A stretch of 64,000 nucleotides of DNA, taken from NCBI GenBank assembly GCA_963767115.1, contig CAVYCR010000007.1, forward strand, positions 21,863-85,862. The letters are read 5' to 3'. This DNA is from Candidatus Kaiserbacteria bacterium. Lineage in GTDB: Bacteria > Patescibacteriota > Minisyncoccia > Phycocordibacterales > UBA2100. The position numbers were made by a program, and so were the translations under genes. Below are positions 1-64,000 of the stretch, in pieces. How positions within the stretch are numbered: the stretch's first letter is position 1; the number at the start of each line of letters is the position of its first letter. Below the pieces are notes generated by a model that was given only the letters and a program-made list of their open reading frames with translations, was not told the origin of the DNA and did not search any database.

Positions 1-2
1 CG

Positions 3-554
3 CTCGTTGCTGCAGACGGGTCGCTCGAGGAGATTATTCAAGCCAAGAAGCAGGAGTTCGGAGCCAACTTCTACGGCGCAGTTCGTCGATTCTTCCTCCA
101 GACTGTCGACTATCTATGGGTCGACCATTTGGAGGCGATGGAATATCTACGCTCAAGCGTCAATCTCCGTGCGTACGGCCAGCGTGACCCGCTTGTCGAA
201 TACAAGAAGGAGGGCCTCAGACTCTTCCAGACTATGGAAGACACCTACATTCTGCGTGCCTCAGATATGATCCGGCAGATGAGCACTGCTCCAGCGCCTG
301 CCTCGTCCGCCGTACCGGCAATGGTGCAGGGCGATATGGTCCGCAAGGCAGCCCTCTCGATCACTGCGGGGCTAGCAGAGTCCGCCTCTCATCAGCATGA
401 ATACGGACGTAATGATCAGGTGACTATCTCAGATGGCAAAGAAACTCGTTCAATGAAATACAAGAAAGCACAACCATTGCTTCAGAGCGGAGATTGGAAA
501 ATCGTTGATATTAGGGACAGTTCGTCATCTCACCTTGAGACTCGGATGGGCTAG
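3..554 (+). CDS. secA: Preprotein translocase subunit SecA, C-terminal end (5' part lies upstream of the window)
   Basis: Frame 3 is open from the window edge to TAG 552-554. The translation LVAADGSLEEIIQAKKQEFGANFYGAVRRFFLQTVDYLWVDHLEAMEYLRSSVNLRAYGQRDPLVEYKKEGLRLF matches the conserved SecA C-terminal helical region (W..HL..M..LR..I.LR.Y.Q.DP..EYK.E). Confidence 0.9.
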   Translation, partial: LVAADGSLEEIIQAKKQEFGANFYGAVRRFFLQTVDYLWVDHLEAMEYLRSSVNLRAYGQRDPLVEYKKEGLRLFQTMEDTYILRASDMIRQMSTAPAPASSAVPAMVQGDMVRKAALSITAGLAESASHQHEYGRNDQVTISDGKETRSMKYKKAQPLLQSGDWKIVDIRDSSSSHLETRMG

Positions 555-578
555 ATAAGGGGTCTCCTGGATTGTTAG

Positions 579-1307
579 TTAGTGCAGGACCCGTGGAATC
601 GCAATGTCGTGCCTGACGCTATTGATCAGGTTGATAGGGTAGGCAGCGGCCGCTGTAAATCCACTAACGTCACTTGGGAGCTTAGTCTCTGACTCCATTG
701 CCATGCGGCCTAGGTTGCCGATACCTTCCTCGGCAAAGGAGGTGCCAGTATGCAGGCCTGAGGGGTCAAGAATTGCATACCCACAGGTAAAGAACAGGCA
801 GGCGCACAAAAGAGCTATCAGCTTATGAATGATTTCAAGTGCCGGTGGTATCTGATAGAGGGGTACATGTGCCATGTGCAAAGCAGCGTATGAAGCCCCC
901 GAGGGAGTGTTTGTAAGATCAGAGGCGATAGTGCTTGCCGCGTGACGCCGTGGTTGCGTGAGCGCATTTTCAAATTGATCTTTTATGCTGACACCAGAGG
1001 ATGCCGCATCACGAGAGGAGTCCTCGTCGAATGGGAGTTGAGAATAATGGTAGGTGCCGATACGTTCCTTTGAGAGCTCCTCATTGCGAAGCGTGCGAAC
1101 ATATTGCTGTGATACGATAAATTCTTTTAGGGATTGTTCTGCGACAAACCAACTCCTACCAATACGTTTTCCTGCCACACGATTTTGCCTGCAGAGTCTT
1201 GCAATATAATCGCGGGTCATATGGAAAGAGTCCGACGCGCTTGCTGCTGAGATATATCGAGTGCCGTTTAAGGTTATTTCATTGCCCATAGACAAGTATT
1301 TAGTCAT
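579..1307 (-). CDS. Hypothetical membrane protein: N-terminal excisionase/MerR-like HTH module, linker, one TM helix
   Basis: 242-aa ORF. The segment TRYISAASASDSFHMTRDYIARLCRQNRVAGKRIGRSWFVAEQSLKEFI is paralogous to the N-termini of ORF 1416-2399 and of the giant gene. Hydrophobic helix IIHKLIALLCACLFFTCGYAIL. Confidence 0.7.
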   Translation of the reverse strand: MTKYLSMGNEITLNGTRYISAASASDSFHMTRDYIARLCRQNRVAGKRIGRSWFVAEQSLKEFIVSQQYVRTLRNEELSKERIGTYHYSQLPFDEDSSRDAASSGVSIKDQFENALTQPRRHAASTIASDLTNTPSGASYAALHMAHVPLYQIPPALEIIHKLIALLCACLFFTCGYAILDPSGLHTGTSFAEEGIGNLGRMAMESETKLPSDVSGFTAAAAYPINLINSVRHDIAIPRVLH

Positions 1308-1415
1308 CCGACTTATCTATATTTTACGACCTATTTTGCTTAAATACTCCCTATCGATATGTAACTGGGGATAACACCAAGGAGAGGTGTACTTTGATGA
1401 GTGCCCAATGTGATT

Positions 1416-2399
1416 TTAACGCGAATAACTCAACTCTGGCACAATTAAATCTTCAATTTTACTTGCAAGTACATCAATGGCATCTCGGACGTTGGACATA
1501 GCAACGGAACTAGCCATTCTTTGTAATTGAATATTTCGCGTGAGTGCATGTACCGAGCCGCTTTTGAGAGAAAAGTATGAGAGCGAAAGAATAGCTACTA
1601 TGCCGAAGCTTGTTAGAGTTATAGTTATCATGTGCTGTCTTCGGGTGTAGCCTTTTGTAGGATTTCTTTTAGTCTTTCTATAAGTCGGTCTTGGAGACTG
1701 TTCTCGAACTTGTACTGGTCGGCTAAGTCGTATCGGTATCTGGTGTTGGAGGTGACTGTTGTTTTCTTCATCCTCAAGAAAGCTAGTATCTAAATCGGCT
1801 TTGGTGGTGATAGTATCAATTTTTTTGTTACCAATCTTGTCAGCAAGGGGTGGTAGAAGATGAGATCCGTTATCGACACTGTAGTAGAGTGACGGAGCTG
1901 GACTCGTATCTTGTAAGCCTGCATGTAGGGGGATGCCAAGAGAATCTCTCTGTACTGATGCCAGTAGAGCATCCTTTTCATCTTTATGTGCAATGATGCC
2001 ATCCCTGTCGATATACCAGCGCTTACCAAGCTGTCTTGAGAGAATCTTACCACCGCGAGCTAATTGGCCGATATAATCTTGATTATAGCCTGTAATCTTC
2101 GATGCTCGGTTCGCCGATATGTAGTCTCTTCCATCAAAGGAAACTAGTACGTCGTTGGTATTTCGACGTGATAGGTCAGTATCTTTGTCTCCTGACGCTA
2201 GACTCGGGGGCACTGGATTTTCCTTGTAGGCATGTAGTGATTCCATTGATACATACCAGAGGCCTCCCATCCGATGTGCGTCTATGGCCCCACTTCTGGC
2301 TAGTTGGCCGATATAGTCCTGTGTATATTGGCTTAAGTCAGAAGCTCGCTTTGACGAGAAGTATTGTTTTCCTTCGATTACCATCTCGTTAGAATCCAT
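1416..2399 (-). CDS. Hypothetical membrane protein with two tandem HTH-like modules and a C-proximal TM helix
   Basis: 327-aa ORF with two copies of the module: KQYFSSKRASDLSQYTQDYIGQLARSGAIDAHRMGGLWYVSMESLHAYK and RDYISANRASKITGYNQDYIGQLARGGKILSRQLGKRWYIDRDGIIAHK. TM helix MITITLTSFGIVAILSLSYFSL. TATACT lies 9 nt upstream of the ATG. Confidence 0.7.
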   Translation of the reverse strand: MDSNEMVIEGKQYFSSKRASDLSQYTQDYIGQLARSGAIDAHRMGGLWYVSMESLHAYKENPVPPSLASGDKDTDLSRRNTNDVLVSFDGRDYISANRASKITGYNQDYIGQLARGGKILSRQLGKRWYIDRDGIIAHKDEKDALLASVQRDSLGIPLHAGLQDTSPAPSLYYSVDNGSHLLPPLADKIGNKKIDTITTKADLDTSFLEDEENNSHLQHQIPIRLSRPVQVREQSPRPTYRKTKRNPTKGYTRRQHMITITLTSFGIVAILSLSYFSLKSGSVHALTRNIQLQRMASSVAMSNVRDAIDVLASKIEDLIVPELSYSR

Positions 2400-2512
2400 A
2401 ATGTCTCTAGTATAGCGCGATATTTACTTAGCTGACAGCTACTTGGGGACAATAGCTGGCTTATATTAAAGCTGGCTCCACCTATAATTTCGGAAATAAT
2501 GCCAAAACAATT

Positions 2513-3952
2513 TTATCCGAGCTCCTTAATCTTATCTATTATAAGTGTTTTTAGCGATTCAGGATCGGCAGCACCTCGCAGAGCCTTCATGCTTTGACCT
2601 ATTAAGAACTGTAAGGCAGCATCTCGGCCATCCTTGTAGTCTGCAACTACCTTCTGATTTTGGTCGATTACCCTTTTAATTACTGCAGTGAGATCATCTG
2701 TTGAAGTATTTTGGAAGAGATCAAGTTCTTTCGCAATTTCTTCGGGATCTCGATTCTCTTTGACCGATTGTATAAGGAGATCCTTACCCATTCGAGATGA
2801 GATCTTCTTTTCTGAGAGCATTATTATTATCTTCGTGAAGTTGTTCGCAGAAATGGATATAATGTCCTTATTTCCCGATTCTCGGGTTTGCAAATCTCGG
2901 ACAGTCTTGACCAAGTCATTGATAATATAATTTGACGCAAGTTTCAGGATCTCAGGCCGGTTATCAATACCCGCTATCTTGTCGAGAAAGTCACCGAAGG
3001 CCGTCTCTCGAACGTAGAACTCTCCGTCCTCATTCTTGATACCCATAGCTGTGTATCGGGACAGTCGGTCTTTAGGAAGCTCTGGAAGGGTCGCCTTAAG
3101 CGCATCAAATGAGTATTCTGGCACTTCCGAGATCTTGAGAGAGGGGAGATCTGGATCAGGGAAATAGCGATAATCAACAGCACCCTCCTTGCTGCGCTGC
3201 GGGAAGGTTGCCTGCTTGTTTTCATCCCAGCCTAGTGTCTGCTTAACCAGCACACCCCCCTCATCTAAAAGCTTCTTCTGGCGTTCAACTTCGTAGAGCA
3301 CGGCGCGCTCCATCGCCTTAAAGGAATTAAGATTCTTTATCTCAACATATGCTGTACTGCGCTCGCCTTTAGGTGCTACCGATACATTTGCCTCCACTCG
3401 CATCTGGCCCTTTTCCATGTTTGCTTCACTCGCTCCGAGGTAACGCAATAGTACCTGGAGCTCTCGCCCGAAAGAAGCTGCTTCCGCAGCTGATTTTATA
3501 GCTGGTTCGGTTACTAGTTCCATTAGGGGCACACCAGAACGATTGTAATCAATCAGCGTTGTGCCTGATGCATCGTCATGTATTGAACTTGCTGTGTCTT
3601 CTTCGAGATGTACACGCGTGATCGGTACACCAGCAAGGCTGCCACCAGACACTAAGGGGAATTCAAATTGGCTTATTTGATAACCCTTCGGCAGATCAGG
3701 GTAAAAGTAATTCTTTCGGTCGAATTCGGTATAGTCAGCGATAGTGCTACCAAGCGCTGCGCCTACCCGTAGGACATGTGTAACTGCCTCGCGATTGATG
3801 ACGGGTAAAGTACCTGGATGCGCCAGGCAGATAGGGCAAATATTTACATTGGGTGTGAGCTCGTCGGGGTCATTCCTAGAGGTGCAGAACATCTTAGTAG
3901 AAGTCTGTAGTTCGGCGTGTATCTCAAGGCCTATTGTTACTTCATACTCCAT
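2513..3952 (-). CDS. gatB: Asp/Glu-tRNA(Asn/Gln) amidotransferase subunit B
   Basis: MEYEVTIGLEIHAELQTSTKMFCTSRNDPDELTPNVNICPICLAHPGTLPVINREAV is a canonical GatB N-terminus. I chose the internal ATG (3952) over the ORF-track start 3991, whose 13 extra residues are non-homologous. TACAGT lies 6 nt upstream of this ATG. Confidence 0.95.
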   Translation of the reverse strand: MEYEVTIGLEIHAELQTSTKMFCTSRNDPDELTPNVNICPICLAHPGTLPVINREAVTHVLRVGAALGSTIADYTEFDRKNYFYPDLPKGYQISQFEFPLVSGGSLAGVPITRVHLEEDTASSIHDDASGTTLIDYNRSGVPLMELVTEPAIKSAAEAASFGRELQVLLRYLGASEANMEKGQMRVEANVSVAPKGERSTAYVEIKNLNSFKAMERAVLYEVERQKKLLDEGGVLVKQTLGWDENKQATFPQRSKEGAVDYRYFPDPDLPSLKISEVPEYSFDALKATLPELPKDRLSRYTAMGIKNEDGEFYVRETAFGDFLDKIAGIDNRPEILKLASNYIINDLVKTVRDLQTRESGNKDIISISANNFTKIIIMLSEKKISSRMGKDLLIQSVKENRDPEEIAKELDLFQNTSTDDLTAVIKRVIDQNQKVVADYKDGRDAALQFLIGQSMKALRGAADPESLKTLIIDKIKELG

Positions 3953-4474
3953 AGCTAAACTGTAACAAAAAATAAGAAGCACACAATGCAAATAAGAGTA
4001 ATTCGTTGCGGTTCTATGATAATGGCTCCTATAGAGAGGAAATAGACATATTCTCGTATATCCGATATATATCTATAAATAAGGATATATTTATATCTCG
4101 GATGACGAGATTGTGTAAAAGGATTACAGATTCTCACACCAGCACGATTTATTTGCGAAGCAGTATTTTCTAATTCGTTTTTGATTTCTATGTATATGAG
4201 TCGTCCATACGGAGGCTAGTACCGTCCCCAAGTGCCCTATAAATCCCTGTAGAAATCCCTCTAGAGACGGCGACTCAGTAGGTCTCGGCAAATACGTCAT
4301 GAATGTATTTTAGGGGTTTAAAATATTTTGCTGATCATGTGAGATTGGTAGACAGTAACACTAGTTGTGCAAAGATTTTTACAAGAATCATTTTATCCAC
4401 AGAAGATTTTTTCTCGGCACATTTGCACCCGAATTGTCGGTAAAATACTAACTATTCGTGGTCGTGTGTTCTGT

Positions 4475-7400
4475 ATGAATGACAAAATAAATTCTGATGA
4501 AGATTCGTATGTATCTGCAAACGAGGCAGCGAGTTCTTCTGGGTTCACACGCGATTACATAACACGCTTATCGCGACAAGGAAAAATTAATGCGAAGCGA
4601 ATTGAAAAAAGTTGGTACGTTGATAAACGATCCCTTCAAGAATTCGTTGAGAATCAGGAGGCACAGAAGGAAATTCGACGCAGGCAGCTTATTGATAATT
4701 CACGGAAGCAGAAAGACTTAGTAAAAGTACCCGTCGCTCTTCCTAAGAAAAAGTTGCTTGCGACAAGTGTGTTTTTTGTTGCACTCGGTCTCTTTGGTGT
4801 GGCTACTGCATACCCTGCGATGGAAATTGCGATGGGTAATTTTGGAACAAAGATCGCATCGGATTCTTCTGATAGTAGTTACGGAAAATCAGTAATTAAG
4901 CCACAGTTCGTCACGGCGGGAAATGGCCTTTCCTTGAGCGCTCTACGCACACAAGAAGTCGCTGCGACAGCCGCTTCAACGGGAGGCACAACTATTTTCC
5001 AAAAGCTTGCTCTTGGCCTCACTTCATTTTTCCAGGAACTCTTCAATCCTAATTCAGGATCTGTTTCAATTCAGGTAGCAACATCTAAATCTAGTGCTGC
5101 TAATGTAAATGCAACCTCCAATGTAACTCCATCAGCACAAAATCTGGCGGCTCTTACTGGTACGAATAGCAATGCCAATACATCTGCAAATATAAATGTA
5201 AGCGAGCCAAGCTCAATATCCAGCTCGCTACCAGCGCCCCATAGCGTCAGTAGTAATTTTATTGGTGCTAGCACACCGACTACTGTAGCAACGCCGGTAA
5301 CGACTGTACGGGCGCCCGTTACTGGCACGCGCCCACCTACTGTAATTAACAATATTTATAATACTTATACCTATGCCAGCAGCAGTCCAACCACCTCAAG
5401 CGTGGCCTCACTTGATGCTGTCACGGAAGGTGAATTAGAAAGTAAACTCAACGCACTCTCAGATTCGCTGCACTTCCAATCATATCCGAGTTCAGCCCCT
5501 TCTTCAGGTGGTGCGGCCAACGACATCGCGCTCTCGCAAAACATAGATCAGCTCACAGGGACGACTCTTACTAATGTAAGACTCAATGGAGTGAGTGGTC
5601 TTCAGGCTTCAGATATCCCTGATCTCTCGGGTGATTACCTTGCATTATCCGGCGGGACTCTCACTGGAGCTCTCAATGTAGCTTCTGCGACTGCGACCTC
5701 GACGTTTGCAGACGGTGTCGATCTTACTGGCGGGTGTTTCAGTATCAACGGTGTTTGTATCACTGGTGGCGGTGGGGGCGGCGGCTCTAACCCAGGAGGT
5801 GCTTCCGGAACAATCCAATACAACAATAATGGCACCCTCGCGGGGATTTCGAATTTTACCTATTCGACGACGACCGGCAGTGTAGGCATCGGCACGACAA
5901 CAATTACTTCACTTACATTGGGGTCAGCACTTGGTGTCGGATATGGTGGCACGGGTACAACAACTATCCCCACCTATGGGGAATTGCTCGTCGGCAACAC
6001 TCAAGGAGGTTATGATCTCGTCTCGACGTCTTCGCTCGGCATCGTAGGTGGCGGAGGAGGAGGCGGTGGCCCTGCGACATGGGGAAGTATTACAGGCACA
6101 CTTTCTAATCAAACCGATTTACAAAACGCGCTCAATGCGAAACTATCGCTCACCGACTGGTATGCAACGACAACTGACGGCTTGAAAGAGGGAACCGATA
6201 ATTTGTATTTCACCTCTACACGTGCGCAAAACGCGATTTCGGTCAGTGGGACACCGCTTACTTATTCGGGAGGTGTCATTGGTATCAATCAGGCAAATGC
6301 ATCACAAGCGGGTTTTCTCTCTGCGGTCGATTGGAATACGTTCAATAGCAAACTCTCGTCAACTTCACTCTCAGGAGGTACTGGTATCAACTACAACTCT
6401 GCAACCGGAGTCTTTACAAGCACTGGTGTCACGTCGCTTGCAGCAGCGTACCCGCTCCTTACAACCGGCTCAGGCGCTCTCACGCTGAGCCTGGGTTTTG
6501 GGACGACCACAAGTAATACATGGTCGCAGCTTCAGATGTTCAATGGTGGTGCATCGACCACCAATATAAGTGTCTCTGGTATCGGATATTTCGGTACCGC
6601 GTCCACGACCAACCTCACAATCTCAAGTCTCGGCAACGCACTCCTTTCAACGAATGGAAATGGTTCGGTCATCGCTACCACCTCAATCGGCACCAACCTC
6701 CTCACCGGTTCTCTCGGTACGATCAACGGCACCGCCTTCAATGCGGGATCGTCGATCACTGTCGGCAGTGCATCTACCACTTTGTTGGCGAACAACAACA
6801 CCTTCTCCGGCACCGACACCTTCAACAACACGATCACCGGCTCGATCTCAGGCAACGCAGGCACGGTCACCAACGGCGTCTACACCACTACCTTCAACGG
6901 CCTCTTCGATCCGCGCTTCATCACTGACCTCGCCGCCACCTCATCAATCGGCTCCATCACCACGCTCCCCAACCTCTCCCTGCCGTACAGCCAGATCACG
7001 GGTGCACCTACCTCGTTCGCTTCTTCTACGCTCTTGGGTGACAACAACACCTTCTCGGGCAAGACCACCCTCACCAACGCAACCTCATCAAGCTTCGCGA
7101 TCACGAACCTTGCCAACTCTCTGCTCTCAGTGAACGCAAGCGGCTCGATCATCGCGACGACTTCGATCGGCACCAACCTCCTCACCGGAACCTTGGGTAT
7201 TGGTAACGGTGGCACGGGCTCCACTACGCTCAGCGGCATTCTCGTGGGGAATGGCACAAGCCCGATCAATACATTGACGATTGGCTCGGGCCTCACACTC
7301 CTAGGTACGACACTCTCTACCAGTGGCTCTGGCATCACCGCACTTGGTCCGATCGGACAGACTCAAGCGGGCGGTACACAAACTCTGGCGACGACCAGCG

Positions 7401-10400
7401 CCTCCTTCGATGGACTCACTGCGGGTATAACCATTGTAGGTTCATCCAACACTCAGACCTTCACTCCGACGCTCTCCGGCACCCTCGGGATCGCCGGCGG
7501 TGGCACCGGGCAGAGCTCCTTCGGCTACGGCCTCGTCCTAGGAAACGGCACGAACCCCCTCACCAACATCGCTACATCTTCCTTGGGTCTCCTCACCACC
7601 AATGTTGCAGAAGGAAGCAATCTTTACTTCACCAACGCACGTGCACAATCTGCAATCTCCGTCTCCGGTACACCGTTGACCTACTCAAGTGGTGTAATCG
7701 GTATAAACCAAGCAAACGCTAGCCAATCCGGCTTCCTCGCCTCCAGCGACTGGACCTCCTTCAACAACAAAATCTCAAGTACGTCGCTTTCTGCGACCTA
7801 TCCGCTCGCGTACAACAGCAGTACAGGAATCTTCTCGCTCGGCTTCGGCACCACTACCAGCAACACGTGGGCAGGCACACAAACCTTCACCAATACTTCT
7901 GCAACCAACGCCACAACAACGAACCTCGCTATCATTGGTATCACCAACGCCATTCTATCCACCAACGGTTCGGGTTCCGTCGTCGCGACGACTTCAATCG
8001 GCACCAACCTCCTCACCGGTTCTCTCGGTACGATCAACGGCACTGCCTTCAATGCGGGATCGTCGATCACTGTCGGCAGTGCATCTACCACTCTGCTAAC
8101 GAACAACAACACCTTTAGTGGTTCTGATATTTTCTCGCAACCTCTCTCGTTGAGCTCGACGAATGGCACCACCACGATTGCTTCAGGGCAAGGATTTACT
8201 GTCGGCAGCTCACAGTTTGTGCTGCAGCAGGGAAGCGGCAATGTCGGGGTCGGCACCACCTCTCCTTTTGCAAAATTCTCGGTTGCAGGAAATGCGTTTG
8301 TTAGTGGCAGTCTCACGACAGCAAGTGTACAGGTCTCTGGTGTCCTTACCCTCCCGAACATACTTTCTTGCGTCGGCGGACAAGCACTCCAGACTGATGG
8401 CTCAGGCAACGTAAGCTGCGGTTCTATTAATGTCTCAGGTGCCTCAAGTGGCGGCGGTTGGACCACCAACAATACGGGACGCGTCAGTCTCGCGACTACG
8501 ACCGATCTCGCCGTTGTCGGTGCTTCTACTACACCCTATGCAAAGTTCACTGTGCTTTCGGGCTCGAACTCTACGACCACTCTCGCCCTCATTCCTACTT
8601 CCGGCCAAACAGCAAATATCATCGACATCTACAACACCAGCGGCACTCTCGGATCAGTCTTTAGTGCGGCAGGCTCGCTTGGGATCGGTACTACTTCACC
8701 CGGCTCGATACTTTCTGTCGCTAATGTCGCAAACTTCTCGACGGGAACCTCGACACTCTACTCAGGGCTCAACATCACAAGTGGATGCTTCTCAGTGAAT
8801 GGCATCTGTGTCGGCAGTAGTAGTGCTTCCACAACCCTCCTAGCGAACAACAACACCTTCTCCGGCACCGACACCTTCAACAACACGATCACCGGCTCGA
8901 TCTCAGGCAACGCAGGCACGGTCACCAACGGCGTCTACACCACTACCTTCAACGGCCTCTTCGATCCGCGCTTCATCACTGACCTCGCCGCCACCTCATC
9001 AATCGGCTCCATCACCACGCTCCCCAACCTCTCCCTGCCGTACAGCCAGATCACGGGTGCACCTACCTCGTTCGCTTCTTCTACGCTCTTGGGTGACAAC
9101 AACACCTTCTCGGGCAAGACCACCCTCACCAACGCAACCTCATCAAGCTTCGCGATCACGAACCTTGCCAACTCTCTGCTCTCAGTGAACGCAAGCGGCT
9201 CGATCATCGCGACGACTTCGATCGGCACCAACCTCCTCACCGGAACCTTGGGTATTGGTAACGGTGGCACCAACGCCACCAGCTACACCTCCGGTCAGCT
9301 TCTCTCCTACAACGGAACGAGCTTCGTCTCCACCTCGACGATTGGCAACAACCAGCTTCAGAACTCTACGATCTCAGGCATCGCTCTCGGAAGCAGCCTC
9401 GCCAACCTCTCAGCAACCAATGGATCCCTTACCTTCTCAGCTTCATACAACGGTGGCAGTGCACAAACCATCGGCCTCAACCTCGCAAATGCCAACAGCT
9501 GGACGGGACTCCAGTCCTTCACCAACGCATCAAACACGCTCACGACACTCGGCACTACCTGGTTCTCAGGAATCAACAATGCCATTCTCTCAACCAATGC
9601 AAACGGACAAGTCGTCGCGACGACTTCGATCGGCACCAATCTCCTCACTGGTAATCTCGCCACAGTCAACGGCACCACAATCGCAAACGGCGGCACCTAC
9701 ACGATCACCGCTGCTTCCTCAACGCTCCTTGCCAACTCCAACACCTTCTCAGGATCGAACTCATTCACCGGCAACACGACCTTCGGCGCAGCAACCTCGT
9801 CATCTTTCGCTATCACCGGTCTTTCCTCAACGCTCCTCAAGGTAAACGCAAGCGGCTCTATCGTCCCAGCGATCGCCGGCACTGACTACGCAGCTGCAGG
9901 CTCTGGTGTAACTTCAATTGCGGCAAGCTATCCATTACTGACTAATGGTTCGACTGGTGCAGTTACTCTTTCACTTGGATTCGGCACCACGACTGCCAAT
10001 GCCTGGAGCCAGCTTCAGACATTCAACGGGGGAGCCAGTACCACCAACTTCACCGCCTCTGGTGAAGGATTCTTCACGACTGCGTCAACCACGAACCTTA
10101 ATCTTGGGACTCCTAATGCACTGCTCTCTACCAATGCAAACGGCTCGGTCGTCTCTACAACGGTGAGCGGCCCGCTCTCATTCGCAGGCAATACACTTTC
10201 AATCTCGCAAGCCAATGGCTCTACAAATGGCTTCTTGGCAAGCGGGGACTGGACCACCTTCAATAACAAGATCTCAAGCACGTCACTCTCTGCCACCTAT
10301 CCGCTTGCATACAACTCAAGCACGGGAGTCTTCTCGACTTCTCTTGCAACGACCACCATCCAACAGACCTACGGCACGAGTCAGATCGGAGCAATTACTT

Positions 10401-13400
10401 TTGCCACTTCCTCCGCGAGCTCATTCAACGGCCTCACTATCAGCCACACGATCACGAACACCGGTGGTACCTTTACCTTCAACGCACCAACCATCACGGG
10501 CACACTCGGTAACGCTGGTCTTACCAACTCTACGATCAGTGGTGTTGCACTCGGCGGCAATCTCAGTAACGTCACTTTCAATAACGCCGGCAGCGGCGCA
10601 TCTTCTGGCTCCGCTTACAACGGCGGCAGTGCACTCACTGTTTCCTATAACACGATTGGTGCTCAGGCTGCCGGCACCTATCTCACGGGGTTGGGTAACT
10701 ACGCCACCACCACGGGCTTGGCGATCTCCATCTCTACTTCCACGGCCTCCTTCAATGGTCTTACTCTCGGTAATACTTTTGCTGTCTCCTCGAGCAATAT
10801 TCAGGTCACACCGACACTTTCAGGCACACTCTCCGCTTCCGGCGGCGGTACTGGGCTTACGAACCCATCTGCTGCAGGCATCCTTCTCGGCTCATACGCA
10901 GGCGGCAGCTACCAGCAACTATCGACTTCTTCGCTCGGCTTGGTCACCTCTGTCGCCGCTTCCGGCGGCACAACCGGGCTGACGTTCTCAGGATCTCCAA
11001 TCACTACCAATGGTACCTTTACGCTCGGCGGTATGTTGGGTATCGGCAACGGCGGTACCGGGGCGAGCTCCTACGCTACCGGTCAGCTTCTCGCGTACAA
11101 CGGCACGAGCTTCGTCTCCACCTCGACGATCGGCAACAATCAGCTTCAGAATGCTTCCGTCACGATCAACGGCAGCAACGTCGCGCTCGGCGCTTCTGTC
11201 ACTATCACGAGTGCTTCCTCTACGCTCCTCACCAACAGCAACACTTTCTCAGGTAACAACATTTTCTCCGCTTCCACCACCTTCTCCAGCCTCATCAATA
11301 TCAACCAAGCATCTACTTCTCTCGAGACCGATACGACGCTCTATCTCCCGACGATCCAAAACGCAATTCTCTCCACCAACTCCTCGGGTCAAGTAGTCGC
11401 TACTACTTCCATCGGCACCAACCTCCTCACGGGCAACCTCGCCACGGTCAACGGCACCGCGATCGCAAACGGTGGTACGTACACGATCACCGCTGCTTCC
11501 TCCACAGTACTCTCCGATAACGATACCTTCTCAGGCACCGATGTTTTCACGAAAGCACTTAACCTCTCCAGCACCACGGGCACCACTACGATTGCGTCAG
11601 GTCAGGGCTTCACGATCGGGACCAATCAGTTTGTGCTGCAGCAGGGAAGCGGAAAAGTCGGCATTGGCACCTCGACACCTTCTAGCGCACTTTCTGTAAA
11701 CGGCGGCGGATATTTCACGAGTACGCTGAGCGCTGCCACGACGACCATCAGCGGCAACCTTACGGTTACGACCAATGCGCTTACGCTCGAGGCACTCGGC
11801 CGCCCGCAAGCGACAAACGACACCGGTGCGTACGAGGTCTTCTATGGCGGCACGGGCGCCACAAACCCGATGGGATACCTCGGTTTCACCAAAGCGGGGA
11901 CTGGCGGTTCCACTTTCTTCTCCTCAGGCGAGCTCTCAGGTGCGATGGCACTCCTCTCAGAAGGACCGTTCCAACTCGGCACCGACGGTAATGCTTCACC
12001 GGCATTGACCGTCGACAACAGTGGCAATGTCGGGATCGGCCTCAACAACCCGGGCTACACACTCGACGTCTCGGGCACCGGCCATGTCTCCTCCACCCTC
12101 ACCGTCGGCAACCTCATCAACAACGGCGTCACCGCAAGCACGCTCCTCTACGCAAACGGTAGCAAGCAAGAATCATCCGCTACCGTCTCAAACCCTCTCT
12201 CATTCTCCGCTGGCACACTCTCCATCCAGCAAGCAAATGCTTCACAAAATGGCTATCTCGGATCGACGGACTGGACCTCCTTCAACAACAAAATCTCAAG
12301 TACGTCGCTTTCTGCGACCTATCCGCTCGCGTACAACAGCAGTACAGGAATCTTCTCGCTCGGCTTCGGCACCACTACCAGCAACACGTGGGCAGGCACA
12401 CAAACCTTCACCAATACTTCTGCAACCAACGCCACAACAACGAACCTCGCTATCATTGGTATCACCAACGCCATTCTATCCACCAACGGTTCGGGTTCCG
12501 TCGTCGCGACGACTTCAATCGGCACCAACCTCCTCACTGGTAATCTCGCCACAGTCAACGGCACCACAATCGCAAACGGCGGCACCTACACGATCACCGC
12601 TGCTTCCTCAACGCTCCTTGCCAACAACAACACGTTCTCGGGCACCAACACCTTCACCAACACCCTCAACCTCGCCCCGTCATCCGGTAACCTCACTATC
12701 CTTTACGGCGGACAGCCCTTCATCACCTCAACTTCAAGCCTTGGGAACGCAAATACGGGCGTCGGGTATGATGCGCTCCAATATGCGACCTCAACGAGCG
12801 CCAATAACAACACCGCCTTCGGTTACGGTGCACTCACCGGTCAAAACTTCGTCGGTCTCACCGGCAACAACAACAACGCCTTCGGCACGCTCGCTCTTAC
12901 GAGCAATACTACCGGCGGCGCCAACATCGCGTTCGGTAACGGCGCACTGCAGAGCAACACCACCGGCTCTCAGAACATTGCCATCGGCGTGACGGCGATG
13001 AACCTAAACACGACCGGATCCAGCAACCTCGCTCTCGGTGGCTTGCGCCTTACACAGACTGGCTCTTACAACACCGCCCTCGGCGAAGGCTCCCTCAATT
13101 ACGCGACAAGCACCTACGACAACCTCGGCGTTGGCTACAACGCGTTAAGCGCATCGAGCTCAGGCGTCCAGATCACAGGCCAGCAAAACATCGGCCTTGG
13201 CGACAATACGCTCTACAACTTCACGACCGGCTCCGGCAACCTCGCACTTGGCTACAACGCCGGCTACAACTTGACAACTGGCTCCAACAACCTCTTCCTC
13301 GGCTCATCCTTCACAACCAGCAATGAAAACGTCACCACCGGCAGCAACAACATCAAGATCGGCTACAATATCTCGCTTCCGTCCGCTACCCTCAACAACC

Positions 13401-16400
13401 AGCTCGACATCGGCAACCTCATCTACGGCACTGGTATCAATGGCAGCGGCACGGGGGTCTCGACTGGTAATATCGGGATTGGTACTACAACCCCCGGCTC
13501 GCTTCTCTCGCTCAACAATATCGCCAACTTCACCGCAGCTACCTCCACCTTCTATTCGACCGGTGGCATCAACCTCGCCGGCGGCTGCTTCGCGATCAAC
13601 GGATCGTGCCTCAACACGAGTGGCGCTTCCTCAACGCTCCTTGCCAACAACAACACGTTTAGCGGTACCAATTCATTCACGGGCAACACCACCTTCACCA
13701 ACGCAACCAGCACCAACTCCTTCTCCACCATCGCGTCATCAACCAACCTCTTCTCGCAGACTGCGTCTCTCGGCTCACTCACGCTCGGTGCTGGTACGAC
13801 AACTGCAGGCAACGGCGTCAACCTCACGAGCGGATGCTTCGCAATCGGCGGCACCTGCCTCGCCACAGCCTCATCACTCCTTTCCTCTGCTAACACGTGG
13901 ACGGGACTCCAGACCTTCAATGCCGGTTACATCGACAACGCTTCTTCTACACACACTGCACAGACCAACTTCACCAACGCATCCTCAACACTCTTCACTG
14001 CAACCACCGGATTCTTCACCACTGCATCAACAACGAATCTGACGCTGGGTACTCCCAATGCGCTGCTCTCAACAAACGCTACGGGTCAGGTCACTGCCAC
14101 CACGTCAATCGGCACCAACTACCTCACCGGTTCTCTCGGCACGATCAACGGCACTGCCTTCACTGCGGGGTCGTCGATCACTGTTGGCTCAGCATCAACG
14201 ACGCTTCTTTCTGACAACAACACCTTCTCAGGCTCCAACTTATTCACTTCACTTCTTAACCTCACCAACGGCTTCGTCTCGACTGCTTCTTCAACGATTG
14301 GCAATGGAACAGCCGCTGGCGGACTCACGATCAGCGGCAACGCCACGACGACAGGCAACTCATACTTCTCAGGAAGCGGTAAGTTTGGCAACACCCTTGC
14401 GCTTGGCACAGTACTCTCCTGTACAGGGAGCCAAGCACTCCAGACCGACGGCTCAGGCAACATTTCCTGCGGTGCGATTGCTATCGGAGGCGCTTCAAGC
14501 GGCGGCGGTTGGAACACCAACAACATCGGACGCGTTAGCCTTTCCACCTCCACTGACCTCGTAGCAATCGGTGCCACGACCACTCCTTACGCCAAACTGG
14601 CCATACTCTCTGGCTCCAGTGCAACCACCACCCTCGCACTCGTTCCTGCAACCGGTCAGACTGCAAACATCCTCGACATCTACAACACCAGCGGTGCACT
14701 CTCCTCTGTCTTTACTGCAGGTGGTTCACTTGGCATTGGCACCACCTCACCATCAGCTACGCTTGCGGTCAATGGTTCAGGATATTTCACCGGTGCACTG
14801 ACCGCGCTTGGCAACACGACACTCACGAATGCCACTACCACCAGCCTCGCTATCACCGGTATCACCAACGCACTCCTCTCCACCAATGCAAACGGCACGG
14901 TCATCGCCACCACCTCGATCGGCACCAACCTCCTCACCGGAACCCTGGGTATTGGTAACGGTGGCACTGGCTCCACTACACTCTCCGGTATCTTGGTCGG
15001 CAACGGTACCAGCCCCGTACAGACACTCACATTCTCCGGCCCGCTCTCATTCGCAGGCAACACACTTTCAATCTCGCAAGTCAATGGCTCTACGAACGGC
15101 TTCTTAGCAAGCGGGGACTGGACCACCTTCAACAACAAGATCTCCTCCACATCACTGAGCGCTTCATATCCACTCGCATACAATTCATCAACCGGCAATT
15201 TCTCACTCGGATTCGGTACGACAACAACCAATACCTTCTCAAATCTCCAGACCTTCAACGGTGGGGCTTCAACTACGAACTTCACCGCGTCAGGAGAAGG
15301 ATTTTTCGGCACTGCAAGCACCACGAATCTCACCGTCTCATCCGCTCCTTCAGGTTTCTTGCAGACTAATGCTTCAGGCGTTGTCTCTGCGACCTCCACC
15401 TTCAACATCGCCAATACCTTCGGCATTCTGCCGATTGCTAACGGTGGATCTAATGCCTCTTCCTACACGACAGGAACCCTCCTCTCCTACAACGGCACCT
15501 CATTCGTCTCTACCAGTACGATCGGCAACAACCAGCTTCAGAACTCCACTATCAGCGGTGTCGCGCTCGGAGGATCGCTTGCAACTCTCGCCGCCGGGAA
15601 TAACACCATCACCTTCAATGGAAGTTACAACGGCTCGACGGCGAGGTTGATCAATCTCAATCTGGGTAATGCCAACGCCTGGACAGCACTCCAGACATTC
15701 GCCAATGCATCCAGCTCCCAGTTCACCGCGTCGTCCTCCGTCTACTTCACCAGTCTCACGAATTCATTACTCTCGACAAATGCAAATGGTCAAGTTATCG
15801 CGACGACCAGTATCGGCACGAATCTTTTGACGGGCACCCTCGGTACTATCAACGGTACTGGCCTCACTGCCGGCGGATCAATCACGATCACCGCCGCTTC
15901 TTCCACACTCCTCTCTGACAACGATACTTTCTCTGGCACTGACTCCTTCACGAACACCCTCACCGTCGGCAACCTCATCAACAACGGCGTCACTGCAAGC
16001 ACGCTCCTCTACGCCAACGGCTCCAAGCAAGAATCATCCGTCACTGTTTCTAGCCCACTCTCATTCTCTGCTGGTACTCTCTCTATCCAACAAGCAAATG
16101 GGAGTCAATCTGGCTTCTTAGCAAGCGGGGACTGGACCACCTTCAACAACAAGATCTCCTCCACATCACTGAGTGCCACGTATCCGCTTGCATACAACTC
16201 AAGCACGGGAGTCTTCTCACTCGGCTTCGGTACTACAACCAACAACACCTTCTCAGGAACCAACACCTTCAATGGACAGACTACTCTCGGTAATGCCTCG
16301 ACAAGCCAGCTTACAAACTCTGGCAACACCTATCTCACCTCGCTTACCAACAGTCTTCTCTCCACGAATGCAAACGGACAGGTCGTTGCGACAACAACAC

Positions 16401-17566
16401 TTGGGACTAATTATCTCAGCGGCGTCCTCGGCACTATCAACGGCACATCGTTCAGTGTTGGTTCATCGATCACTGTCGGCTCAGCTTCCACTACACTCCT
16501 CTCCGACAACAATACCTTCTCCGGCAAAAACACTTTCGGTGCTGCAACGTCATCGAGCTTTGCTATTACGGGGCTTGCAAACTCCTTGCTCTCAGTCAAC
16601 GCAAACGGTTCGATCATCGCAACCACCTCAATCGGCACCAACCTCCTCACCGGCACTCTGGGCATTGGTAACGGTGGCACTGGTTCCACCACACTCTCCG
16701 GTATCTTGGTAGGTAACGGTACCAGCCCCGTACAATCACTTACATTCTCTGGCCCACTCTCATTCGCAGGCAACACCTTAACCCTCGCACAAGCGAACGG
16801 ATCGACGAATGGCTTCTTAGCAAGCGGGGATTGGACCACCTTCAACAACAAGATCTCCTCCACATCACTGAGCGCTTCATATCCACTCGCATACAACTCA
16901 AGCACGGGAGTCTTCTCACTTGGCTTCGGCACGACAACAGCCAACACCTACTCGGCACTCCAAGTATTTAACGCCGGTGCTTCTACTTCAGCCTTGACCC
17001 TTGGCACCGGTGCCGGATTCCTCCAAACCAACGCTGCAGGTGTTGTCTCTGCCACCAGCTCTATCCCACTCTCTAGCACCTTTGGCACCCTCGCAATTAA
17101 CCAAGGCGGCACCAACGCCACCAGCTACACCTCCGGTCAGCTCCTCTCCTACAACGGAACGAGCTTCGTCTCCACCTCGACGATCGGCAACAACCAGCTT
17201 CAGAACTCTACGATCTCCGGCATCGCACTCGGAGGTAACCTCGCCAACCTCACTGCAGGCTCCGGTCTCTCAGGTACCTCCTACAACGGTGGTACTGCAC
17301 AAAGCTTCAGCCTCAATCTTGCCAACGCCAACTCCTGGACGGGACTCCAGTCATTCACCAACGCATCAAACACACTCACGACACTCGGCACCACCTGGTT
17401 CTCAGGAATCAACAGCGCCATCCTCTCCACCAATGCGAACAGGACAAGTCGTCGCCTCGACTTCCATCGGATCCAACTACCTCACCGGCGTCCTCGGCAC
17501 GATCAACGGCGTCTCGCTCTCGCGCGGCTCCTCCATCACCGTCGCCTCCACCACGCTGCTTGGTGA
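4475..17566 (+). CDS. Giant cell-surface repeat protein, upstream ORF (the meaningful frame ends at 17440)
   Basis: The ORF runs 4367(GTG)-17566. The first ATG (4475) gives MNDKINSDEDSYVSANEAASSSGFTRDYITRLSRQGKINAKRIEKSWYVDKRSLQEF (HTH-like). This is followed by TM LLATSVFFVALGLFGVATAY, an S/T/A/P-rich spacer, poly-Gly runs and dozens of tail-fibre-like repeat units. 17441-17566 is out-of-frame read-through caused by one extra A. The start codon is uncertain (no SD sequence; 4367 GTG or 4475 ATG). Confidence 0.9.
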   Translation: MNDKINSDEDSYVSANEAASSSGFTRDYITRLSRQGKINAKRIEKSWYVDKRSLQEFVENQEAQKEIRRRQLIDNSRKQKDLVKVPVALPKKKLLATSVFFVALGLFGVATAYPAMEIAMGNFGTKIASDSSDSSYGKSVIKPQFVTAGNGLSLSALRTQEVAATAASTGGTTIFQKLALGLTSFFQELFNPNSGSVSIQVATSKSSAANVNATSNVTPSAQNLAALTGTNSNANTSANINVSEPSSISSSLPAPHSVSSNFIGASTPTTVATPVTTVRAPVTGTRPPTVINNIYNTYTYASSSPTTSSVASLDAVTEGELESKLNALSDSLHFQSYPSSAPSSGGAANDIALSQNIDQLTGTTLTNVRLNGVSGLQASDIPDLSGDYLALSGGTLTGALNVASATATSTFADGVDLTGGCFSINGVCITGGGGGGGSNPGGASGTIQYNNNGTLAGISNFTYSTTTGSVGIGTTTITSLTLGSALGVGYGGTGTTTIPTYGELLVGNTQGGYDLVSTSSLGIVGGGGGGGGPATWGSITGTLSNQTDLQNALNAKLSLTDWYATTTDGLKEGTDNLYFTSTRAQNAISVSGTPLTYSGGVIGINQANASQAGFLSAVDWNTFNSKLSSTSLSGGTGINYNSATGVFTSTGVTSLAAAYPLLTTGSGALTLSLGFGTTTSNTWSQLQMFNGGASTTNISVSGIGYFGTASTTNLTISSLGNALLSTNGNGSVIATTSIGTNLLTGSLGTINGTAFNAGSSITVGSASTTLLANNNTFSGTDTFNNTITGSISGNAGTVTNGVYTTTFNGLFDPRFITDLAATSSIGSITTLPNLSLPYSQITGAPTSFASSTLLGDNNTFSGKTTLTNATSSSFAITNLANSLLSVNASGSIIATTSIGTNLLTGTLGIGNGGTGSTTLSGILVGNGTSPINTLTIGSGLTLLGTTLSTSGSGITALGPIGQTQAGGTQTLATTSASFDGLTAGITIVGSSNTQTFTPTLSGTLGIAGGGTGQSSFGYGLVLGNGTNPLTNIATSSLGLLTTNVAEGSNLYFTNARAQSAISVSGTPLTYSSGVIGINQANASQSGFLASSDWTSFNNKISSTSLSATYPLAYNSSTGIFSLGFGTTTSNTWAGTQTFTNTSATNATTTNLAIIGITNAILSTNGSGSVVATTSIGTNLLTGSLGTINGTAFNAGSSITVGSASTTLLTNNNTFSGSDIFSQPLSLSSTNGTTTIASGQGFTVGSSQFVLQQGSGNVGVGTTSPFAKFSVAGNAFVSGSLTTASVQVSGVLTLPNILSCVGGQALQTDGSGNVSCGSINVSGASSGGGWTTNNTGRVSLATTTDLAVVGASTTPYAKFTVLSGSNSTTTLALIPTSGQTANIIDIYNTSGTLGSVFSAAGSLGIGTTSPGSILSVANVANFSTGTSTLYSGLNITSGCFSVNGICVGSSSASTTLLANNNTFSGTDTFNNTITGSISGNAGTVTNGVYTTTFNGLFDPRFITDLAATSSIGSITTLPNLSLPYSQITGAPTSFASSTLLGDNNTFSGKTTLTNATSSSFAITNLANSLLSVNASGSIIATTSIGTNLLTGTLGIGNGGTNATSYTSGQLLSYNGTSFVSTSTIGNNQLQNSTISGIALGSSLANLSATNGSLTFSASYNGGSAQTIGLNLANANSWTGLQSFTNASNTLTTLGTTWFSGINNAILSTNANGQVVATTSIGTNLLTGNLATVNGTTIANGGTYTITAASSTLLANSNTFSGSNSFTGNTTFGAATSSSFAITGLSSTLLKVNASGSIVPAIAGTDYAAAGSGVTSIAASYPLLTNGSTGAVTLSLGFGTTTANAWSQLQTFNGGASTTNFTASGEGFFTTASTTNLNLGTPNALLSTNANGSVVSTTVSGPLSFAGNTLSISQANGSTNGFLASGDWTTFNNKISSTSLSATYPLAYNSSTGVFSTSLATTTIQQTYGTSQIGAITFATSSASSFNGLTISHTITNTGGTFTFNAPTITGTLGNAGLTNSTISGVALGGNLSNVTFNNAGSGASSGSAYNGGSALTVSYNTIGAQAAGTYLTGLGNYATTTGLAISISTSTASFNGLTLGNTFAVSSSNIQVTPTLSGTLSASGGGTGLTNPSAAGILLGSYAGGSYQQLSTSSLGLVTSVAASGGTTGLTFSGSPITTNGTFTLGGMLGIGNGGTGASSYATGQLLAYNGTSFVSTSTIGNNQLQNASVTINGSNVALGASVTITSASSTLLTNSNTFSGNNIFSASTTFSSLININQASTSLETDTTLYLPTIQNAILSTNSSGQVVATTSIGTNLLTGNLATVNGTAIANGGTYTITAASSTVLSDNDTFSGTDVFTKALNLSSTTGTTTIASGQGFTIGTNQFVLQQGSGKVGIGTSTPSSALSVNGGGYFTSTLSAATTTISGNLTVTTNALTLEALGRPQATNDTGAYEVFYGGTGATNPMGYLGFTKAGTGGSTFFSSGELSGAMALLSEGPFQLGTDGNASPALTVDNSGNVGIGLNNPGYTLDVSGTGHVSSTLTVGNLINNGVTASTLLYANGSKQESSATVSNPLSFSAGTLSIQQANASQNGYLGSTDWTSFNNKISSTSLSATYPLAYNSSTGIFSLGFGTTTSNTWAGTQTFTNTSATNATTTNLAIIGITNAILSTNGSGSVVATTSIGTNLLTGNLATVNGTTIANGGTYTITAASSTLLANNNTFSGTNTFTNTLNLAPSSGNLTILYGGQPFITSTSSLGNANTGVGYDALQYATSTSANNNTAFGYGALTGQNFVGLTGNNNNAFGTLALTSNTTGGANIAFGNGALQSNTTGSQNIAIGVTAMNLNTTGSSNLALGGLRLTQTGSYNTALGEGSLNYATSTYDNLGVGYNALSASSSGVQITGQQNIGLGDNTLYNFTTGSGNLALGYNAGYNLTTGSNNLFLGSSFTTSNENVTTGSNNIKIGYNISLPSATLNNQLDIGNLIYGTGINGSGTGVSTGNIGIGTTTPGSLLSLNNIANFTAATSTFYSTGGINLAGGCFAINGSCLNTSGASSTLLANNNTFSGTNSFTGNTTFTNATSTNSFSTIASSTNLFSQTASLGSLTLGAGTTTAGNGVNLTSGCFAIGGTCLATASSLLSSANTWTGLQTFNAGYIDNASSTHTAQTNFTNASSTLFTATTGFFTTASTTNLTLGTPNALLSTNATGQVTATTSIGTNYLTGSLGTINGTAFTAGSSITVGSASTTLLSDNNTFSGSNLFTSLLNLTNGFVSTASSTIGNGTAAGGLTISGNATTTGNSYFSGSGKFGNTLALGTVLSCTGSQALQTDGSGNISCGAIAIGGASSGGGWNTNNIGRVSLSTSTDLVAIGATTTPYAKLAILSGSSATTTLALVPATGQTANILDIYNTSGALSSVFTAGGSLGIGTTSPSATLAVNGSGYFTGALTALGNTTLTNATTTSLAITGITNALLSTNANGTVIATTSIGTNLLTGTLGIGNGGTGSTTLSGILVGNGTSPVQTLTFSGPLSFAGNTLSISQVNGSTNGFLASGDWTTFNNKISSTSLSASYPLAYNSSTGNFSLGFGTTTTNTFSNLQTFNGGASTTNFTASGEGFFGTASTTNLTVSSAPSGFLQTNASGVVSATSTFNIANTFGILPIANGGSNASSYTTGTLLSYNGTSFVSTSTIGNNQLQNSTISGVALGGSLATLAAGNNTITFNGSYNGSTARLINLNLGNANAWTALQTFANASSSQFTASSSVYFTSLTNSLLSTNANGQVIATTSIGTNLLTGTLGTINGTGLTAGGSITITAASSTLLSDNDTFSGTDSFTNTLTVGNLINNGVTASTLLYANGSKQESSVTVSSPLSFSAGTLSIQQANGSQSGFLASGDWTTFNNKISSTSLSATYPLAYNSSTGVFSLGFGTTTNNTFSGTNTFNGQTTLGNASTSQLTNSGNTYLTSLTNSLLSTNANGQVVATTTLGTNYLSGVLGTINGTSFSVGSSITVGSASTTLLSDNNTFSGKNTFGAATSSSFAITGLANSLLSVNANGSIIATTSIGTNLLTGTLGIGNGGTGSTTLSGILVGNGTSPVQSLTFSGPLSFAGNTLTLAQANGSTNGFLASGDWTTFNNKISSTSLSASYPLAYNSSTGVFSLGFGTTTANTYSALQVFNAGASTSALTLGTGAGFLQTNAAGVVSATSSIPLSSTFGTLAINQGGTNATSYTSGQLLSYNGTSFVSTSTIGNNQLQNSTISGIALGGNLANLTAGSGLSGTSYNGGTAQSFSLNLANANSWTGLQSFTNASNTLTTLGTTWFSGINSAILSTNANRTSRRLDFHRIQLPHRRPRHDQRRLALARLLHHRRLHHAAW
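4505..4813 (+). other. N-terminal anchor module of the giant protein: HTH_17-like domain (4505-4648) plus a single TM helix (4754-4813)
   Basis: SYVSANEAASSSGFTRDYITRLSRQGKINAKRIEKSWYVDKRSLQEFV fits the excisionase-type pattern (S..EAA...G.s...i.rL.r.G.i.a.k.G..W.i....l.ef). It is followed by a K-rich stretch and LLATSVFFVALGLFGVATAY. No signal peptide is present. Confidence 0.65.
6788..7215 (+). repeat. 428-bp exact internal duplication, copy 1 (partner 8843-9270)
   Basis: Line-by-line comparison shows identity from gcgaacaacaacaccttctccggc to ggtattggtaacggtggcac, at an offset of 2055 bp. Both copies encode ANNNTFSGTDTFNNTITGSISGNAGTVTNGVYTTTFNGLFDPRFITDLAATSS...LLTGTLGIGNGGT. Confidence 0.85.
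7748..8016 (+). repeat. 269-bp exact internal duplication, copy 1 (partner 12269-12537)
   Basis: Identical nucleotides at an offset of 4521 bp. Both copies encode DWTSFNNKISSTSLSATYPLAYNSSTGIFSLGFGTTTSNTWAGTQTFTNTSATNATTTNLAIIGITNAILSTNGSGSVVATTSIGTNLL. Confidence 0.85.
8843..9270 (+). repeat. 428-bp exact internal duplication, copy 2 (partner 6788-7215)
   Basis: See copy 1. Divergence begins at 7216/9271 (g versus c). Confidence 0.85.
12269..12537 (+). repeat. 269-bp exact internal duplication, copy 2 (partner 7748-8016)
   Basis: See copy 1. Identity ends at 8016/12537 (next base c versus t). Confidence 0.85.
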
Positions 17567-20500
17567 CAGCAACACGTTCAGCGGTGGCAACATCTTCAGT
17601 GCCTCGACCACGATCGGCAGTGGCAGCCAGACCGGCGGGCTGACCGTCGGTGGTGGCGCGACGACAACGGGCAATGCTTATTTTGGAGGCGCGGTAAGGA
17701 TTGGTGTCAATAGCGGCGGTAGTTATGCCCTCGGCGTACAAGGCACCACCGGGACACAGGGACTGAGTATTTTCGCTTCCGGACTTAGTTCGGCAAACAG
17801 GGGAATCTTCACCTTTACCGATTCGACGGGGAACCTTAATTACACATCGAATGGCGGTACGCAACAAAATCTCACCTTTAATCCTACCGGTAACGTTGGT
17901 ATCGGCACTACCTCACCCTTTGCGACGCTCGCTATTTCAGACAACACCGCAAACGGTACGACCACCGCCTTCCTCATCTCGTCCTCGACCGCTTCCGCCA
18001 CCACCACACTCTTCTCCATCGCCAACACAGGCACGATCACACAGAACGGTATCAAAAACTCGCTGGTCGCCGCTGACGGCAACGGCAACCTCATAGCTTC
18101 CACTACCATTGGTACGAATCTTCTCACGGGCAACCTCGCAACGATCAACGGCACCACAATCGCAAACGGCGGTACCTACACGATCACTGCGGCATCTTCA
18201 ACCCTCCTTGCCAACAACAACACCTTTAGTGGTAACAATCTCTTTAGTGCTTCCACAACCTTTGGGAACCTCATCAACATCAACCAGGCCTCCACTTCAC
18301 TTGAAACGGTGGGGAACGAGTACTTCTCAAACCTTCCGAACGCTGTGCTCTCCACTAATGCTTCAGGCCAAGTCGTTGCAACGACTTCAATCGGAAGCAA
18401 CTACATCACGGGCGTCCTCGGCACCATCAACGGCACCTCCTTCACGAGGGGCGGCTCTATCACGGTCAGTGGTGCAAGCTCCACTTTGCTCTCAGACAAC
18501 AACACCTTCTCCGGATCAAACATCTTCTCCCAGCCGCTCCAGCTCACTTCGACAACCGGAACAACGAGCATCGCTGCGGGCCAGGGCTTTACTGTCGGCG
18601 CCTCACAGCTTGTGCTGCAGCAGGGAAGCGGCTATGTGGGTATCGGCACCACCACCCCCGGCTCCTTGCTCTCACTCAACAACATCGCGAACTTCACCGC
18701 AGCCACCTCCACCTTCTACTCGACAGGCGGCATCAACCTCGCCGGCGGCTGCTTCGCGATCAACGGATCGTGCCTCAACACGAGTGGCGCTTCCTCAACG
18801 CTCCTTGCCAACAACAACACGTTTAGCGGTACCAATTCATTCACGGGCAACACCACCTTCGGTGCTGCAACCTCTACAAGCTTCGCAATCACGAGCCTCG
18901 CCAACTCACTCCTGTCAGTGAATGCAAACGGTTCGATCATCGCCACCACCTCAATCGGTACCAACCTCCTCACGGGCAACCTCGCCACAGTCAACGGCAC
19001 CGCGATCGCAAACGGCGGCACCTACACGATCACTGCGGCTTCCTCGACACTTCTCGTCAACAACAACACCTTCTCCGGCTCCAACATTTTCTCGCAACCG
19101 CTCGCGCTCTCTAGTACGAGCGGTACAACGACGATCGCTTCAGGCCAGGGCTTCACGATCGGCGGTTCGCAATTCTTGTTGCAGCAGGGAAGCGGGTTTG
19201 TTGGTATCGGCACGACTTCTCCAAGCTCGCTCTTCTCGGTTGGCGGAAACGGATTCATCGGCGGCAATCTCAACGTAACCGGCACACTCACTGCGCCCTT
19301 CACACAATTTGGCACGGGTGCCGTTGCCGAACCGATACTGACAACCGTCGGCCGCGTGATCTACGCGGATCAATACGGCACGCACCATGATGGCGTCACC
19401 GACGATACGACGGCAATCCAAAACGCGCTCAATGCTGCAAGCTCTGAAGGCGGCGGCACGGTCTTCCTCGGCCCGTATCAGTACCTCATCAATAGTGCGA
19501 ACCTCACGATCCCTTCGCAAGTGACACTCTCGGGCCAGGCATGGCCGGGCGTGCCGACCGCGGCGAACTTCGGGAGTAAGCCCTATACGCTCCTCCTCAA
19601 TCCTTCGTACACGATCATCGGGAGCAGCAACGCAGGACTCCAAAACGTACTTCTCTTGAAAAGCGGCATGGTCGCGGCGACCTCGACGCGCGCGAGTATG
19701 AATCTCGTTGCGAGCTTCGCAGGTACCGCAATCACCGGGAATGGCAACGACTTCAGCGTGCAAAATGTCACCGTCGGCGGATTCAATATGTGCTTCTATT
19801 CAAGCGGCAACGGCAGAATGGTACTGAACCAATTCTTCGGCGACTGTACCAACGGTGTTGATATCGATAACGCCCACGACATCGGCAAGCTGCACAATGT
19901 CGAGTTCTGGTCCTTCCTCTCGGTCGGTTTCGGCGGTGCATACACCGTCGCGTATCCAGTCTCCAACGTCACAACGAGCGGCAGTAACTATGACATCACC
20001 ATTCCGACCAACGTCTTCCAGACGGGCGACACGGTATGGGTCACGGGTGTCGGGGGCGCCGTCGGTGCCAACGGTAAGTGGGTTGCAACCGTTGTCGGGC
20101 CGAACGACATCGTTCTACAAAACTCTGCAGTCGCGCCGTCAATTGTAGGGACGACGACCGCAAGCTCGTACGAAGTCTCGGTCGCGACGACGACCGCGCT
20201 CTACGCGGGTGAAGGCGTGAGCGGCACCGGCATTCCTTCCGGCGACACGATCGCGCAGGTCTCCGTCCCGGCTTCGGTGATTTGGCTCACGCAGGCGGCT
20301 TCAGCAACTGCTAATGGCACCACCTTGAGCTTCACCAATGGTACCTATACGAGCGGCGGCAACGTCTATATAGACACGACGATCCGCAATGGAACTGCGT
20401 ACACCTTTACGCATAGCGAAGGTGCAGAGTGTAACGACTGCTCCGATATCGGCCACCAAATCGGCTTCTATCTCGGCGCAGGAGCGAGCGGCATCAATAT

Positions 20501-23500
20501 TATCAATGGAGCTTCCGATTACGACGGCAACCTCAACGACCCGACGGCGATCAACCTCGAGGTCGCCAGCACCTCGACGGGGTCGGATTGGAGTGGCGGA
20601 TGGATGACCTCGAAGAACACGTCGATCTACAATGCTAATGCCAGCGGCCCAGCGACGACGGTCTCCGCAGTCAACATCTCAACGGTGGTCGGCGGTACGA
20701 CCGCTGATGTCGAGAGTGGCCGCCTCATCATTTCTGACTCGCAGCAATGGAATAGCAGCGATGTTCTTGTCGGCTCATCGGTCGGCAGTCTCACGATGAC
20801 GGGTGATGACATGGTGCATACCACTATGATGCCGGCGAATTCCGCGACACTCGCAGGCTTGTCAATCGGCGGCGGCACGCAGTTCAAGTCCACCTCGGTA
20901 GACCAGGGCCTCGCTTCGCTCTCATCGCCCCTCAACGGAAACACTGGCGCAGGCTCTGGTGCACTCGACCTCTACCTTGGCACAAGCACAACCGGCTTCG
21001 AGACGGCGTTTGGATACAACGCACTTCAGAACGCGACGTCATCGTCGGATGATGTCGCGGTAGGATACGGAGCGCTCACCGGAAGCGCGACGATTTCGAG
21101 TGTCGGCTCCAATACCGCAATCGGCTGGAACACGCTCAACCTCAATACCTCGGGACACGGCAATGCTGCGCTCGGCGCAGGTGCCTTGTATCGTAACACC
21201 TCTGGCAGTTTCAACATCGGCATTGGTAATTCCGCATTGGCATTCAATACGACGAGCTCGGCCAATACTGGCATCGGCTCATCGGCTCTGTGGTTTAGTA
21301 CCGGTGCCGCCAACACGGCTATCGGCTATCAGGCGGGTGAAGGCGTCAACGGGAGCACCTCTGGAAGCAACAACTCGTTCTTCGGATACAATTCGGGCTT
21401 CGGCATCACGACAGGCATCGGCAATCTCTTTTCCGGCTTCAATACCGCCTCAACCACTGCATCAGGCTCCTACAACATAGCGCTCGGCTACGACGTCGGC
21501 TTCGTGAATCCCAACAACTCCAACCAGCTCGATATCGGCAACTTGATCTATGGCACCGGCATCAACGGACAGGGTACCGCGGTCTCAACGGGAAACATCG
21601 GCATCGGCACCTCGACCCCCGGCTCGCTCCTCTCACTCAACGGCATTGCGAACTTCGCCGTCGGTACCTCGACCCTTTACACCGGTCTCAACATCACCAG
21701 CGGCTGCTACGCGATCAACGGCTCCTGCATCAACGGCACCGGCGCCTCGACGACGCTCCTCTCCGACAACAACACCTTCTCCGGATCGACCATTGTAGGT
21801 AATGGCACGCAAGCCGGCGGTCTGACTGTTTCCGGCGGCGCGACGACGACCGGCACTCTGTCGGTAGGAAGCGGCATTTTCCTGAACCGTGCTAGTAGCG
21901 AACCGTTCTTGGTTTTGCAATCAGGAGGCACCTCCATCGGCCAGATTCGCGCTTCAAGCACTGAAAATGCTGTTTTCATCGCATCAGCGACCGGTGCACC
22001 GCACTACTTCGACGTGATCACGGGCGGCGGCAATGCGGGAAATGTCGGCATCGGCACCACGAGCCCTGATGAACTCTTAAGTGTCAACGGCAACATCGAT
22101 ACTTCGGGGGTCTATATGATCGGCAATCAATCATTGTTGAGTGCATTCGGCTCGACGACGATCCTCGGCTTCGGCGCCGGCAACGCCTTCCAAAGCGCGA
22201 ACGTCGGCGAGACTGCGATCGGCTATCAGGCGCTCGCAACTGCTACGTCGTCATTCGAGGACACCGCGATCGGCTATCAAGCACTCAAGAACGAGATATC
22301 GAACAATAATAATCCGCCCGGTAACACGGCAATCGGGTGGAATGCGCTCACTGCAGACACCTATGGATTCCAAAACGTTGCGATGGGTCCGGGAGCACTC
22401 GCGCGAAATACGAACGGCAATTACAACATCGGTATCGGTCAAGCAGCACTCGCGTTTAATACCACGAGCTCCGGTAACACGGGGATCGGCTCATCAGCTT
22501 TGTGGTTTAACACGGGTGCGAACAACACCGCAATCGGCAGTTCAGCGGGCCAAGGTGTCAACGGCAGCTCGTCCGGAAGCAACAACTCGTTCTTCGGTAT
22601 CAATGCCGGCTCCGGTATTACGACCGGCAATGCAAACCTCTTCCTTGGCAGCAATACCGGTTCGACGACTGCAACTGGCTCGGGTAATGTCGCGCTTGGT
22701 TACGATATTGGCTTCGTCAATCCCAACAACTCCAACCAACTCGATATCGGCAACCTCATCTTTGGTACGGGGCTCTCCCAAGGCACCACGGTTTCAAGCG
22801 GCAATATCGGCATCGGTACTTCAACGCCGTGGGCAAACTTAAGCATCATCAACAGCGGCTCTAATCCGGGGTTCGTTGTTGCAAGCGCCTCCGGAGCTTC
22901 GCAGCTTTTGGTCGATCAATCCGGCAATGTCGGCATCGGCACCACTTCTCCCAACCATCTGCTTACAATCTGGGGTTCGGATTCAAGTACGGTGCTGACA
23001 ACCACCTCAGTAGCAGAAATGAATATCGTCAACGCCAATACCACGGCAAACAATGCCGCAGATATTGCGCTCAATACGATTGATACCAACGGTGCTGCCG
23101 TCACCGGAACGAAACTCGCCTCAGTATTTACCTCTCATACCGCCAATGCAGTATCCGCCGATACGGTATTCTTGAATCGCACTGCCGGCACACTTTCTGA
23201 AAAGATGCGCCTCACCTCGGGAGGATTCCTTGGCATCGGCACCTCGACCCCCGGCTCCCTCCTCTCTCTCAACGGCATCGCCAACTTCGCAGCAGGCACC
23301 TCGACCCTCTACACCGGTCTCAACATCACCAGCGGATGCTTTGCAGTCAACGGTACATGCCTCGTTACCAACGGTGCTTCTTCAACACTTCTCTCTGACA
23401 ACAACACCTTCTCCGGCAATGAAAACTTTACCGGCAATGTCGGCATCGGTACTTCAAGTCCGTATCAAGCCTTCTCAGTCAACGGCAATGCCGCCTTCAA

Positions 23501-26500
23501 GACCACTGCGGGAACCGCATATATTCAAGCCAGTGGTGGTGCCGGTGCAGAGCTTGGTAGTACCGGGTACCTCACCTTGAGCGGTGGTAATAGCCAAGGT
23601 GTTGCCTTTGATACCAACGACACCACCGAACTCGCACGCTTCACTCCTGCCGGACAGCTCGGTATCGGCACTTCGACACCAACAACAGTGCTCTCGTTTG
23701 CGGGCGTCAACGGCATCTACGCATCCACGACCGGTAACTCAATCTTCCAAGGCGGTGGTATTAACCTCACCACCGGTGCAGGACAGACTGGCTGCTTTGC
23801 AATCAATGGTACGTGTATTGTCACCAACGGGGCTTCTTCGACACTTCTCTCTGACAACAACACCTTTAGTGGCAAGACCACCCTCACCAACGCAACTTCA
23901 TCAACCTTTGCAATCACCGGCCTTGCCAACTCCATCCTCTCAGTAAATGCAAACGGCACCGTCGTCGCCACCACCTCCATCGGCACTAATCTTCTTTCTG
24001 GTAATCTTGCAACCGTGAACGGCACCACAATCGCAAATGGTGGTACCTACACCGTCACTGCAGCAAGTTCAACACTTCTTGCTAACAGTAATACGTTCTC
24101 AGGTAACAATGTTTTCAGTGCTTCTACGACATTCTCCAACCTCATCAACATCAACCAAGCTTCCACTTCACTCGAGACGGTAGGGAATGAATACTTCTCA
24201 AACCTCCCCAATGCAGTGCTTTCGACCAATGCCAACGGCCAAGTCGTCGCGACAACATCAATCGGTACCAACATTCTCACGGGTGTTCTCGGCACAATCA
24301 ATGGCACTCCGCTTAGTAGAGGTGGCTCCATCACGATCAGCACTGCTTCTTCAACGCTCTTGTCCGACAACGACACCTTTAGCGGGGGTGATTTCTTCAG
24401 CCAGCCGCTCAACACTTCGGGCACCACTGGAGGATACAGCATTGATGGCAACCTCATCCTCCAAGCTTCTTCAACGCTTGCTTCGACGCTCATCGGCCAA
24501 GGCGCGGGTGCATCGCTGACAACCTCCTTTGGTAACGTAGCGGTCGGCTACGGCGCGCTCCAGTTCGCGACTTCAAGCCCCGACAACGTTGCGATTGGCT
24601 TTGACGCGCTCAATGCATTCACCGCTGCCGTGCCGCCAAATCCTGGCGCGGTGGGAGACATGACGGCAGTCGGCTACCGAGCGCTTGCAAGTTCTACCAA
24701 CGGCTACATCAACACCGCAATCGGCTACGAATCGATGTATGAGAGCACATCAACGGTCGAGAACACCTGCGTGGGATGGACTTCTTGCGGAGACCTGCAA
24801 AATCAGTTTTTGTCGACCGCCGGCAGCTACAACGTTGGCGTTGGTGCTGGCGCTTTGTGGCACGATACCACTGGGGACAACAACGTGTCGGTTGGTTCTG
24901 ACAACATGCGCAATACCGTCGGCGCGCAGGGCGACGTCGCCGTCGGCGAGGGATCGATCAGGAATGGCGTGCCGAATGCTGACATTGGTATCGGCGTCTA
25001 TGCGCTGCGCGGCCAGGGTTGGTACGATGGCAACGCCGCAACTTCTACCGAGGCCGACGACATTGCCATCGGTACCTATGCAATGTCGACGACGAGTCTG
25101 ACCACAGCACAGTACGACACGGCGGTAGGTCACTACTCCTCGCAGAACTTGATTAATGGTAACTACAACGTCGCATTCGGTGCCTTTACCTTGCAGAATG
25201 CCACCTCGTCCAACAACAACGTCGCCATCGGCTACAACGCACTCTTGGGAAGCAGTACAGTCTCGAGCGTCGGCAACAACACAGCTATCGGATACAACTC
25301 ACTCGAAAATGATGCTTCCGGTGCAAGCAATACAGCCCTTGGTTATTCATCTCTCGCCAGCAACACTTCCGGCGGCAACAACGTGGGTCTCGGCTATGGA
25401 GCGCTGACTGCGAATCTTGCAGGCAACAACAACGTCGCGATCGGTCTCAATTCGCTTGCTAACGACAATACTTCAGGAAGTACCGGTATCGGCGCTTCAT
25501 CACTCTTATACAGTACCGGTGCGGGCAACACTGCAGTGGGCTTCCTCGCAGGTCAGGGTGTAAACGGTAGTTCTTCAGGCACTTTCAATTCACTTTTCGG
25601 CTACCAGAGCGGTTTTGGACTTACAACCGGCGCTGCAAACATTCTCCTCGGTACTAATGCTGCATCGACCACGGCATCAGGCTCATTCAATATCGCGCTC
25701 GGTTATGACGTCGCACTGCCAAGTCAGAACGGCTCCAACCAGCTCGACATCGGCAACTTGATCTACGGCACCGGCATCAATGGCCAAGGGAGCAATGTCT
25801 CGACCGGCAATATCGGTATTGGCACCACGACCCCGGGATCAATTTTTGCGATCGGCAATGTCGCGAACTTCACGACGGCAACCTCAACCTTCTACTCGAC
25901 GGGCGGCATCAACCTTGCGGGCGGCTGCTTTGCGGTCGGCGGCACCTGCATCAACACCACCGGTGCCTCGACGACGCTCCTCTCCGACAACAACACCTTC
26001 TCCGGCAAAAACATTTTTGCTGCGGCTACCTCATCAAGCTTCGCGATCACCGGACTTGCCAACTCGCTCTTGTCGGTCAATGCAAATGGTTCAATCATCG
26101 CCACTACTTCGATCGGCACCAATCTTCTTACCGGCACCTTGGGTACCGTCAATGGCACGGCGTTTAGTGTCGGATCATCAATTACCGTCGGTGGCGCATC
26201 AACCACACTCCTCGCTGATAACAACACGTTCTCGGGCAGTGATATCTTTAGCGCTCCGCTCACCGTGGGTAACAGCATTAATGGCCTTACTGTGAGTGGC
26301 GCTGCAACGACGACGGGCAGCCTCTCAGTCAACGCTTCAATCAGTGTCGGTGGAGCTACCTCGACCATTGGTGCTGGATCAATTGCCTTGAACCGGTCAG
26401 CTGCAGATCCGTTCTTCGTATGGTCGGAAAGCGGAAACACTATCGCACAGATCCGCGCGGACAACGTAGAAAATGGTCTCTACTTCGCCGACCAGACCGG

Positions 26501-29500
26501 CAACACTCACTACTTCGACGTACTGACCGGTGGTACTAACGCTGGCAACGTCGGCATCGGCACTTCTACACCAACAGCACCACTCTCCATTGGTAATGGC
26601 GGTATCTCAATCAACCGCAACAACGGTCTCGATCCGTACATCGCATTCACCGGTACGAGTAGTCTTATAGGACAGATCCGTGCCAATTATGCGAACAATG
26701 AAATTTATATCGCTAGCGCAAGCGGTGGCGTGCACTACGCTGACTTCCTCACTAATGGTACCAATGCCGGCAACGTCGGCATCGGCTCGACGACTCCCAA
26801 CTCCTTGCTCTCGGTCGGCAACACCAACGGTATCAACTTCTCGACCGCAACCTCCACCTTCTACTCAACCGGCGGTATCAACCTCACCTCGGGTTGCTTC
26901 TCGGTCGGTGGCACCTGTATCGGCACTACGGGCGCATCGACGACACTTCTTTCCAACAGCAACACGTTCTCCGGCAACAACCTTTTCTCTGCTTCCACGA
27001 CTTTCTCCAACCTCATCAACATCAATCAAGCTTCCACATCGCTCGAGACGATCGGCAATGAATATTTCTCCAACCTCTCCAATGCTGTTCTCTCCACCAA
27101 CGCAAACGGCCAAGTCGTCGCTACGACTTCGATCGGCAGCAATCTCCTGACTGGCACCCTCGCTACCATCAATACCCAGACAATTACACCAGGTGGCACG
27201 TTCACCATCACTGCAGCAAGTTCAACCCTCCTCTCCGACAACAACACCTTCTCCGGCACTGATGTCTTTTCCCAACCGCTTACGATCAGTAACACTACAG
27301 GCACGACGACGCTTGCAAGCGGTCAGGGCTTCACGGTCGGCAGCTCGCAGTTCGTCGTGCAGCAGGGAAGCGGCAATGTCGGTATCGGCACTTCTTCTCC
27401 TTCAAATGCACTATCAATTGGCAACGGCGGCATCTCGATCAACCGCAACAGCGGCCTCGATCCGTACATCAGCTTCACCGGAACGAGCACACCGATAGGA
27501 CAAATCCGAGCTAATTACGCTAACAATGAAATTTACGTCGCGAGCGCGAGCGGTGGCATACATTATGCTGATTTCCTTACCGGCGGCACCAATGCGGGAT
27601 TTGTCGGCATCGGCACTTCGACTCCGGGCTCATTGCTCTCACTTAATGGCATCGCCAACTTCACCGCTGCCACCTCCACCTTTTACTCAACCGGCGGTAT
27701 CAATCTCGCTGGTGGCTGTTTTGCAGTAAACGGTTCGTGCATCAATGTGACGGGTGCCTCAACGACGCTCCTCTCCGACAACAACACGTTCTCCGGCAAG
27801 AACACGTTCGGCGCTGCTACTTCATCGAGCTTCGCGATCACCGGACTTTCCAACTCTATCCTCTCGGTCAATGCAAATGGTTCAGTTGTTGCAACTACTT
27901 CAATTGGAATCAACCTGCTCAGTGGAATCATCCCAATCGCCAATGGCGGCACTAACCAAGCATTGCAGACGTCAGGCGGCGTCAACTACTTTGACGGCAC
28001 ACATATCACTTCTGGCACCGGATTGAGCTTCACCGGGACCAATCTCGGTGTCGGTTCGACAAGTCCGAATCATGCGTTGACTGTGGTGAGTACGGTAAAC
28101 GGCGGCAATGCATGGATCGAATCCAGTGCGAACAATGCCGGTCTTGTCATCAACAATACCCAGTCAGGCGGGCGCCAGTTCGAGTTTGATTCTGCTGGTG
28201 GTTCAGCCACCTTGGCCTCATCCTTCTATCTCAATGATGATACGGGAGTCAAAACCCCATTCTTAGTGAATAGCAGCGATGACCTTGGTATCGGTGGCGG
28301 TATCACGAGTAATACGCTTACTGGAGCCGATCTTACGCTCTTGCATAGCGGCAATGTTGGTGTTGGCACTTCGACTCCGGGCTCATTGCTCTCACTTAAT
28401 GGCATCGCCAACTTCACCGCTGCCACCTCCACCTTTTACTCAACCGGCGGTATCAATCTCGCTGCAGGCTGCTTTGCAGTAGGTGGTATCTGCATCAATA
28501 CCACCGGTGCCTCCTCAACGCTCCTTTCCGACAACAACGCGTTCTCCGGACTCAACACGTTCACCCAGCCGCTCACCTTGAGTAACACGACCGGCACTAC
28601 CACGATCGCAAGCGGCCAAGGCTTCACGATCGGGGGATCGAACTTCGTAGTCCAACAAGGAACGGGATTCGTCGGCATCGGCACCTCGAGTCCCTACCAG
28701 ACTCTTTCCGTCAATGGCAACGCAGCATTCAAAACAAGCGCCGGCACTGCCTTCATCAAGAACAACGCGGGAGCTGCCGCTGAATTCGGAAGCTCCGGAT
28801 ACCTCGTTCTTAGTGCAGGCAATACGCAGGGCATCACCTTCGATACGAACGATACGACTGAATTCGCGCGATTCACTCCGAATGGAGCCTTCGGTCTCGG
28901 CACTACAACCCCTTACGGTATTCTCTCGATTGCGGGAGTCGCTGGTGGGGGCGTCGGCAGTTTGCCACTCGTCAGCATTTCCTCCTCGACCGCTGCGTAC
29001 GCGACTTCCACCGTATTCACAATAGACAAGAACGGCCTCGTCGGCATCGGCACCTCGACTCCTGGTTCGGTCTTAGCGATTAATGGCGTCGGAAATTTCG
29101 TCGCAAATTCTACCTCTACCATCTATAACGGCATCAACATCAGCTCGGGCTGCTTTGCAGTCGGAGGCACCTGCTTGCAGCCCTTTAGCGGCACCGCGGC
29201 TTCTTCAACGCTGCTCTTGAACAACAACACGTTCAGTGGATCAAACATCTTCTCCCAGCCGCTCCAGCTCACCTCGACGACCGGCACTACCACGATCGCA
29301 AGCGGCCAAGGCTTCACCGTTGGCGGCTCGCAATTCGTCGTTCAACAGGGAAGTGGTGATGTCGGCGTTGGCACCTCGAGCCCGTTTGCGAAGCTCTCGG
29401 TCGCGGGCAATGCGTACTTTGGCGGTAACCTCACCGCGACCGGTACGCTGCAATTGACCGGCATCACGAGCGGGCTCCTCTCGGCCGACAGCAGTGGTAC

Positions 29501-32500
29501 CGTCACGGCTTCGACTTCGATCGGTACTAGCCTTCTCACAGGAAGCCTCGGTACGATCAACGGCACTGGCTTCACGAGCGGCAGCGCAATCACGATCACT
29601 GCAGCTTCCTCGACGCTGCTTGCGAACTCCAACACCTTCTCCGGCACCAATATTTTCTCATCGCTCCTTAATCTCAACGGCGGTTTGGCTTCCTTTGCAT
29701 CATCCACGATCGGTAATGGCACACAGGGAGGAGGATTGGTCGTCAGCGGCGGCGCGACGACGACCGGCAATGCCGCGATCTTGGGCTCGCTTGCGGTCGG
29801 CACTTCGACCGTTCCCAACGGCGCGCAGCTTTTCATCTACAACACCAACACCGCGGGCTCCATTCCGGCGATACTCATCGGTGGCAACCCGGGCGGCGAC
29901 ACGGACTTCTGGATCGGACGTACCAATACCAACGACGGTCTCAACAACGACTCGCTGCAATTCGGCCAGAGCCTGGTGCCAGGTGCATCGCCGATTCTTA
30001 CCTTGAATTATCAATCCAATGTGGGCATCGGCTCATCGACGCCGTTCGCCAAGTTCAGTATCCAAGGTAATCCGACCGATCCGTCGATCGATACGCTGCT
30101 CTTCCAAGTTGCATCATCAACTGCTTCGGCAACCACAAGCCTCTTCTCAATCTCTAATACCGGATTGATCAACCAGAATCTCATAAAGAATTCGATCATC
30201 GCGGCTGATAACAATGGCAATTTCATTGCGACGACCTCGATTGGCACGAATCTCCTTGCTGGCACACTCGCCACCATTAACACCCAAGCAATCACGCCAG
30301 GCGGCACGTTCACTATCACCGCTGCATCTTCGACACTCCTCGCCAACAACAATACTTTCTCGGGATCAAACATCTTCAGTACGCCGCTTCAGCTCACTTC
30401 GACGACCGGGACGACTACTATCGCTACTGGCCAAGGCTTCACGATCGGATCCAATCAATTCGTCGTCCAGCAAGGAAGCGGTATGGTCGGCGTCGGTACC
30501 ACCACCGACGGACAAAATCCTACACAGATGGGACATCTCACAATTGATGACGGCAACAGCACGACCGAAAACGCGCTCGATATGATCGGCAACGTCAACG
30601 ATTTCCTCGAGAGCAATATCACGAACAACTCAACTGGCGCAAATGCCCAGTCAGGATATTCGGCGACGGCAAACACCGGATCACTCACTACAGGGTTCAT
30701 GTTCATGGGCGTCAACAACAGCAACTTCTGGAATCCGACCGCGTACAATGTTGGCGGCGCACTCGACTCGACGCTCTTGAGCGATTCCAACGATCTCTAC
30801 ATCGCCCAAGGCACTGCAGGAAAGAAGATCCATATATTGAACGGCGGTACCTCGACTTCGACCAATGAGGCACTGACCATCAGTGGTTTGAATGTCGGCA
30901 TCTCGTCATCGACTCCGGGCTCGTTGCTCTCGCTCGGCGGCATCGCAAACTTCACCAGCGCAACCTCAACTCTCTACTCAAGCGGCGGCATCAACATCAC
31001 CAATGGCTGCTTCGCAGTGGGCGGTACCTGTATCTCTGCCGGTGGCGGCTCCGGCACAGTGAGCTCGGGTACACAAGGACAGTTCGCCTTCTACAATGCA
31101 AACGGCACGACGGTCTCCGGTACCTCGACGCTCTCACTCTCGACCGCGGGAGCACTAACCTTCACCGGCAACCTCGTCAATTACACCTCCGTTGCGACTA
31201 CTACGATTGAAAATAACACTCCCTACGCCTGGACCATTGCGACATCTTCGACCGCTGCTCCACTTTTCAATATCAACACGACTAGCGGCTCTGAGACGGT
31301 CTCCATCGGCGTCCCTAATTCCGACATCTATATCGGCGATGTGAACTCCAGTCCGAACCTTGTCTTCCAAAACAGTTCAACCATCGAGACCGCCAGTGGA
31401 GGCACGGTTACCCTCGGTGCCGGCTCCGACACCTTCAACTTCGGCGGCTCTGGCACTACCACTTTCTCCGGTAATGGTATCAACGTGACGACCGGTTGTG
31501 TTGCGGTTGGAGGTATTTGTCTTCCCACCAGTTCAGCATCATCGACGCTCTTAGCCAACAACAACACCTTCAGCGGAAACGACATCTTCTCAACGCTCCT
31601 CAGCCTCAACACCGGATATATCGCGACCGCATCCTCGACGGTAGTAGGCAATTTGACCACTACAGGATTCGTTAATACGAGCGGCACTACCGGCGGCTAC
31701 CAAATCAACGGCAACCTGATCCTCCAGGCATCGACGACCAACAATAGTTTGTTGGTTGGACAAAGCGCGGGAGCGGGCTTGCTAGCCACGGCACTTAATA
31801 ACGTTGCCTTTGGCCTAAACGCACTCAAGAATGCTACGACGACCAATGGTTCCATTTGTATCGGCTGGCAGTCGTGCCAAGGAGCAACCAGTGGCAGCGT
31901 CCTCTCAAACGGCAATATTGGTATCGGTGCAGATGCACTTCTTTCAATCACGACTGGAGGCGGTGCAACACTTAACGCCAACACCGCTGTCGGATCAAGC
32001 TCATTGCTCGCGTTGACCACCGGTTCTGCCAACACGGCTGTCGGTGCATTGAGTGGTACGGCGATCACGACCGGTCAATCCAACGCGCTCTTCGGCGTAA
32101 GCGCGGGTAAAGTGTTATCGGTTGCGAACAACAACTCATTCTTCGGTAGTAGTGCAGGTGCGGGCGATACGGCGAGTAACAACAGTGCCTTTGGAGCAAG
32201 TGCCATGATATCGAATACGACCGGTGGACTTAACTCAGCGTTTGGCTACAGCGCTCTCTTCAAGGTCACGACCAACAGCAATGACACCGCCTTCGGTTAT
32301 TCATCCCTCGCATCGACTACCGGTACCAGCATTACCGGCGTCGGTACCAACGTTGGTCTCAACCTCGTAAACGTCACATCAGCATCGACTACCTACCTCG
32401 GCTCCTTCGCAGGACAAGGTTCAGCTGCAGGCTTCGGACAGATCGGCACGGTAGCGATCGGCGCGGGTTCGGGATGGAACTTCGCCTCGTCTTCCAACTG

Positions 32501-34046
32501 GAACACCTGTGTGGGTACACAATCCTGCTACAACGTCACTTCCGGCGCTGACAACGTACTCATTGGTTCAGCCTCGACCACCGCCAACGAAAACCTTACG
32601 ACCGGTTCAGACAACATCAAGATCGGTGACAATATTTCATTCCCGCTTGCAACCGGCAGCGGCCAGCTTGATATCGGTAACTTGATCTACGGCAGCGGCC
32701 TCGGTTCGACCGGCTCCAACATCGCAGTCGGCAAAGTCGGTATCGGCACCTCGACCCCGGGCTTTACCTTCACAGTGCAGGCCTCAACGTCGCTCGCCTC
32801 GACCCTTGGTGCTTCCGGCAACGCCATCTTCGTAGTCGCTTCCTCAACGAGTGCTACGGCTTCGACCAACGTCTTCACGGTTGCGACCTCGTCAGTGACT
32901 ATCGGCGGCGCCAACGGTACCTGCGTTATTTCCGGAAGCACGGGATGTTCTTCAGACGCGCGCCTCAAGACCAACATCACGCCGATCGCCGGCACGACAT
33001 CGCTCTCCGAGCTCGCGCTCATCAATGGTGTGACATACAACTGGGCTGATCCCACATGGGAACAAGGCCAGCAGGTCGGCGTCATTGCGCAAAACGTGCA
33101 GCAGGCATTCCCGCAGCTTGTCGGTACTGCGCCGGTTACCTTCAGAGGCCAGTCGGGCACTTACTACACGGTCAATTACGCCGGACTTACCGCGCCGTTG
33201 ATCTCAGCGGTCAACCAGATCAATGCCGTCTTCAATGCGACCAATGCCTCGACCAGCGCTTCCTCGATCCTCTCGTATTACGCGGGCTCCACCACGCCGG
33301 CACTCGTGATCGACGCAAACGGCGACCTCTCGATCGGTACCTCGACCGCTGCCACCACGACCAATCAAATGCTCTGCCTCAACGGGTCTTGTGTCTCTCA
33401 ATTCATCTTCGCAACCTCGACCGGCAGTACGACACCGAATATCGCGCCTGATTTCCTTGCCGCACTCAAGTCTGCGCTTACAAGCTGGCTTGCGGATTCT
33501 GCAAACGGCATCGGCGACCTCTTCGCCAAGGATATCTACGCGAGCAATGTGACAGCCGACACCGTGACGGCCAACAAGGAACTCTGTGTCGGCACCGTCT
33601 GTGTGACCCCCGCACAATTCCAAGCGATGGTCGCCGCCTACTCGCAGGGCGCTCCGGCGGGCCAAGCAAGCGGCAGTTCTTCCTCAGGCACGGCCTCGGG
33701 CACTTCGAGCACACCAAGTACTCCGACACCGCCTGTCATATCGATCAACGGTGCCAATCCTGCAATGCTCGACATCGGTGATACCTATAGTGATCTCGGC
33801 GCAACCATTACCGGCCCGCAAGCTGACACCAACCTTGGTATCTCCGCCTCGGTTGATGGGGGAGCGACAACGACCTTAAGCGCGATCCAGATCGACACGA
33901 CTACCGCTGGCACGCATACCATCACGTACAGCGTGACTGACCAAAACGGCCTCACCGGCACGGCATCGCGCACAGTCACGGTGATCGATCCTAGTACTTC
34001 AAGCACCGATGCTTCATCAACTGATGCGACGAGTACGAATCCCTAA
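17442..34046 (+). CDS. Giant cell-surface repeat protein, downstream ORF (continuation of 4475-17440)
   Basis: From GGA 17442 the frame continues the interrupted repeat unit (GQVVASTSIGSNYLTGVLGTING...). It stays open for 5,534 codons to TAA 34044-34046. The ORF-track start (TTG 17001) lies in P/S/T-rich out-of-frame overlap and is not credible. Confidence 0.9.
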   Translation, partial: GQVVASTSIGSNYLTGVLGTINGVSLSRGSSITVASTTLLGDSNTFSGGNIFSASTTIGSGSQTGGLTVGGGATTTGNAYFGGAVRIGVNSGGSYALGVQGTTGTQGLSIFASGLSSANRGIFTFTDSTGNLNYTSNGGTQQNLTFNPTGNVGIGTTSPFATLAISDNTANGTTTAFLISSSTASATTTLFSIANTGTITQNGIKNSLVAADGNGNLIASTTIGTNLLTGNLATINGTTIANGGTYTITAASSTLLANNNTFSGNNLFSASTTFGNLININQASTSLETVGNEYFSNLPNAVLSTNASGQVVATTSIGSNYITGVLGTINGTSFTRGGSITVSGASSTLLSDNNTFSGSNIFSQPLQLTSTTGTTSIAAGQGFTVGASQLVLQQGSGYVGIGTTTPGSLLSLNNIANFTAATSTFYSTGGINLAGGCFAINGSCLNTSGASSTLLANNNTFSGTNSFTGNTTFGAATSTSFAITSLANSLLSVNANGSIIATTSIGTNLLTGNLATVNGTAIANGGTYTITAASSTLLVNNNTFSGSNIFSQPLALSSTSGTTTIASGQGFTIGGSQFLLQQGSGFVGIGTTSPSSLFSVGGNGFIGGNLNVTGTLTAPFTQFGTGAVAEPILTTVGRVIYADQYGTHHDGVTDDTTAIQNALNAASSEGGGTVFLGPYQYLINSANLTIPSQVTLSGQAWPGVPTAANFGSKPYTLLLNPSYTIIGSSNAGLQNVLLLKSGMVAATSTRASMNLVASFAGTAITGNGNDFSVQNVTVGGFNMCFYSSGNGRMVLNQFFGDCTNGVDIDNAHDIGKLHNVEFWSFLSVGFGGAYTVAYPVSNVTTSGSNYDITIPTNVFQTGDTVWVTGVGGAVGANGKWVATVVGPNDIVLQNSAVAPSIVGTTTASSYEVSVATTTALYAGEGVSGTGIPSGDTIAQVSVPASVIWLTQAASATANGTTLSFTNGTYTSGGNVYIDTTIRNGTAYTFTHSEGAECNDCSDIGHQIGFYLGAGASGINIINGASDYDGNLNDPTAINLEVASTSTGSDWSGGWMTSKNTSIYNANASGPATTVSAVNISTVVGGTTADVESGRLIISDSQQWNSSDVLVGSSVGSLTMTGDDMVHTTMMPANSATLAGLSIGGGTQFKSTSVDQGLASLSSPLNGNTGAGSGALDLYLGTSTTGFETAFGYNALQNATSSSDDVAVGYGALTGSATISSVGSNTAIGWNTLNLNTSGHGNAALGAGALYRNTSGSFNIGIGNSALAFNTTSSANTGIGSSALWFSTGAANTAIGYQAGEGVNGSTSGSNNSFFGYNSGFGITTGIGNLFSGFNTASTTASGSYNIALGYDVGFVNPNNSNQLDIGNLIYGTGINGQGTAVSTGNIGIGTSTPGSLLSLNGIANFAVGTSTLYTGLNITSGCYAINGSCINGTGASTTLLSDNNTFSGSTIVGNGTQAGGLTVSGGATTTGTLSVGSGIFLNRASSEPFLVLQSGGTSIGQIRASSTENAVFIASATGAPHYFDVITGGGNAGNVGIGTTSPDELLSVNGNIDTSGVYMIGNQSLLSAFGSTTILGFGAGNAFQSANVGETAIGYQALATATSSFEDTAIGYQALKNEISNNNNPPGNTAIGWNALTADTYGFQNVAMGPGALARNTNGNYNIGIGQAALAFNTTSSGNTGIGSSALWFNTGANNTAIGSSAGQGVNGSSSGSNNSFFGINAGSGITTGNANLFLGSNTGSTTATGSGNVALGYDIGFVNPNNSNQLDIGNLIFGTGLSQGTTVSSGNIGIGTSTPWANLSIINSGSNPGFVVASASGASQLLVDQSGNVGIGTTSPNHLLTIWGSDSSTVLTTTSVAEMNIVNANTTANNAADIALNTIDTNGAAVTGTKLASVFTSHTANAVSADTVFLNRTAGTLSEKMRLTSGGFLGIGTSTPGSLLSLNGIANFAAGTSTLYTGLNITSGCFAVNGTCLVTNGASSTLLSDNNTFSGNENFTGNVGIGTSSPYQAFSVNGNAAFKTTAGTAYIQASGGAGAELGSTGYLTLSGGNSQGVAFDTNDTTELARFTPAGQLGIGTSTPTTVLSFAGVNGIYASTTGNSIFQGGGINLTTGAGQTGCFAINGTCIVTNGASSTLLSDNNTFSGKTTLTNATSSTFAITGLANSILSVNANGTVVATTSIGTNLLSGNLATVNGTTIANGGTYTVTAASSTLLANSNTFSGNNVFSASTTFSNLININQASTSLETVGNEYFSNLPNAVLSTNANGQVVATTSIGTNILTGVLGTINGTPLSRGGSITISTASSTLLSDNDTFSGGDFFSQPLNTSGTTGGYSIDGNLILQASSTLASTLIGQGAGASLTTSFGNVAVGYGALQFATSSPDNVAIGFDALNAFTAAVPPNPGAVGDMTAVGYRALASSTNGYINTAIGYESMYESTSTVENTCVGWTSCGDLQNQFLSTAGSYNVGVGAGALWHDTTGDNNVSVGSDNMRNTVGAQGDVAVGEGSIRNGVPNADIGIGVYALRGQGWYDGNAATSTEADDIAIGTYAMSTTSLTTAQYDTAVGHYSSQNLINGNYNVAFGAFTLQNATSSNNNVAIGYNALLGSSTVSSVGNNTAIGYNSLENDASGASNTALGYSSLASNTSGGNNVGLGYGALTANLAGNNNVAIGLNSLANDNTSGSTGIGASSLLYSTGAGNTAVGFLAGQGVNGSSSGTFNSLFGYQSGFGLTTGAANILLGTNAASTTASGSFNIALGYDVALPSQNGSNQLDIGNLIYGTGINGQGSNVSTGNIGIGTTTPGSIFAIGNVANFTTATSTFYSTGGINLAGGCFAVGGTCINTTGASTTLLSDNNTFSGKNIFAAATSSSFAITGLANSLLSVNANGSIIATTSIGTNLLTGTLGTVNGTAFSVGSSITVGGASTTLLADNNTFSGSDIFSAPLTVGNSINGLTVSGAATTTGSLSVNASISVGGATSTIGAGSIALNRSAADPFFVWSESGNTIAQIRADNVENGLYFADQTGNTHYFDVLTGGTNAGNVGIGTSTPTAPLSIGNGGISINRNNGLDPYIAFTGTSSLIGQIRANYANNEIYIASASGGVHYADFLTNGTNAGNVGIGSTTPNSLLSVGNTNGINFSTATSTFYSTGGINLTSGCFSVGGTCIGTTGASTTLLSNSNTFSGNNLFSASTTFSNLININQASTSLETIGNEYFSNLSNAVLSTNANGQVVATTSIGSNLLTGTLATINTQTITPGGTFTITAASSTLLSDNNTFSGTDVFSQPLTISNTTGTTTLASGQGFTVGSSQFVVQQGSGNVGIGTSSPSNALSIGNGGISINRNSGLDPYISFTGTSTPIGQIRANYANNEIYVASASGGIHYADFLTGGTNAGFVGIGTSTPGSLLSLNGIANFTAATSTFYSTGGINLAGGCFAVNGSCINVTGASTTLLSDNNTFSGKNTFGAATSSSFAITGLSNSILSVNANGSVVATTSIGINLLSGIIPIANGGTNQALQTSGGVNYFDGTHITSGTGLSFTGTNLGVGSTSPNHALTVVSTVNGGNAWIESSANNAGLVINNTQSGGRQFEFDSAGGSATLASSFYLNDDTGVKTPFLVNSSDDLGIGGGITSNTLTGADLTLLHSGNVGVGTSTPGSLLSLNGIANFTAATSTFYSTGGINLAAGCFAVGGICINTTGASSTLLSDNNAFSGLNTFTQPLTLSNTTGTTTIASGQGFTIGGSNFVVQQGTGFVGIGTSSPYQTLSVNGNAAFKTSAGTAFIKNNAGAAAEFGSSGYLVLSAGNTQGITFDTNDTTEFARFTPNGAFGLGTTTPYGILSIAGVAGGGVGSLPLVSISSSTAAYATSTVFTIDKNGLVGIGTSTPGSVLAINGVGNFVANSTSTIYNGINISSGCFAVGGTCLQPFSGTAASSTLLLNNNTFSGSNIFSQPLQLTSTTGTTTIASGQGFTVGGSQFVVQQGSGDVGVGTSSPFAKLSVAGNAYFGGNLTATGTLQLTGITSGLLSADSSGTVTASTSIGTSLLTGSLGTINGTGFTSGSAITITAASSTLLANSNTFSGTNIFSSLLNLNGGLASFASSTIGNGTQGGGLVVSGGATTTGNAAILGSLAVGTSTVPNGAQLFIYNTNTAGSIPAILIGGNPGGDTDFWIGRTNTNDGLNNDSLQFGQSLVPGASPILTLNYQSNVGIGSSTPFAKFSIQGNPTDPSIDTLLFQVASSTASATTSLFSISNTGLINQNLIKNSIIAADNNGNFIATTSIGTNLLAGTLATINTQAITPGGTFTITAASSTLLANNNTFSGSNIFSTPLQLTSTTGTTTIATGQGFTIGSNQFVVQQGSGMVGVGTTTDGQNPTQMGHLTIDDGNSTTENALDMIGNVNDFLESNITNNSTGANAQSGYSATANTGSLTTGFMFMGVNNSNFWNPTAYNVGGALDSTLLSDSNDLYIAQGTAGKKIHILNGGTSTSTNEALTISGLNVGISSSTPGSLLSLGGIANFTSATSTLYSSGGINITNGCFAVGGTCISAGGGSGTVSSGTQGQFAFYNANGTTVSGTSTLSLSTAGALTFTGNLVNYTSVATTTIENNTPYAWTIATSSTAAPLFNINTTSGSETVSIGVPNSDIYIGDVNSSPNLVFQNSSTIETASGGTVTLGAGSDTFNFGGSGTTTFSGNGINVTTGCVAVGGICLPTSSASSTLLANNNTFSGNDIFSTLLSLNTGYIATASSTVVGNLTTTGFVNTSGTTGGYQINGNLILQASTTNNSLLVGQSAGAGLLATALNNVAFGLNALKNATTTNGSICIGWQSCQGATSGSVLSNGNIGIGADALLSITTGGGATLNANTAVGSSSLLALTTGSANTAVGALSGTAITTGQSNALFGVSAGKVLSVANNNSFFGSSAGAGDTASNNSAFGASAMISNTTGGLNSAFGYSALFKVTTNSNDTAFGYSSLASTTGTSITGVGTNVGLNLVNVTSASTTYLGSFAGQGSAAGFGQIGTVAIGAGSGWNFASSSNWNTCVGTQSCYNVTSGADNVLIGSASTTANENLTTGSDNIKIGDNISFPLATGSGQLDIGNLIYGSGLGSTGSNIAVGKVGIGTSTPGFTFTVQASTSLASTLGASGNAIFVVASSTSATASTNVFTVATSSVTIGGANGTCVISGSTGCSSDARLKTNITPIAGTTSLSELALINGVTYNWADPTWEQGQQVGVIAQNVQQAFPQLVGTAPVTFRGQSGTYYTVNYAGLTAPLISAVNQINAVFNATNASTSASSILSYYAGSTTPALVIDANGDLSIGTSTAATTTNQMLCLNGSCVSQFIFATSTGSTTPNIAPDFLAALKSALTSWLADSANGIGDLFAKDIYASNVTADTVTANKELCVGTVCVTPAQFQAMVAAYSQGAPAGQASGSSSSGTASGTSSTPSTPTPPVISINGANPAMLDIGDTYSDLGATITGPQADTNLGISASVDGGATTTLSAIQIDTTTAGTHTITYSVTDQNGLTGTASRTVTVIDPSTSSTDASSTDATSTNP
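19350..20900 (+). other. Pectate-lyase-fold (tailspike-type right-handed beta-helix) domain inside the giant protein; boundaries approximate
   Basis: GRVIYADQYGTHHDGVTDDTTAIQNALNAASSEGGGTVFLGPYQYLINSANLTIPSQVTLSG matches the characteristic start of the Pectate_lyase_3 / glycanase beta-helix family. Non-repetitive sequence follows, with N/G/V-rich rungs (NDFSVQNVTVGGFNMCFYSSGNG..., DCTNGVDIDNAHDIG...). Confidence 0.7.
32949..33240 (+). other. Peptidase S74 / intramolecular chaperone (endosialidase-chaperone) domain of the giant protein
   Basis: SSDARLKTNITPIAGTTSLSELALINGVTYNWADPTWEQGQQVGVIAQNVQQAFPQLVGTAPVTFRGQSGTYYTVNYAGLTAPLISAVNQI follows the family pattern S-D-x-R-x-K-x-N-I...L..L.pv.Y.w.........GfIAQ.v....P.lV.......vdY..l...li.A.Q.l. 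Confidence 0.8.
33732..33989 (+). other. C-terminal bacterial Ig-like (DUF5011-type) domain of the giant protein
   Basis: PVISINGANPAMLDIGDTYSDLGATITGPQADTNLGISASVDGGATTTLSAIQIDTTTAGTHTITYSVTDQNGLTGTASRTVTVID fits the P.I.lnG.np..v..G..Y.D.GAta.D......G.ytitY.vtD..Gn.a.a.RtV.V pattern. It is preceded by an S/T/P linker. Confidence 0.65.
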
Positions 34047-34094
34047 TGAGGGGTGTATAATCTATCCCATAGAAGGTAATTCATTTTTGTTTGT

Positions 34095-35114
34095 ATGGCA
34101 CGAATAGCGATCAACGGTTTTGGGCGCATCGGGAGGGGATTTTTACGGGCAGCACACGGCCGCCCAGAGATTGAGATTGTCGCGATTAATGATCTAACGA
34201 CACCGGAGAATCTCGCGTATCTTTTGAAATACGATTCTGTGTATAAGCGAGCGCCGTTTTCAGTTGAAGCAAAAGGGAACTCACTCATCGTGGATGGTAA
34301 GGAGATTAAAATTCTTGCAGAAAAAGAGCCGACCGCACTTCCATGGAAAGAAATGAACATCGATGTCGTCGTCGAGTCAACTGGATTCTTTACTGATTTC
34401 TCGAAGGCTGGCGCACATATCACGGCGGGTGCCAAGCGCGTGGTGATCACGGCACCTTCCAAGGACGGCGACGGATCCGTCCCGGGTGCAACGATCCTTA
34501 TGGGCATCAATAACGACAAGTTTGGTACTGTTGCGGTTACCTCAAATGCCTCGTGCACGACCAATGCCGCTTCTCCGGTCATCGCAATTCTCGACGAAGC
34601 GATCGGCATTGAGAAGGCAGTGCTCTCGACGGTACACGGCTATACCGCATCCCAAGCCATCGTCGATGGTCCGTCCAAAAAGGACATGAAAGAGGGGAGA
34701 GCAGCAGCATTAAACATCGTGCCGACTTCGACCGGTGCCGCTATCGCGGTAACCAAAGCGTACCCTGCGCTTGAGGGAAAGTTCGACGGCATCTCCTTGC
34801 GTGTGCCGGTGCCCGCAGGTTCGATCGCTGATGTCACCTTCATCGCGAAGCGCCCGACGACGGTCGAAGAAGTAAACCAGGCACTCAAAACTGCTGCAGG
34901 CCAAGATCGTTGGAAGAACACCTTTACCACGACCGAAGAGGAACTCGTTTCTTCGGACATCCTCAGTGAGCCGTACGGATCCATAGCTGACCTCGGGCTC
35001 ACGCGCGTCATCGACGGCAACCTGGTGAAGGTGATGGCGTGGTACGACAATGAAATGGGGTATGTTCACACCTTGGTCGAGCACGTCGCCGAAGCTGCCA
35101 AGCATCTATCCTAA
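34095..35114 (+). CDS. gap: Type I glyceraldehyde-3-phosphate dehydrogenase
   Basis: MARIAINGFGRIGRGFLRAAHGRPEIEIVAINDL..., the active-site region SNASCTTNA, and a length of 339 aa. Confidence 0.95.
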   Translation: MARIAINGFGRIGRGFLRAAHGRPEIEIVAINDLTTPENLAYLLKYDSVYKRAPFSVEAKGNSLIVDGKEIKILAEKEPTALPWKEMNIDVVVESTGFFTDFSKAGAHITAGAKRVVITAPSKDGDGSVPGATILMGINNDKFGTVAVTSNASCTTNAASPVIAILDEAIGIEKAVLSTVHGYTASQAIVDGPSKKDMKEGRAAALNIVPTSTGAAIAVTKAYPALEGKFDGISLRVPVPAGSIADVTFIAKRPTTVEEVNQALKTAAGQDRWKNTFTTTEEELVSSDILSEPYGSIADLGLTRVIDGNLVKVMAWYDNEMGYVHTLVEHVAEAAKHLS

Positions 35115-35119
35115 ATCCG

Positions 35120-35161
35120 AAAGCCCCGGCCTTTACGAAGCTTTGTAAAGGCCGGGGCTTT
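35120..35161 (+). terminator. Hairpin downstream of gap (16-bp stem aaagccccggccttta / taaaggccggggcttt, 10-nt loop)
   Basis: Perfect inverted repeat 35120-35135 / 35146-35161, directly after the gap stop codon. There is no strong T-tract, so terminator function is uncertain. Confidence 0.45.
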
Positions 35162-35172
35162 CCAAAACCATT

Positions 35173-35640
35173 ATGAAAGTTTATTTCGCCTCGGATCACG
35201 CCGGCTTCGAACTCAAGCAAGAGCTCATGAATTTCGTCCGCGGCGAACTCAACTTCGATGTTGAGGATTGCGGCGCCTTTACGGAAAATCCCGACGATGA
35301 TTATCCGCCAATCATCGCCGCATGCATGCGCGCGCTTCGTGCCGACCTCATCGCCGGCAGAAAAAGCTTCGGGATCATTATCGGCGGCTCAGGGCAAGGC
35401 GAAGCGATCGTTGCCAACCGCTTTCCCTTGGTGCGCGCAGCCGTCTACTACGGCGGACCCATTGAAATAATTAAACTCTCGCGTGAGCATAACGATGCCA
35501 ATGTGCTCTCGCTCGGCGCGCGCTTTATCACTACCGATGAGGCAAAAGAAGCGGTGCGTACGTGGCTCATGACGAGTCCGAGTACCGAGCCGCGGCATGC
35601 GCGTCGCGTCGCGCAGATCGAAGAGGCCAGGAGACCATAA
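35173..35640 (+). CDS. rpiB: Ribose-5-phosphate isomerase B (RpiB/LacA/LacB family)
   Basis: MKVYFASDHAGFELKQELMNFV...GIIIGGSGQGEAIVANRFPLVRAA...SREHNDANVLSLGARF is a typical RpiB sequence. Confidence 0.9.
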   Translation: MKVYFASDHAGFELKQELMNFVRGELNFDVEDCGAFTENPDDDYPPIIAACMRALRADLIAGRKSFGIIIGGSGQGEAIVANRFPLVRAAVYYGGPIEIIKLSREHNDANVLSLGARFITTDEAKEAVRTWLMTSPSTEPRHARRVAQIEEARRP

Positions 35641-35647
35641 TAGATCT

Positions 35648-36334
35648 ATGAACGAAATCGAAATTACGCCTACCTGTGTCCCGGAGCATGCAGGAGACGT
35701 CTTACAATACGGCGGCAAGGCAGGGGAGATGGGAAGCGCAATTCATCTCGACATCGATGACGGGATTTTCACACCGGAATATTCGTGGCCATATATACAG
35801 AACGTAGAGAAAGAAGTGAGAGCAGGGGAGATTGACGTCAATATGTTTCGTGGCATCAAATTTGACGTGCATCTGATGGTCTCGGATTGCCGAGCAGTCG
35901 GCGAGAACTTCATACATGCAGGCGCACGTTCGATCATCGCACATGTCGAGTCAAACGATATGAATACTGAGACACTCGATGTGTGGCGTGCGCTTGGTGT
36001 GAAAGAAATTGGTCTCGCACTCCTTATCGATACTCCGCTCGCCAACCTCAATCCCCTGCTTCCCCTCTGTAATTTTATTCACGTGATGTCTGTCGCGATC
36101 ATCGGCGCACAAGGCGCACCTTTCGACGACCGCTCGCTTGAGCGCATTCGAGTGCTTCACGAAAACCATCCCGACTTCCCCATCCAGGTTGACGGCGGCG
36201 TCTCACGAGAAAACATCGCAGAGCTCGTCGAGGCGGGTGCGCGGCGTTTTGCGGTCGGGTCGGCGATCACGACTGCCTCTAGTCCCGCACAGGCGTACGC
36301 AGAACTCGTATCGCTCGCGCAAGCCGCGCTATAA
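35648..36334 (+). CDS. rpe: Ribulose-phosphate 3-epimerase
   Basis: IHLDIDDGIFTPEYSWPY...DVHLMV...IIAHVES...HVMSV...GAQGAPFD...IQVDGGV matches the Rpe barrel motifs. I chose ATG 35648; the ORF-track start 35597 overlaps rpiB. CATAAT lies 6 nt upstream. Confidence 0.85.
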   Translation: MNEIEITPTCVPEHAGDVLQYGGKAGEMGSAIHLDIDDGIFTPEYSWPYIQNVEKEVRAGEIDVNMFRGIKFDVHLMVSDCRAVGENFIHAGARSIIAHVESNDMNTETLDVWRALGVKEIGLALLIDTPLANLNPLLPLCNFIHVMSVAIIGAQGAPFDDRSLERIRVLHENHPDFPIQVDGGVSRENIAELVEAGARRFAVGSAITTASSPAQAYAELVSLAQAAL

Positions 36335-36341
36335 TAGAGTG

Positions 36342-37202
36342 ATGGAACCTTTGACCGACGAAGAGATTCGCGAGCTCAATCGGCATGCAAGCGACATTCG
36401 ACAGACCATCATCGAAATGCTCGTCGCTGCGGGCTCGGGTCACACCGCAGGACCTCTCGGTATGGCAGACATTTTTACCGCACTCTATTTCAGGGTTCTC
36501 AATCATGATCCCAAAAATCCCGATTGGGCCGAGCGTGATCGCTTGATCCTCTCCAATGGACACATTGTGCCGGTGCGTTACGCTGCGATGGCACATGCCG
36601 GTTATTTCCCTGTGGAAGAATGCCTAAGCTTACGCAAATTTGGCTCGCGTCTACAAGGTCATCCGGAGCGCCTGCGATTGCCAGGACTCGAGACTACTTC
36701 CGGCCCGCTCGGCTCGGGGCTCTCCCAGGCGGCGGGTATGGCGTATGCGTCCCGCATGAATAACGAGAAAAATCATATCTATTGCGCGATGAGCGACGGC
36801 GAACACGATGCGGGCAACATCTGGGAAGCCGCGATGTGGGCCGGCAAATACAAACTATCGAACCTTACCGGAATCATCGACCGCAACAACATTCAAATTG
36901 ATGGATACACCGAGTCGATCATGCCGCTCGAGCCCTTTGCTGATAAGTATCGCGCCTTCGGCTGGCACGTGCTTGAAGTGGACGGTCACAATATCGCGCA
37001 GTTTGTCGCCGCATGCGATGAAGCTAAAGCCATCTATGAAAAGCCGACTGTCATCATCGCGCACACGATCCCCGGCAAGGGTATCCGCGAAATCGAGCGC
37101 GATTATCGCTGGCATGGCAAGCCGCCGAGCGCGGAAGAAGGCAAGATTTTCCTCAACGAACTGCGCACGATGGAAGGAAAGATAAGCAGCGAACATCAAT
37201 AA
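36342..37202 (+). CDS. Transketolase, N-terminal (TPP-binding) subunit
   Basis: MEPLTDEEIRELNRHASDIRQTIIEMLVAAGSGHTAGPLGMADIFTALYF...SNGH...GPLGSGLSQAAGMA...DGE..AGNIWEAAMWA. I chose ATG 36342; the ORF-track start 36138 lies inside rpe. TATAAT lies 6 nt upstream. Confidence 0.9.
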   Translation: MEPLTDEEIRELNRHASDIRQTIIEMLVAAGSGHTAGPLGMADIFTALYFRVLNHDPKNPDWAERDRLILSNGHIVPVRYAAMAHAGYFPVEECLSLRKFGSRLQGHPERLRLPGLETTSGPLGSGLSQAAGMAYASRMNNEKNHIYCAMSDGEHDAGNIWEAAMWAGKYKLSNLTGIIDRNNIQIDGYTESIMPLEPFADKYRAFGWHVLEVDGHNIAQFVAACDEAKAIYEKPTVIIAHTIPGKGIREIERDYRWHGKPPSAEEGKIFLNELRTMEGKISSEHQ

Positions 37203-37239
37203 CAATTATGAAGATTCTGTAGCAAGTTTAACTTATCAC

Positions 37240-38229
37240 ATGCTTAACAACGAATTACATTTGAAAGAAAACATCTTCGCTACTCCCGATGCTGCTGCAA
37301 CGCGCGATGGATTTGGGAAGGGTTTGGTTGAAGCCGCGGAAGCCGATCCCAATGTCATTGCGCTCTCGGCAGATCTGACCGAATCTACTCGTGTTGAAGA
37401 ATTCAAAGCGAAGTTCCCGGCGCGTTTCGTCGAGGTCGGCGTTGCCGAACAAAATCTTGCGGCACTTGCAAGCGGGTTTGCCGCCTACGGCAAAGTCCCC
37501 TTCGTCACGAGCTATGCGGCGTTTAATCCCGGTCGCAACAACGAGCAAATTCGCACGACCATATCATTGAACCAGCAGCACGTAATTATTTGCGGCATGC
37601 ACGCGGGCGTCTCCGTCGGTCCCGATGGCGCGACGCACCAAGCGCTCGAAGACATGGCCCTTATGCGCGTGCAACCGCACATGACCGTCATCAGTCCGTG
37701 CGACAGCGAAGAGGCGCGCAAGGCGACGCTTGCAGCGGCAAAGTGGAATGGGCCAGTCTATATGCGCTTCGGGCGCGAGAAGACGCCGATCATGACTTCA
37801 CCGGAGACACCGTTTGAGATAGGGAAGGCGAATGTGATGTGGAAATCAGATAACCCGCAAGTAGCGCTCTTTGCCACAGGCGCCTTGTTGCATAATGCAT
37901 TACTTGCTGCAGAAGAATTAGAACAGGAGGGGATTCAAGCGACAGTGATCAACGTGCATACCATCAAGCCGCTCGATCGCGAGACAATTGTCGAAGAAGC
38001 GAAAAGGGCCGGGGCAGTCGTCTCCGTTGAGGAGCATCAGGTAGCGGGAGGGTTTGGCAGTGCGATCGCCGAGTTACTCTCCTCCGACTTCCCTGTCCCG
38101 ATCGAATTCATCGGCGTTCACGATCAATTCGGACAGTCAGGTACACCGAATGAACTCATCGAGCACTATGGTATGGGTGTGTCACATATCGTGGAAGCGG
38201 TGAAGAAAGTGATCGCGCGCAAGCGTTGA
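37240..38229 (+). CDS. Transketolase, C-terminal (pyrimidine-binding) subunit
   Basis: ATRDGFGKGLVEAAEADPNVIALSADLTESTRVEEFKAKFPARFVEVGVAEQNLAALASGFA...GATHQALEDMALMR is a typical split-transketolase C subunit. Confidence 0.9.
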   Translation: MLNNELHLKENIFATPDAAATRDGFGKGLVEAAEADPNVIALSADLTESTRVEEFKAKFPARFVEVGVAEQNLAALASGFAAYGKVPFVTSYAAFNPGRNNEQIRTTISLNQQHVIICGMHAGVSVGPDGATHQALEDMALMRVQPHMTVISPCDSEEARKATLAAAKWNGPVYMRFGREKTPIMTSPETPFEIGKANVMWKSDNPQVALFATGALLHNALLAAEELEQEGIQATVINVHTIKPLDRETIVEEAKRAGAVVSVEEHQVAGGFGSAIAELLSSDFPVPIEFIGVHDQFGQSGTPNELIEHYGMGVSHIVEAVKKVIARKR

Positions 38230-38230
38230 C

Positions 38231-38410
38231 ATGAAAGCGAATATCTTCAGGCAGAACGTGAATTTTTATATCTCGACCTGTTTCATTTTCGTATTTGGAC
38301 TTTTTATGACCGACAAAATCATCGACGCGCTCCAACTCTTGAACCCCAGTATGGATAATCCCATTGGAGAGAGTATCGCGGCGACCCAAACAGCATTGGA
38401 AGAGAATTAG
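38231..38410 (+). CDS. Unannotated 59-aa ORF, putative small membrane protein
   Basis: This ORF is below the 60-aa cutoff of the ORF track. The ATG lies 1 nt after the tkt stop codon. Sequence MKANIFRQNVNFYISTCFIFVFGLFMTDKIIDALQLLNPSMDNPIGESIAATQTALEEN has one hydrophobic helix. No homology support. Confidence 0.3.
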   Translation: MKANIFRQNVNFYISTCFIFVFGLFMTDKIIDALQLLNPSMDNPIGESIAATQTALEEN

Positions 38411-38425
38411 ACATACAAAATAAAA

Positions 38426-38448
38426 GGCCCGACGATATTCGTCGGGCC
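38426..38448 (-). terminator. Intrinsic terminator hairpin (ggcccgacg atatt cgtcgggcc) with a T-run on the minus strand
   Basis: Perfect 9-bp stem. On the minus strand it is followed by ttttattttgt, and it lies 6 nt after the stop codon of the minus mini-ORF 38455-38631. It may also serve the plus mini-ORF. Confidence 0.55.
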
Positions 38449-38454
38449 GAAGTC

Positions 38455-38631
38455 TCACCAGAGCCGCGGGAGATGAATGTGTTGTACCATGATTCGCACG
38501 GGCTCATCCAAGACCCAACACGGCTCCGGCGGGGTACAACCCCACTCGACTCCCAAAAACCTGATTACAACCATCCCAGCGTAGAAGGTAAACAATACGC
38601 CAAGGACGGTATGAACAGTGATGTCACGCAT
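38455..38631 (-). CDS. Unannotated 58-aa ORF, putative small membrane protein
   Basis: MRDITVHTVLGVLFTFYAGMVVIRFLGVEWGCTPPEPCWVLDEPVRIMVQHIHLPRLW has one clear TM helix. An AT-rich promoter region lies upstream and the terminator hairpin lies immediately downstream. It competes with the 66-aa plus ORF 38473-38673, which has neither feature. Confidence 0.35.
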   Translation of the reverse strand: MRDITVHTVLGVLFTFYAGMVVIRFLGVEWGCTPPEPCWVLDEPVRIMVQHIHLPRLW

Positions 38632-38781
38632 GTACGCTTACTCCAACGCATGCTTGCAACAAGCGAGCACTAACGTCATTATAATATATATTGTTATATA
38701 AGTCAATAGTATAAATATCATTATAATAAGCCATATATCGCACCATTATCCCCACATTCAGAAATAATTCATGATTGCTCG

Positions 38782-38790
38782 TGATAGCCT
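38782..38790 (+). promoter_or_regulatory. Extended -10 element TGaTAGCCT, 6 nt upstream of ATG 38797 (leaderless-type promoter)
   Basis: The sequence gTGaTAGCCTaatctcATG has the same architecture seen at 12 or more other starts in the window. Confidence 0.4.
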
Positions 38791-38796
38791 AATCTC

Positions 38797-41700
38797 ATGC
38801 AAAAGACATATTCATCTGGACGGTTTTTATCGGCGGCACTGCTTTTACTATCAATTACAATTACCACACCGGTGTTTTCCCAAGCTCAGTCAATCCCCGC
38901 TCCGATTTCTTCACCCTCGACATTTCATCTGCTCGATTATTTCTCTACGTTACTTTCCATGGGCTGCCTGTATGGTCCATCGTCAGCAAATATTCTGAGC
39001 GCCGTATGGCCTTACACTCTCCCGAACAACTCGACCTTTACCGTGATGGATAGTCCGAATGGGGCAAATGGCTCCTATGTTGCTAACGTTTCTGGAATGG
39101 AAAATTTCACCAATGAGAGCACTCTTCATCCGAGTAATCCATCAACAATGGCCGCACAATGGAGCATCCAGCCAGGCACGACCTATTATGCGACTGTGTA
39201 TGATGGAGGACTGAATTACACGACCCAGCCAAAGTCTTTCTCAATTCCGTCGTGCAGCGCACCCACATCTACCCCGACTCCAACTCCGACCCCCACTCCG
39301 ACTCCAGTTTGCCCTGCAGGAGATACTGGCACCTATCCCAATTGTGTTGCACCTATCACACAATGTCCGAGTGGCACGGTAGGTACCTATCCCAACTGCA
39401 CAACTCCCGTCTCTGTCTGTCCTACGGGAACAATCGGCACCTACCCCAATTGTGTTGCGCCGGTCACGACCCAAAATACTTCAACAGTTACAACTCCAAC
39501 ACCGAGTGCACCGGCAGCAACGCAAACTACGACCACTAACACAACTCCGACAACACATGCGCTCGATTCCTACACCCTTTCCTTTGGTGCAAGCTGTCTT
39601 TCAGCGCCCACTACGGGCAATGCCATAACCGTAACATTTCCCTACACCATGCCAAATAATTCTACGTTCAGGATCATGGATGACCCAAATGCGGCAAATG
39701 GGTATTATAGCGCTTGGGTCCCGGGGCTGAACATGTTCACCAATGCGATTAGCTTGAATCCAAGTAATTCTTCTCTGCCCGCACGATTCACGCTCCAGCC
39801 TGGCAAGACTTACTACACAGAGGCGTATGACGGCGCTCTCAATTACACAACCCAGCCCAAGCCATTCTCTATCCCGCAGTGCAGCGCGCCGACTGTTACC
39901 ACCACGACAACCCAGTCAACGACCGTACCAAGTTCGACTACCCAGACGACGACGGTAACTCCATCAACTCCCACTACGGCGATCACACCAACCAATACTT
40001 CAAGTGTTACTGCAACGACGCCCGCTGTCTCTCCGACGGTAGCGCCTGTCGTTCAACAGACGACAACAGTATCGACTTCGACCACCATTGAGAAAGAGCT
40101 TAATAATTTTTTCATCATTCCGAGCGTTTCGTGTCTCGCGCAGCCGACCACCAACAACGTTGTCTACGCCCTATGGCAGCCCGCTATGCCAAGCTATTCG
40201 GCAATGAACATCATGGACGATCCCAATGCGGCCAACGGCTACTATAACTTTGCAGTCGCTGGTCTGCGGATTAATTCGGGGCCAGATAATTTCCAACCGA
40301 GCAATTCTGCGACGATGCCAGCCCAGCTCTCCATACAGCCGGGCAAGACCTATTACGTCAATCTCTATGATGCGGCGCTCAACTACAGCACGACTCCGAA
40401 ATCGTTCACGATCCCAGCATGCAGTGCCACGCAGCCAACTATCACCGCCACGCCGGTCCAAGCCACTTCTTCTGTCGCCACGCCAAGCTCATCAGGCGCT
40501 ATACAGCAGATCACCATCCCCGCTTCAGCCGGCGGATTCATCCGTGTTGCGATGTCAGGCAACGGCGGACTCTTTGCGGCCATAGGAAATGACGGCAACA
40601 TCTACCTCTCGACCAACCAGGGTCAGACGTGGACGCAAAAGACCGGTTTCTCGGGCGTCGCGAGTTGGCAGGACATCGAAGTCTCGCAAGATGGCACCCA
40701 TATCATTGCATCAAAGACCAGTGCTCCATCGGTCTACATCTCAAGCGACGGCGGTGCCACCTGGCAGGTGCCACAAGCCCCGTTCACGAGCGCAATGGTC
40801 TATCCCGTTGCGCTTTCAGCAAACGGCTCGACAGAGCTTGCCTCAGCATTTTGGGGCAATACCTATCTATCGAAAGACGGCGGTGCCACCTGGCAGCAAC
40901 TCCAAATCGTCGACAATCAGATCCATGGTATCGCGGTGAGCCCCGATGGACAGACCATCGTCTTGAGCCGCGGCACCGCGATCAATCCGGTAATTGGCAA
41001 ACTTTCCTCGACCTTGGTCTCGCATGATGGCGGCACGACATGGCGCGTCGCCGATATGCCGCCGACCAACGCGCTCTCCGATCAAACGTTTGAGTATCCG
41101 TTGGTGAGTTCGAACGATCAGACGATACTCGGATGGGGTCGTGGCGGTATAACCGAGATTTCGTACGACGGCTCTCAAACGTGGGCCAATCTTTTGACGT
41201 CACAAGCACCTTCCCAGATTCGTGGTGCTAACGGCGGTGTCGCGGCGGATACCAAGCTTCAGACGATCATAACCGGACCGATCAATCAGCCCCCGTACAT
41301 TTCCTACGACGGCGGCTCTACTTGGGCGCCTATCACGGCGGTAGGTGTGCAAGCATGGGGGCTCGGCCCACTCGCCAGCGCCTTCTCGATGTCGAGTGAT
41401 GGTACGCTCGCGCTCGCGCTCTCACAAAACTCCGGGACTCCGCTCTACCTCATACACACGAACCAGATCAGTGTCTCAAGCGTAAGCACGGCATCATCCG
41501 GCGGGACAAGCGCGGGATGGAGCAGTTTTTTTCCTGAAGGCTCGAATTACATGTTCAACGCATCAGCGGTATCAGGAGACGGACACACGATGATGGTCGG
41601 CAGCGGAAGGACCGATACAAACAATCTCCTCTCGCATGACGGTGGCGTCACGTGGACGCATATCCAGCAGCTCTCGGGCACGGCGATCTATAGCATCGCG

Positions 41701-42570
41701 ATCTCTCAAAACGGCAACAGTATCATCGCTGGTCCGGAATTTAACGGCGAGACCGCAACCATACAGCTCGGTACTACGGAGCCGAGCTATCTGTATACCT
41801 CGACTGACAGTGGCAAGACGTGGACAGCGCACACCGCGCTTGGCAACCGCGAATGGCGTTCGGTGTGGGCCTCCTCTGACGGCACGAAGATGCTCGCGAC
41901 AGGCAATGCTTCTGCGGGCGTCGCAGGCTATCTCTTCGAATCAACCGACGGCGGCACGACATGGTACAAGCTCACGGGCGCTGGAGACCACTACTGGGGT
42001 TCGGTCACTGCAAGCGACGATGGCAAGAATATATACGCAGGAGGCGATAACGAGGTCTTCATCTCGCACGACGGCGGCACGACATGGTCCTCTTCAAACG
42101 TTCACAACGTTGCATTTCTTTCCTCAAGTGCTGATGGATCTTTGATCGCGGGCATTCCGGCGGGAATCAACGTCATCTATATCTCAAAGGATGGGGGTGC
42201 TACCTGGACACCCCACACTTTCGATCCGACCGTGAATCTCGTCACCGTTGCCGTCTCGAAGGATGGAAGTACGGTCTACACGGCTGACGCCAGATGGGGA
42301 AGTGTGTACCGATCGGCCGACGGCGGCACGACATGGACTGCAGATTCTGCGACCGCGGGCAAAGAGTGGCTCACTGTTTCAACATCCTACAACGGTTCTA
42401 TCGCGCTTGCAGGCTCGGCAGCTGGTGCGCTCTATCTATTCCATCAGAACTCGGTCACTGCATCCGCCGCCGCGGCCTCTGGGAGTACTGCCAATACCGC
42501 AAACGTGGCGAATGTAATCACCGCTGTGCAATCCATCGTGCAATATATTCAGCAATACTTCGGTAAATAG
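38797..42570 (+). CDS. Secreted BNR/Asp-box repeat beta-propeller protein with three N-terminal repeats of an unknown domain
   Basis: Signal peptide MQKTYSSGRFLSAALLLLSITITTPVFSQA. A roughly 120-aa domain occurs three times, each ending in ...YTTQPK(S/P)FSIP(S/Q)CSAPT or its variant YSTTPKSFTIPACSAT. PT-rich linkers separate them. There are 12 S-x-D-G-G-x-T-W Asp-boxes (STNQGQTW, SSDGGATW, SKDGGATW, SHDGGTTW and others). Confidence 0.85.
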   Translation: MQKTYSSGRFLSAALLLLSITITTPVFSQAQSIPAPISSPSTFHLLDYFSTLLSMGCLYGPSSANILSAVWPYTLPNNSTFTVMDSPNGANGSYVANVSGMENFTNESTLHPSNPSTMAAQWSIQPGTTYYATVYDGGLNYTTQPKSFSIPSCSAPTSTPTPTPTPTPTPVCPAGDTGTYPNCVAPITQCPSGTVGTYPNCTTPVSVCPTGTIGTYPNCVAPVTTQNTSTVTTPTPSAPAATQTTTTNTTPTTHALDSYTLSFGASCLSAPTTGNAITVTFPYTMPNNSTFRIMDDPNAANGYYSAWVPGLNMFTNAISLNPSNSSLPARFTLQPGKTYYTEAYDGALNYTTQPKPFSIPQCSAPTVTTTTTQSTTVPSSTTQTTTVTPSTPTTAITPTNTSSVTATTPAVSPTVAPVVQQTTTVSTSTTIEKELNNFFIIPSVSCLAQPTTNNVVYALWQPAMPSYSAMNIMDDPNAANGYYNFAVAGLRINSGPDNFQPSNSATMPAQLSIQPGKTYYVNLYDAALNYSTTPKSFTIPACSATQPTITATPVQATSSVATPSSSGAIQQITIPASAGGFIRVAMSGNGGLFAAIGNDGNIYLSTNQGQTWTQKTGFSGVASWQDIEVSQDGTHIIASKTSAPSVYISSDGGATWQVPQAPFTSAMVYPVALSANGSTELASAFWGNTYLSKDGGATWQQLQIVDNQIHGIAVSPDGQTIVLSRGTAINPVIGKLSSTLVSHDGGTTWRVADMPPTNALSDQTFEYPLVSSNDQTILGWGRGGITEISYDGSQTWANLLTSQAPSQIRGANGGVAADTKLQTIITGPINQPPYISYDGGSTWAPITAVGVQAWGLGPLASAFSMSSDGTLALALSQNSGTPLYLIHTNQISVSSVSTASSGGTSAGWSSFFPEGSNYMFNASAVSGDGHTMMVGSGRTDTNNLLSHDGGVTWTHIQQLSGTAIYSIAISQNGNSIIAGPEFNGETATIQLGTTEPSYLYTSTDSGKTWTAHTALGNREWRSVWASSDGTKMLATGNASAGVAGYLFESTDGGTTWYKLTGAGDHYWGSVTASDDGKNIYAGGDNEVFISHDGGTTWSSSNVHNVAFLSSSADGSLIAGIPAGINVIYISKDGGATWTPHTFDPTVNLVTVAVSKDGSTVYTADARWGSVYRSADGGTTWTADSATAGKEWLTVSTSYNGSIALAGSAAGALYLFHQNSVTASAAAASGSTANTANVANVITAVQSIVQYIQQYFGK

Positions 42571-42595
42571 CCCGTTGCGAGTCATTATATTGCAA

Positions 42596-42626
42596 GGACA
42601 AATCCCGCCAGTGGCGGGATTTGTCC
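42596..42626. terminator. Bidirectional terminator hairpin between convergent genes (ggacaaatcccgcc agt ggcgggatttgtcc)
   Basis: Perfect 14-bp stem with a 3-nt loop, located between stop codon 42570 (+) and stop codon 42656 (-). Confidence 0.6.
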
Positions 42627-42655
42627 TGGGCGAGCAAAAGCTGCACCTATGAATT

Positions 42656-43642
42656 CTAGAGTGATGTTGCAACAAAATCTGCCGGCTTTTTCGCGTACCA
42701 ACTCTCGATCTCATCAAGCGACAGGAGCTTGGTCTGCGCACCGACACCTTGCACCACTGATGCCGCGTTAATGACACCACGCATCAAGGCTTCGCCAGCG
42801 GGTAGTCCGCGCTCAATGAACGCAACAGTCGTCGAAGCAGTCGCGTCCCCCGCGCCCGTGCGTGATACCGGTGGGGCCGGATCTGGATACATTGGAATGT
42901 GCCACGCGCTGCCGTCTCGCTCGAGAATGTTTGATCCAGCGGGTCCGTCTGTAACGCAGACAATTTTCGGTCCGAGCGCACGAATCCCCTCCATAAGTTT
43001 TTTGACGTCGCTCTCGCTCGTGCCCAGAATCGTTTGTGCTTCTTCTTTGTTGCAGAAGAAAATCTCGGTGACAGCATAAATATCTTTCAATTCTTGTGCG
43101 CCCAGTTTGATCTGGAAGGTGCCCGGCTGGAAGACGAGCTTGGTTTCTGGATGTGCGGCGCAATAGGCTGCTACCTCGTGATGGAACGCAACGGAATTTT
43201 CCGCGATCGATGAGAAGTACAGATACTTCGGCGGCTCCGCAAATGCCGGCAGATGATAGGTGAAGCTCTCGTGCTTGATGAGGATCGTGCGCTCCGGCCC
43301 GTACATCAGCACATAATGATAATTGGTGTGCTTGCCAGCTTCGGTCGTCATGAATTCATCAGCGACACCTTGCGCGCGCAAGGCATCGAGCGTTTCTTTG
43401 CCGTGCGAGTCATCGCCCACCCATGCGACGAGCGCCGCATTGAGTCCGATGCGGTGCGCCGATACGGCGGCGTTGGCGGCATTGCCCACGGCGCGGATCT
43501 CGGTCACTTCTTCATAAGGCACCTTGTCGCCAAAACGCACGCACAGCTCGCGCACGCCATGATCCATGAGCTCCTCGGCATCTTTCAGTTTGATAAAAGC
43601 ATCGGTCGTAATGTCGCCAATCGCGACGAAATCATATTGCAT
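42656..43642 (-). CDS. PfkB-family carbohydrate kinase (ribokinase-like fold)
   Basis: MQYDFVAIGDITTDAFIKL...GNAANAAV...VTDGPAGS...TGAGDATASTTVAFI carries the PfkB signature motifs. Length is 328 aa. Confidence 0.85.
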   Translation of the reverse strand: MQYDFVAIGDITTDAFIKLKDAEELMDHGVRELCVRFGDKVPYEEVTEIRAVGNAANAAVSAHRIGLNAALVAWVGDDSHGKETLDALRAQGVADEFMTTEAGKHTNYHYVLMYGPERTILIKHESFTYHLPAFAEPPKYLYFSSIAENSVAFHHEVAAYCAAHPETKLVFQPGTFQIKLGAQELKDIYAVTEIFFCNKEEAQTILGTSESDVKKLMEGIRALGPKIVCVTDGPAGSNILERDGSAWHIPMYPDPAPPVSRTGAGDATASTTVAFIERGLPAGEALMRGVINAASVVQGVGAQTKLLSLDEIESWYAKKPADFVATSL

Positions 43643-43646
43643 GGCT

Positions 43647-43670
43647 GAAAGTATAGCATGCTATACTTTC
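43647..43670. promoter_or_regulatory. Perfect 24-bp palindrome carrying two divergent extended -10 boxes (TGCTATACT), each 7 nt from its ATG
   Basis: gaaagtatagcatgctatactttc equals its own reverse complement. The plus-strand TGCTATACT at 43659-43667 precedes ATG 43675 (fba). The minus-strand TGCTATACT (plus coordinates 43650-43658) precedes ATG 43642 (pfkB-family gene). No SD sequence is present on either side. Confidence 0.6.
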
Positions 43671-43674
43671 GTGT

Positions 43675-44541
43675 ATGCAAACACTCAAGGAAGCGGTACA
43701 AGCCGCGTGGGATAAAAAAATAGCGCTCGGACATTTTAATGTTTCAGACTCTAATCAGTTCAACGCGGTTCTCGCTGCTGCGGCTGCAGTGAATCAACCC
43801 GTCCTCGTCGGTGTCTCGGAAGGCGAGCGGAAGTTCTTCGGCGTACGCAACATCGCGGCTATGGTCGCCGCGGCGCGTGCGGCCGGCGTGCAGGTATACC
43901 TCAATGCTGATCACACCTACAGCCTCGACGGTTGCAAAGAGGTGATCGATGCCGGGTTTGATTCGGTGATATTCGACGGTAGTCATCTCCCGATGGAAGA
44001 AAATATTGCTACGACCAAGAGCGTCGTCGAATACGCGCGTGCCAAAAGTCATGAGTTGGGCCGTGAAGTCCTCGTCGAAGGCGAGATCGGACGCATCGGC
44101 ACTTCTTCGAAGCTTCTCACGGTACCGCCGGCGGATATGGATAAGGATCTTACGACGACCGAAGAGGCAGTGATGTTCGTCCAAGGCTCGGGAGTCGATA
44201 TGCTAGCCCCGGCCGTCGGCACGATGCACGGGCGTCTCATCGGCGGCGGCGAGCCCAAGATCGATCTGCAGCGGATTGCGGATATCCGCGCCGCTGTCGG
44301 CATCCCGCTCGTCTTGCATGGCGGCTCAGGCTCGTCGGACGAAGATTTGGCGGCGGTAGGGAAGCAGGGCTGCTCGATAGTCCACATCAATACCGACATC
44401 CGTGTCGCCTATCGCAAAGGCATCGAAGCCTCGCTCGCCGCTGACGAGAGCGAGATAGCGCCGTACAAATTCTTGGCAGGCGGAGTCGACGGAGTCGAAA
44501 AGATGACGGAGAAATACATACGGCTGTTTGCGGGAGTCTAA
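43675..44541 (+). CDS. fba: Class II fructose-bisphosphate aldolase family protein
   Basis: LKEAVQAAWDKKIALGHFNVSDSNQFNAVLAAAAAVNQPVLVGVSEGE...NADHT...DGS...LAPAVGTMHG...LVLHGGSG is typical of the class II FBA / tagatose-bisphosphate aldolase family. Confidence 0.9.
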   Translation: MQTLKEAVQAAWDKKIALGHFNVSDSNQFNAVLAAAAAVNQPVLVGVSEGERKFFGVRNIAAMVAAARAAGVQVYLNADHTYSLDGCKEVIDAGFDSVIFDGSHLPMEENIATTKSVVEYARAKSHELGREVLVEGEIGRIGTSSKLLTVPPADMDKDLTTTEEAVMFVQGSGVDMLAPAVGTMHGRLIGGGEPKIDLQRIADIRAAVGIPLVLHGGSGSSDEDLAAVGKQGCSIVHINTDIRVAYRKGIEASLAADESEIAPYKFLAGGVDGVEKMTEKYIRLFAGV

Positions 44542-44546
44542 GGCAA

Positions 44547-45545
44547 ATGATTTATTTCATTACCGGTTCCAGCGGAGTCGGCAAGTCTACTTTGGTGAAG
44601 GAATTAAAGGGCAGGTTACCCGATGGTTTTGCTGTATATGATTTTGACGAAGTCGGCGTTCCACTGGATGCTGATCAATCATGGAGATTAGAAACTACAA
44701 GAAAATGGATCAAAACTGCGAAGCAAAACAACCTTAAGAATATTTCTACTATCATTATTGGCCTCATCCATCCCGATGAAGTTAATGAAATCGCGGGAGT
44801 TGAAGATGTGAGCGTGAGTTATATCATGTTGGAAGTTGAAAACGGGGAACTTGAGAAAAGACTTTTGGCTTTTAGATTTTCGACGCCGGAGAGGATCGAA
44901 AATCTGAAAAAGTACGAGAAGGTTACTCCTGAGGAATTTTTTGAGAACAACAAAAGGCATGTCCAGAAGATAAAGGAGGAGGCATTGAGGCATGATGCTA
45001 TTTTCATAGATACAACGCATAAATCTCCAGAAAGTGTCGCCAAAATGGTCATCGATCATGTTCTCGGAGTTCCGGACATAGAAGCAGCTTTCAAATGGAT
45101 AGTCGGAATATTGCAGAAGCACCAAATTCCCTTTCAGATCTCGGGAGGATTTGCTGCACGGCTCTATGGCTCAACGAGAGAATTGGCTGACATCGATATT
45201 GCTATTTCGGATGTGCGGATGTCGGAATTAATTCCTGACGTCTCAGAATATATAAGCTTCGGTCCGGCACGGTATCTTGATGAGGAGTGGGATTTACAGT
45301 TGATAACGCTAAATTATAGGGAGCAAGAAATTGATATTGGAGGAATCGACAATATTAAGATTTTCGACAAAGAAACCAAATACTGGGTTTCAATGAGTCG
45401 AGATATTGCAGTTGTTGAAACAAAAGAAGTATATGGTATATCGGTACCTTTGATCCCAAAATCAACTTTGATAGCCTACAAGAAAAAACTTATGCGAGAC
45501 GTAGACAGGCTTGATATCTTAGCAATGGAAAATTCAGATAATTGA
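44547..45545 (+). CDS. Two-domain protein: P-loop kinase (chloramphenicol-phosphotransferase-like) fused to a minimal nucleotidyltransferase domain
   Basis: N-terminal domain: Walker A in MIYFITGSSGVGKSTLVKEL, then ...IFIDTTHKSPESVAKMVIDHV. C-terminal domain: FQISGGFAARLYGSTRELADIDIAI (G[GS]-x(9-13)-DxD NTase motif). The gene is visibly AT-richer than both neighbours. Confidence 0.6.
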   Translation: MIYFITGSSGVGKSTLVKELKGRLPDGFAVYDFDEVGVPLDADQSWRLETTRKWIKTAKQNNLKNISTIIIGLIHPDEVNEIAGVEDVSVSYIMLEVENGELEKRLLAFRFSTPERIENLKKYEKVTPEEFFENNKRHVQKIKEEALRHDAIFIDTTHKSPESVAKMVIDHVLGVPDIEAAFKWIVGILQKHQIPFQISGGFAARLYGSTRELADIDIAISDVRMSELIPDVSEYISFGPARYLDEEWDLQLITLNYREQEIDIGGIDNIKIFDKETKYWVSMSRDIAVVETKEVYGISVPLIPKSTLIAYKKKLMRDVDRLDILAMENSDN

Positions 45546-45547
45546 TT

Positions 45548-45955
45548 ATGAAAGCAAAGACCGCAGCAGCCGTCCACAAATTCACCGACATTCCCAACAT
45601 CGGTCCGGCGATGGCGGAGGATTTTAAATTGCTCGGACTCAAATCCCCTACGGATTTGAAAAATAAAGATCCCCTCACGCTTTACAAGAAGATCTGCAAG
45701 AAGACCGGCCATCGTCATGACCCCTGCGTCCTCGACACCTTTATGGCGGCAGTCGACTTTATGAACGGCGCGCCTGCTCGGCCATGGTGGGATTACACCG
45801 CTATGCGTTCGGGAAGCTCGGACTCAAACATGAGGAGGAGCCTGAAGGCTGGCAAGGGATATGGAATAAGGACAATCACTGGAAGATCGTCGATCGCTGG
45901 AACGCACATGGCGGCAATACGCAGATCTGGCGCGGAGGAGTATTGGTATGGGTGA
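45548..45955 (+). CDS. Helix-hairpin-helix protein, Cdd1-like; the 3' end is doubtful
   Basis: FTDIPNIGPAMAEDFKLLGLKSPTDLKNKDPLTLYKKICKKTGHRHDPCVLDTFMAAVDFMNGAPARPWWDYTA fits the HhH ...D.CVL..F..AV.F......WW.Y family. The last ~50 codons (RSGSSDSNMRRSLKAG...) look like out-of-frame sequence overlapping the next ORF. Confidence 0.6.
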   Translation: MKAKTAAAVHKFTDIPNIGPAMAEDFKLLGLKSPTDLKNKDPLTLYKKICKKTGHRHDPCVLDTFMAAVDFMNGAPARPWWDYTAMRSGSSDSNMRRSLKAGKGYGIRTITGRSSIAGTHMAAIRRSGAEEYWYG

Positions 45956-46245
45956 TGCGATACAAGGGCATGTATCCGGTGGAAGTGATCCCAACACTTA
46001 AGGCAGCGCTTGCTGATCGCTATGGCGCCAATGATTTCTGTGGCGGCAGGGGACCGCATAAGTTCCGATTGCCGGGCGAATCGGTCTGGTATGAAAATGC
46101 GTGGACTGGAGATTTCACAAATTTCCAAGGAACCGAAACCGTTCTGAGGTTCAAGGAATCTGAAGAAGGCGCACTGTCTCCGTCATGGCGTGTAAGAGAA
46201 GAACTAGGCCGGCATGACTATAGCGGCATGATGATGGTCGATTGA
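45784..46245 (+). CDS. DUF5680-like protein (start uncertain; overlaps the previous ORF by 172 nt)
   Basis: HWKIVDRWNAHGGNTQIWRGGVLVWVMRYKGMY...LKAALADRYGANDFCGGRGPHKF...WTGDFTNFQGTETV...DYSGMMM. It resembles, from memory, the Y.D.Y.G...F.G.E.V......W.MNY.G...FLK.AL......RGP......G.F..F.G.E pattern of DUF5680. Confidence 0.4.
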   Translation: MVGLHRYAFGKLGLKHEEEPEGWQGIWNKDNHWKIVDRWNAHGGNTQIWRGGVLVWVMRYKGMYPVEVIPTLKAALADRYGANDFCGGRGPHKFRLPGESVWYENAWTGDFTNFQGTETVLRFKESEEGALSPSWRVREELGRHDYSGMMMVD

Positions 46246-46256
46246 TCTTTGCAAAG

Positions 46257-46295
46257 AGCCGCCCCGGCACTCCGGGGCGGCTTCTGTTTTGGCTT
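46257..46295 (+). terminator. Rho-independent terminator (agccgccccgg cact ccggggcggct followed by tctgttttggctttctt)
   Basis: Perfect 11-bp GC-rich stem with a 4-nt loop and a T-rich tail, 12 nt after stop codon 46245. Confidence 0.75.
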
Positions 46296-46304
46296 TCTTC
46301 GTAC

Positions 46305-46332
46305 TTGCAATCAGTCCATAAATCCGTATACT
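46305..46332 (+). promoter_or_regulatory. Promoter of rplY: TTGCAA, 16-nt spacer, TATACT, then 7 nt to the ATG (leaderless)
   Basis: -35 at 46305-46310 and -10 at 46327-46332, with ATG at 46340. No SD sequence (the intervening bases are gcggcgc). Confidence 0.6.
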
Positions 46333-46339
46333 GCGGCGC

Positions 46340-46975
46340 ATGTTAGCCCTTGAAGTAAAAGCTCGCGACGACAAGTCGTCGTCAGAAACCCTTCGCACGG
46401 AAGGCATTATCCCTGCGGTCCTCTACGGCCCGAAGGAGGGTTCCGCTTCTATATCGATCGATGGACGAGAGCTCGAGAGCATCTGGCGCGAGGCGGGGGA
46501 GACGACCGTTATTACCCTCAAAGGTGTTGGCGGCGACAAAGACACCTTGATCCGCGATATCCAGATGCATCCGGTCACCGGCAAGATTTTGCATGCGGAT
46601 TTCTACGTCCTCGAGAAGGGCAAGAAGATCGAGATCTCGGTCCCGATTGAATTCGTCGGCGAAGCGCCTGCCGAGAAGCTTGGCCATATCATCGTGAAGG
46701 CGTTGCATGAGGTGGAGATAGAAGTCGCTCCTGCGGAGTTGCCGCATCATCTCGAAGTCGATCTCGCCCATCTCGAGAACGTTGGCGATCACATCACCGC
46801 TGCCGACATCAAACTCCCGCCGAGCGCCACTTTGAAGACTTCACCCGAAGAAATCATTGCTTCAGTCACTGCATTTGAAGAATACAAGGAAGAAGCGATC
46901 CCGACTGAGGCTGCGCCTGCTACCGAGGTCTCTACAGAGCCCGAGGCTGGTGCTGAAGACAAGAAAGCTGAATAG
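46340..46975 (+). CDS. rplY: 50S ribosomal protein L25 / general stress protein Ctc
   Basis: LEVKARDDKSSSETLRTEGIIPAVLYGPKEGSASISIDGRELESIWREAGETTVITLKGVGGDKDTLIRDIQMHPVTGKILHADF is a canonical long-form L25/Ctc sequence with an acidic tail. Confidence 0.9.
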   Translation: MLALEVKARDDKSSSETLRTEGIIPAVLYGPKEGSASISIDGRELESIWREAGETTVITLKGVGGDKDTLIRDIQMHPVTGKILHADFYVLEKGKKIEISVPIEFVGEAPAEKLGHIIVKALHEVEIEVAPAELPHHLEVDLAHLENVGDHITAADIKLPPSATLKTSPEEIIASVTAFEEYKEEAIPTEAAPATEVSTEPEAGAEDKKAE

Positions 46976-47054
46976 CCGAGTACGCTGTTTATCGCTTTAC
47001 AGCGAATTGAAGATACGCCATAGTGCCTCCAAGATAACTGCCTAGGAGGCATTC

Positions 47055-47564
47055 ATGTTGAAGCGAGTCGCAATCGTCTCGGTGCTTCTGTCGGCCCTAA
47101 TCGGCACTCACGCAAGTGCGTGCGACAAAGAGCCGATCGTGGAGTTTGTCAACGAGCCATACAAGGCTGGGAGCGACATGCAGATGGTCGCAATCGTGGT
47201 CGACGGCAAGAAATGGACTCACCGATACATCGAAAACAGGGCCAAGAGCGCCTTTGGTCCCAAAATACTGCCGGACTGTCGCGTACTCGTCATAGGTCGC
47301 AAAGGCCTGTCTTTCTTTATCGTCATAGAGGATGAGGAGTGGCAGAATTTCGTTTACAACAGCACCTTCTTTAAGGTCAGCAAGGATGGGAAAAAGGTCT
47401 TGCAGGCCGACTATGAGGACCCACCGACCATTATCGTGAACGACGTCGTTCAGGCCAACAGCGACGGAACGCTCAAAAACGTCTATTTTGATGATACGGG
47501 AAACGTCATCACGAAATGGCTCGTGGATGGCAAGGAAGTCACCATGGTCAACGGAAAGCAGTAG
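47055..47564 (+). CDS. Hypothetical secreted protein (signal peptide; possible lipoprotein cysteine)
   Basis: MLKRVAIVSVLLSALIGTHASAC... is preceded by a clear SD sequence (aggagg 47044-47049, 5 nt from the ATG). No recognisable family. Confidence 0.6.
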   Translation: MLKRVAIVSVLLSALIGTHASACDKEPIVEFVNEPYKAGSDMQMVAIVVDGKKWTHRYIENRAKSAFGPKILPDCRVLVIGRKGLSFFIVIEDEEWQNFVYNSTFFKVSKDGKKVLQADYEDPPTIIVNDVVQANSDGTLKNVYFDDTGNVITKWLVDGKEVTMVNGKQ

Positions 47565-47579
47565 TAAAAGCAGCAATTC

Positions 47580-47609
47580 GCCTCGGAGAAATCCGAGGCT
47601 CTTATTTTT
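47580..47609 (+). terminator. Rho-independent terminator (gcctcgga gaaa tccgaggc followed by tcttattttt)
   Basis: 8-bp stem with a GAAA loop and a T-tract, 16 nt after stop codon 47564. Confidence 0.7.
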
Positions 47610-47674
47610 AATACGTAAAACTAACATCAGATGTATCAGTAGTTAGTTCCCTGATATACTTACCAGATACAGGT

Positions 47675-48988
47675 ATGCGTCTTTTCGGTGCCAGATCTTT
47701 TGTTTTTTTATTTCTCGCGTGCGCCTGCATTATCGCGGCGTATTCGTTTGATATATCTCACGCATCTGCCGACGTGACGGCTGATCAGCGCGCACAGCTC
47801 CAAGCAGAGCTCGCGCAAGTGCAAGCGCAGATTGTACAAAACCAATCCAAGCTCGCTGGCGAGAAACAACAAGAAGCAACGCTCGATGGCGCGGTACAGG
47901 ACCTCGATTCGCAGATCACCGAGTATCAGCTCGAGATCAAGCAGCGCAACCTCACCATTCAAGCACTTCTGGATGGCATTGGCGAGGACAATGCCGGCAT
48001 TAGTACGCTCAATACCAACGTTGCAGCCGGCCAGGCGTCGCTCGGACAGATCCTGCGCGATACGCAGCAGCTCGACGACGAATCGCTTGCCGAGCTCGCG
48101 CTCGGCGGTTCATCGCTCAACGACCTCTTCTCCGACATCGACGATTTTCAGCTGATCAAGCAGGGACTGAGCGATTCGTTTACGGCTATGAACGCGCAGA
48201 AGACTTCGCTCGCGCAGAGCGAGGCGCAGCTCCAAGACCAGCAGCAACAACAAGATCAGCTGCTTAGTCTCCAGAAGCAACAGCAGCAGGCATTGCAGTC
48301 GACCGAGAACCAGAAGCAGCAATTATTGACCGAGACGAAGGGCCAAGAGTCGGCCTATCAGCAAGCGATCAGCGACCAGCAGAAGAGCGTCTCGCAGATA
48401 GAAGCTGCGCTTTTCTCGCTTGCCAATTCATCGCAATCCGAATCTTTCGGTAGCATGTATGACTACGCCAAAGAGGCGAGTGCGGCAAGTGGCGTCGAAC
48501 CGGCCTTTATCCTCGCGATCCTCACCGAAGAGAGTAATCTCGGCCAAAACGTCGGCAACTGCACCTATGAGACGGCGATGGCCCCCAACCGTGACATTCC
48601 TGATTATCTGACGATTATGTCACAGCTTGGCTTGAGTCCGGATTCTGAGAAGGTCTCTTGTGCGCAAAGTTATGGCGCTTACGGCGGTGCGATGGGACCT
48701 GCACAGTTCATCCCGTCGACGTGGGTCTTGTATCAATCACGTATTGCCTCTGCAAGCGGCCAAAACCCGCCCAACCCTTGGGATCCGCGTACTGCGACCT
48801 TCGCGACTGCGCTTTATATGAGCGACCTTGGTGCAGGCGGAGGCACAGCTCCCGCAGAGCGCGAGGCTGCCTTGAAGTATCTCGCCGGCAGCCACTGGCA
48901 AAACCCCGCATATGCCTTCTACGGCGAAGCAGTCATGAATTACACGGTGCAATACCAATCGCAGATCAATGAGATCAACGGGTCGTAG
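47675..48988 (+). CDS. Lytic murein transglycosylase (MltB/SLT_2-like domain) with N-terminal anchor and Q-rich coiled coil
   Basis: N-terminal hydrophobic segment FVFLFLACACIIAAY. A long heptad-like Q/L/E region (QAELAQVQAQIVQNQSKLAGEKQQ...) follows. The C-terminal domain has PAFILAILTEESNLGQ (catalytic E-S) and YGGAMGPAQFIPSTW, the MltB-type signature. Confidence 0.8.
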   Translation: MRLFGARSFVFLFLACACIIAAYSFDISHASADVTADQRAQLQAELAQVQAQIVQNQSKLAGEKQQEATLDGAVQDLDSQITEYQLEIKQRNLTIQALLDGIGEDNAGISTLNTNVAAGQASLGQILRDTQQLDDESLAELALGGSSLNDLFSDIDDFQLIKQGLSDSFTAMNAQKTSLAQSEAQLQDQQQQQDQLLSLQKQQQQALQSTENQKQQLLTETKGQESAYQQAISDQQKSVSQIEAALFSLANSSQSESFGSMYDYAKEASAASGVEPAFILAILTEESNLGQNVGNCTYETAMAPNRDIPDYLTIMSQLGLSPDSEKVSCAQSYGAYGGAMGPAQFIPSTWVLYQSRIASASGQNPPNPWDPRTATFATALYMSDLGAGGGTAPAEREAALKYLAGSHWQNPAYAFYGEAVMNYTVQYQSQINEINGS

Positions 48989-48990
48989 TA

Positions 48991-49116
48991 GGTGCGAACT
49001 GGCCGGACAGGTTTTTGGGGTCTTTGCAGCGCGGCGGCGCGAAACAGAGGGCCAAATTATTTACTTGGCTAGCAAGAAAATCCCGACCCCAAAAAACCGT
49101 CCGGCCAGTTCGCACC
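48991..49116. repeat. Long inverted repeat IR1: 32-nt arms (48991-49022 / 49085-49116) around a 62-nt spacer
   Basis: The arm ggtgcgaactggccggacaggtttttggggtc compares with the reverse complement of gaccccaaaaaaccgtccggccagttcgcacc, with two mismatches near the centre of the arm. It starts 3 nt after the transglycosylase stop codon. Confidence 0.8.
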
Positions 49117-49131
49117 GATGCCTGACCCTCC

Positions 49132-49160
49132 TTGCAATTGAGAGCATTTTTTCGTATAGT
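49132..49160 (+). promoter_or_regulatory. Promoter of rpmE: TTGCAA, 17-nt spacer, TATAGT, then 7 nt to the ATG (leaderless)
   Basis: -35 at 49132-49137 and -10 at 49155-49160, with ATG at 49168. No SD sequence. Confidence 0.65.
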
Positions 49161-49167
49161 GCGGCCA

Positions 49168-49431
49168 ATGAAAAAGGATATGCATCCGGAAGACTATCGC
49201 AAGGTGATATTCGACGACACGACGTCGGGGAAGCGTTTTCTGATTGGTTCGACCATTGAGACCTCGAAGACCGACAAGTGGGACGACGGCAAGGAATACC
49301 CGGTTTTCCAGGTCGAAATCTCGAGTGCATCGCATCCCTTTTATACCGGACAGTCGAAGAACATCGACACTGCCGGCCGCGTCGAGAAGTTCAAGACGCG
49401 CGCTGCGGCGAAGAAAACTGCCACGAAGTAG
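49168..49431 (+). CDS. rpmE: 50S ribosomal protein L31 (type B, no CxxC zinc motif)
   Basis: [78 protein letters not shown] is a canonical L31 sequence. I chose ATG 49168 rather than the TTG at 49132. Confidence 0.9.
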
Positions 49432-49437
49432 TGTGAA

Positions 49438-49523
49438 GCGACCGGAGCGCGCATTTTTTGCCGACTCCGCAACTCGCTCCGCTCAGACATTGCTCGACGG
49501 CAAAAAATGCGCGCTCCGGTCGC
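49438..49523. repeat. Long inverted repeat IR2: perfect 26-nt arms (49438-49463 / 49498-49523) around a 34-nt spacer
   Basis: gcgaccggagcgcgcattttttgccg ... cggcaaaaaatgcgcgctccggtcgc are exact reverse complements. The repeat starts 7 nt after the rpmE stop codon. Confidence 0.85.
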
Positions 49524-49553
49524 CCCCGCGTCCCGTTCGCGTATACTTACGAT

Positions 49554-50600
<1,047 letters not shown>

Positions 50601-50601
50601 T

Positions 50602-51302
50602 ATGACAGATACAACGATTGAACCTTTTCGAAGCCGGCGCGCATTTCGGCTATGCCCGCGCGCGCCGCCACCCGACCGCCGCTCCGTTACCTCTTCGGCA
50701 CCAAGGACCGCACCGATATTTTCGACCTCGAAGAGACCACGAAGCGCCTCGACGCGGCAGCCGCTTTCGCATCATCGGTCGCCTCGAGCCGGCAAGCAAC
50801 TCCTCTTCGTCGGCGGCAAGCACGAGGCGATCGCCCTCGTGAAGCGCTGCCGAGCGCGTCGGCCAGCCGTATGTCGCTGGTCGCTGGATCGGCGGTACGC
50901 TCACCAATTTCAAGAACATCCGCAAGCGCATCGACCTCCTCGAGAAGCTCATGGGCGAGCGCGAGCGCGGCGAGCTCGAGAAATACACCAAGAAAGAGCG
51001 CCTCCTGATCGACCGCCAGATCGATGAGCTGCTCGCCCGCTTCGGCGGTCTCGTCACGATGACACGAACTGCCTGCCGCGCTGTTCGTCGTCGATTCGCG
51101 TCACGAAGACACTGCGGTAAAGGAGGCCAATCAGCTCGGCATCCCGGTCATCGGCCTCTCAAGCTCTGACTGTGATTTCTCGCTTGTCCAGTACCCGATC
51201 CCGGCAAACGACACATCAGTGCGCTCGATCAGCCTCGTGAGTAATGCAATTGCCGAGGCGTACCAGAGTGGTAAGACGACTGCCAAGCCTTCATCCAAAT
51301 AG
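50602..51302 (+). pseudogene. rpsB: 30S ribosomal protein S2, interrupted by five single-base insertions
   Basis: S2 homology steps through the frames 1->2->0->1->2->0:
- MTDTTI, then extra g at 50620
- NLFEAGAHFGYARARRHPTAAP, then extra t at 50687
- YLFGTKDRTDIFDLEETTKRLDAAAAFASSVASS, then extra c at 50790
- GKQLLFVGGKHEAIALVKR, then extra t at 50848
- AERVGQPYVAGRWIGGTLTNFKNIRKRIDLLEKL...LVTMT, then extra c at 51065
- ELPAALFVVDSRHEDTAVKEANQLGIPVIGLSSSDCDFSLVQYPIPANDTSVRSI... to the stop codon. Confidence 0.85.
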
Positions 51303-51358
51303 CTCTCTCTGGTATACTGACCGGGCATTTATCCGTACGTGTTTCAACCAATTTTGAT

Positions 51359-51940
51359 ATGGCAACTACCGAGGAAATCAAGCAGCTTCGCGACCTTACC
51401 GGCGTCTCCATCATGCAGTGCAAGAAGGCGCTCGAAGAGGCGGGTGGCGATATAGAGAAGGCGAAAGTCATCTTGCGCAAAGCCTCGGCTGCGATCGCCG
51501 TCAAGAAGTCCGACCGCGAGCTCGGCGCCGGCGTCGCCGCAGCGTACACGCATGCGGGCGGCCAAGTAGTGGCGCCGTCGTACTTGGCATGCGAGACCGA
51601 CTTCGTCTCCGGCAACGAGGAATTCGAAAGACTCGCTTATGACATCGCGATGCACGTCGCTGCGATGAAGCCTCTCTTCAAGAGTCGCGACGATGTGAAG
51701 GAGAGCGACATCGCCGCGGCGCGCTCCGTTTTCGAAGAAGAAGCCAAAAACGTGCCAGAGGACAAGCGTGCGATGGCAGTGCAGGGCAAGGTCGACGCGT
51801 ATCTGCGCGAGCGTGTATTGCTTGATCAGGCTTTCGTCAAAGACGCCAGTGTGACCGTCAATGACCTCATCACACAGGCGGTGCAAAAGTTCGGCGAGAA
51901 AGTAGAGCTGGTCCGTTTCGAGCGCTTGTCTGTGCGCTAG
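51359..51940 (+). CDS. tsf: Translation elongation factor Ts (short form, 193 aa)
   Basis: MATTEEIKQLRDLTGVSIMQCKKALEEAGGDIEKAKVILRKASAAIAVKKSDRELGAGVAAAYTHAGGQV...CETDFVSGNEEF. The frame is intact. Confidence 0.9.
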   Translation: MATTEEIKQLRDLTGVSIMQCKKALEEAGGDIEKAKVILRKASAAIAVKKSDRELGAGVAAAYTHAGGQVVAPSYLACETDFVSGNEEFERLAYDIAMHVAAMKPLFKSRDDVKESDIAAARSVFEEEAKNVPEDKRAMAVQGKVDAYLRERVLLDQAFVKDASVTVNDLITQAVQKFGEKVELVRFERLSVR

Positions 51941-51941
51941 T

Positions 51942-52343
51942 ATGGTTCTCTTCTCGATCGTACTTTTCGCAATTTCCCTCGTACTCATTGCGGGTCTCTT
52001 CACGGTGAAGTATTGGGAGTGCGAGCACAATGTCGTACTTGCCGCATCTTGGCGCATACGCTCCGACAGGCAGGCGATTCGTCTCAAGAGGCGAATCTCT
52101 CAGCTTGGTGACGATATCGCCCGGCTCTGGCCGGTCGTGCTGCTTTTTCTGCGATACGTAATCCATGAAGCGGCGCTCGGCTTCGCCTCGTTTGCTCGCA
52201 CTTGCGAGCGCCAAGCGCACAAGATCGCCGATCTCGTCTCGCACCGCCGCACCTTCGTCCCGCGTGAACCTCGATCTGAATTCCTCAAGCAGGTGATCGA
52301 GCACAAGACGGGGAATGGCGAATCGGGCACTTCACACGTATAA
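51942..52343 (+). CDS. Hypothetical small membrane protein
   Basis: The ATG lies 1 nt after the tsf stop codon. N-terminal TM helix MVLFSIVLFAISLVLIAGLFTV. No recognisable family. Confidence 0.5.
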   Translation: MVLFSIVLFAISLVLIAGLFTVKYWECEHNVVLAASWRIRSDRQAIRLKRRISQLGDDIARLWPVVLLFLRYVIHEAALGFASFARTCERQAHKIADLVSHRRTFVPREPRSEFLKQVIEHKTGNGESGTSHV

Positions 52344-52383
52344 TCTCAAGGTTCGCGTTTGACGGGGCCAAATAAGAAAATAA

Positions 52384-52456
52384 GCCGCCTTAGCTCAGTT
52401 GGTAGAGCAACGCTTTTGTAAAGCGAAGGTCCCCAGTTCAAGTCTGGGAGGCGGCT
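52384..52456 (+). tRNA. tRNA-Thr (anticodon UGU)
   Basis: A 73-nt cloverleaf folded by hand:
- acceptor gccgcct / aggcggc
- D arm gctc-agttggta-gagc
- anticodon arm acgct-ttTGTaa-agcga (U33, A37)
- variable loop aggtc
- T arm cccag-ttcaagt-ctggg
- discriminator t
CCA is not encoded. Confidence 0.9.
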
Positions 52457-52479
52457 CAAGCGAAGCTTGAGCCGCCTCC
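52447..52479. terminator. Perfect 15-bp hairpin (ggaggcggctcaagc gaa gcttgagccgcctcc) overlapping the tRNA 3' end
   Basis: Stems at 52447-52461 and 52465-52479. It sits between the tRNA (+) and the stop codon of the convergent minus-strand gene at 52504. No adjacent U-tract on the plus strand. Confidence 0.45.
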
Positions 52480-52503
52480 AAACTAATAGACGGCTCCCGC
52501 TTT

Positions 52504-53221
52504 TTATTTTTTGGAGGTGCTCGTGGCCGCGCTCGACGAAGCTGTCGTCAGTGTCTTGAGCTGTGGCAAGATCTGTTGGATCGCAGAGACGCTCTGATAG
52601 CCGTAGTACGCCTTGCCGTTGATTACGAGTGCCGGGAGGATTGTCTGGCCACGTTGTCGATCGAGATCAGCGTCTGAGCGCGCCGACGTCGAGGTTGTAA
52701 TCAAATGAATACACGCGCAGGTCGGGGTACGTCTCAGAGAGTGAGGTCAGGGCGTCGCCTTGCTCCTCGCACGCTGTCGTGCAGTCACCGGCGTTGGAAT
52801 AGAAGTAGAGGATAAAAACCGGCTTGAGGTTGCACTTCTGAGCGAGCTGCTGCATGAGAAGATAATCCTTGATCTCCAGCAGCGAGTAGAGACCTTTGAG
52901 ACGTGTGATCTCAGATTGGTTCTCGCCCGCACCTTGCGCTTCCATGTATGAGAGCTGATTGCCGAGTGACGTCATTTCGCTCGGGAGGATCGTGTTTTCG
53001 GAGATGTCATTGCAGGAGTGTTCAGAAAGTAAATCAAACTGCGTCTCGATCGACAGAATCTGCGTCGAGACGTCGTCTTCGGTCGCCCGGATATCTTGCA
53101 CGCGCTGATCGTTGAAGTATGTGCTCGCGTAAAATGCCGTAGCGAAGATAAGCGCTGTGATCACAAGGGCGATCGCATAGGTCGTCCATTTCGCGCTGCG
53201 TGAATTGACCGCGGGTTCCAT
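52504..53221 (-). pseudogene. Membrane-anchored thioredoxin-fold protein, split by one extra base (about 52675)
   Basis: Upstream ORF: MEPAVNSRSAKWTTYAIALVITALIFATAFYAS...KPVFILYFYSNAGDCTTACEEQGDALTSLSETYPDLRVYSFDYNLDVGAL. This continues in the next frame as DADLDRQRGQTILPALVINGKAYYGYQSVSAIQQILPQLK, the typical ...v.vPtlvinGk... end of a Trx-like fold. Neither half makes sense alone. Confidence 0.5.
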
Positions 53222-53228
53222 ATGATGA

Positions 53229-54452
53229 TTATCGCCAGCGCACGCCCGTGCGCAAGAGCGCACGTACGAAGGCCGTGCCGAGCCACAGAGGCGCGATCAT
53301 ACTATAGAAGAGCACGAAGAGCGCGGTGCCCACGGGCGGCCTGCGGTGCCCGGTGCCGATGAACGTGCCAACGGAGACGAGCGCGATGACTATCGCCACC
53401 GAGGCGATAATGATAAACCACAGAGCGCTCGTGTCGAGGTAGAAGGCGTCGAAGGACGGTGTATGAAATACGAAGCCGATGATCTCAAGACGCAGCACTT
53501 CATGCCAGAGAGATTCTGCGACTGCGTACCAGAAATGTGCGTAGAAGTAGACGGCGATCCCGATCGAAAGCACTGCCATCGGAAGAATAATGATGCCAAG
53601 GTTGCCGTACTTGCGATTGCCGAACATGTGCGAATAATCCACGCCGTTTCTTAAGAACCCATAAGACCAACGTACGCGCTGCCGGAAGAGTGCTCTGATG
53701 CTGCGTGGTGTCCCGGTATAGACCTTTGCGCCGGGCGCGTTGCCGATGAGATACCCATGGCTCTGAAGCCGCATTGCCATCTCGAGGTCTTCGGTCGAAT
53801 ATCCGTGCCGCCAGCCGCCCAAGCTCTGCACGACCGCGGTGCGGAAGAAAGAAAACGGGCCGGGCGTGATGTACATCGAGCCCATCGACGCCAAGGTAAA
53901 ACGGACAAACAGTCCGAGGCGATACTCAGCTTCCTGCATGTGCTGCAGGAGATTCACCGGCTTCTTGATATGGATCGCCGGTGTGACGGCGCCTACTTTC
54001 TCGTTTTGAAACGCCCGTACGATATGTCGCAGCGCGCCCGGTGCCACGACGGAGTCAGCGTCAAGGCATCCGATAAGTTCTGCCGAAGTGTGAGTGAGCG
54101 CGAGGTTCATCGCGCTGTGTTTGCCGCCGTTTTCCTTGTGAAAAACTCTAACCTGTGCAAATCGTTCAAAGGTGCGGGCGACCGCTAGTGTATCGTCACG
54201 CGAACCGTCATCGACGACGATGATCTCGAACTTATCCTTCGGATATTCGAGTGCGAGGAGCGACTCGATCGTGCCACCGAGCGTCTTTTCTTCGTTCCAA
54301 CAGGGGACGATGATGGCGACTGTCGGCTCGTACGGCGTCGCAGGAGTCTTCAGGGCTGCACGGCGACGGTTTTCGATGAAAGATACCAGCAAAAAGACCT
54401 CGAAATACAGCGAAATAAAGAGGAATATATACATCACGATCATGTCGGACAT
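53229..54452 (-). CDS. Family 2 glycosyltransferase, processive polysaccharide-synthase type (PgaC/IcaA/chitin-synthase-like)
   Basis: TVAIIVPCWNEEKTLGGTIESLLALEYPKDKFEIIVVDDGSRDDT...GGKHSAMNLAL...LDADSVV...FRQRVRWSYG (Q-x-x-R-W motif). TM helices are present at both ends. Confidence 0.85.
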   Translation of the reverse strand: MSDMIVMYIFLFISLYFEVFLLVSFIENRRRAALKTPATPYEPTVAIIVPCWNEEKTLGGTIESLLALEYPKDKFEIIVVDDGSRDDTLAVARTFERFAQVRVFHKENGGKHSAMNLALTHTSAELIGCLDADSVVAPGALRHIVRAFQNEKVGAVTPAIHIKKPVNLLQHMQEAEYRLGLFVRFTLASMGSMYITPGPFSFFRTAVVQSLGGWRHGYSTEDLEMAMRLQSHGYLIGNAPGAKVYTGTPRSIRALFRQRVRWSYGFLRNGVDYSHMFGNRKYGNLGIIILPMAVLSIGIAVYFYAHFWYAVAESLWHEVLRLEIIGFVFHTPSFDAFYLDTSALWFIIIASVAIVIALVSVGTFIGTGHRRPPVGTALFVLFYSMIAPLWLGTAFVRALLRTGVRWR

Positions 54453-54538
54453 AGGTCGAAATTATACCAGAAAAAGAGGATTTTGTAAGCCCCAAAATAG
54501 TGATGTCCGACATCACTATATTTGGGATGTCCGACATC
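54442..54538. promoter_or_regulatory. Three copies of the palindrome ATGTC-N-GACAT in the GT2/pheS divergent intergenic region (putative operator set)
   Basis: The copies are:
- copy 1, 54442-54452, overlapping the GT2 start codon
- copy 2, 54502-54514, GATGTCCGACATC, embedded in a 23-bp palindrome at 54497-54519
- copy 3, 54526-54538, GATGTCCGACATC
Copies 2 and 3 are spaced 24 bp apart. Confidence 0.5.
54461..54469 (-). promoter_or_regulatory. Extended -10 TGGTATAAT, 8 nt upstream of the GT2 start codon (leaderless-type promoter)
   Basis: The plus strand reads attatacca. On the minus strand this is TGGTATAATttcgacctATG. Confidence 0.55.
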
Positions 54539-54582
54539 GCTATTCTAGTGAACTTTTGCTGAGAGAGGGGTATACTGGGCCG

Positions 54583-55320
54583 ATGCAAAGCGACCCAAAA
54601 GGCCATATCCATCCCATTTCTTCACTTATACGCGAGGCGAACCGTATTTTCTATGAAATGGGCTTTACCTTTGCCGAAGGGCCATTGCTTGAGAGCGAAT
54701 GGTACAACTTCGACGCGCTTAATTTCGAAAAAGATCATCCCGCTCGAGATATGCAGGACACCTTCTTTATGAAAGACGAACCGGGATATGTTTTGCGTAC
54801 TCACACATCGAACGTGCAGGTCAGATATATGGAATCTCAAATCGAAGCGGGCATAGTACCGCCGTATCGTATGGTTGTGATGGGAAAAGTGTTTCGTAAC
54901 GAAGCGACCGATATGACGCATGAAGCCGAATTCTTCCAAATAGAAGGAATGGTAATCGGAGAAGATATAACCCTTGCCCATTTGAAAGGCACCGTCACGG
55001 AATTCTTCAGCAAACTATTTAAAGGCGCGGTCGAAGTGCGATTTAGTCCTAGTTTTTTTCCTTTTGTTGAGCCTGCTATAGAAGTCGATATGCGTCTCAC
55101 GAGTCCGGACGCTCCGGAGAAATTGCGCGATAGATGGATAGAAGTGATGGGTGCGGGGATGGTTCATCCGAATGTTCTCAAAAACGCAGGTGTTGATCCT
55201 GAAAAATATCAAGGGTTTGCATTCGGTGGCGGCATTGATCGTCTTGCAATCTTGCGTTGGTCGATCGACGATATTCGTCTCATGCATTCGGCTGATCTGC
55301 GGTTCATTAATCAATTTTAA
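54583..55320 (+). CDS. pheS: Phenylalanine--tRNA ligase alpha subunit (catalytic core only, 245 aa)
   Basis: HPISSLIREANRIFYEMGFTFAEGPLLESEWYNFDALNFEKDHPARDMQDTFF...LRTHTSNVQVR...FRNEATDMTHEAEFFQIEG...FPFVEPAIEVD...GAGMVHPNVL. I chose ATG 54583; the long upstream extension in the ORF track is antisense to the GT2 gene. TATACT lies 6 nt upstream. Confidence 0.9.
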   Translation: MQSDPKGHIHPISSLIREANRIFYEMGFTFAEGPLLESEWYNFDALNFEKDHPARDMQDTFFMKDEPGYVLRTHTSNVQVRYMESQIEAGIVPPYRMVVMGKVFRNEATDMTHEAEFFQIEGMVIGEDITLAHLKGTVTEFFSKLFKGAVEVRFSPSFFPFVEPAIEVDMRLTSPDAPEKLRDRWIEVMGAGMVHPNVLKNAGVDPEKYQGFAFGGGIDRLAILRWSIDDIRLMHSADLRFINQF

Positions 55321-55328
55321 TTGTTGTT

Positions 55329-57161
55329 ATGAAAGTTTCCCGTAATTGGTTGCAAACCTACTTTCAGGATCCGCTGCCGGATGCGGAGACTCTTTCTGAC
55401 GCACTGACATTTCATGTCTTTGAGATCGATGGTGTCGAACATGTCGGCGAAGATGATGTCTTGGATGTAAAGATCACCGCCAATCGCGGGCATGATTGCT
55501 TGAGTCATCGAGGGATCGCCAAAGAGCTCTCGGCGATTCTCGACATGCCGATGATCAGAGATCCGTTGCGTATGCCGCTCTCACTTGAGCCCAAGACCGA
55601 TGCGCTTTCGATCACTATCGAAGACACATCGCTGTGTACGCGTTTTACGGCAGCTCTTATCAAGAATGTGAATGTAGGCCCGTCGCCGGAATGGCTGCGT
55701 AAGGCACTCGAAGCAGTCGGGCAGCGCAGTATCAACAACATCGTCGACGCGACCAATTACGTGATGCTCAACATCGGCCAGCCACTGCATGCCTTCGACA
55801 CAGAGAAGCTCGGTAAGACCACGGGCGACGGATCCATGTATGTAAGCTCAATCGCCGTGCGTCGTGCGCGCGAAGGGGAGAAGCTCGTCGGGCTTGATGA
55901 CAAAGAATACGCGCTCAGCACCTCGATGCTCGTCATCGCCGATCTCAACAACGGCGATGCGCCGATAAGCATCGCTGGTATCAAGGGCGGCAAGCCGACA
56001 GGTATCGATAGCGCGACGAAGAACATCATTCTCGAGGCGGCCAATTGGAACGGCGTGGCGATTCGCAAGACCTCGCAGGCTTTGAAGCTTCGCACCGATG
56101 CCTCGGCGCGTTTCGAGCAGGTGATCTCGCCGGAGCTCACCGCCTACGCGATACGCGATGTCGCAGATCTGATCCAGAACATCGCCGGCGGCGAGGTTGT
56201 TGGTTTCTATGATCAATATCCTGTCTCGGCTCCACAGCAAACGGTGGCTGTAAGCCTCGACAAAATCAACGCCGTGCTCGGTGCATCTTTCAAGGGCGCA
56301 GACGTCGAAGATGTATGGCGCCGACTCGATTTTGCACACACACAGGAGGGTGACACGTATACGATCCATGCGCCGTTCGAACGCCTCGACCTTACCATCC
56401 CTGAGGACCTCGTCGAAGAGGTCGGGCGCATTATCGGCTACGACAAGATCGTCGCCGTCGAACTCCCGTCGCTTCCGGAGAAGCCCGCGGTCAATCAGAA
56501 TTTCTATGCGGCGGAGAAAGTGCGCGAAGAATTGATCGCGCAAGGCTACTCTGAAGTATTCACGAGCGTCTTTGCGGAGAAGGGCGAGCGCGTCGTCCTC
56601 AACAAGGTCGACGGCGTGCGCCCGCGTCTGCGCGCTAACTTGGTGGACGGACTCGCCGAAGCTCTCAAGAAAAATATTCCCAACAAAGACCTGCTCGGCA
56701 TCAAGGAAGTGAAGCTTTTCGAAATCGGCACTGTCTGGCGCGATGGTGGGGAAATTCTCATGATCGGTACGATCAGTGAAAATGAACCAGCCAAAGAAAT
56801 GGTACTCGATGTCGATATGGGCGCTGAGCAGTACGAGCAATATCCGCTCTCATCTACCGTGCGGTATAAGACTTTTTCTAAATATCCCTATATCGTCAGA
56901 GATATTTCTTTCTGGCTTCCAATCGGAAATTCAACTCAGGATTATATTGAATTTATTAACACGACATTTAAAACAGCAGGTAATTCGTTGGGAGAAGCAC
57001 TATTCTGGGAAGTCGATGAATATGAAAAAGACTCAAGAAAGTCAATAACTTATCGTTTAATTTTCCAATCATCCGACCGCACACTTACCGATATCGAAGT
57101 TAATGCGATTATGGATACTGTGGCGGATGCATTGCGTGCGAAAGGGTTTGAAATCAGATAA
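55329..57161 (+). CDS. pheT: Phenylalanine--tRNA ligase beta subunit (610 aa, lacks the OB-fold tRNA-binding insert)
   Basis: MKVSRNWLQTYFQDPLPDAETLSDALTFHVFEIDGVEHVGEDDVLDVKITANRGHDCLSHRGIAKELSAIL. B3/4, B5 and C-terminal FDX-ACB-like regions are present. Confidence 0.9.
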   Translation: MKVSRNWLQTYFQDPLPDAETLSDALTFHVFEIDGVEHVGEDDVLDVKITANRGHDCLSHRGIAKELSAILDMPMIRDPLRMPLSLEPKTDALSITIEDTSLCTRFTAALIKNVNVGPSPEWLRKALEAVGQRSINNIVDATNYVMLNIGQPLHAFDTEKLGKTTGDGSMYVSSIAVRRAREGEKLVGLDDKEYALSTSMLVIADLNNGDAPISIAGIKGGKPTGIDSATKNIILEAANWNGVAIRKTSQALKLRTDASARFEQVISPELTAYAIRDVADLIQNIAGGEVVGFYDQYPVSAPQQTVAVSLDKINAVLGASFKGADVEDVWRRLDFAHTQEGDTYTIHAPFERLDLTIPEDLVEEVGRIIGYDKIVAVELPSLPEKPAVNQNFYAAEKVREELIAQGYSEVFTSVFAEKGERVVLNKVDGVRPRLRANLVDGLAEALKKNIPNKDLLGIKEVKLFEIGTVWRDGGEILMIGTISENEPAKEMVLDVDMGAEQYEQYPLSSTVRYKTFSKYPYIVRDISFWLPIGNSTQDYIEFINTTFKTAGNSLGEALFWEVDEYEKDSRKSITYRLIFQSSDRTLTDIEVNAIMDTVADALRAKGFEIR

Positions 57162-57238
57162 AAAGATTGGCTGCCGCGCTGTTAAGCGTGGCAGCCGGGT
57201 ACTTGGATACAAGACGCACCTCAGGTTACAGAGTGTCG

Positions 57239-57412
57239 TCAATCAGAAGCGACACTCTTAGGGCCGATTTCCACGAAGTTCGGCGCCCTGGCCGACATCA
57301 TTGGAAAGCGGTACGGATCGTACGCAGACGAATGTTGTTGAGCATGGTAATTGGGCACCACAGCCAACAAGACAACGAACAAGAGACCTAACGCAAACCA
57401 CCCTACCTTCAT
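57239..57412 (-). CDS. Small (57-aa) membrane/secreted protein
   Basis: MKVGWFALGLLFVVLLAVVPNYHAQQHSSAYDPYRFPMMSARAPNFVEIGPKSVASD. A strong SD sequence (GGGAGGA) lies 5 nt upstream of this internal ATG. The longer ORF-track start 57496 has no such signal. Confidence 0.5.
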   Translation of the reverse strand: MKVGWFALGLLFVVLLAVVPNYHAQQHSSAYDPYRFPMMSARAPNFVEIGPKSVASD

Positions 57413-57525
57413 ATAATCCTCCCATTTTTCTTTACAGCATATCACCGCACAGTACGATGATCCGAGTATTTTACGATATACATTTGTACAAGTCAATGAT
57501 TACCAATGGTGGATAATTTGATACA

Positions 57526-59562
57526 ATGCCGATACGAAATATGGCTGAAAAGGACACAAAAAAAGCTCATTACGACGCCTCCGACATTACCGTCCTCGAA
57601 GGCTTGGAAGCGGTACGCCGACGCCCGGGCATGTACATCGGTACGACCGGTCCCGACGGCTTGCACCACCTGATCTGGGAAATCTTCGACAACTCGCGCG
57701 ACGAAGCGATGGGCGGCTTCGCCAACGACATCGAGGTCGCTCTGCTTCCGGGCAATCGCGTGCGTGTGGCCGACAACGGCCGCGGCATTCCTGTCGACAT
57801 TCATCCCAAGACCAAACTCTCAGCACTCGATACGATCATGACCACGCTGCATGCGGGCGGCAAGTTTGGCGGCGGCGGCTACAAGGTCTCTGGCGGCTTG
57901 CACGGCGTTGGCGCGTCGGTGGTCAACGCCTTGTCGACCTACGCGCGCGTCGAGGTGCATCGCGATGGCGGACAGCATCTCCAGGAATACAAAAACGGCG
58001 GCAAGGCCGTCGCCAAGGTGAAGAAGATCGGTGCTTCAAAGCTCCACGGCACTATCACGGTCTTCGAGGCCGACCCGACTATCTTCGGAACGATCGAATA
58101 CAGCTTCGAGCGCGTCGTTGCGCACTTGCGCCAGCAGGCATACCTCGTCAAAGGCCTGCGTATCTCGATCATGGACTTGCGCAATGCAGGCAAAGTTGAT
58201 GATGAGAGCGTGTATTATCTGCGTGAGTTGGGACTCGATGCACCGTCGGTGACTTTCTACTTCGAGGGCGGCTTGCGCAGCCTCGTCGGATTTCAAAATC
58301 GCCACCAGGAGCCGGTGCACAAAACTATTTTCTATGTCGAGAAGGAGCAGGACGATGTGCAGGTAGAAATCGCGTTGCAATACGTCGACGACATCACTTC
58401 GCGCATCAGCACCTTTGCCAACAATATCTACACTGGCGAAGGCGGTACGCACCTCACCGGCTTCAAGACGGCGCTCACGCGCACACTCAACTCTGCGCTC
58501 AAGGCCGGCAAGGAAAGCGATAGCTTCACGGGCGACGATGTGCTCGAAGGTCTCACGGCGGTCATCTCGATCAAGATGCCGGAGATTCAGTTCGAAGGGC
58601 AGACGAAGGGCAAGCTGGGGAGCGTGGAGGCGCGTGGCGCTGTCGAGAGCGTCTTCGGCGAGGCCTTCTCAAGGTTTCTCGAAGAACACCCGGAAGAAGC
58701 GCGCGCGATCCTCGGCAAAGCGACGCTTGCGATGAAGGCCCGCAAAGCTGCGAAGGCTGCAAAAGACAGTATCCTCCGCAAAGGGGCGCTTGATGGCATG
58801 ACTTTGCCGGGCAAACTTGCAGACTGCCAGAGCAAGAGCGCCGCAGAGTCCGAGATCTTCATCGTGGAAGGGGACTCGGCCGGCGGTACCGCCAAGATGG
58901 GCCGCGACCGCCGCACGCAGGCTATATTGCCGCTGCGCGGTAAGATCCTCAACATCGAGCGCGCCCGCATCGACAAGATGCTCGCAAGCGAGCAGATCAA
59001 GAACCTCGTCGTCGCGCTCGGCACCGCTATCGGCGACATCTTCGACATCCAGAAGCTCCGCTATCACAAGATCATCATCGCGACGGATGCAGACGTCGAC
59101 GGAGCCCACATCCGCACGCTCCTCCTGACCCTTATGTATCGCCATTTCAAGCCGATCATCGACGGCGGGTATCTCTACATCGCGCAGCCGCCGCTCTTTA
59201 AGATCAAGAAGGGCAAGGAAACTTTCTATGCATACAGCGACGAAGAGCGCATTGCGATCGTCGGCAAGGACATGCCCATCGAGACAGAATCAGATCAAGC
59301 TGAAGAAGAGCCCGAGGAGGAAGTTGAATCAAAGAAAAGAACTCCTAAAATTTCTGTCCAACGCTACAAGGGCTTGGGCGAAATGAACTCCGAGGAGCTG
59401 TGGGAGACCACGATGGACCCGGCGCGCCGCATGCTCAAGCAGGTAGGCGTCGAAGACGCGCAAGACGCCGACATGGTCTTCGACATGCTCATGGGTACTG
59501 ATGTGCCTGCCAGAAAGAGCTTTATTCAAAGTCACGCGAAAGAGGCTACGTTGGACATTTAG
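57526..59562 (+). CDS. gyrB: DNA gyrase subunit B
   Basis: YDASDITVLEGLEAVRRRPGMYIGTTGPDGLHHLIWEIFDNSRDEAMGG...GGLHGVGASVVNALS...EGDSAGG...PLRGKILNIE...IIIATDADVDGAHI. An alternative start is at 57541. Confidence 0.95.
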   Translation: MPIRNMAEKDTKKAHYDASDITVLEGLEAVRRRPGMYIGTTGPDGLHHLIWEIFDNSRDEAMGGFANDIEVALLPGNRVRVADNGRGIPVDIHPKTKLSALDTIMTTLHAGGKFGGGGYKVSGGLHGVGASVVNALSTYARVEVHRDGGQHLQEYKNGGKAVAKVKKIGASKLHGTITVFEADPTIFGTIEYSFERVVAHLRQQAYLVKGLRISIMDLRNAGKVDDESVYYLRELGLDAPSVTFYFEGGLRSLVGFQNRHQEPVHKTIFYVEKEQDDVQVEIALQYVDDITSRISTFANNIYTGEGGTHLTGFKTALTRTLNSALKAGKESDSFTGDDVLEGLTAVISIKMPEIQFEGQTKGKLGSVEARGAVESVFGEAFSRFLEEHPEEARAILGKATLAMKARKAAKAAKDSILRKGALDGMTLPGKLADCQSKSAAESEIFIVEGDSAGGTAKMGRDRRTQAILPLRGKILNIERARIDKMLASEQIKNLVVALGTAIGDIFDIQKLRYHKIIIATDADVDGAHIRTLLLTLMYRHFKPIIDGGYLYIAQPPLFKIKKGKETFYAYSDEERIAIVGKDMPIETESDQAEEEPEEEVESKKRTPKISVQRYKGLGEMNSEELWETTMDPARRMLKQVGVEDAQDADMVFDMLMGTDVPARKSFIQSHAKEATLDI

Positions 59563-59596
59563 CTCGTTCCGTTCAGACAATCCTTGACTGCCAAAC

Positions 59597-59626
59597 AAAA
59601 ACCGCCGCGTTGGATGCGGCGGTTTT
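59597..59626. terminator. Bidirectional terminator (aaaaa ccgccgc gttggat gcggcgg tttt)
   Basis: 7-bp GC stem flanked by an A-run and a T-run, between convergent gyrB (+) and 59656 (-). Confidence 0.6.
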
Positions 59627-59655
59627 CGTATATCAAGGCTAAGCCTCGATGACTT

Positions 59656-60699
59656 TTAGTAATTCGTGGGGTAGACGCCGTAGTATCCGCTGGTGGGGTA
59701 GTAGGCGTAGGCGGGTACGAATACCTCCGCGCTGTTGTTGGAGTAGTTGGATTCGCGCACGCCGCCGCCGGGGTTCACCGAGACGCTAAAGGTGCCGCCG
59801 CCCGCTGTCACAGGTGAGAAGCGCAGCGTGTTGATGATCGAAGCGCCGGGCGCAAGCGAAGCTTGTGCAGGCGAGCTATAGAGATACCCGCCCTGATATC
59901 CGTTTTGGGTCGGAAGGCTTGCTTGGAAGTAATAGACACCTGTCGGGCTGCCGCCGATATTTTGGATATCGAACTCAACCGCTGAGACTTCGCTTGCTGA
60001 CATCGCAGCACCCGAGGTAAACGCGCCGGTCGTCGGGTCGATGGTACCGACCGCGATGATGCGCACGGCGAGATCAGCCGGAGTGTAGTACGTCGGCGCG
60101 CGGTAGGTCGTCGTCGGTCTCGTGGCAGTGGTAGCAGGCTTCGACGTCTGTGTAGTCTGCGTTTGTGTCTGCGTCATCGCGGTGTTGGACCCGGGATGAA
60201 TCGTGATCGTCGCATTGCCCGTGATCTGCGTGCTGCCGTCTGCCGGGTTGAAGACGATCGAGACGGGGACGCTCACCGAGCTTGTCGCGGTAGGCGAGAG
60301 CAGGGGAACTACTTGCGCCGACTGCACCGTGCTCGAGGCGAGCGCGATCGCGTTGCCGCATTGGATCGGAGTGGCCGTGTTGGTCGTCGGGTCGATCGTG
60401 TCAAACTGGAAGTTGTCCTGGCACTGGTAGAGGAAGGCGTAGGTACCGGAGGCGCTTGAGCTGTTGGTCCACGAGATGGTGACCGGTGCGCCCGCCGTCG
60501 CGTCGCTCGGCGCGTTGACCGTGATGGAGGGTGTGTTGTTGCCCTGGAAAAGGCCCGAGAACCAGCCCGAAGAGAGGCTGACCAAATGCACGATGCCCCA
60601 GATAATAATGACGATCAGGATAATAAGGCCAATAATGGCAAGGATGTTGGAAAGCGTGCTCGGCTTCCGCTCCTGCGAGCTGTGCGTTTGGTCTGGCAT
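59656..60699 (-). CDS. N-terminally anchored surface protein with a Thr-rich linker and a CARDB-like C-terminal domain
   Basis: TM helix ILAIIGLIILIVIIIWGIVHLV, then linker TQTQTQTTQTSKPATTATRPTTTY. The C-terminal segment DLAVRIIAVG...EFDIQNIGGSPTGVYYFQASLP...LAPGASIINTLRFSPVTAGGGTFSVSVNPGGGVRESNYSNN resembles CARDB. The start is uncertain (ATG 60699 or 60717, TTG 60735). Confidence 0.65.
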   Translation of the reverse strand: MPDQTHSSQERKPSTLSNILAIIGLIILIVIIIWGIVHLVSLSSGWFSGLFQGNNTPSITVNAPSDATAGAPVTISWTNSSSASGTYAFLYQCQDNFQFDTIDPTTNTATPIQCGNAIALASSTVQSAQVVPLLSPTATSSVSVPVSIVFNPADGSTQITGNATITIHPGSNTAMTQTQTQTTQTSKPATTATRPTTTYRAPTYYTPADLAVRIIAVGTIDPTTGAFTSGAAMSASEVSAVEFDIQNIGGSPTGVYYFQASLPTQNGYQGGYLYSSPAQASLAPGASIINTLRFSPVTAGGGTFSVSVNPGGGVRESNYSNNSAEVFVPAYAYYPTSGYYGVYPTNY

Positions 60700-60779
60700 G
60701 GCGGCACTCTTGCACATGAGAGGGGTACTTGTCAAGCATTGACAAAAGTGGTGTATTGCGTTATCATAGTGGTACCAAT

Positions 60780-61523
60780 ATGCCCGCTCAATATAGCCAT
60801 ATTTCGACCCATTCGACTACAGCGACACGCAAGCCGCCGATCGCTGTCTTTCTTGCTGCTACGGTAGTTATCTTCTTCTGCACCCTCTCAGCGGCCGATT
60901 CGATCGGCTTTGTCCCGTACTACATCGACGGCACCGACCCTAATGGTGCGACGACTGACACCTCCGTCAACACAAGTGTTCCGCTCTCATCGCTGCCGCA
61001 GACAGGTGAGACGGCCTCCAATACTACTCAGGCATCGACTCAGACGACTACGCAAAGTGCAGGCGTCGAGCCGGTACGCCTCATCATCCCGGGCGCCAAC
61101 ATCGACCTTCCGGTGCAAAACCCCTCGACCACCGACGTCGATACGCTCGACAACCTCCTCAAGAACGGCCCTGCGCACTACATCGACTCCGCGGGCCTCG
61201 GCGAGAGCGGCAACGTCATCATCTTCGCGCACAGCTCGCACTTGCCGATCGTCACCAACAAAATGTTCCAAGCCTTCAACAACGTCCCCAACCTCGACCC
61301 GGGCGCTTCTATCACGGTGGTCGGCGCTGACGGCAAAGACTATCTCTACACCGTCGAGAGCGTCGTGAAGGCCACGACCGACGGCGGCACCGAGATCGAC
61401 ACCTCAGCCTCCGTGGGCCAGAAGCTCACCCTCGTCACCTGCGACACCCTTACCGGCGTCTCGGCCCGCTTCGTCCTGACGGCGGATTTCGTCGGCGTCT
61501 CGAATACTGCAACGAGCCTCTAG
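60780..61523 (+). CDS. Sortase-family transpeptidase
   Basis: N-terminal TM helix PIAVFLAATVVIFFCTLSA. The catalytic His lies in NVIIFAHSS and the TLxTC motif in KLTLVTCD. Promoter TTGACA (60739-60744), 17-nt spacer, TATCAT lies upstream. I chose ATG 60780. Confidence 0.85.
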   Translation: MPAQYSHISTHSTTATRKPPIAVFLAATVVIFFCTLSAADSIGFVPYYIDGTDPNGATTDTSVNTSVPLSSLPQTGETASNTTQASTQTTTQSAGVEPVRLIIPGANIDLPVQNPSTTDVDTLDNLLKNGPAHYIDSAGLGESGNVIIFAHSSHLPIVTNKMFQAFNNVPNLDPGASITVVGADGKDYLYTVESVVKATTDGGTEIDTSASVGQKLTLVTCDTLTGVSARFVLTADFVGVSNTATSL

Positions 61524-61546
61524 GATACGGGTAAACGCACCATTCA

Positions 61547-62197
61547 CTATGAGCTTGATCGGGGCTTGCGATCTACGAATTCTTTTACGATACGCTGAAG
61601 CGTGTCTCGGATTTCTTCGCGCGGCACTTCATAACCCGGCATGTATTTGATCGCAGTGTCGGTGATGTCGTCGAAATACACAAGACTTTTGAGAATCAGG
61701 TTTTGATCGAGTTGCGGGAATTTCTCGGATGCATCCGCGAGGAGCTCCGAGAGAGGCAGTGTGCGCAGTATGAAAAAAAGATCGACATAATCCTTGAGCG
61801 TTGCGCGGCTCGTGATCGCGGAGAGCTTCATGCACCCGATGTCCGCGATCGAAGCGAGCCGCAGCTCGGCTGTTTCCACCACGTCTGCCACCAGAGGGTA
61901 CGGGAATCCGAAAAAACTGATCGACACGCTCTCGTCAAGCATCACCGAGAGCGTGTCGCGTTCATCCTGTGTCTTGAGCAGATGGTGTGCGGCAAACATC
62001 TCTCGGATCTCTTCAAAGAGTGCGGCAGTATCGAATGACTCGCGGGAGAAGAAGTCGAAATCGACGCTGTCGCGATGTCCGATCTGGAGCGCGAGTCCCG
62101 TGCCGCCTGCAAGGTAAAAACGTTCCTTAATCGATGAGAATGACGGCACCAAAGCGCGACGCGTCTCGTCGAGGATCTCGTAGTGAAGCTCTTTCAT
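61547..62197 (-). CDS. Nucleotidyltransferase AbiEii/AbiGii-family toxin-like protein
   Basis: FYLAGGTGLALQIGHRDSVDFDFFS...IADIGCMKLSAITSRATLKDYVDLFFIL is typical of the AbiEii (type IV TA toxin) family. Confidence 0.75.
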   Translation of the reverse strand: MKELHYEILDETRRALVPSFSSIKERFYLAGGTGLALQIGHRDSVDFDFFSRESFDTAALFEEIREMFAAHHLLKTQDERDTLSVMLDESVSISFFGFPYPLVADVVETAELRLASIADIGCMKLSAITSRATLKDYVDLFFILRTLPLSELLADASEKFPQLDQNLILKSLVYFDDITDTAIKYMPGYEVPREEIRDTLQRIVKEFVDRKPRSSS

Positions 62198-62466
62198 GCG
62201 AAACGCCCTTCGCGTGCCGGCCTTGTATCATAGACAAGCGCCCAAAGCTCAAGCGATTTCCGACCCCAATCGCTTCGCGCAGAAGCTTGGATTGCATCAC
62301 GAATTTCATCGGTTGAATACGTCGCGCGCAGCCAATCAGTCGCTTTCGCGCTGCCGTGGTCGAGCACCTGCTTGATGATCAGCGACTTGTCGCGCTCAAG
62401 ATCCAGTCGCGAGAGATCGTATGACCAGAGAAACGGAGCAAGAAAAGCAGGGATTGGTACACTCAT
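62194..62466 (-). CDS. Putative cognate antitoxin / small partner protein of the AbiEii-like gene
   Basis: 90-aa ORF overlapping the toxin start by 4 nt (ATGA). Sequence: FLWSYDLSRLDLERDKSLIIKQVLDHGSAKATDWLRATYSTDEIRDAI. The partner role is inferred from its operon position. Confidence 0.55.
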   Translation of the reverse strand: MSVPIPAFLAPFLWSYDLSRLDLERDKSLIIKQVLDHGSAKATDWLRATYSTDEIRDAIQASARSDWGRKSLELWALVYDTRPAREGRFA

Positions 62467-62472
62467 ACTGCA

Positions 62473-62481
62473 ATTATACCA
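62473..62481 (-). promoter_or_regulatory. Extended -10 TGGTATAAT, 6 nt upstream of the antitoxin ATG (leaderless-type promoter)
   Basis: The plus strand reads attatacca. On the minus strand this is TGGTATAATtgcagtATG. Confidence 0.55.
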
Positions 62482-62506
62482 TAATCATATTCTAAGGAGA
62501 TATAAA

Positions 62507-62652
62507 GCGGCACCGAGATAGATACCTCGCCCTCGGTAGGCAAGAAGCTCAACCTCGTCACCTGCGACACCCTCACCGGCGTCTCGGCCCGCTTCGTCCT
62601 CACCGCCGATTTCGTCAAAAAGTATTTGTATTTGACATTCTATAATATTTAG
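62507..62652 (+). pseudogene. Orphan duplicate of the sortase 3' end
   Basis: 62507-62616 aligns without gaps to 61384-61493, with about 13 mismatches in 110 nt by hand alignment. It translates in frame as DTSPSVGKKLNLVTCDTLTGVSARFVLTADFV, compared with DTSASVGQKLTLVTCDTLTGVSARFVLTADFV in the intact gene. A different tail follows, ending at TAG 62650-62652. Confidence 0.75.
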
Positions 62653-62719
62653 TGATTAATGTTATGAGATCGCTCGAATGGCTCGAGTGGATTGTCCTTA
62701 AAGTCATGAGGAGTTGATA

Positions 62720-63253
62720 ATGTTCTGGACTTATCGAAAGCCTGTACCGCAGATTCTTCCTGAAGCAGCCCTTGCCAGGGACGTGTATTACTATCGGATT
62801 GGTGCTTTTGACTCACAATTGTACGCATCCTTGATCGCAGTCGGTGTCCCATTGTCCGGCATTCTTTTCCCTAACGACTCTCAAACCAAATGGATTGCTG
62901 TTTCAGTTTGGTTTTTCTTAAGCACTGCATATTGGTTCACTATGGGGATGGAAATGATCTCTCAGATACGTATTAACGTTACGTTAGACCAAAGAATGAC
63001 CGATTCACAACGAACGAGTATGCAGCTGCTGTACTGGGCGGTTGCGATTGCATTCGTGTATTGGTTGCTTGCGTGGGCTTTGTCGGGGAAATCGCTATAC
63101 GGCCTGTACGCGCCAGCCCCAAGCTATGGTTGGGCAGAGTGGTTAATTCTTGCCCATACCCTGTTTGTATCCACATTTTCAATCCAAGTGTTCTACCCGT
63201 TGATGACGGACTACCTCCAATCAACAGGACCACAGCGACTTACAATCAAATAA
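62720..63253 (+). CDS. Hypothetical multi-pass membrane protein (AT-rich accessory gene)
   Basis: The SD sequence aggag lies 7 nt upstream of ATG 62720. There are four or more hydrophobic helices (LYASLIAVGVPLSGILF, WIAVSVWFFLSTAYWFTMGM, LLYWAVAIAFVYWLLAWAL, WLILAHTLFVSTFSIQVFY). A terminator lies downstream. Confidence 0.6.
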   Translation: MFWTYRKPVPQILPEAALARDVYYYRIGAFDSQLYASLIAVGVPLSGILFPNDSQTKWIAVSVWFFLSTAYWFTMGMEMISQIRINVTLDQRMTDSQRTSMQLLYWAVAIAFVYWLLAWALSGKSLYGLYAPAPSYGWAEWLILAHTLFVSTFSIQVFYPLMTDYLQSTGPQRLTIK

Positions 63254-63296
63254 GACAAGACGGATATTTAGAGAGGCCTTTGGTTGCACAAAAGCG

Positions 63297-63327
63297 ACGG
63301 GCAGGGAAATTACCCTGCCCGTTTTTA
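63297..63327 (+). terminator. Rho-independent terminator (acgggcaggg aaatta ccctgcccgt followed by tttt)
   Basis: Perfect 10-bp stem with a 6-nt loop and a T-run, 44 nt after stop codon 63253. Confidence 0.7.
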
Positions 63328-63430
63328 CATGTGAAGTGGTACATTGCTTTGTGAGCAGACTTAATCCTAGCCTTGTCTTTTTATTAACACCTCATTGTGG
63401 AGCCAAATTCCGTCATGATAGACTTTGCAT

Positions 63431-64000
63431 ATGTCAGGAATGGAAGGACCCGGGAAAAACGAAAGTCGTCTTGCAAGATTTATACGCAAGGGTCGGGAGG
63501 CTATGAGGGGCAGGGATTCCGATGAGACGATTCACCTCCACGACCATAGTCATCTTAACCCTCATGCAGGGCCTTTTGAGCAAAATAGAAAACACGAGGA
63601 AGATGAAAGGAGCCGTACAAATTCCCAAGCGCCTACCCCCGTTGTAGAAACTCCCCAACGATTAGATGGAGTAGTTGAAGATCCAGTCAATAAAGGCATG
63701 GATTCTGGGGCAGTAATTGATCCTATATCGCAGGACCCGCAAGATCCAGCACAAGAAGAGAAGGCACCGCGTGCAGTGAGAGGCAGGCCCACTATATCAC
63801 CATCAATTGAGCAGTTAAAAAGACGAATCAGAGAGAAAAAAAGTAGGGAGCGGCGATTGGAAGATCGCGAGACTCAGCCGACCGACCCGGATACATGGAC
63901 GCAAGTTGTACGACCAGAAACCGCAGAAGATCTTGAGTCCGAATTGCGTGGGAATGCAACCGCTGCTGCGTCTGTCTCATACTATCTGGATTCGCACGGT
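63431..64000 (+). CDS. Partial ORF (190 codons, runs off the window end): highly charged, low-complexity hypothetical protein
   Basis: This ORF is absent from the ORF track because no stop codon occurs in the window. The frame is open from ATG 63431, with stop codons at 63416 and 63419 just upstream. TGaTAGACT lies 6 nt upstream of the ATG. Sequence: MSGMEGPGKNESRLARFIRKGREAMRGRDSDETIHLHDHSHLNPH...EQLKRRIREKKSRERRLEDRETQPTDPD... Confidence 0.45.
   Translation, partial: MSGMEGPGKNESRLARFIRKGREAMRGRDSDETIHLHDHSHLNPHAGPFEQNRKHEEDERSRTNSQAPTPVVETPQRLDGVVEDPVNKGMDSGAVIDPISQDPQDPAQEEKAPRAVRGRPTISPSIEQLKRRIREKKSRERRLEDRETQPTDPDTWTQVVRPETAEDLESELRGNATAAASVSYYLDSHG

What the first reader, a model, noticed from the sequence alone, without database searches (positions are those of the whole stretch)
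4475..34046. A ~29.6-kb, ~9,856-codon membrane-anchored gene built from phage-tail-fibre-like modules
Two back-to-back ORFs (4367-17566 and 17001-34046) share one repeat grammar and are separated only by a single extra base (see the separate finding). Together they give one reading unit of 4,322 + 5,534 = 9,856 codons, about 46% of the window.

Architecture read from the translation:
1. A cytoplasmic HTH-like module plus one TM helix at the N-terminus, with no signal peptide. The remaining ~9,700 residues should therefore be outside the cell.
2. An S/T/A/P-rich spacer and two poly-Gly runs.
3. About 34 copies (hand count) of S(S/T)TLL(A/S)(N/D)(N/S)NTFSG. These alternate with LSTNANGQVVATTSIGTNLLTG.LGT(I/V)NG units and GN(V/I)GIGT(S/T)(S/T)P....L motifs. 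The last motif type is common in tail-fibre proteins that carry an endosialidase-chaperone domain.
4. Five blocks of short NTA(I/V)G(Y/W).(A/S)L-type repeats resembling YadA/Hep_Hag head repeats, at about 12740-13440, 20990-21560, 22165-22775, 24490-25780 and 31745-32700. Each block closes with the same (N/G)QLDIGNLI(Y/F)G(T/S)G signature.
5. A pectate-lyase-fold beta-helix.
6. A C-terminal S74 chaperone domain plus an Ig-like domain.

I know of no described system in which a cell-anchored protein concatenates several tail-fibre units with a depolymerase-like domain. In a host-dependent CPR-type cell it is an obvious candidate for a host-attachment and envelope-degrading fibre.
Basis: partly seen in the sequence, partly recalled or inferred. 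Interest (0 to 1): 0.9.

Follow-up and report, generated by a model that had tools for sequence, protein, structure and literature searches.

The report
Giant anchored fibre protein of CPR bacterium
A tiny, probably host-dependent bacterium devotes about 30 kb of DNA to one enormous membrane-anchored surface fibre partly built from parts that viruses use as tail fibres; in this assembly one extra base splits the gene, and it belongs to a widespread family that nobody has studied.

Summary
ORFs 4367-17566 and 17001-34046 are one reading unit, broken by a single extra A at 17441 inside a repeat motif that four paralogous copies carry intact. Removing that base gives 9,856 codons with no stop.

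Tool-supported parts:
- N-terminal HTH_17-type domain, then the only strong hydrophobic helix.
- 31-32 STLLxNNNTFSG motifs.
- Five NTAxG blocks, each closed by QLDIGNLIYG.
- A PF12708 pectate-lyase-fold beta-helix.
- C-terminal Peptidase_S74 with an intact Ser/Lys pair, then a bacterial Ig-like domain.

Corrections:
- The NTAxG blocks are not detectably Hep_Hag/YadA. They are a common phage tail-fibre/virion module.
- There is one S74 domain, not several fibre units each with its own.
- The architecture is not unique. Uninterrupted homologues of 1,472, 2,823 and 6,938 aa have the same two ends, and a syntenic sibling gene of 4,326 aa swaps the beta-helix for LVIVD repeats. All come from Patescibacteria (Paceibacterota, Kaiserbacteria).

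Databases call these proteins "tail fiber domain-containing" or "hemagglutinin". I found no paper on them.

Most likely it is a trimeric, N-in/C-out anchored adhesion and glycan-acting fibre. That function is inferred. Whether the frameshift is an error or a recent lesion is unresolved.

The parts
4475..17440 (+). 5' part of the giant reading unit (codons 1-4322), from ATG 4475
   Evidence: the public gene call starts at the same ATG (P0108)
17441..17441 (+). single extra A that shifts the frame, inside a conserved LSTNAN|GQVVA repeat motif
   Evidence: four paralogous copies lack this base
17442..34046 (+). 3' part of the reading unit (codons 4323-9856 plus stop)
4508..4657 (+). HTH_17-type helix-turn-helix domain (aa 12-61), predicted cytoplasmic
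   Evidence: 29.2 bits alone, GA 27; 9 of 10 family N-termini match HTH_17; conserved at the N-terminus of at least 25 relatives
4748..4822 (+). single transmembrane helix (aa 92-116) preceded by KKK; signal-anchor, N-in
   Evidence: the only strong hydropathy peak (2.13) in 9,856 aa
4823..6070 (+). S/T/A/P-rich spacer with two poly-Gly runs (5765-5785 and 6047-6070)
6152..19298 (+). main body of B-T-A fibre modules (LSTNANG / IGTNLLTG / SSTLLANNNTFSG), GNVGIGT motifs and Cys-pair motifs; the same modules continue after the beta-helix up to about 31700
   Evidence: module profile finds 7,859 proteins
12740..13444 (+). NTAxG block 1, closed by QLDIGNLIYG
   Evidence: (phrog_23837 E=1e-24)
19299..20984 (+). 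unique region with a pectate-lyase-fold beta-helix (Pfam match 19368-19853), tailspike-like
   Evidence: PF12708 34.7 bits; best homologues 41-46%, one in a phage contig
20988..21560 (+). NTAxG block 2, with QLDIGN closure
22164..22775 (+). NTAxG block 3, with QLDIGN closure
24489..25781 (+). NTAxG block 4 (longest), with QLDIGN closure
   Evidence: phrog_6002 E=5.5e-35; phrog_4636 tail spike E=5.6e-30
31743..32705 (+). NTAxG block 5, with QLDIGN closure, directly before the last GNVGIGT motif and S74
32952..33122 (+). Peptidase_S74 intramolecular chaperone; Ser9493 (32952-32954) and Lys9498 (32967-32969) form the SDxRLK pair
   Evidence: 58 bits; Ser and Lys invariant in alignment A1
33123..33737 (+). 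linker with a conserved Cys pair (LCVGTVCVT) between S74 and the Ig-like domain
   Evidence: C223 and C228 invariant in A1
33738..33983 (+). bacterial surface Ig-like domain (PF16403)
   Evidence: (43.8 bits)

Best explanation
**What it is**

This is one chromosomal gene of a Paceibacterota/Kaiserbacteria-type (CPR) bacterium. In this assembly a 1-nt insertion interrupts it. Uninterrupted, it would encode a 9,856-aa surface fibre.

**Shown by tool results**
- The N-terminal ~90 aa form an HTH_17-type domain.
- A single hydrophobic helix follows, preceded by KKK.
- The remaining ~9,700 aa are T/G/S/N-rich repeat modules, interrupted by five phage-type tail-fibre repeat blocks and one tailspike-like pectate-lyase-fold beta-helix.
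- The chain ends in an S74 intramolecular chaperone with its Ser/Lys pair intact, a Cys-pair linker and an Ig-like domain.
- The same end-to-end architecture occurs in uninterrupted relatives.

**Inferred from what is known about S74-bearing phage fibres and endosialidases**
- The helix acts as a signal-anchor: the HTH stays in the cytoplasm and everything else is outside.
- The C-terminal chaperone nucleates homotrimerisation from the C-terminus, then cleaves itself off at Ser9493. That leaves a long trimeric fibre held by three N-terminal helices, with a newly exposed distal tip.
- The fibre reaches out from the very small cell. It binds surface glycans of a host or partner cell through its phage-like modules, and the mid-fibre beta-helix cuts or grips them.
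- Module swapping between relatives (beta-helix here, LVIVD propeller or SGNH hydrolase elsewhere) retunes specificity.

The role of the conserved cytoplasmic HTH is unknown.
For: **One gene**
- The junction lies inside a repeat motif, and four paralogues lack the extra base.
- The repeat grammar is shared across both halves.
- HTH+TM occur only at the start and S74+Ig only at the end.
- 5,534 codons stay open downstream of the shift.

**Family**
- P0123 (6,938 aa), P0111 (2,823 aa) and P0128 (1,472 aa) are single ORFs with the HTH+TM N-terminus and the S74+Ig C-terminus.
- At least 25 relatives carry the HTH at their N-terminus.
- The module profile hits 7,859 proteins.
- A syntenic 4,326-aa gene with LVIVD, S74 and Ig-like domains lies upstream of GAPDH in a sibling genome. 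Its C-terminus is 47% identical to this one.

**Cellular context**
- The flanks are GatB, GAPDH, RpiB, Rpe, split transketolase, FBA, PheT and GyrB.

**Phage-like parts**
- PF12708 and the tailspike PHROGs, plus a phage-borne closest homologue.
- NTAxG blocks in at least 484 IMG/VR stretches and 63 GenBank phages, annotated as tail fibre.
- S74 Ser/Lys invariant in the C-terminal alignment.
Against: - Trimer formation, autoproteolysis, export and any binding or enzymatic activity are untested.
- AlphaFold2 monomer models were of low confidence (pLDDT 61 and 53.5), and Foldseek found nothing significant.
- The frameshift, if real, would separate the anchor from the chaperone and probably inactivate the gene.
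- One relative (L002) shows the homologous region in all three frames over more than 23 kb. That could be decay or a noisy assembly.
- Catalytic residues of the beta-helix were not examined.
- The lifestyle and host of this organism are unknown.
Confidence: 0.6

Rival explanations
1. The frameshift is genuine. The locus is a freshly inactivated pseudogene, or a population variant. It yields an anchored 4,363-aa stump without its chaperone and an unexported 3' ORF.
For: - The extra A is not in a homopolymer, where sequencing errors concentrate.
- All housekeeping genes in the window are intact, so the assembly looks accurate.
- A relative's locus (L002) is broken into all three frames.
Against: - There is only one lesion in 29.6 kb, and 5,534 downstream codons remain open, so any inactivation is very recent.
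- Uninterrupted relatives of up to 6,938 aa exist.
- No independent copy of this junction could be found.
Confidence: 0.3
2. The locus is an assembly artefact: a chimeric or collapsed join of several smaller paralogous fibre genes.
For: - The gene is highly repetitive, and one 449-bp pair is 98% identical.
- Short-read Logan contigs and many relatives' contigs break at or inside these genes.
Against: - Most repeats are only 72-94% identical at the DNA level.
- There is exactly one N-terminal anchor and one C-terminal S74/Ig module, in the right order.
- The single-ORF 6,938-aa homologue shows the same layout.
- A mis-join at a shared repeat would not add one base.
Confidence: 0.07
3. The fibre is not for host attachment. 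It forms a protective or spacing coat, or displays a polysaccharide-degrading enzyme for nutrient scavenging or biofilm anchoring.
For: - The composition is extremely T/S/G/N-rich and acidic or neutral.
- Relatives carry varied enzyme or binding cargos: SGNH hydrolase, LVIVD, LysM.
- A second large BNR/sortilin surface protein lies nearby.
Against: - The modules with known homologues are receptor-binding or receptor-cutting parts of phage tails.
- No evidence bears directly on either role.
Confidence: 0.2
4. The gene belongs to a prophage or phage-derived particle (a tail fibre of an integrated virus) and is not a cellular surface protein.
For: The S74, tailspike beta-helix and NTAxG modules are typical of phage tails.
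Against: - No capsid, terminase, portal or integrase gene lies in the window, and the flanks are housekeeping genes.
- The protein has an N-terminal membrane anchor.
- The locus is syntenic in a sibling genome.
- The bulk modules are almost absent from viral contigs.
Confidence: 0.03
5. The extra base marks a programmed +1 ribosomal frameshift. The 0-frame codon after the shift is AGG, a rare Arg codon.
For: AGG accounts for 6 of 152 Arg codons in the window's housekeeping genes.
Against: - There is no slippery sequence.
- tRNA-Asn cannot re-pair on ACA.
- None of the paralogous copies, nor the uninterrupted relatives, has such a site.
Confidence: 0.03

Closest known systems
Phage tail fibres and tailspikes with a C-terminal intramolecular chaperone (endosialidase endoNF, T5 L-shaped tail fibre pb1; Pfam Peptidase_S74)
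   Same: - S74 domain with an SDxRLK Ser/Lys pair at the end of a G/T/S-rich fibre, preceded by a GNVGIGT motif.
- A pectate-lyase-fold beta-helix.
- NTAxG repeat blocks shared with annotated phage tail fibres.
   Different: - Chromosomal and cell-anchored through an N-terminal HTH+TM segment. Phage fibres instead have a virion-attachment domain.
- About ten times longer.
- S74 is followed by an extra Cys-pair linker and an Ig-like domain.
- Most of the length is made of B-T-A modules not found in PHROGs.
Uncharacterised Patescibacteria proteins annotated 'tail fiber domain-containing protein', 'immunoglobulin-like domain-containing protein', 'Hemagluttinin family protein' or 'helix-turn-helix domain-containing protein' (e.g. 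P0151 4,289 aa; P0117 3,277 aa; P0046; P0050; P0123 6,938 aa)
   Same: The same family: the same N-terminal HTH+TM, the same repeat grammar, and the same S74+Ig C-terminus.
   Different: - This one is the longest found here (9,856 aa, against 6,938).
- It carries a beta-helix cargo.
- It is interrupted by one base.
Trimeric autotransporter adhesins (YadA, BadA, Hia)
   Same: - Long repetitive fibre, presumed trimeric.
- Short N(T/S)A(I/V)G-type repeats that superficially resemble head repeats.
- One relative is named 'trimeric autotransporter adhesin' by IMG.
   Different: - No YadA anchor, no Hep_Hag or HIM hits, and no signal peptide.
- Anchored at the N-terminus in the cytoplasmic membrane, whereas autotransporters are anchored at the C-terminus in an outer membrane.
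Giant surface or extracellular proteins of other small-genome or epibiotic bacteria (Apilactobacillus kunkeei Giant1-5, PMC12863079; Omnitrophota giant genes, bioRxiv 10.1101/2023.11.21.568195)
   Same: A very large share of a small genome is spent on one extracellular repeat protein thought to mediate cell-cell interaction or cell-wall attack.
   Different: - Unrelated domain content.
- No S74 chaperone or HTH anchor is reported in what I read of those papers.
- The Omnitrophota paper mentions CPR only in passing.

Membership tests
Peptidase_S74 (intramolecular chaperone of endosialidase / tail fibres) | Profile match above Pfam's gathering score | tested here: met
   55-58 bits against GA 22, full-length match 1-57/58
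Peptidase_S74 (intramolecular chaperone of endosialidase / tail fibres) | Conserved Ser and Lys five residues apart at the autocleavage site (SDxRxK; my knowledge of endoNF Ser911/Lys916) | tested here: met
   S9493-D-A-R-L-K9498; Ser and Lys invariant in 7 sequences of alignment A1
Peptidase_S74 (intramolecular chaperone of endosialidase / tail fibres) | Trimerisation-dependent self-cleavage and release of the domain | not testable with these tools
   Needs expression and mass spectrometry
Pectate-lyase-fold beta-helix (PF12708, tailspike-like) | Profile match above gathering score | tested here: met
   34.7 bits against GA 27 on the isolated region. It was missed when scanned inside a 2,700-aa query. 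Tailspike PHROGs hit at E=3e-8.
Pectate-lyase-fold beta-helix (PF12708, tailspike-like) | Right-handed beta-helix fold and catalytic acidic residues | not tested
PDB sequence hits cover only the N-terminal ~50 residues.
Trimeric autotransporter adhesin (YadA type) | C-terminal YadA-type beta-barrel anchor | tested here: not met
   No such Pfam hit anywhere in the 9,856 aa; the C-terminus is S74 plus Ig-like
Trimeric autotransporter adhesin (YadA type) | Hep_Hag/HIM head repeats | tested here: not met
   - No Pfam hit at E<=5 on any of the five blocks.
- The block profile finds no PDB sequence at E<=10.
- The Foldseek search of the low-confidence model was not significant.
Phage tail-fibre / virion NTAxG repeat module (phrog_6002, phrog_23837, phrog_4636) | Significant profile match, and presence in tail-fibre genes of phages | tested here: met
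   - The three blocks scanned (1, 4 and 5) gave E from 7e-10 to 5.5e-35.
- At least 484 IMG/VR stretches.
- 63 GenBank phages, including Pelagibacter phage HTVC111P tail fibre at 40.5%.
HTH_17 (excisionase/MerR-type helix-turn-helix) | Profile match above gathering score | tested here: met
   29.2 bits against GA 27 for the domain alone, and 21-26 bits inside longer queries. 9 of 10 family N-termini match.
HTH_17 (excisionase/MerR-type helix-turn-helix) | DNA binding | not testable with these tools
   Only weak PDB sequence similarity, to AM32 (E=0.007)
Patescibacteria HTH+TM ... S74+Ig fibre family (unnamed) | N-terminal HTH domain plus one TM helix, B-T-A repeat modules, and a C-terminal S74 + Cys-pair + Ig-like module in one polypeptide | tested here: met
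   All parts are present once the extra base is removed. P0111, P0123 and P0128 show them in uninterrupted ORFs.

The most novel reading that the evidence does not exclude
The family is a previously undescribed kind of cell appendage. It would be a phage-tail-fibre-derived trimeric mega-fibre, possibly longer than the cell itself, that is also a one-component transmembrane signalling device.

The conserved cytoplasmic HTH_17 domain sits at the N-terminus of the fibre. It also occurs in two small HTH+TM paralogues next door. On this reading it would couple contact at the distal tip to DNA binding or gene regulation inside the cell, in the manner of ToxR/CadC. That would give CPR bacteria a direct host-sensing wire.
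Probability: 0.12. Interest if true: 0.9.

Novelty: new variant of a known kind. Interest (0 to 1): 0.62.

Why it matters
How ultrasmall CPR/Patescibacteria find and hold their hosts is largely unknown beyond type IV pili. This locus points to a widespread, unstudied family in which phage receptor-binding hardware is fused to a cell-membrane anchor: an S74 chaperone, tail-fibre repeat blocks and a tailspike beta-helix.

The family can be defined by sequence. Its markers are the HTH+TM start, the B-T-A modules and the S74+Ig end. Its cargo modules differ between sibling genomes, as expected for a specificity determinant.

The locus also gives concrete experiments: self-cleavage at Ser9493, glycan activity of the beta-helix, and cryo-ET of fibres.

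There is a practical lesson too. These genes break short-read assemblies and are mostly deposited as 'partial', so their size and frequency are underestimated.

Tried and rejected
- **AlphaFold2, B-T-A module.** Monomer model of aa 4500-4740 with 22 paralogous or homologous rows: pLDDT 61, pTM 0.28. Unusable.
- **AlphaFold2, C-terminal region.** Model of aa 9085-9600: pLDDT 53.5. It shows only a roughly 17-residue strand periodicity. Foldseek against PDB gave no hit better than E=2.4.
- **NTAxG profile against PDB sequences.** Nothing at E<=10.
- **Pfam Hep_Hag/YadA.** Nothing.
- **NCBIfam.** Only a weak rhamnogalacturonidase N-terminal match.
- **Homologue search with the N-terminal 160 aa.** Nothing at E<=1e-3. 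The HTH family was recovered instead with a local HMM.
- **Independent copy of the junction.** Exact look-ups of ORF A and GyrB in the contig index were not on record. A JGI metagenome DNA scan for the junction, with or without the extra base, gave 0 hits. The only same-strain contig found (L004) starts 132 bp before GAPDH.
- **Window's own genome.** Not among the loci recovered from the GTDB representative genomes.
- **Literature.** Searches on CPR with S74, tail fibre or giant proteins found no description.
- **Rejected readings.** Prophage origin, a trimeric autotransporter, and two independent genes.
Full report
**1. Observation**

The ORF listing shows ORFs 4367..17566 (+) and 17001..34046 (+). 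The first ORF reads ...AILSTNAN then RTSRRLDF..., and stops 42 codons later. The second frame reads ...GQVVASTSIGSNYLTG... at the same place.

The DNA is CTC TCC ACC AAT GCG AAC A GGA CAA GTC. Four paralogous copies of the LSTNANGQVVA motif (at 9587, 16358, 24219 and 27090) read ...AAT/AAC GCx AAC GGx CAA.... So one extra A at 17441 separates the frames.

Removing it gives 9,856 codons from ATG 4475 to the stop at 34044-34046, with no internal stop. The composition is T 16%, G 14%, S 14%, N 10%, A 10% and L 9%.

The public gene call for the first half starts at the same ATG (P0108, 4,363 aa). The window comes from a 91,255-bp NCBI/ENA contig.

**2. Internal anatomy**

Self-comparison shows dense internal repeats of 40-90% identity that cross the junction. 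Examples are aa 4544-4699 vs 6501-6656 at 83%, and aa 2251-2416 vs 4577-4742 at 66%.

Motif mapping gives a recurring triad, here called B-T-A:
- LSTNANGQVVAT (18 copies)
- IGTNLLTG (19 copies)
- SSTLLANNNTFSG (27-32 copies, depending on the regex)

Other recurring elements are:
- 19 GNVGIGTTSP motifs.
- 11 CFSINGxC cysteine pairs.
- Two poly-Gly runs.

Regions without internal paralogues are aa 1-393, 4942-5503 and 9462-9856, plus several short stretches.

At the DNA level the repeats are mostly 72-94% identical. One 449-bp pair reaches 98%.

**3. Domains**

| Feature | Result |
|---|---|
| Peptidase_S74 | 55-58 bits (GA 22) |
| Bact_surface_Ig-like | 41-44 bits (GA 27) |
| PF12708, on the isolated unique region | 34.7 bits (GA 27) |
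| HTH_17 | 21-26 bits inside longer queries; 29.2 bits for the domain alone (GA 27) |
| Hep_Hag/YadA, five NTAxG blocks | no hit even at E<=5 |
| NTAxG block profile vs PDB sequences | no match |

- Hydropathy shows a single strong peak at aa 92-116 (2.13), preceded by KKK. Nothing comparable occurs elsewhere. The N-terminus is hydrophilic, so there is no signal peptide.
- The S74 site reads S9493-D-A-R-L-K9498. In an alignment with six homologous C-termini, this Ser and Lys are invariant, as are two cysteines of the linker.

**4. Phage relationship**

- PHROGs hits for the three NTAxG blocks scanned (1, 4 and 5) are strong: phrog_6002 and phrog_23837 ('virion structural protein') and phrog_4636 ('tail spike'), with E from 7e-10 to 5.5e-35.
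- The beta-helix hits tail-spike PHROGs, and the C-terminus hits tail-fibre PHROGs.
- In GenBank phages, 63 records match. They include Pelagibacter phage HTVC111P 'tail fiber' (40.5%), Methylophilales phage Venkman, Roseobacter phages CRP-1 and CRP-7, and the P-SSM2 proximal tail fibre.
- The closest homologues of the beta-helix region (41-46% identity) are stand-alone proteins of 750-950 aa. One sits between capsid, adaptor and endosialidase-barrel genes in a phage contig.
- The B-T-A modules make up most of the protein, yet they have no PHROG hit and only 7 viral loci.

So 'built from phage-tail-fibre-like modules' holds for the NTAxG blocks, the beta-helix and the C-terminus. It does not hold for the bulk.

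**5. Context and organism**

The flanks are housekeeping genes: GatB (divergent, upstream), GAPDH (49 bp downstream), RpiB, Rpe, a split transketolase, PfkB, FBA, L25, PheT and GyrB. A sortase and an AbiEii toxin also lie in the window. There are no phage genes.

A GAPDH from the same 90% cluster leads to sibling contigs with the same gene order. The GTDB genome holding the best match is titled Candidatus Paceibacterota bacterium MAG_CO249. Repeat-region homologues are named Kaiserbacteria or Paceibacterota.

**6. Relatives**

- *Sibling.* A 4,326-aa gene with LVIVD, S74 and Ig-like domains ends about 1.2 kb upstream of GAPDH. Its last 1,760 aa (L005) have no stops and use the same grammar. 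It carries LVIVD repeats where this gene has a beta-helix, and its C-terminus is 47% identical.
- *C-terminal module.* 84 loci were found in GTDB genomes, mostly Patescibacteria and some Alphaproteobacteria. The ORFs ending in it span 950 to more than 3,600 aa, and many are cut by contig ends.
- *Module profile.* It finds 7,859 proteins at E<=1e-3 among 1.84 billion representatives. The best are 2,823-3,958 aa, and one is 6,938 aa.
- *P0123 (6,938 aa).* It is a single ORF with an HTH-like N-terminus, a TM helix, fibre modules, an NTAxG block ending DQLNIGNLLFG, S74, the Cys pair and an Ig-like domain.
- *P0111 (2,823 aa) and P0128 (1,472 aa).* Both have the same two ends.
- *HTH anchor.* A local HMM of the HTH domain finds it at the N-terminus of at least 25 retrieved relatives, each followed by a hydrophobic peak.
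- *Database names.* 'tail fiber domain-containing protein', 'immunoglobulin-like domain-containing protein', 'trimeric autotransporter adhesin', 'Chaperone of endosialidase', 'Hemagluttinin family protein' and 'helix-turn-helix domain-containing protein, partial'.
- *A broken relative.* One locus (L002) carries more than 23 kb of homologous sequence spread over all three frames. I could not tell a noisy assembly from decay.

**7. The frameshift**

- Arguments for an error or a very recent event: it is the only lesion in 29.6 kb, the whole 16.6-kb downstream frame is open, and intact relatives exist.
- Arguments for a real mutation: the site is not a homopolymer, and the rest of the window has no broken housekeeping genes.
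- Programmed frameshifting is unlikely. There is no slippery site, although the next 0-frame codon, AGG, is rare.
- I could not obtain an independent copy of the junction.

**8. Mechanism**

*Shown:* the domain order and its conservation.

*Inferred from established knowledge of S74-bearing endosialidases and tail fibres:*
- C-terminal chaperone-driven trimerisation.
- Self-cleavage at the conserved Ser.
- An N-in/C-out signal-anchor topology.

Together these predict a trimeric fibre fixed by its N-termini, whose distal tip is exposed after cleavage.

*Plausible but untested:* a role in reaching and binding another cell's surface glycans, with the beta-helix as a depolymerase or lectin. The cargo swap between siblings fits a specificity determinant.

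The two divergent upstream genes (579-1307 and 1416-2399, minus strand) encode one or two copies of the same HTH domain plus a C-terminal hydrophobic helix. This suggests the cytoplasmic HTH has a function of its own.

**9. Known or new**

I found no paper describing these proteins in CPR. Work on giant genes concerns Omnitrophota and other lineages.

The family is catalogued but unstudied, and this is its longest member seen here. I rate it a new variant of a known kind: giant surface fibre or adhesin, and S74-chaperoned fibre. The novel twist is a conserved HTH+TM anchor fused to phage receptor-binding hardware.

**10. Limits**

Both structure models were of low confidence and the fold search was uninformative. 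Fibre geometry, oligomeric state and the fold of the NTAxG blocks therefore remain predictions.

Noticed in passing
window 579-1307 (-) and 1416-2399 (-): Two small divergent genes just upstream encode the same HTH_17-type domain as the giant protein's N-terminus (one copy and two tandem copies), followed by a C-terminal hydrophobic helix. They are small membrane-tethered HTH paralogues next to the fibre gene.
   Followed up: partly
window 38797-42570 (+): A second large (1,257-aa) predicted surface protein with Sortilin-Vps10/BNR (Asp-box) repeats lies 4.7 kb downstream of the giant gene.
   Followed up: no
window 6767-7215 vs 8822-9270: A 449-bp direct repeat inside the gene at 98% identity, far above the 72-94% of the other repeats. 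It may be a recent intragenic duplication or gene conversion, and it is the most likely spot for assembly collapse.
   Followed up: no
window 6001-34000: There is a strong, sustained negative GC skew (-0.07 to -0.31) on the coding strand across the giant gene, against roughly zero in the flanks. The first 1.5 kb of the gene and the upstream region are about 45% GC, against about 55% for the rest.
   Followed up: no
window 59656-62197: A TM-anchored CARDB-like T/S-rich protein (59656-60735, -), a sortase (60729-61523, +) and an AbiEii toxin-type nucleotidyltransferase (61547-62197, -) sit together. This is possibly further cell-surface machinery plus a toxin-antitoxin remnant.
   Followed up: no
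L002 (GCA_037975565.1, contig JBBCBH010010141.1), 1-23078: More than 23 kb of plus-strand sequence is homologous to the giant gene but distributed over all three frames, called as about 12 fragments of 185-1,025 aa. It is either a much-decayed homologue or an indel-rich assembly.
   Followed up: partly
L005 1-5283; JGI 3300050821 contig (no DNA): The sibling genome's syntenic giant gene (4,326 aa) carries about seven LVIVD-type repeats (YVQGxYAYIAEG) in place of the beta-helix. A Peptidase_C93/DUF553 gene lies between it and GAPDH and is absent from the window.
   Followed up: partly
loci L026, L038, L052, L067 (Methylocystis, Bradyrhizobium): The S74 + Cys-pair + Ig-like C-terminal module also ends 1,000-1,300-aa ORFs in cultured Alphaproteobacteria. 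These may be prophage tail fibres. They hint at exchange of this module between CPR and possible hosts or their phages.
   Followed up: no
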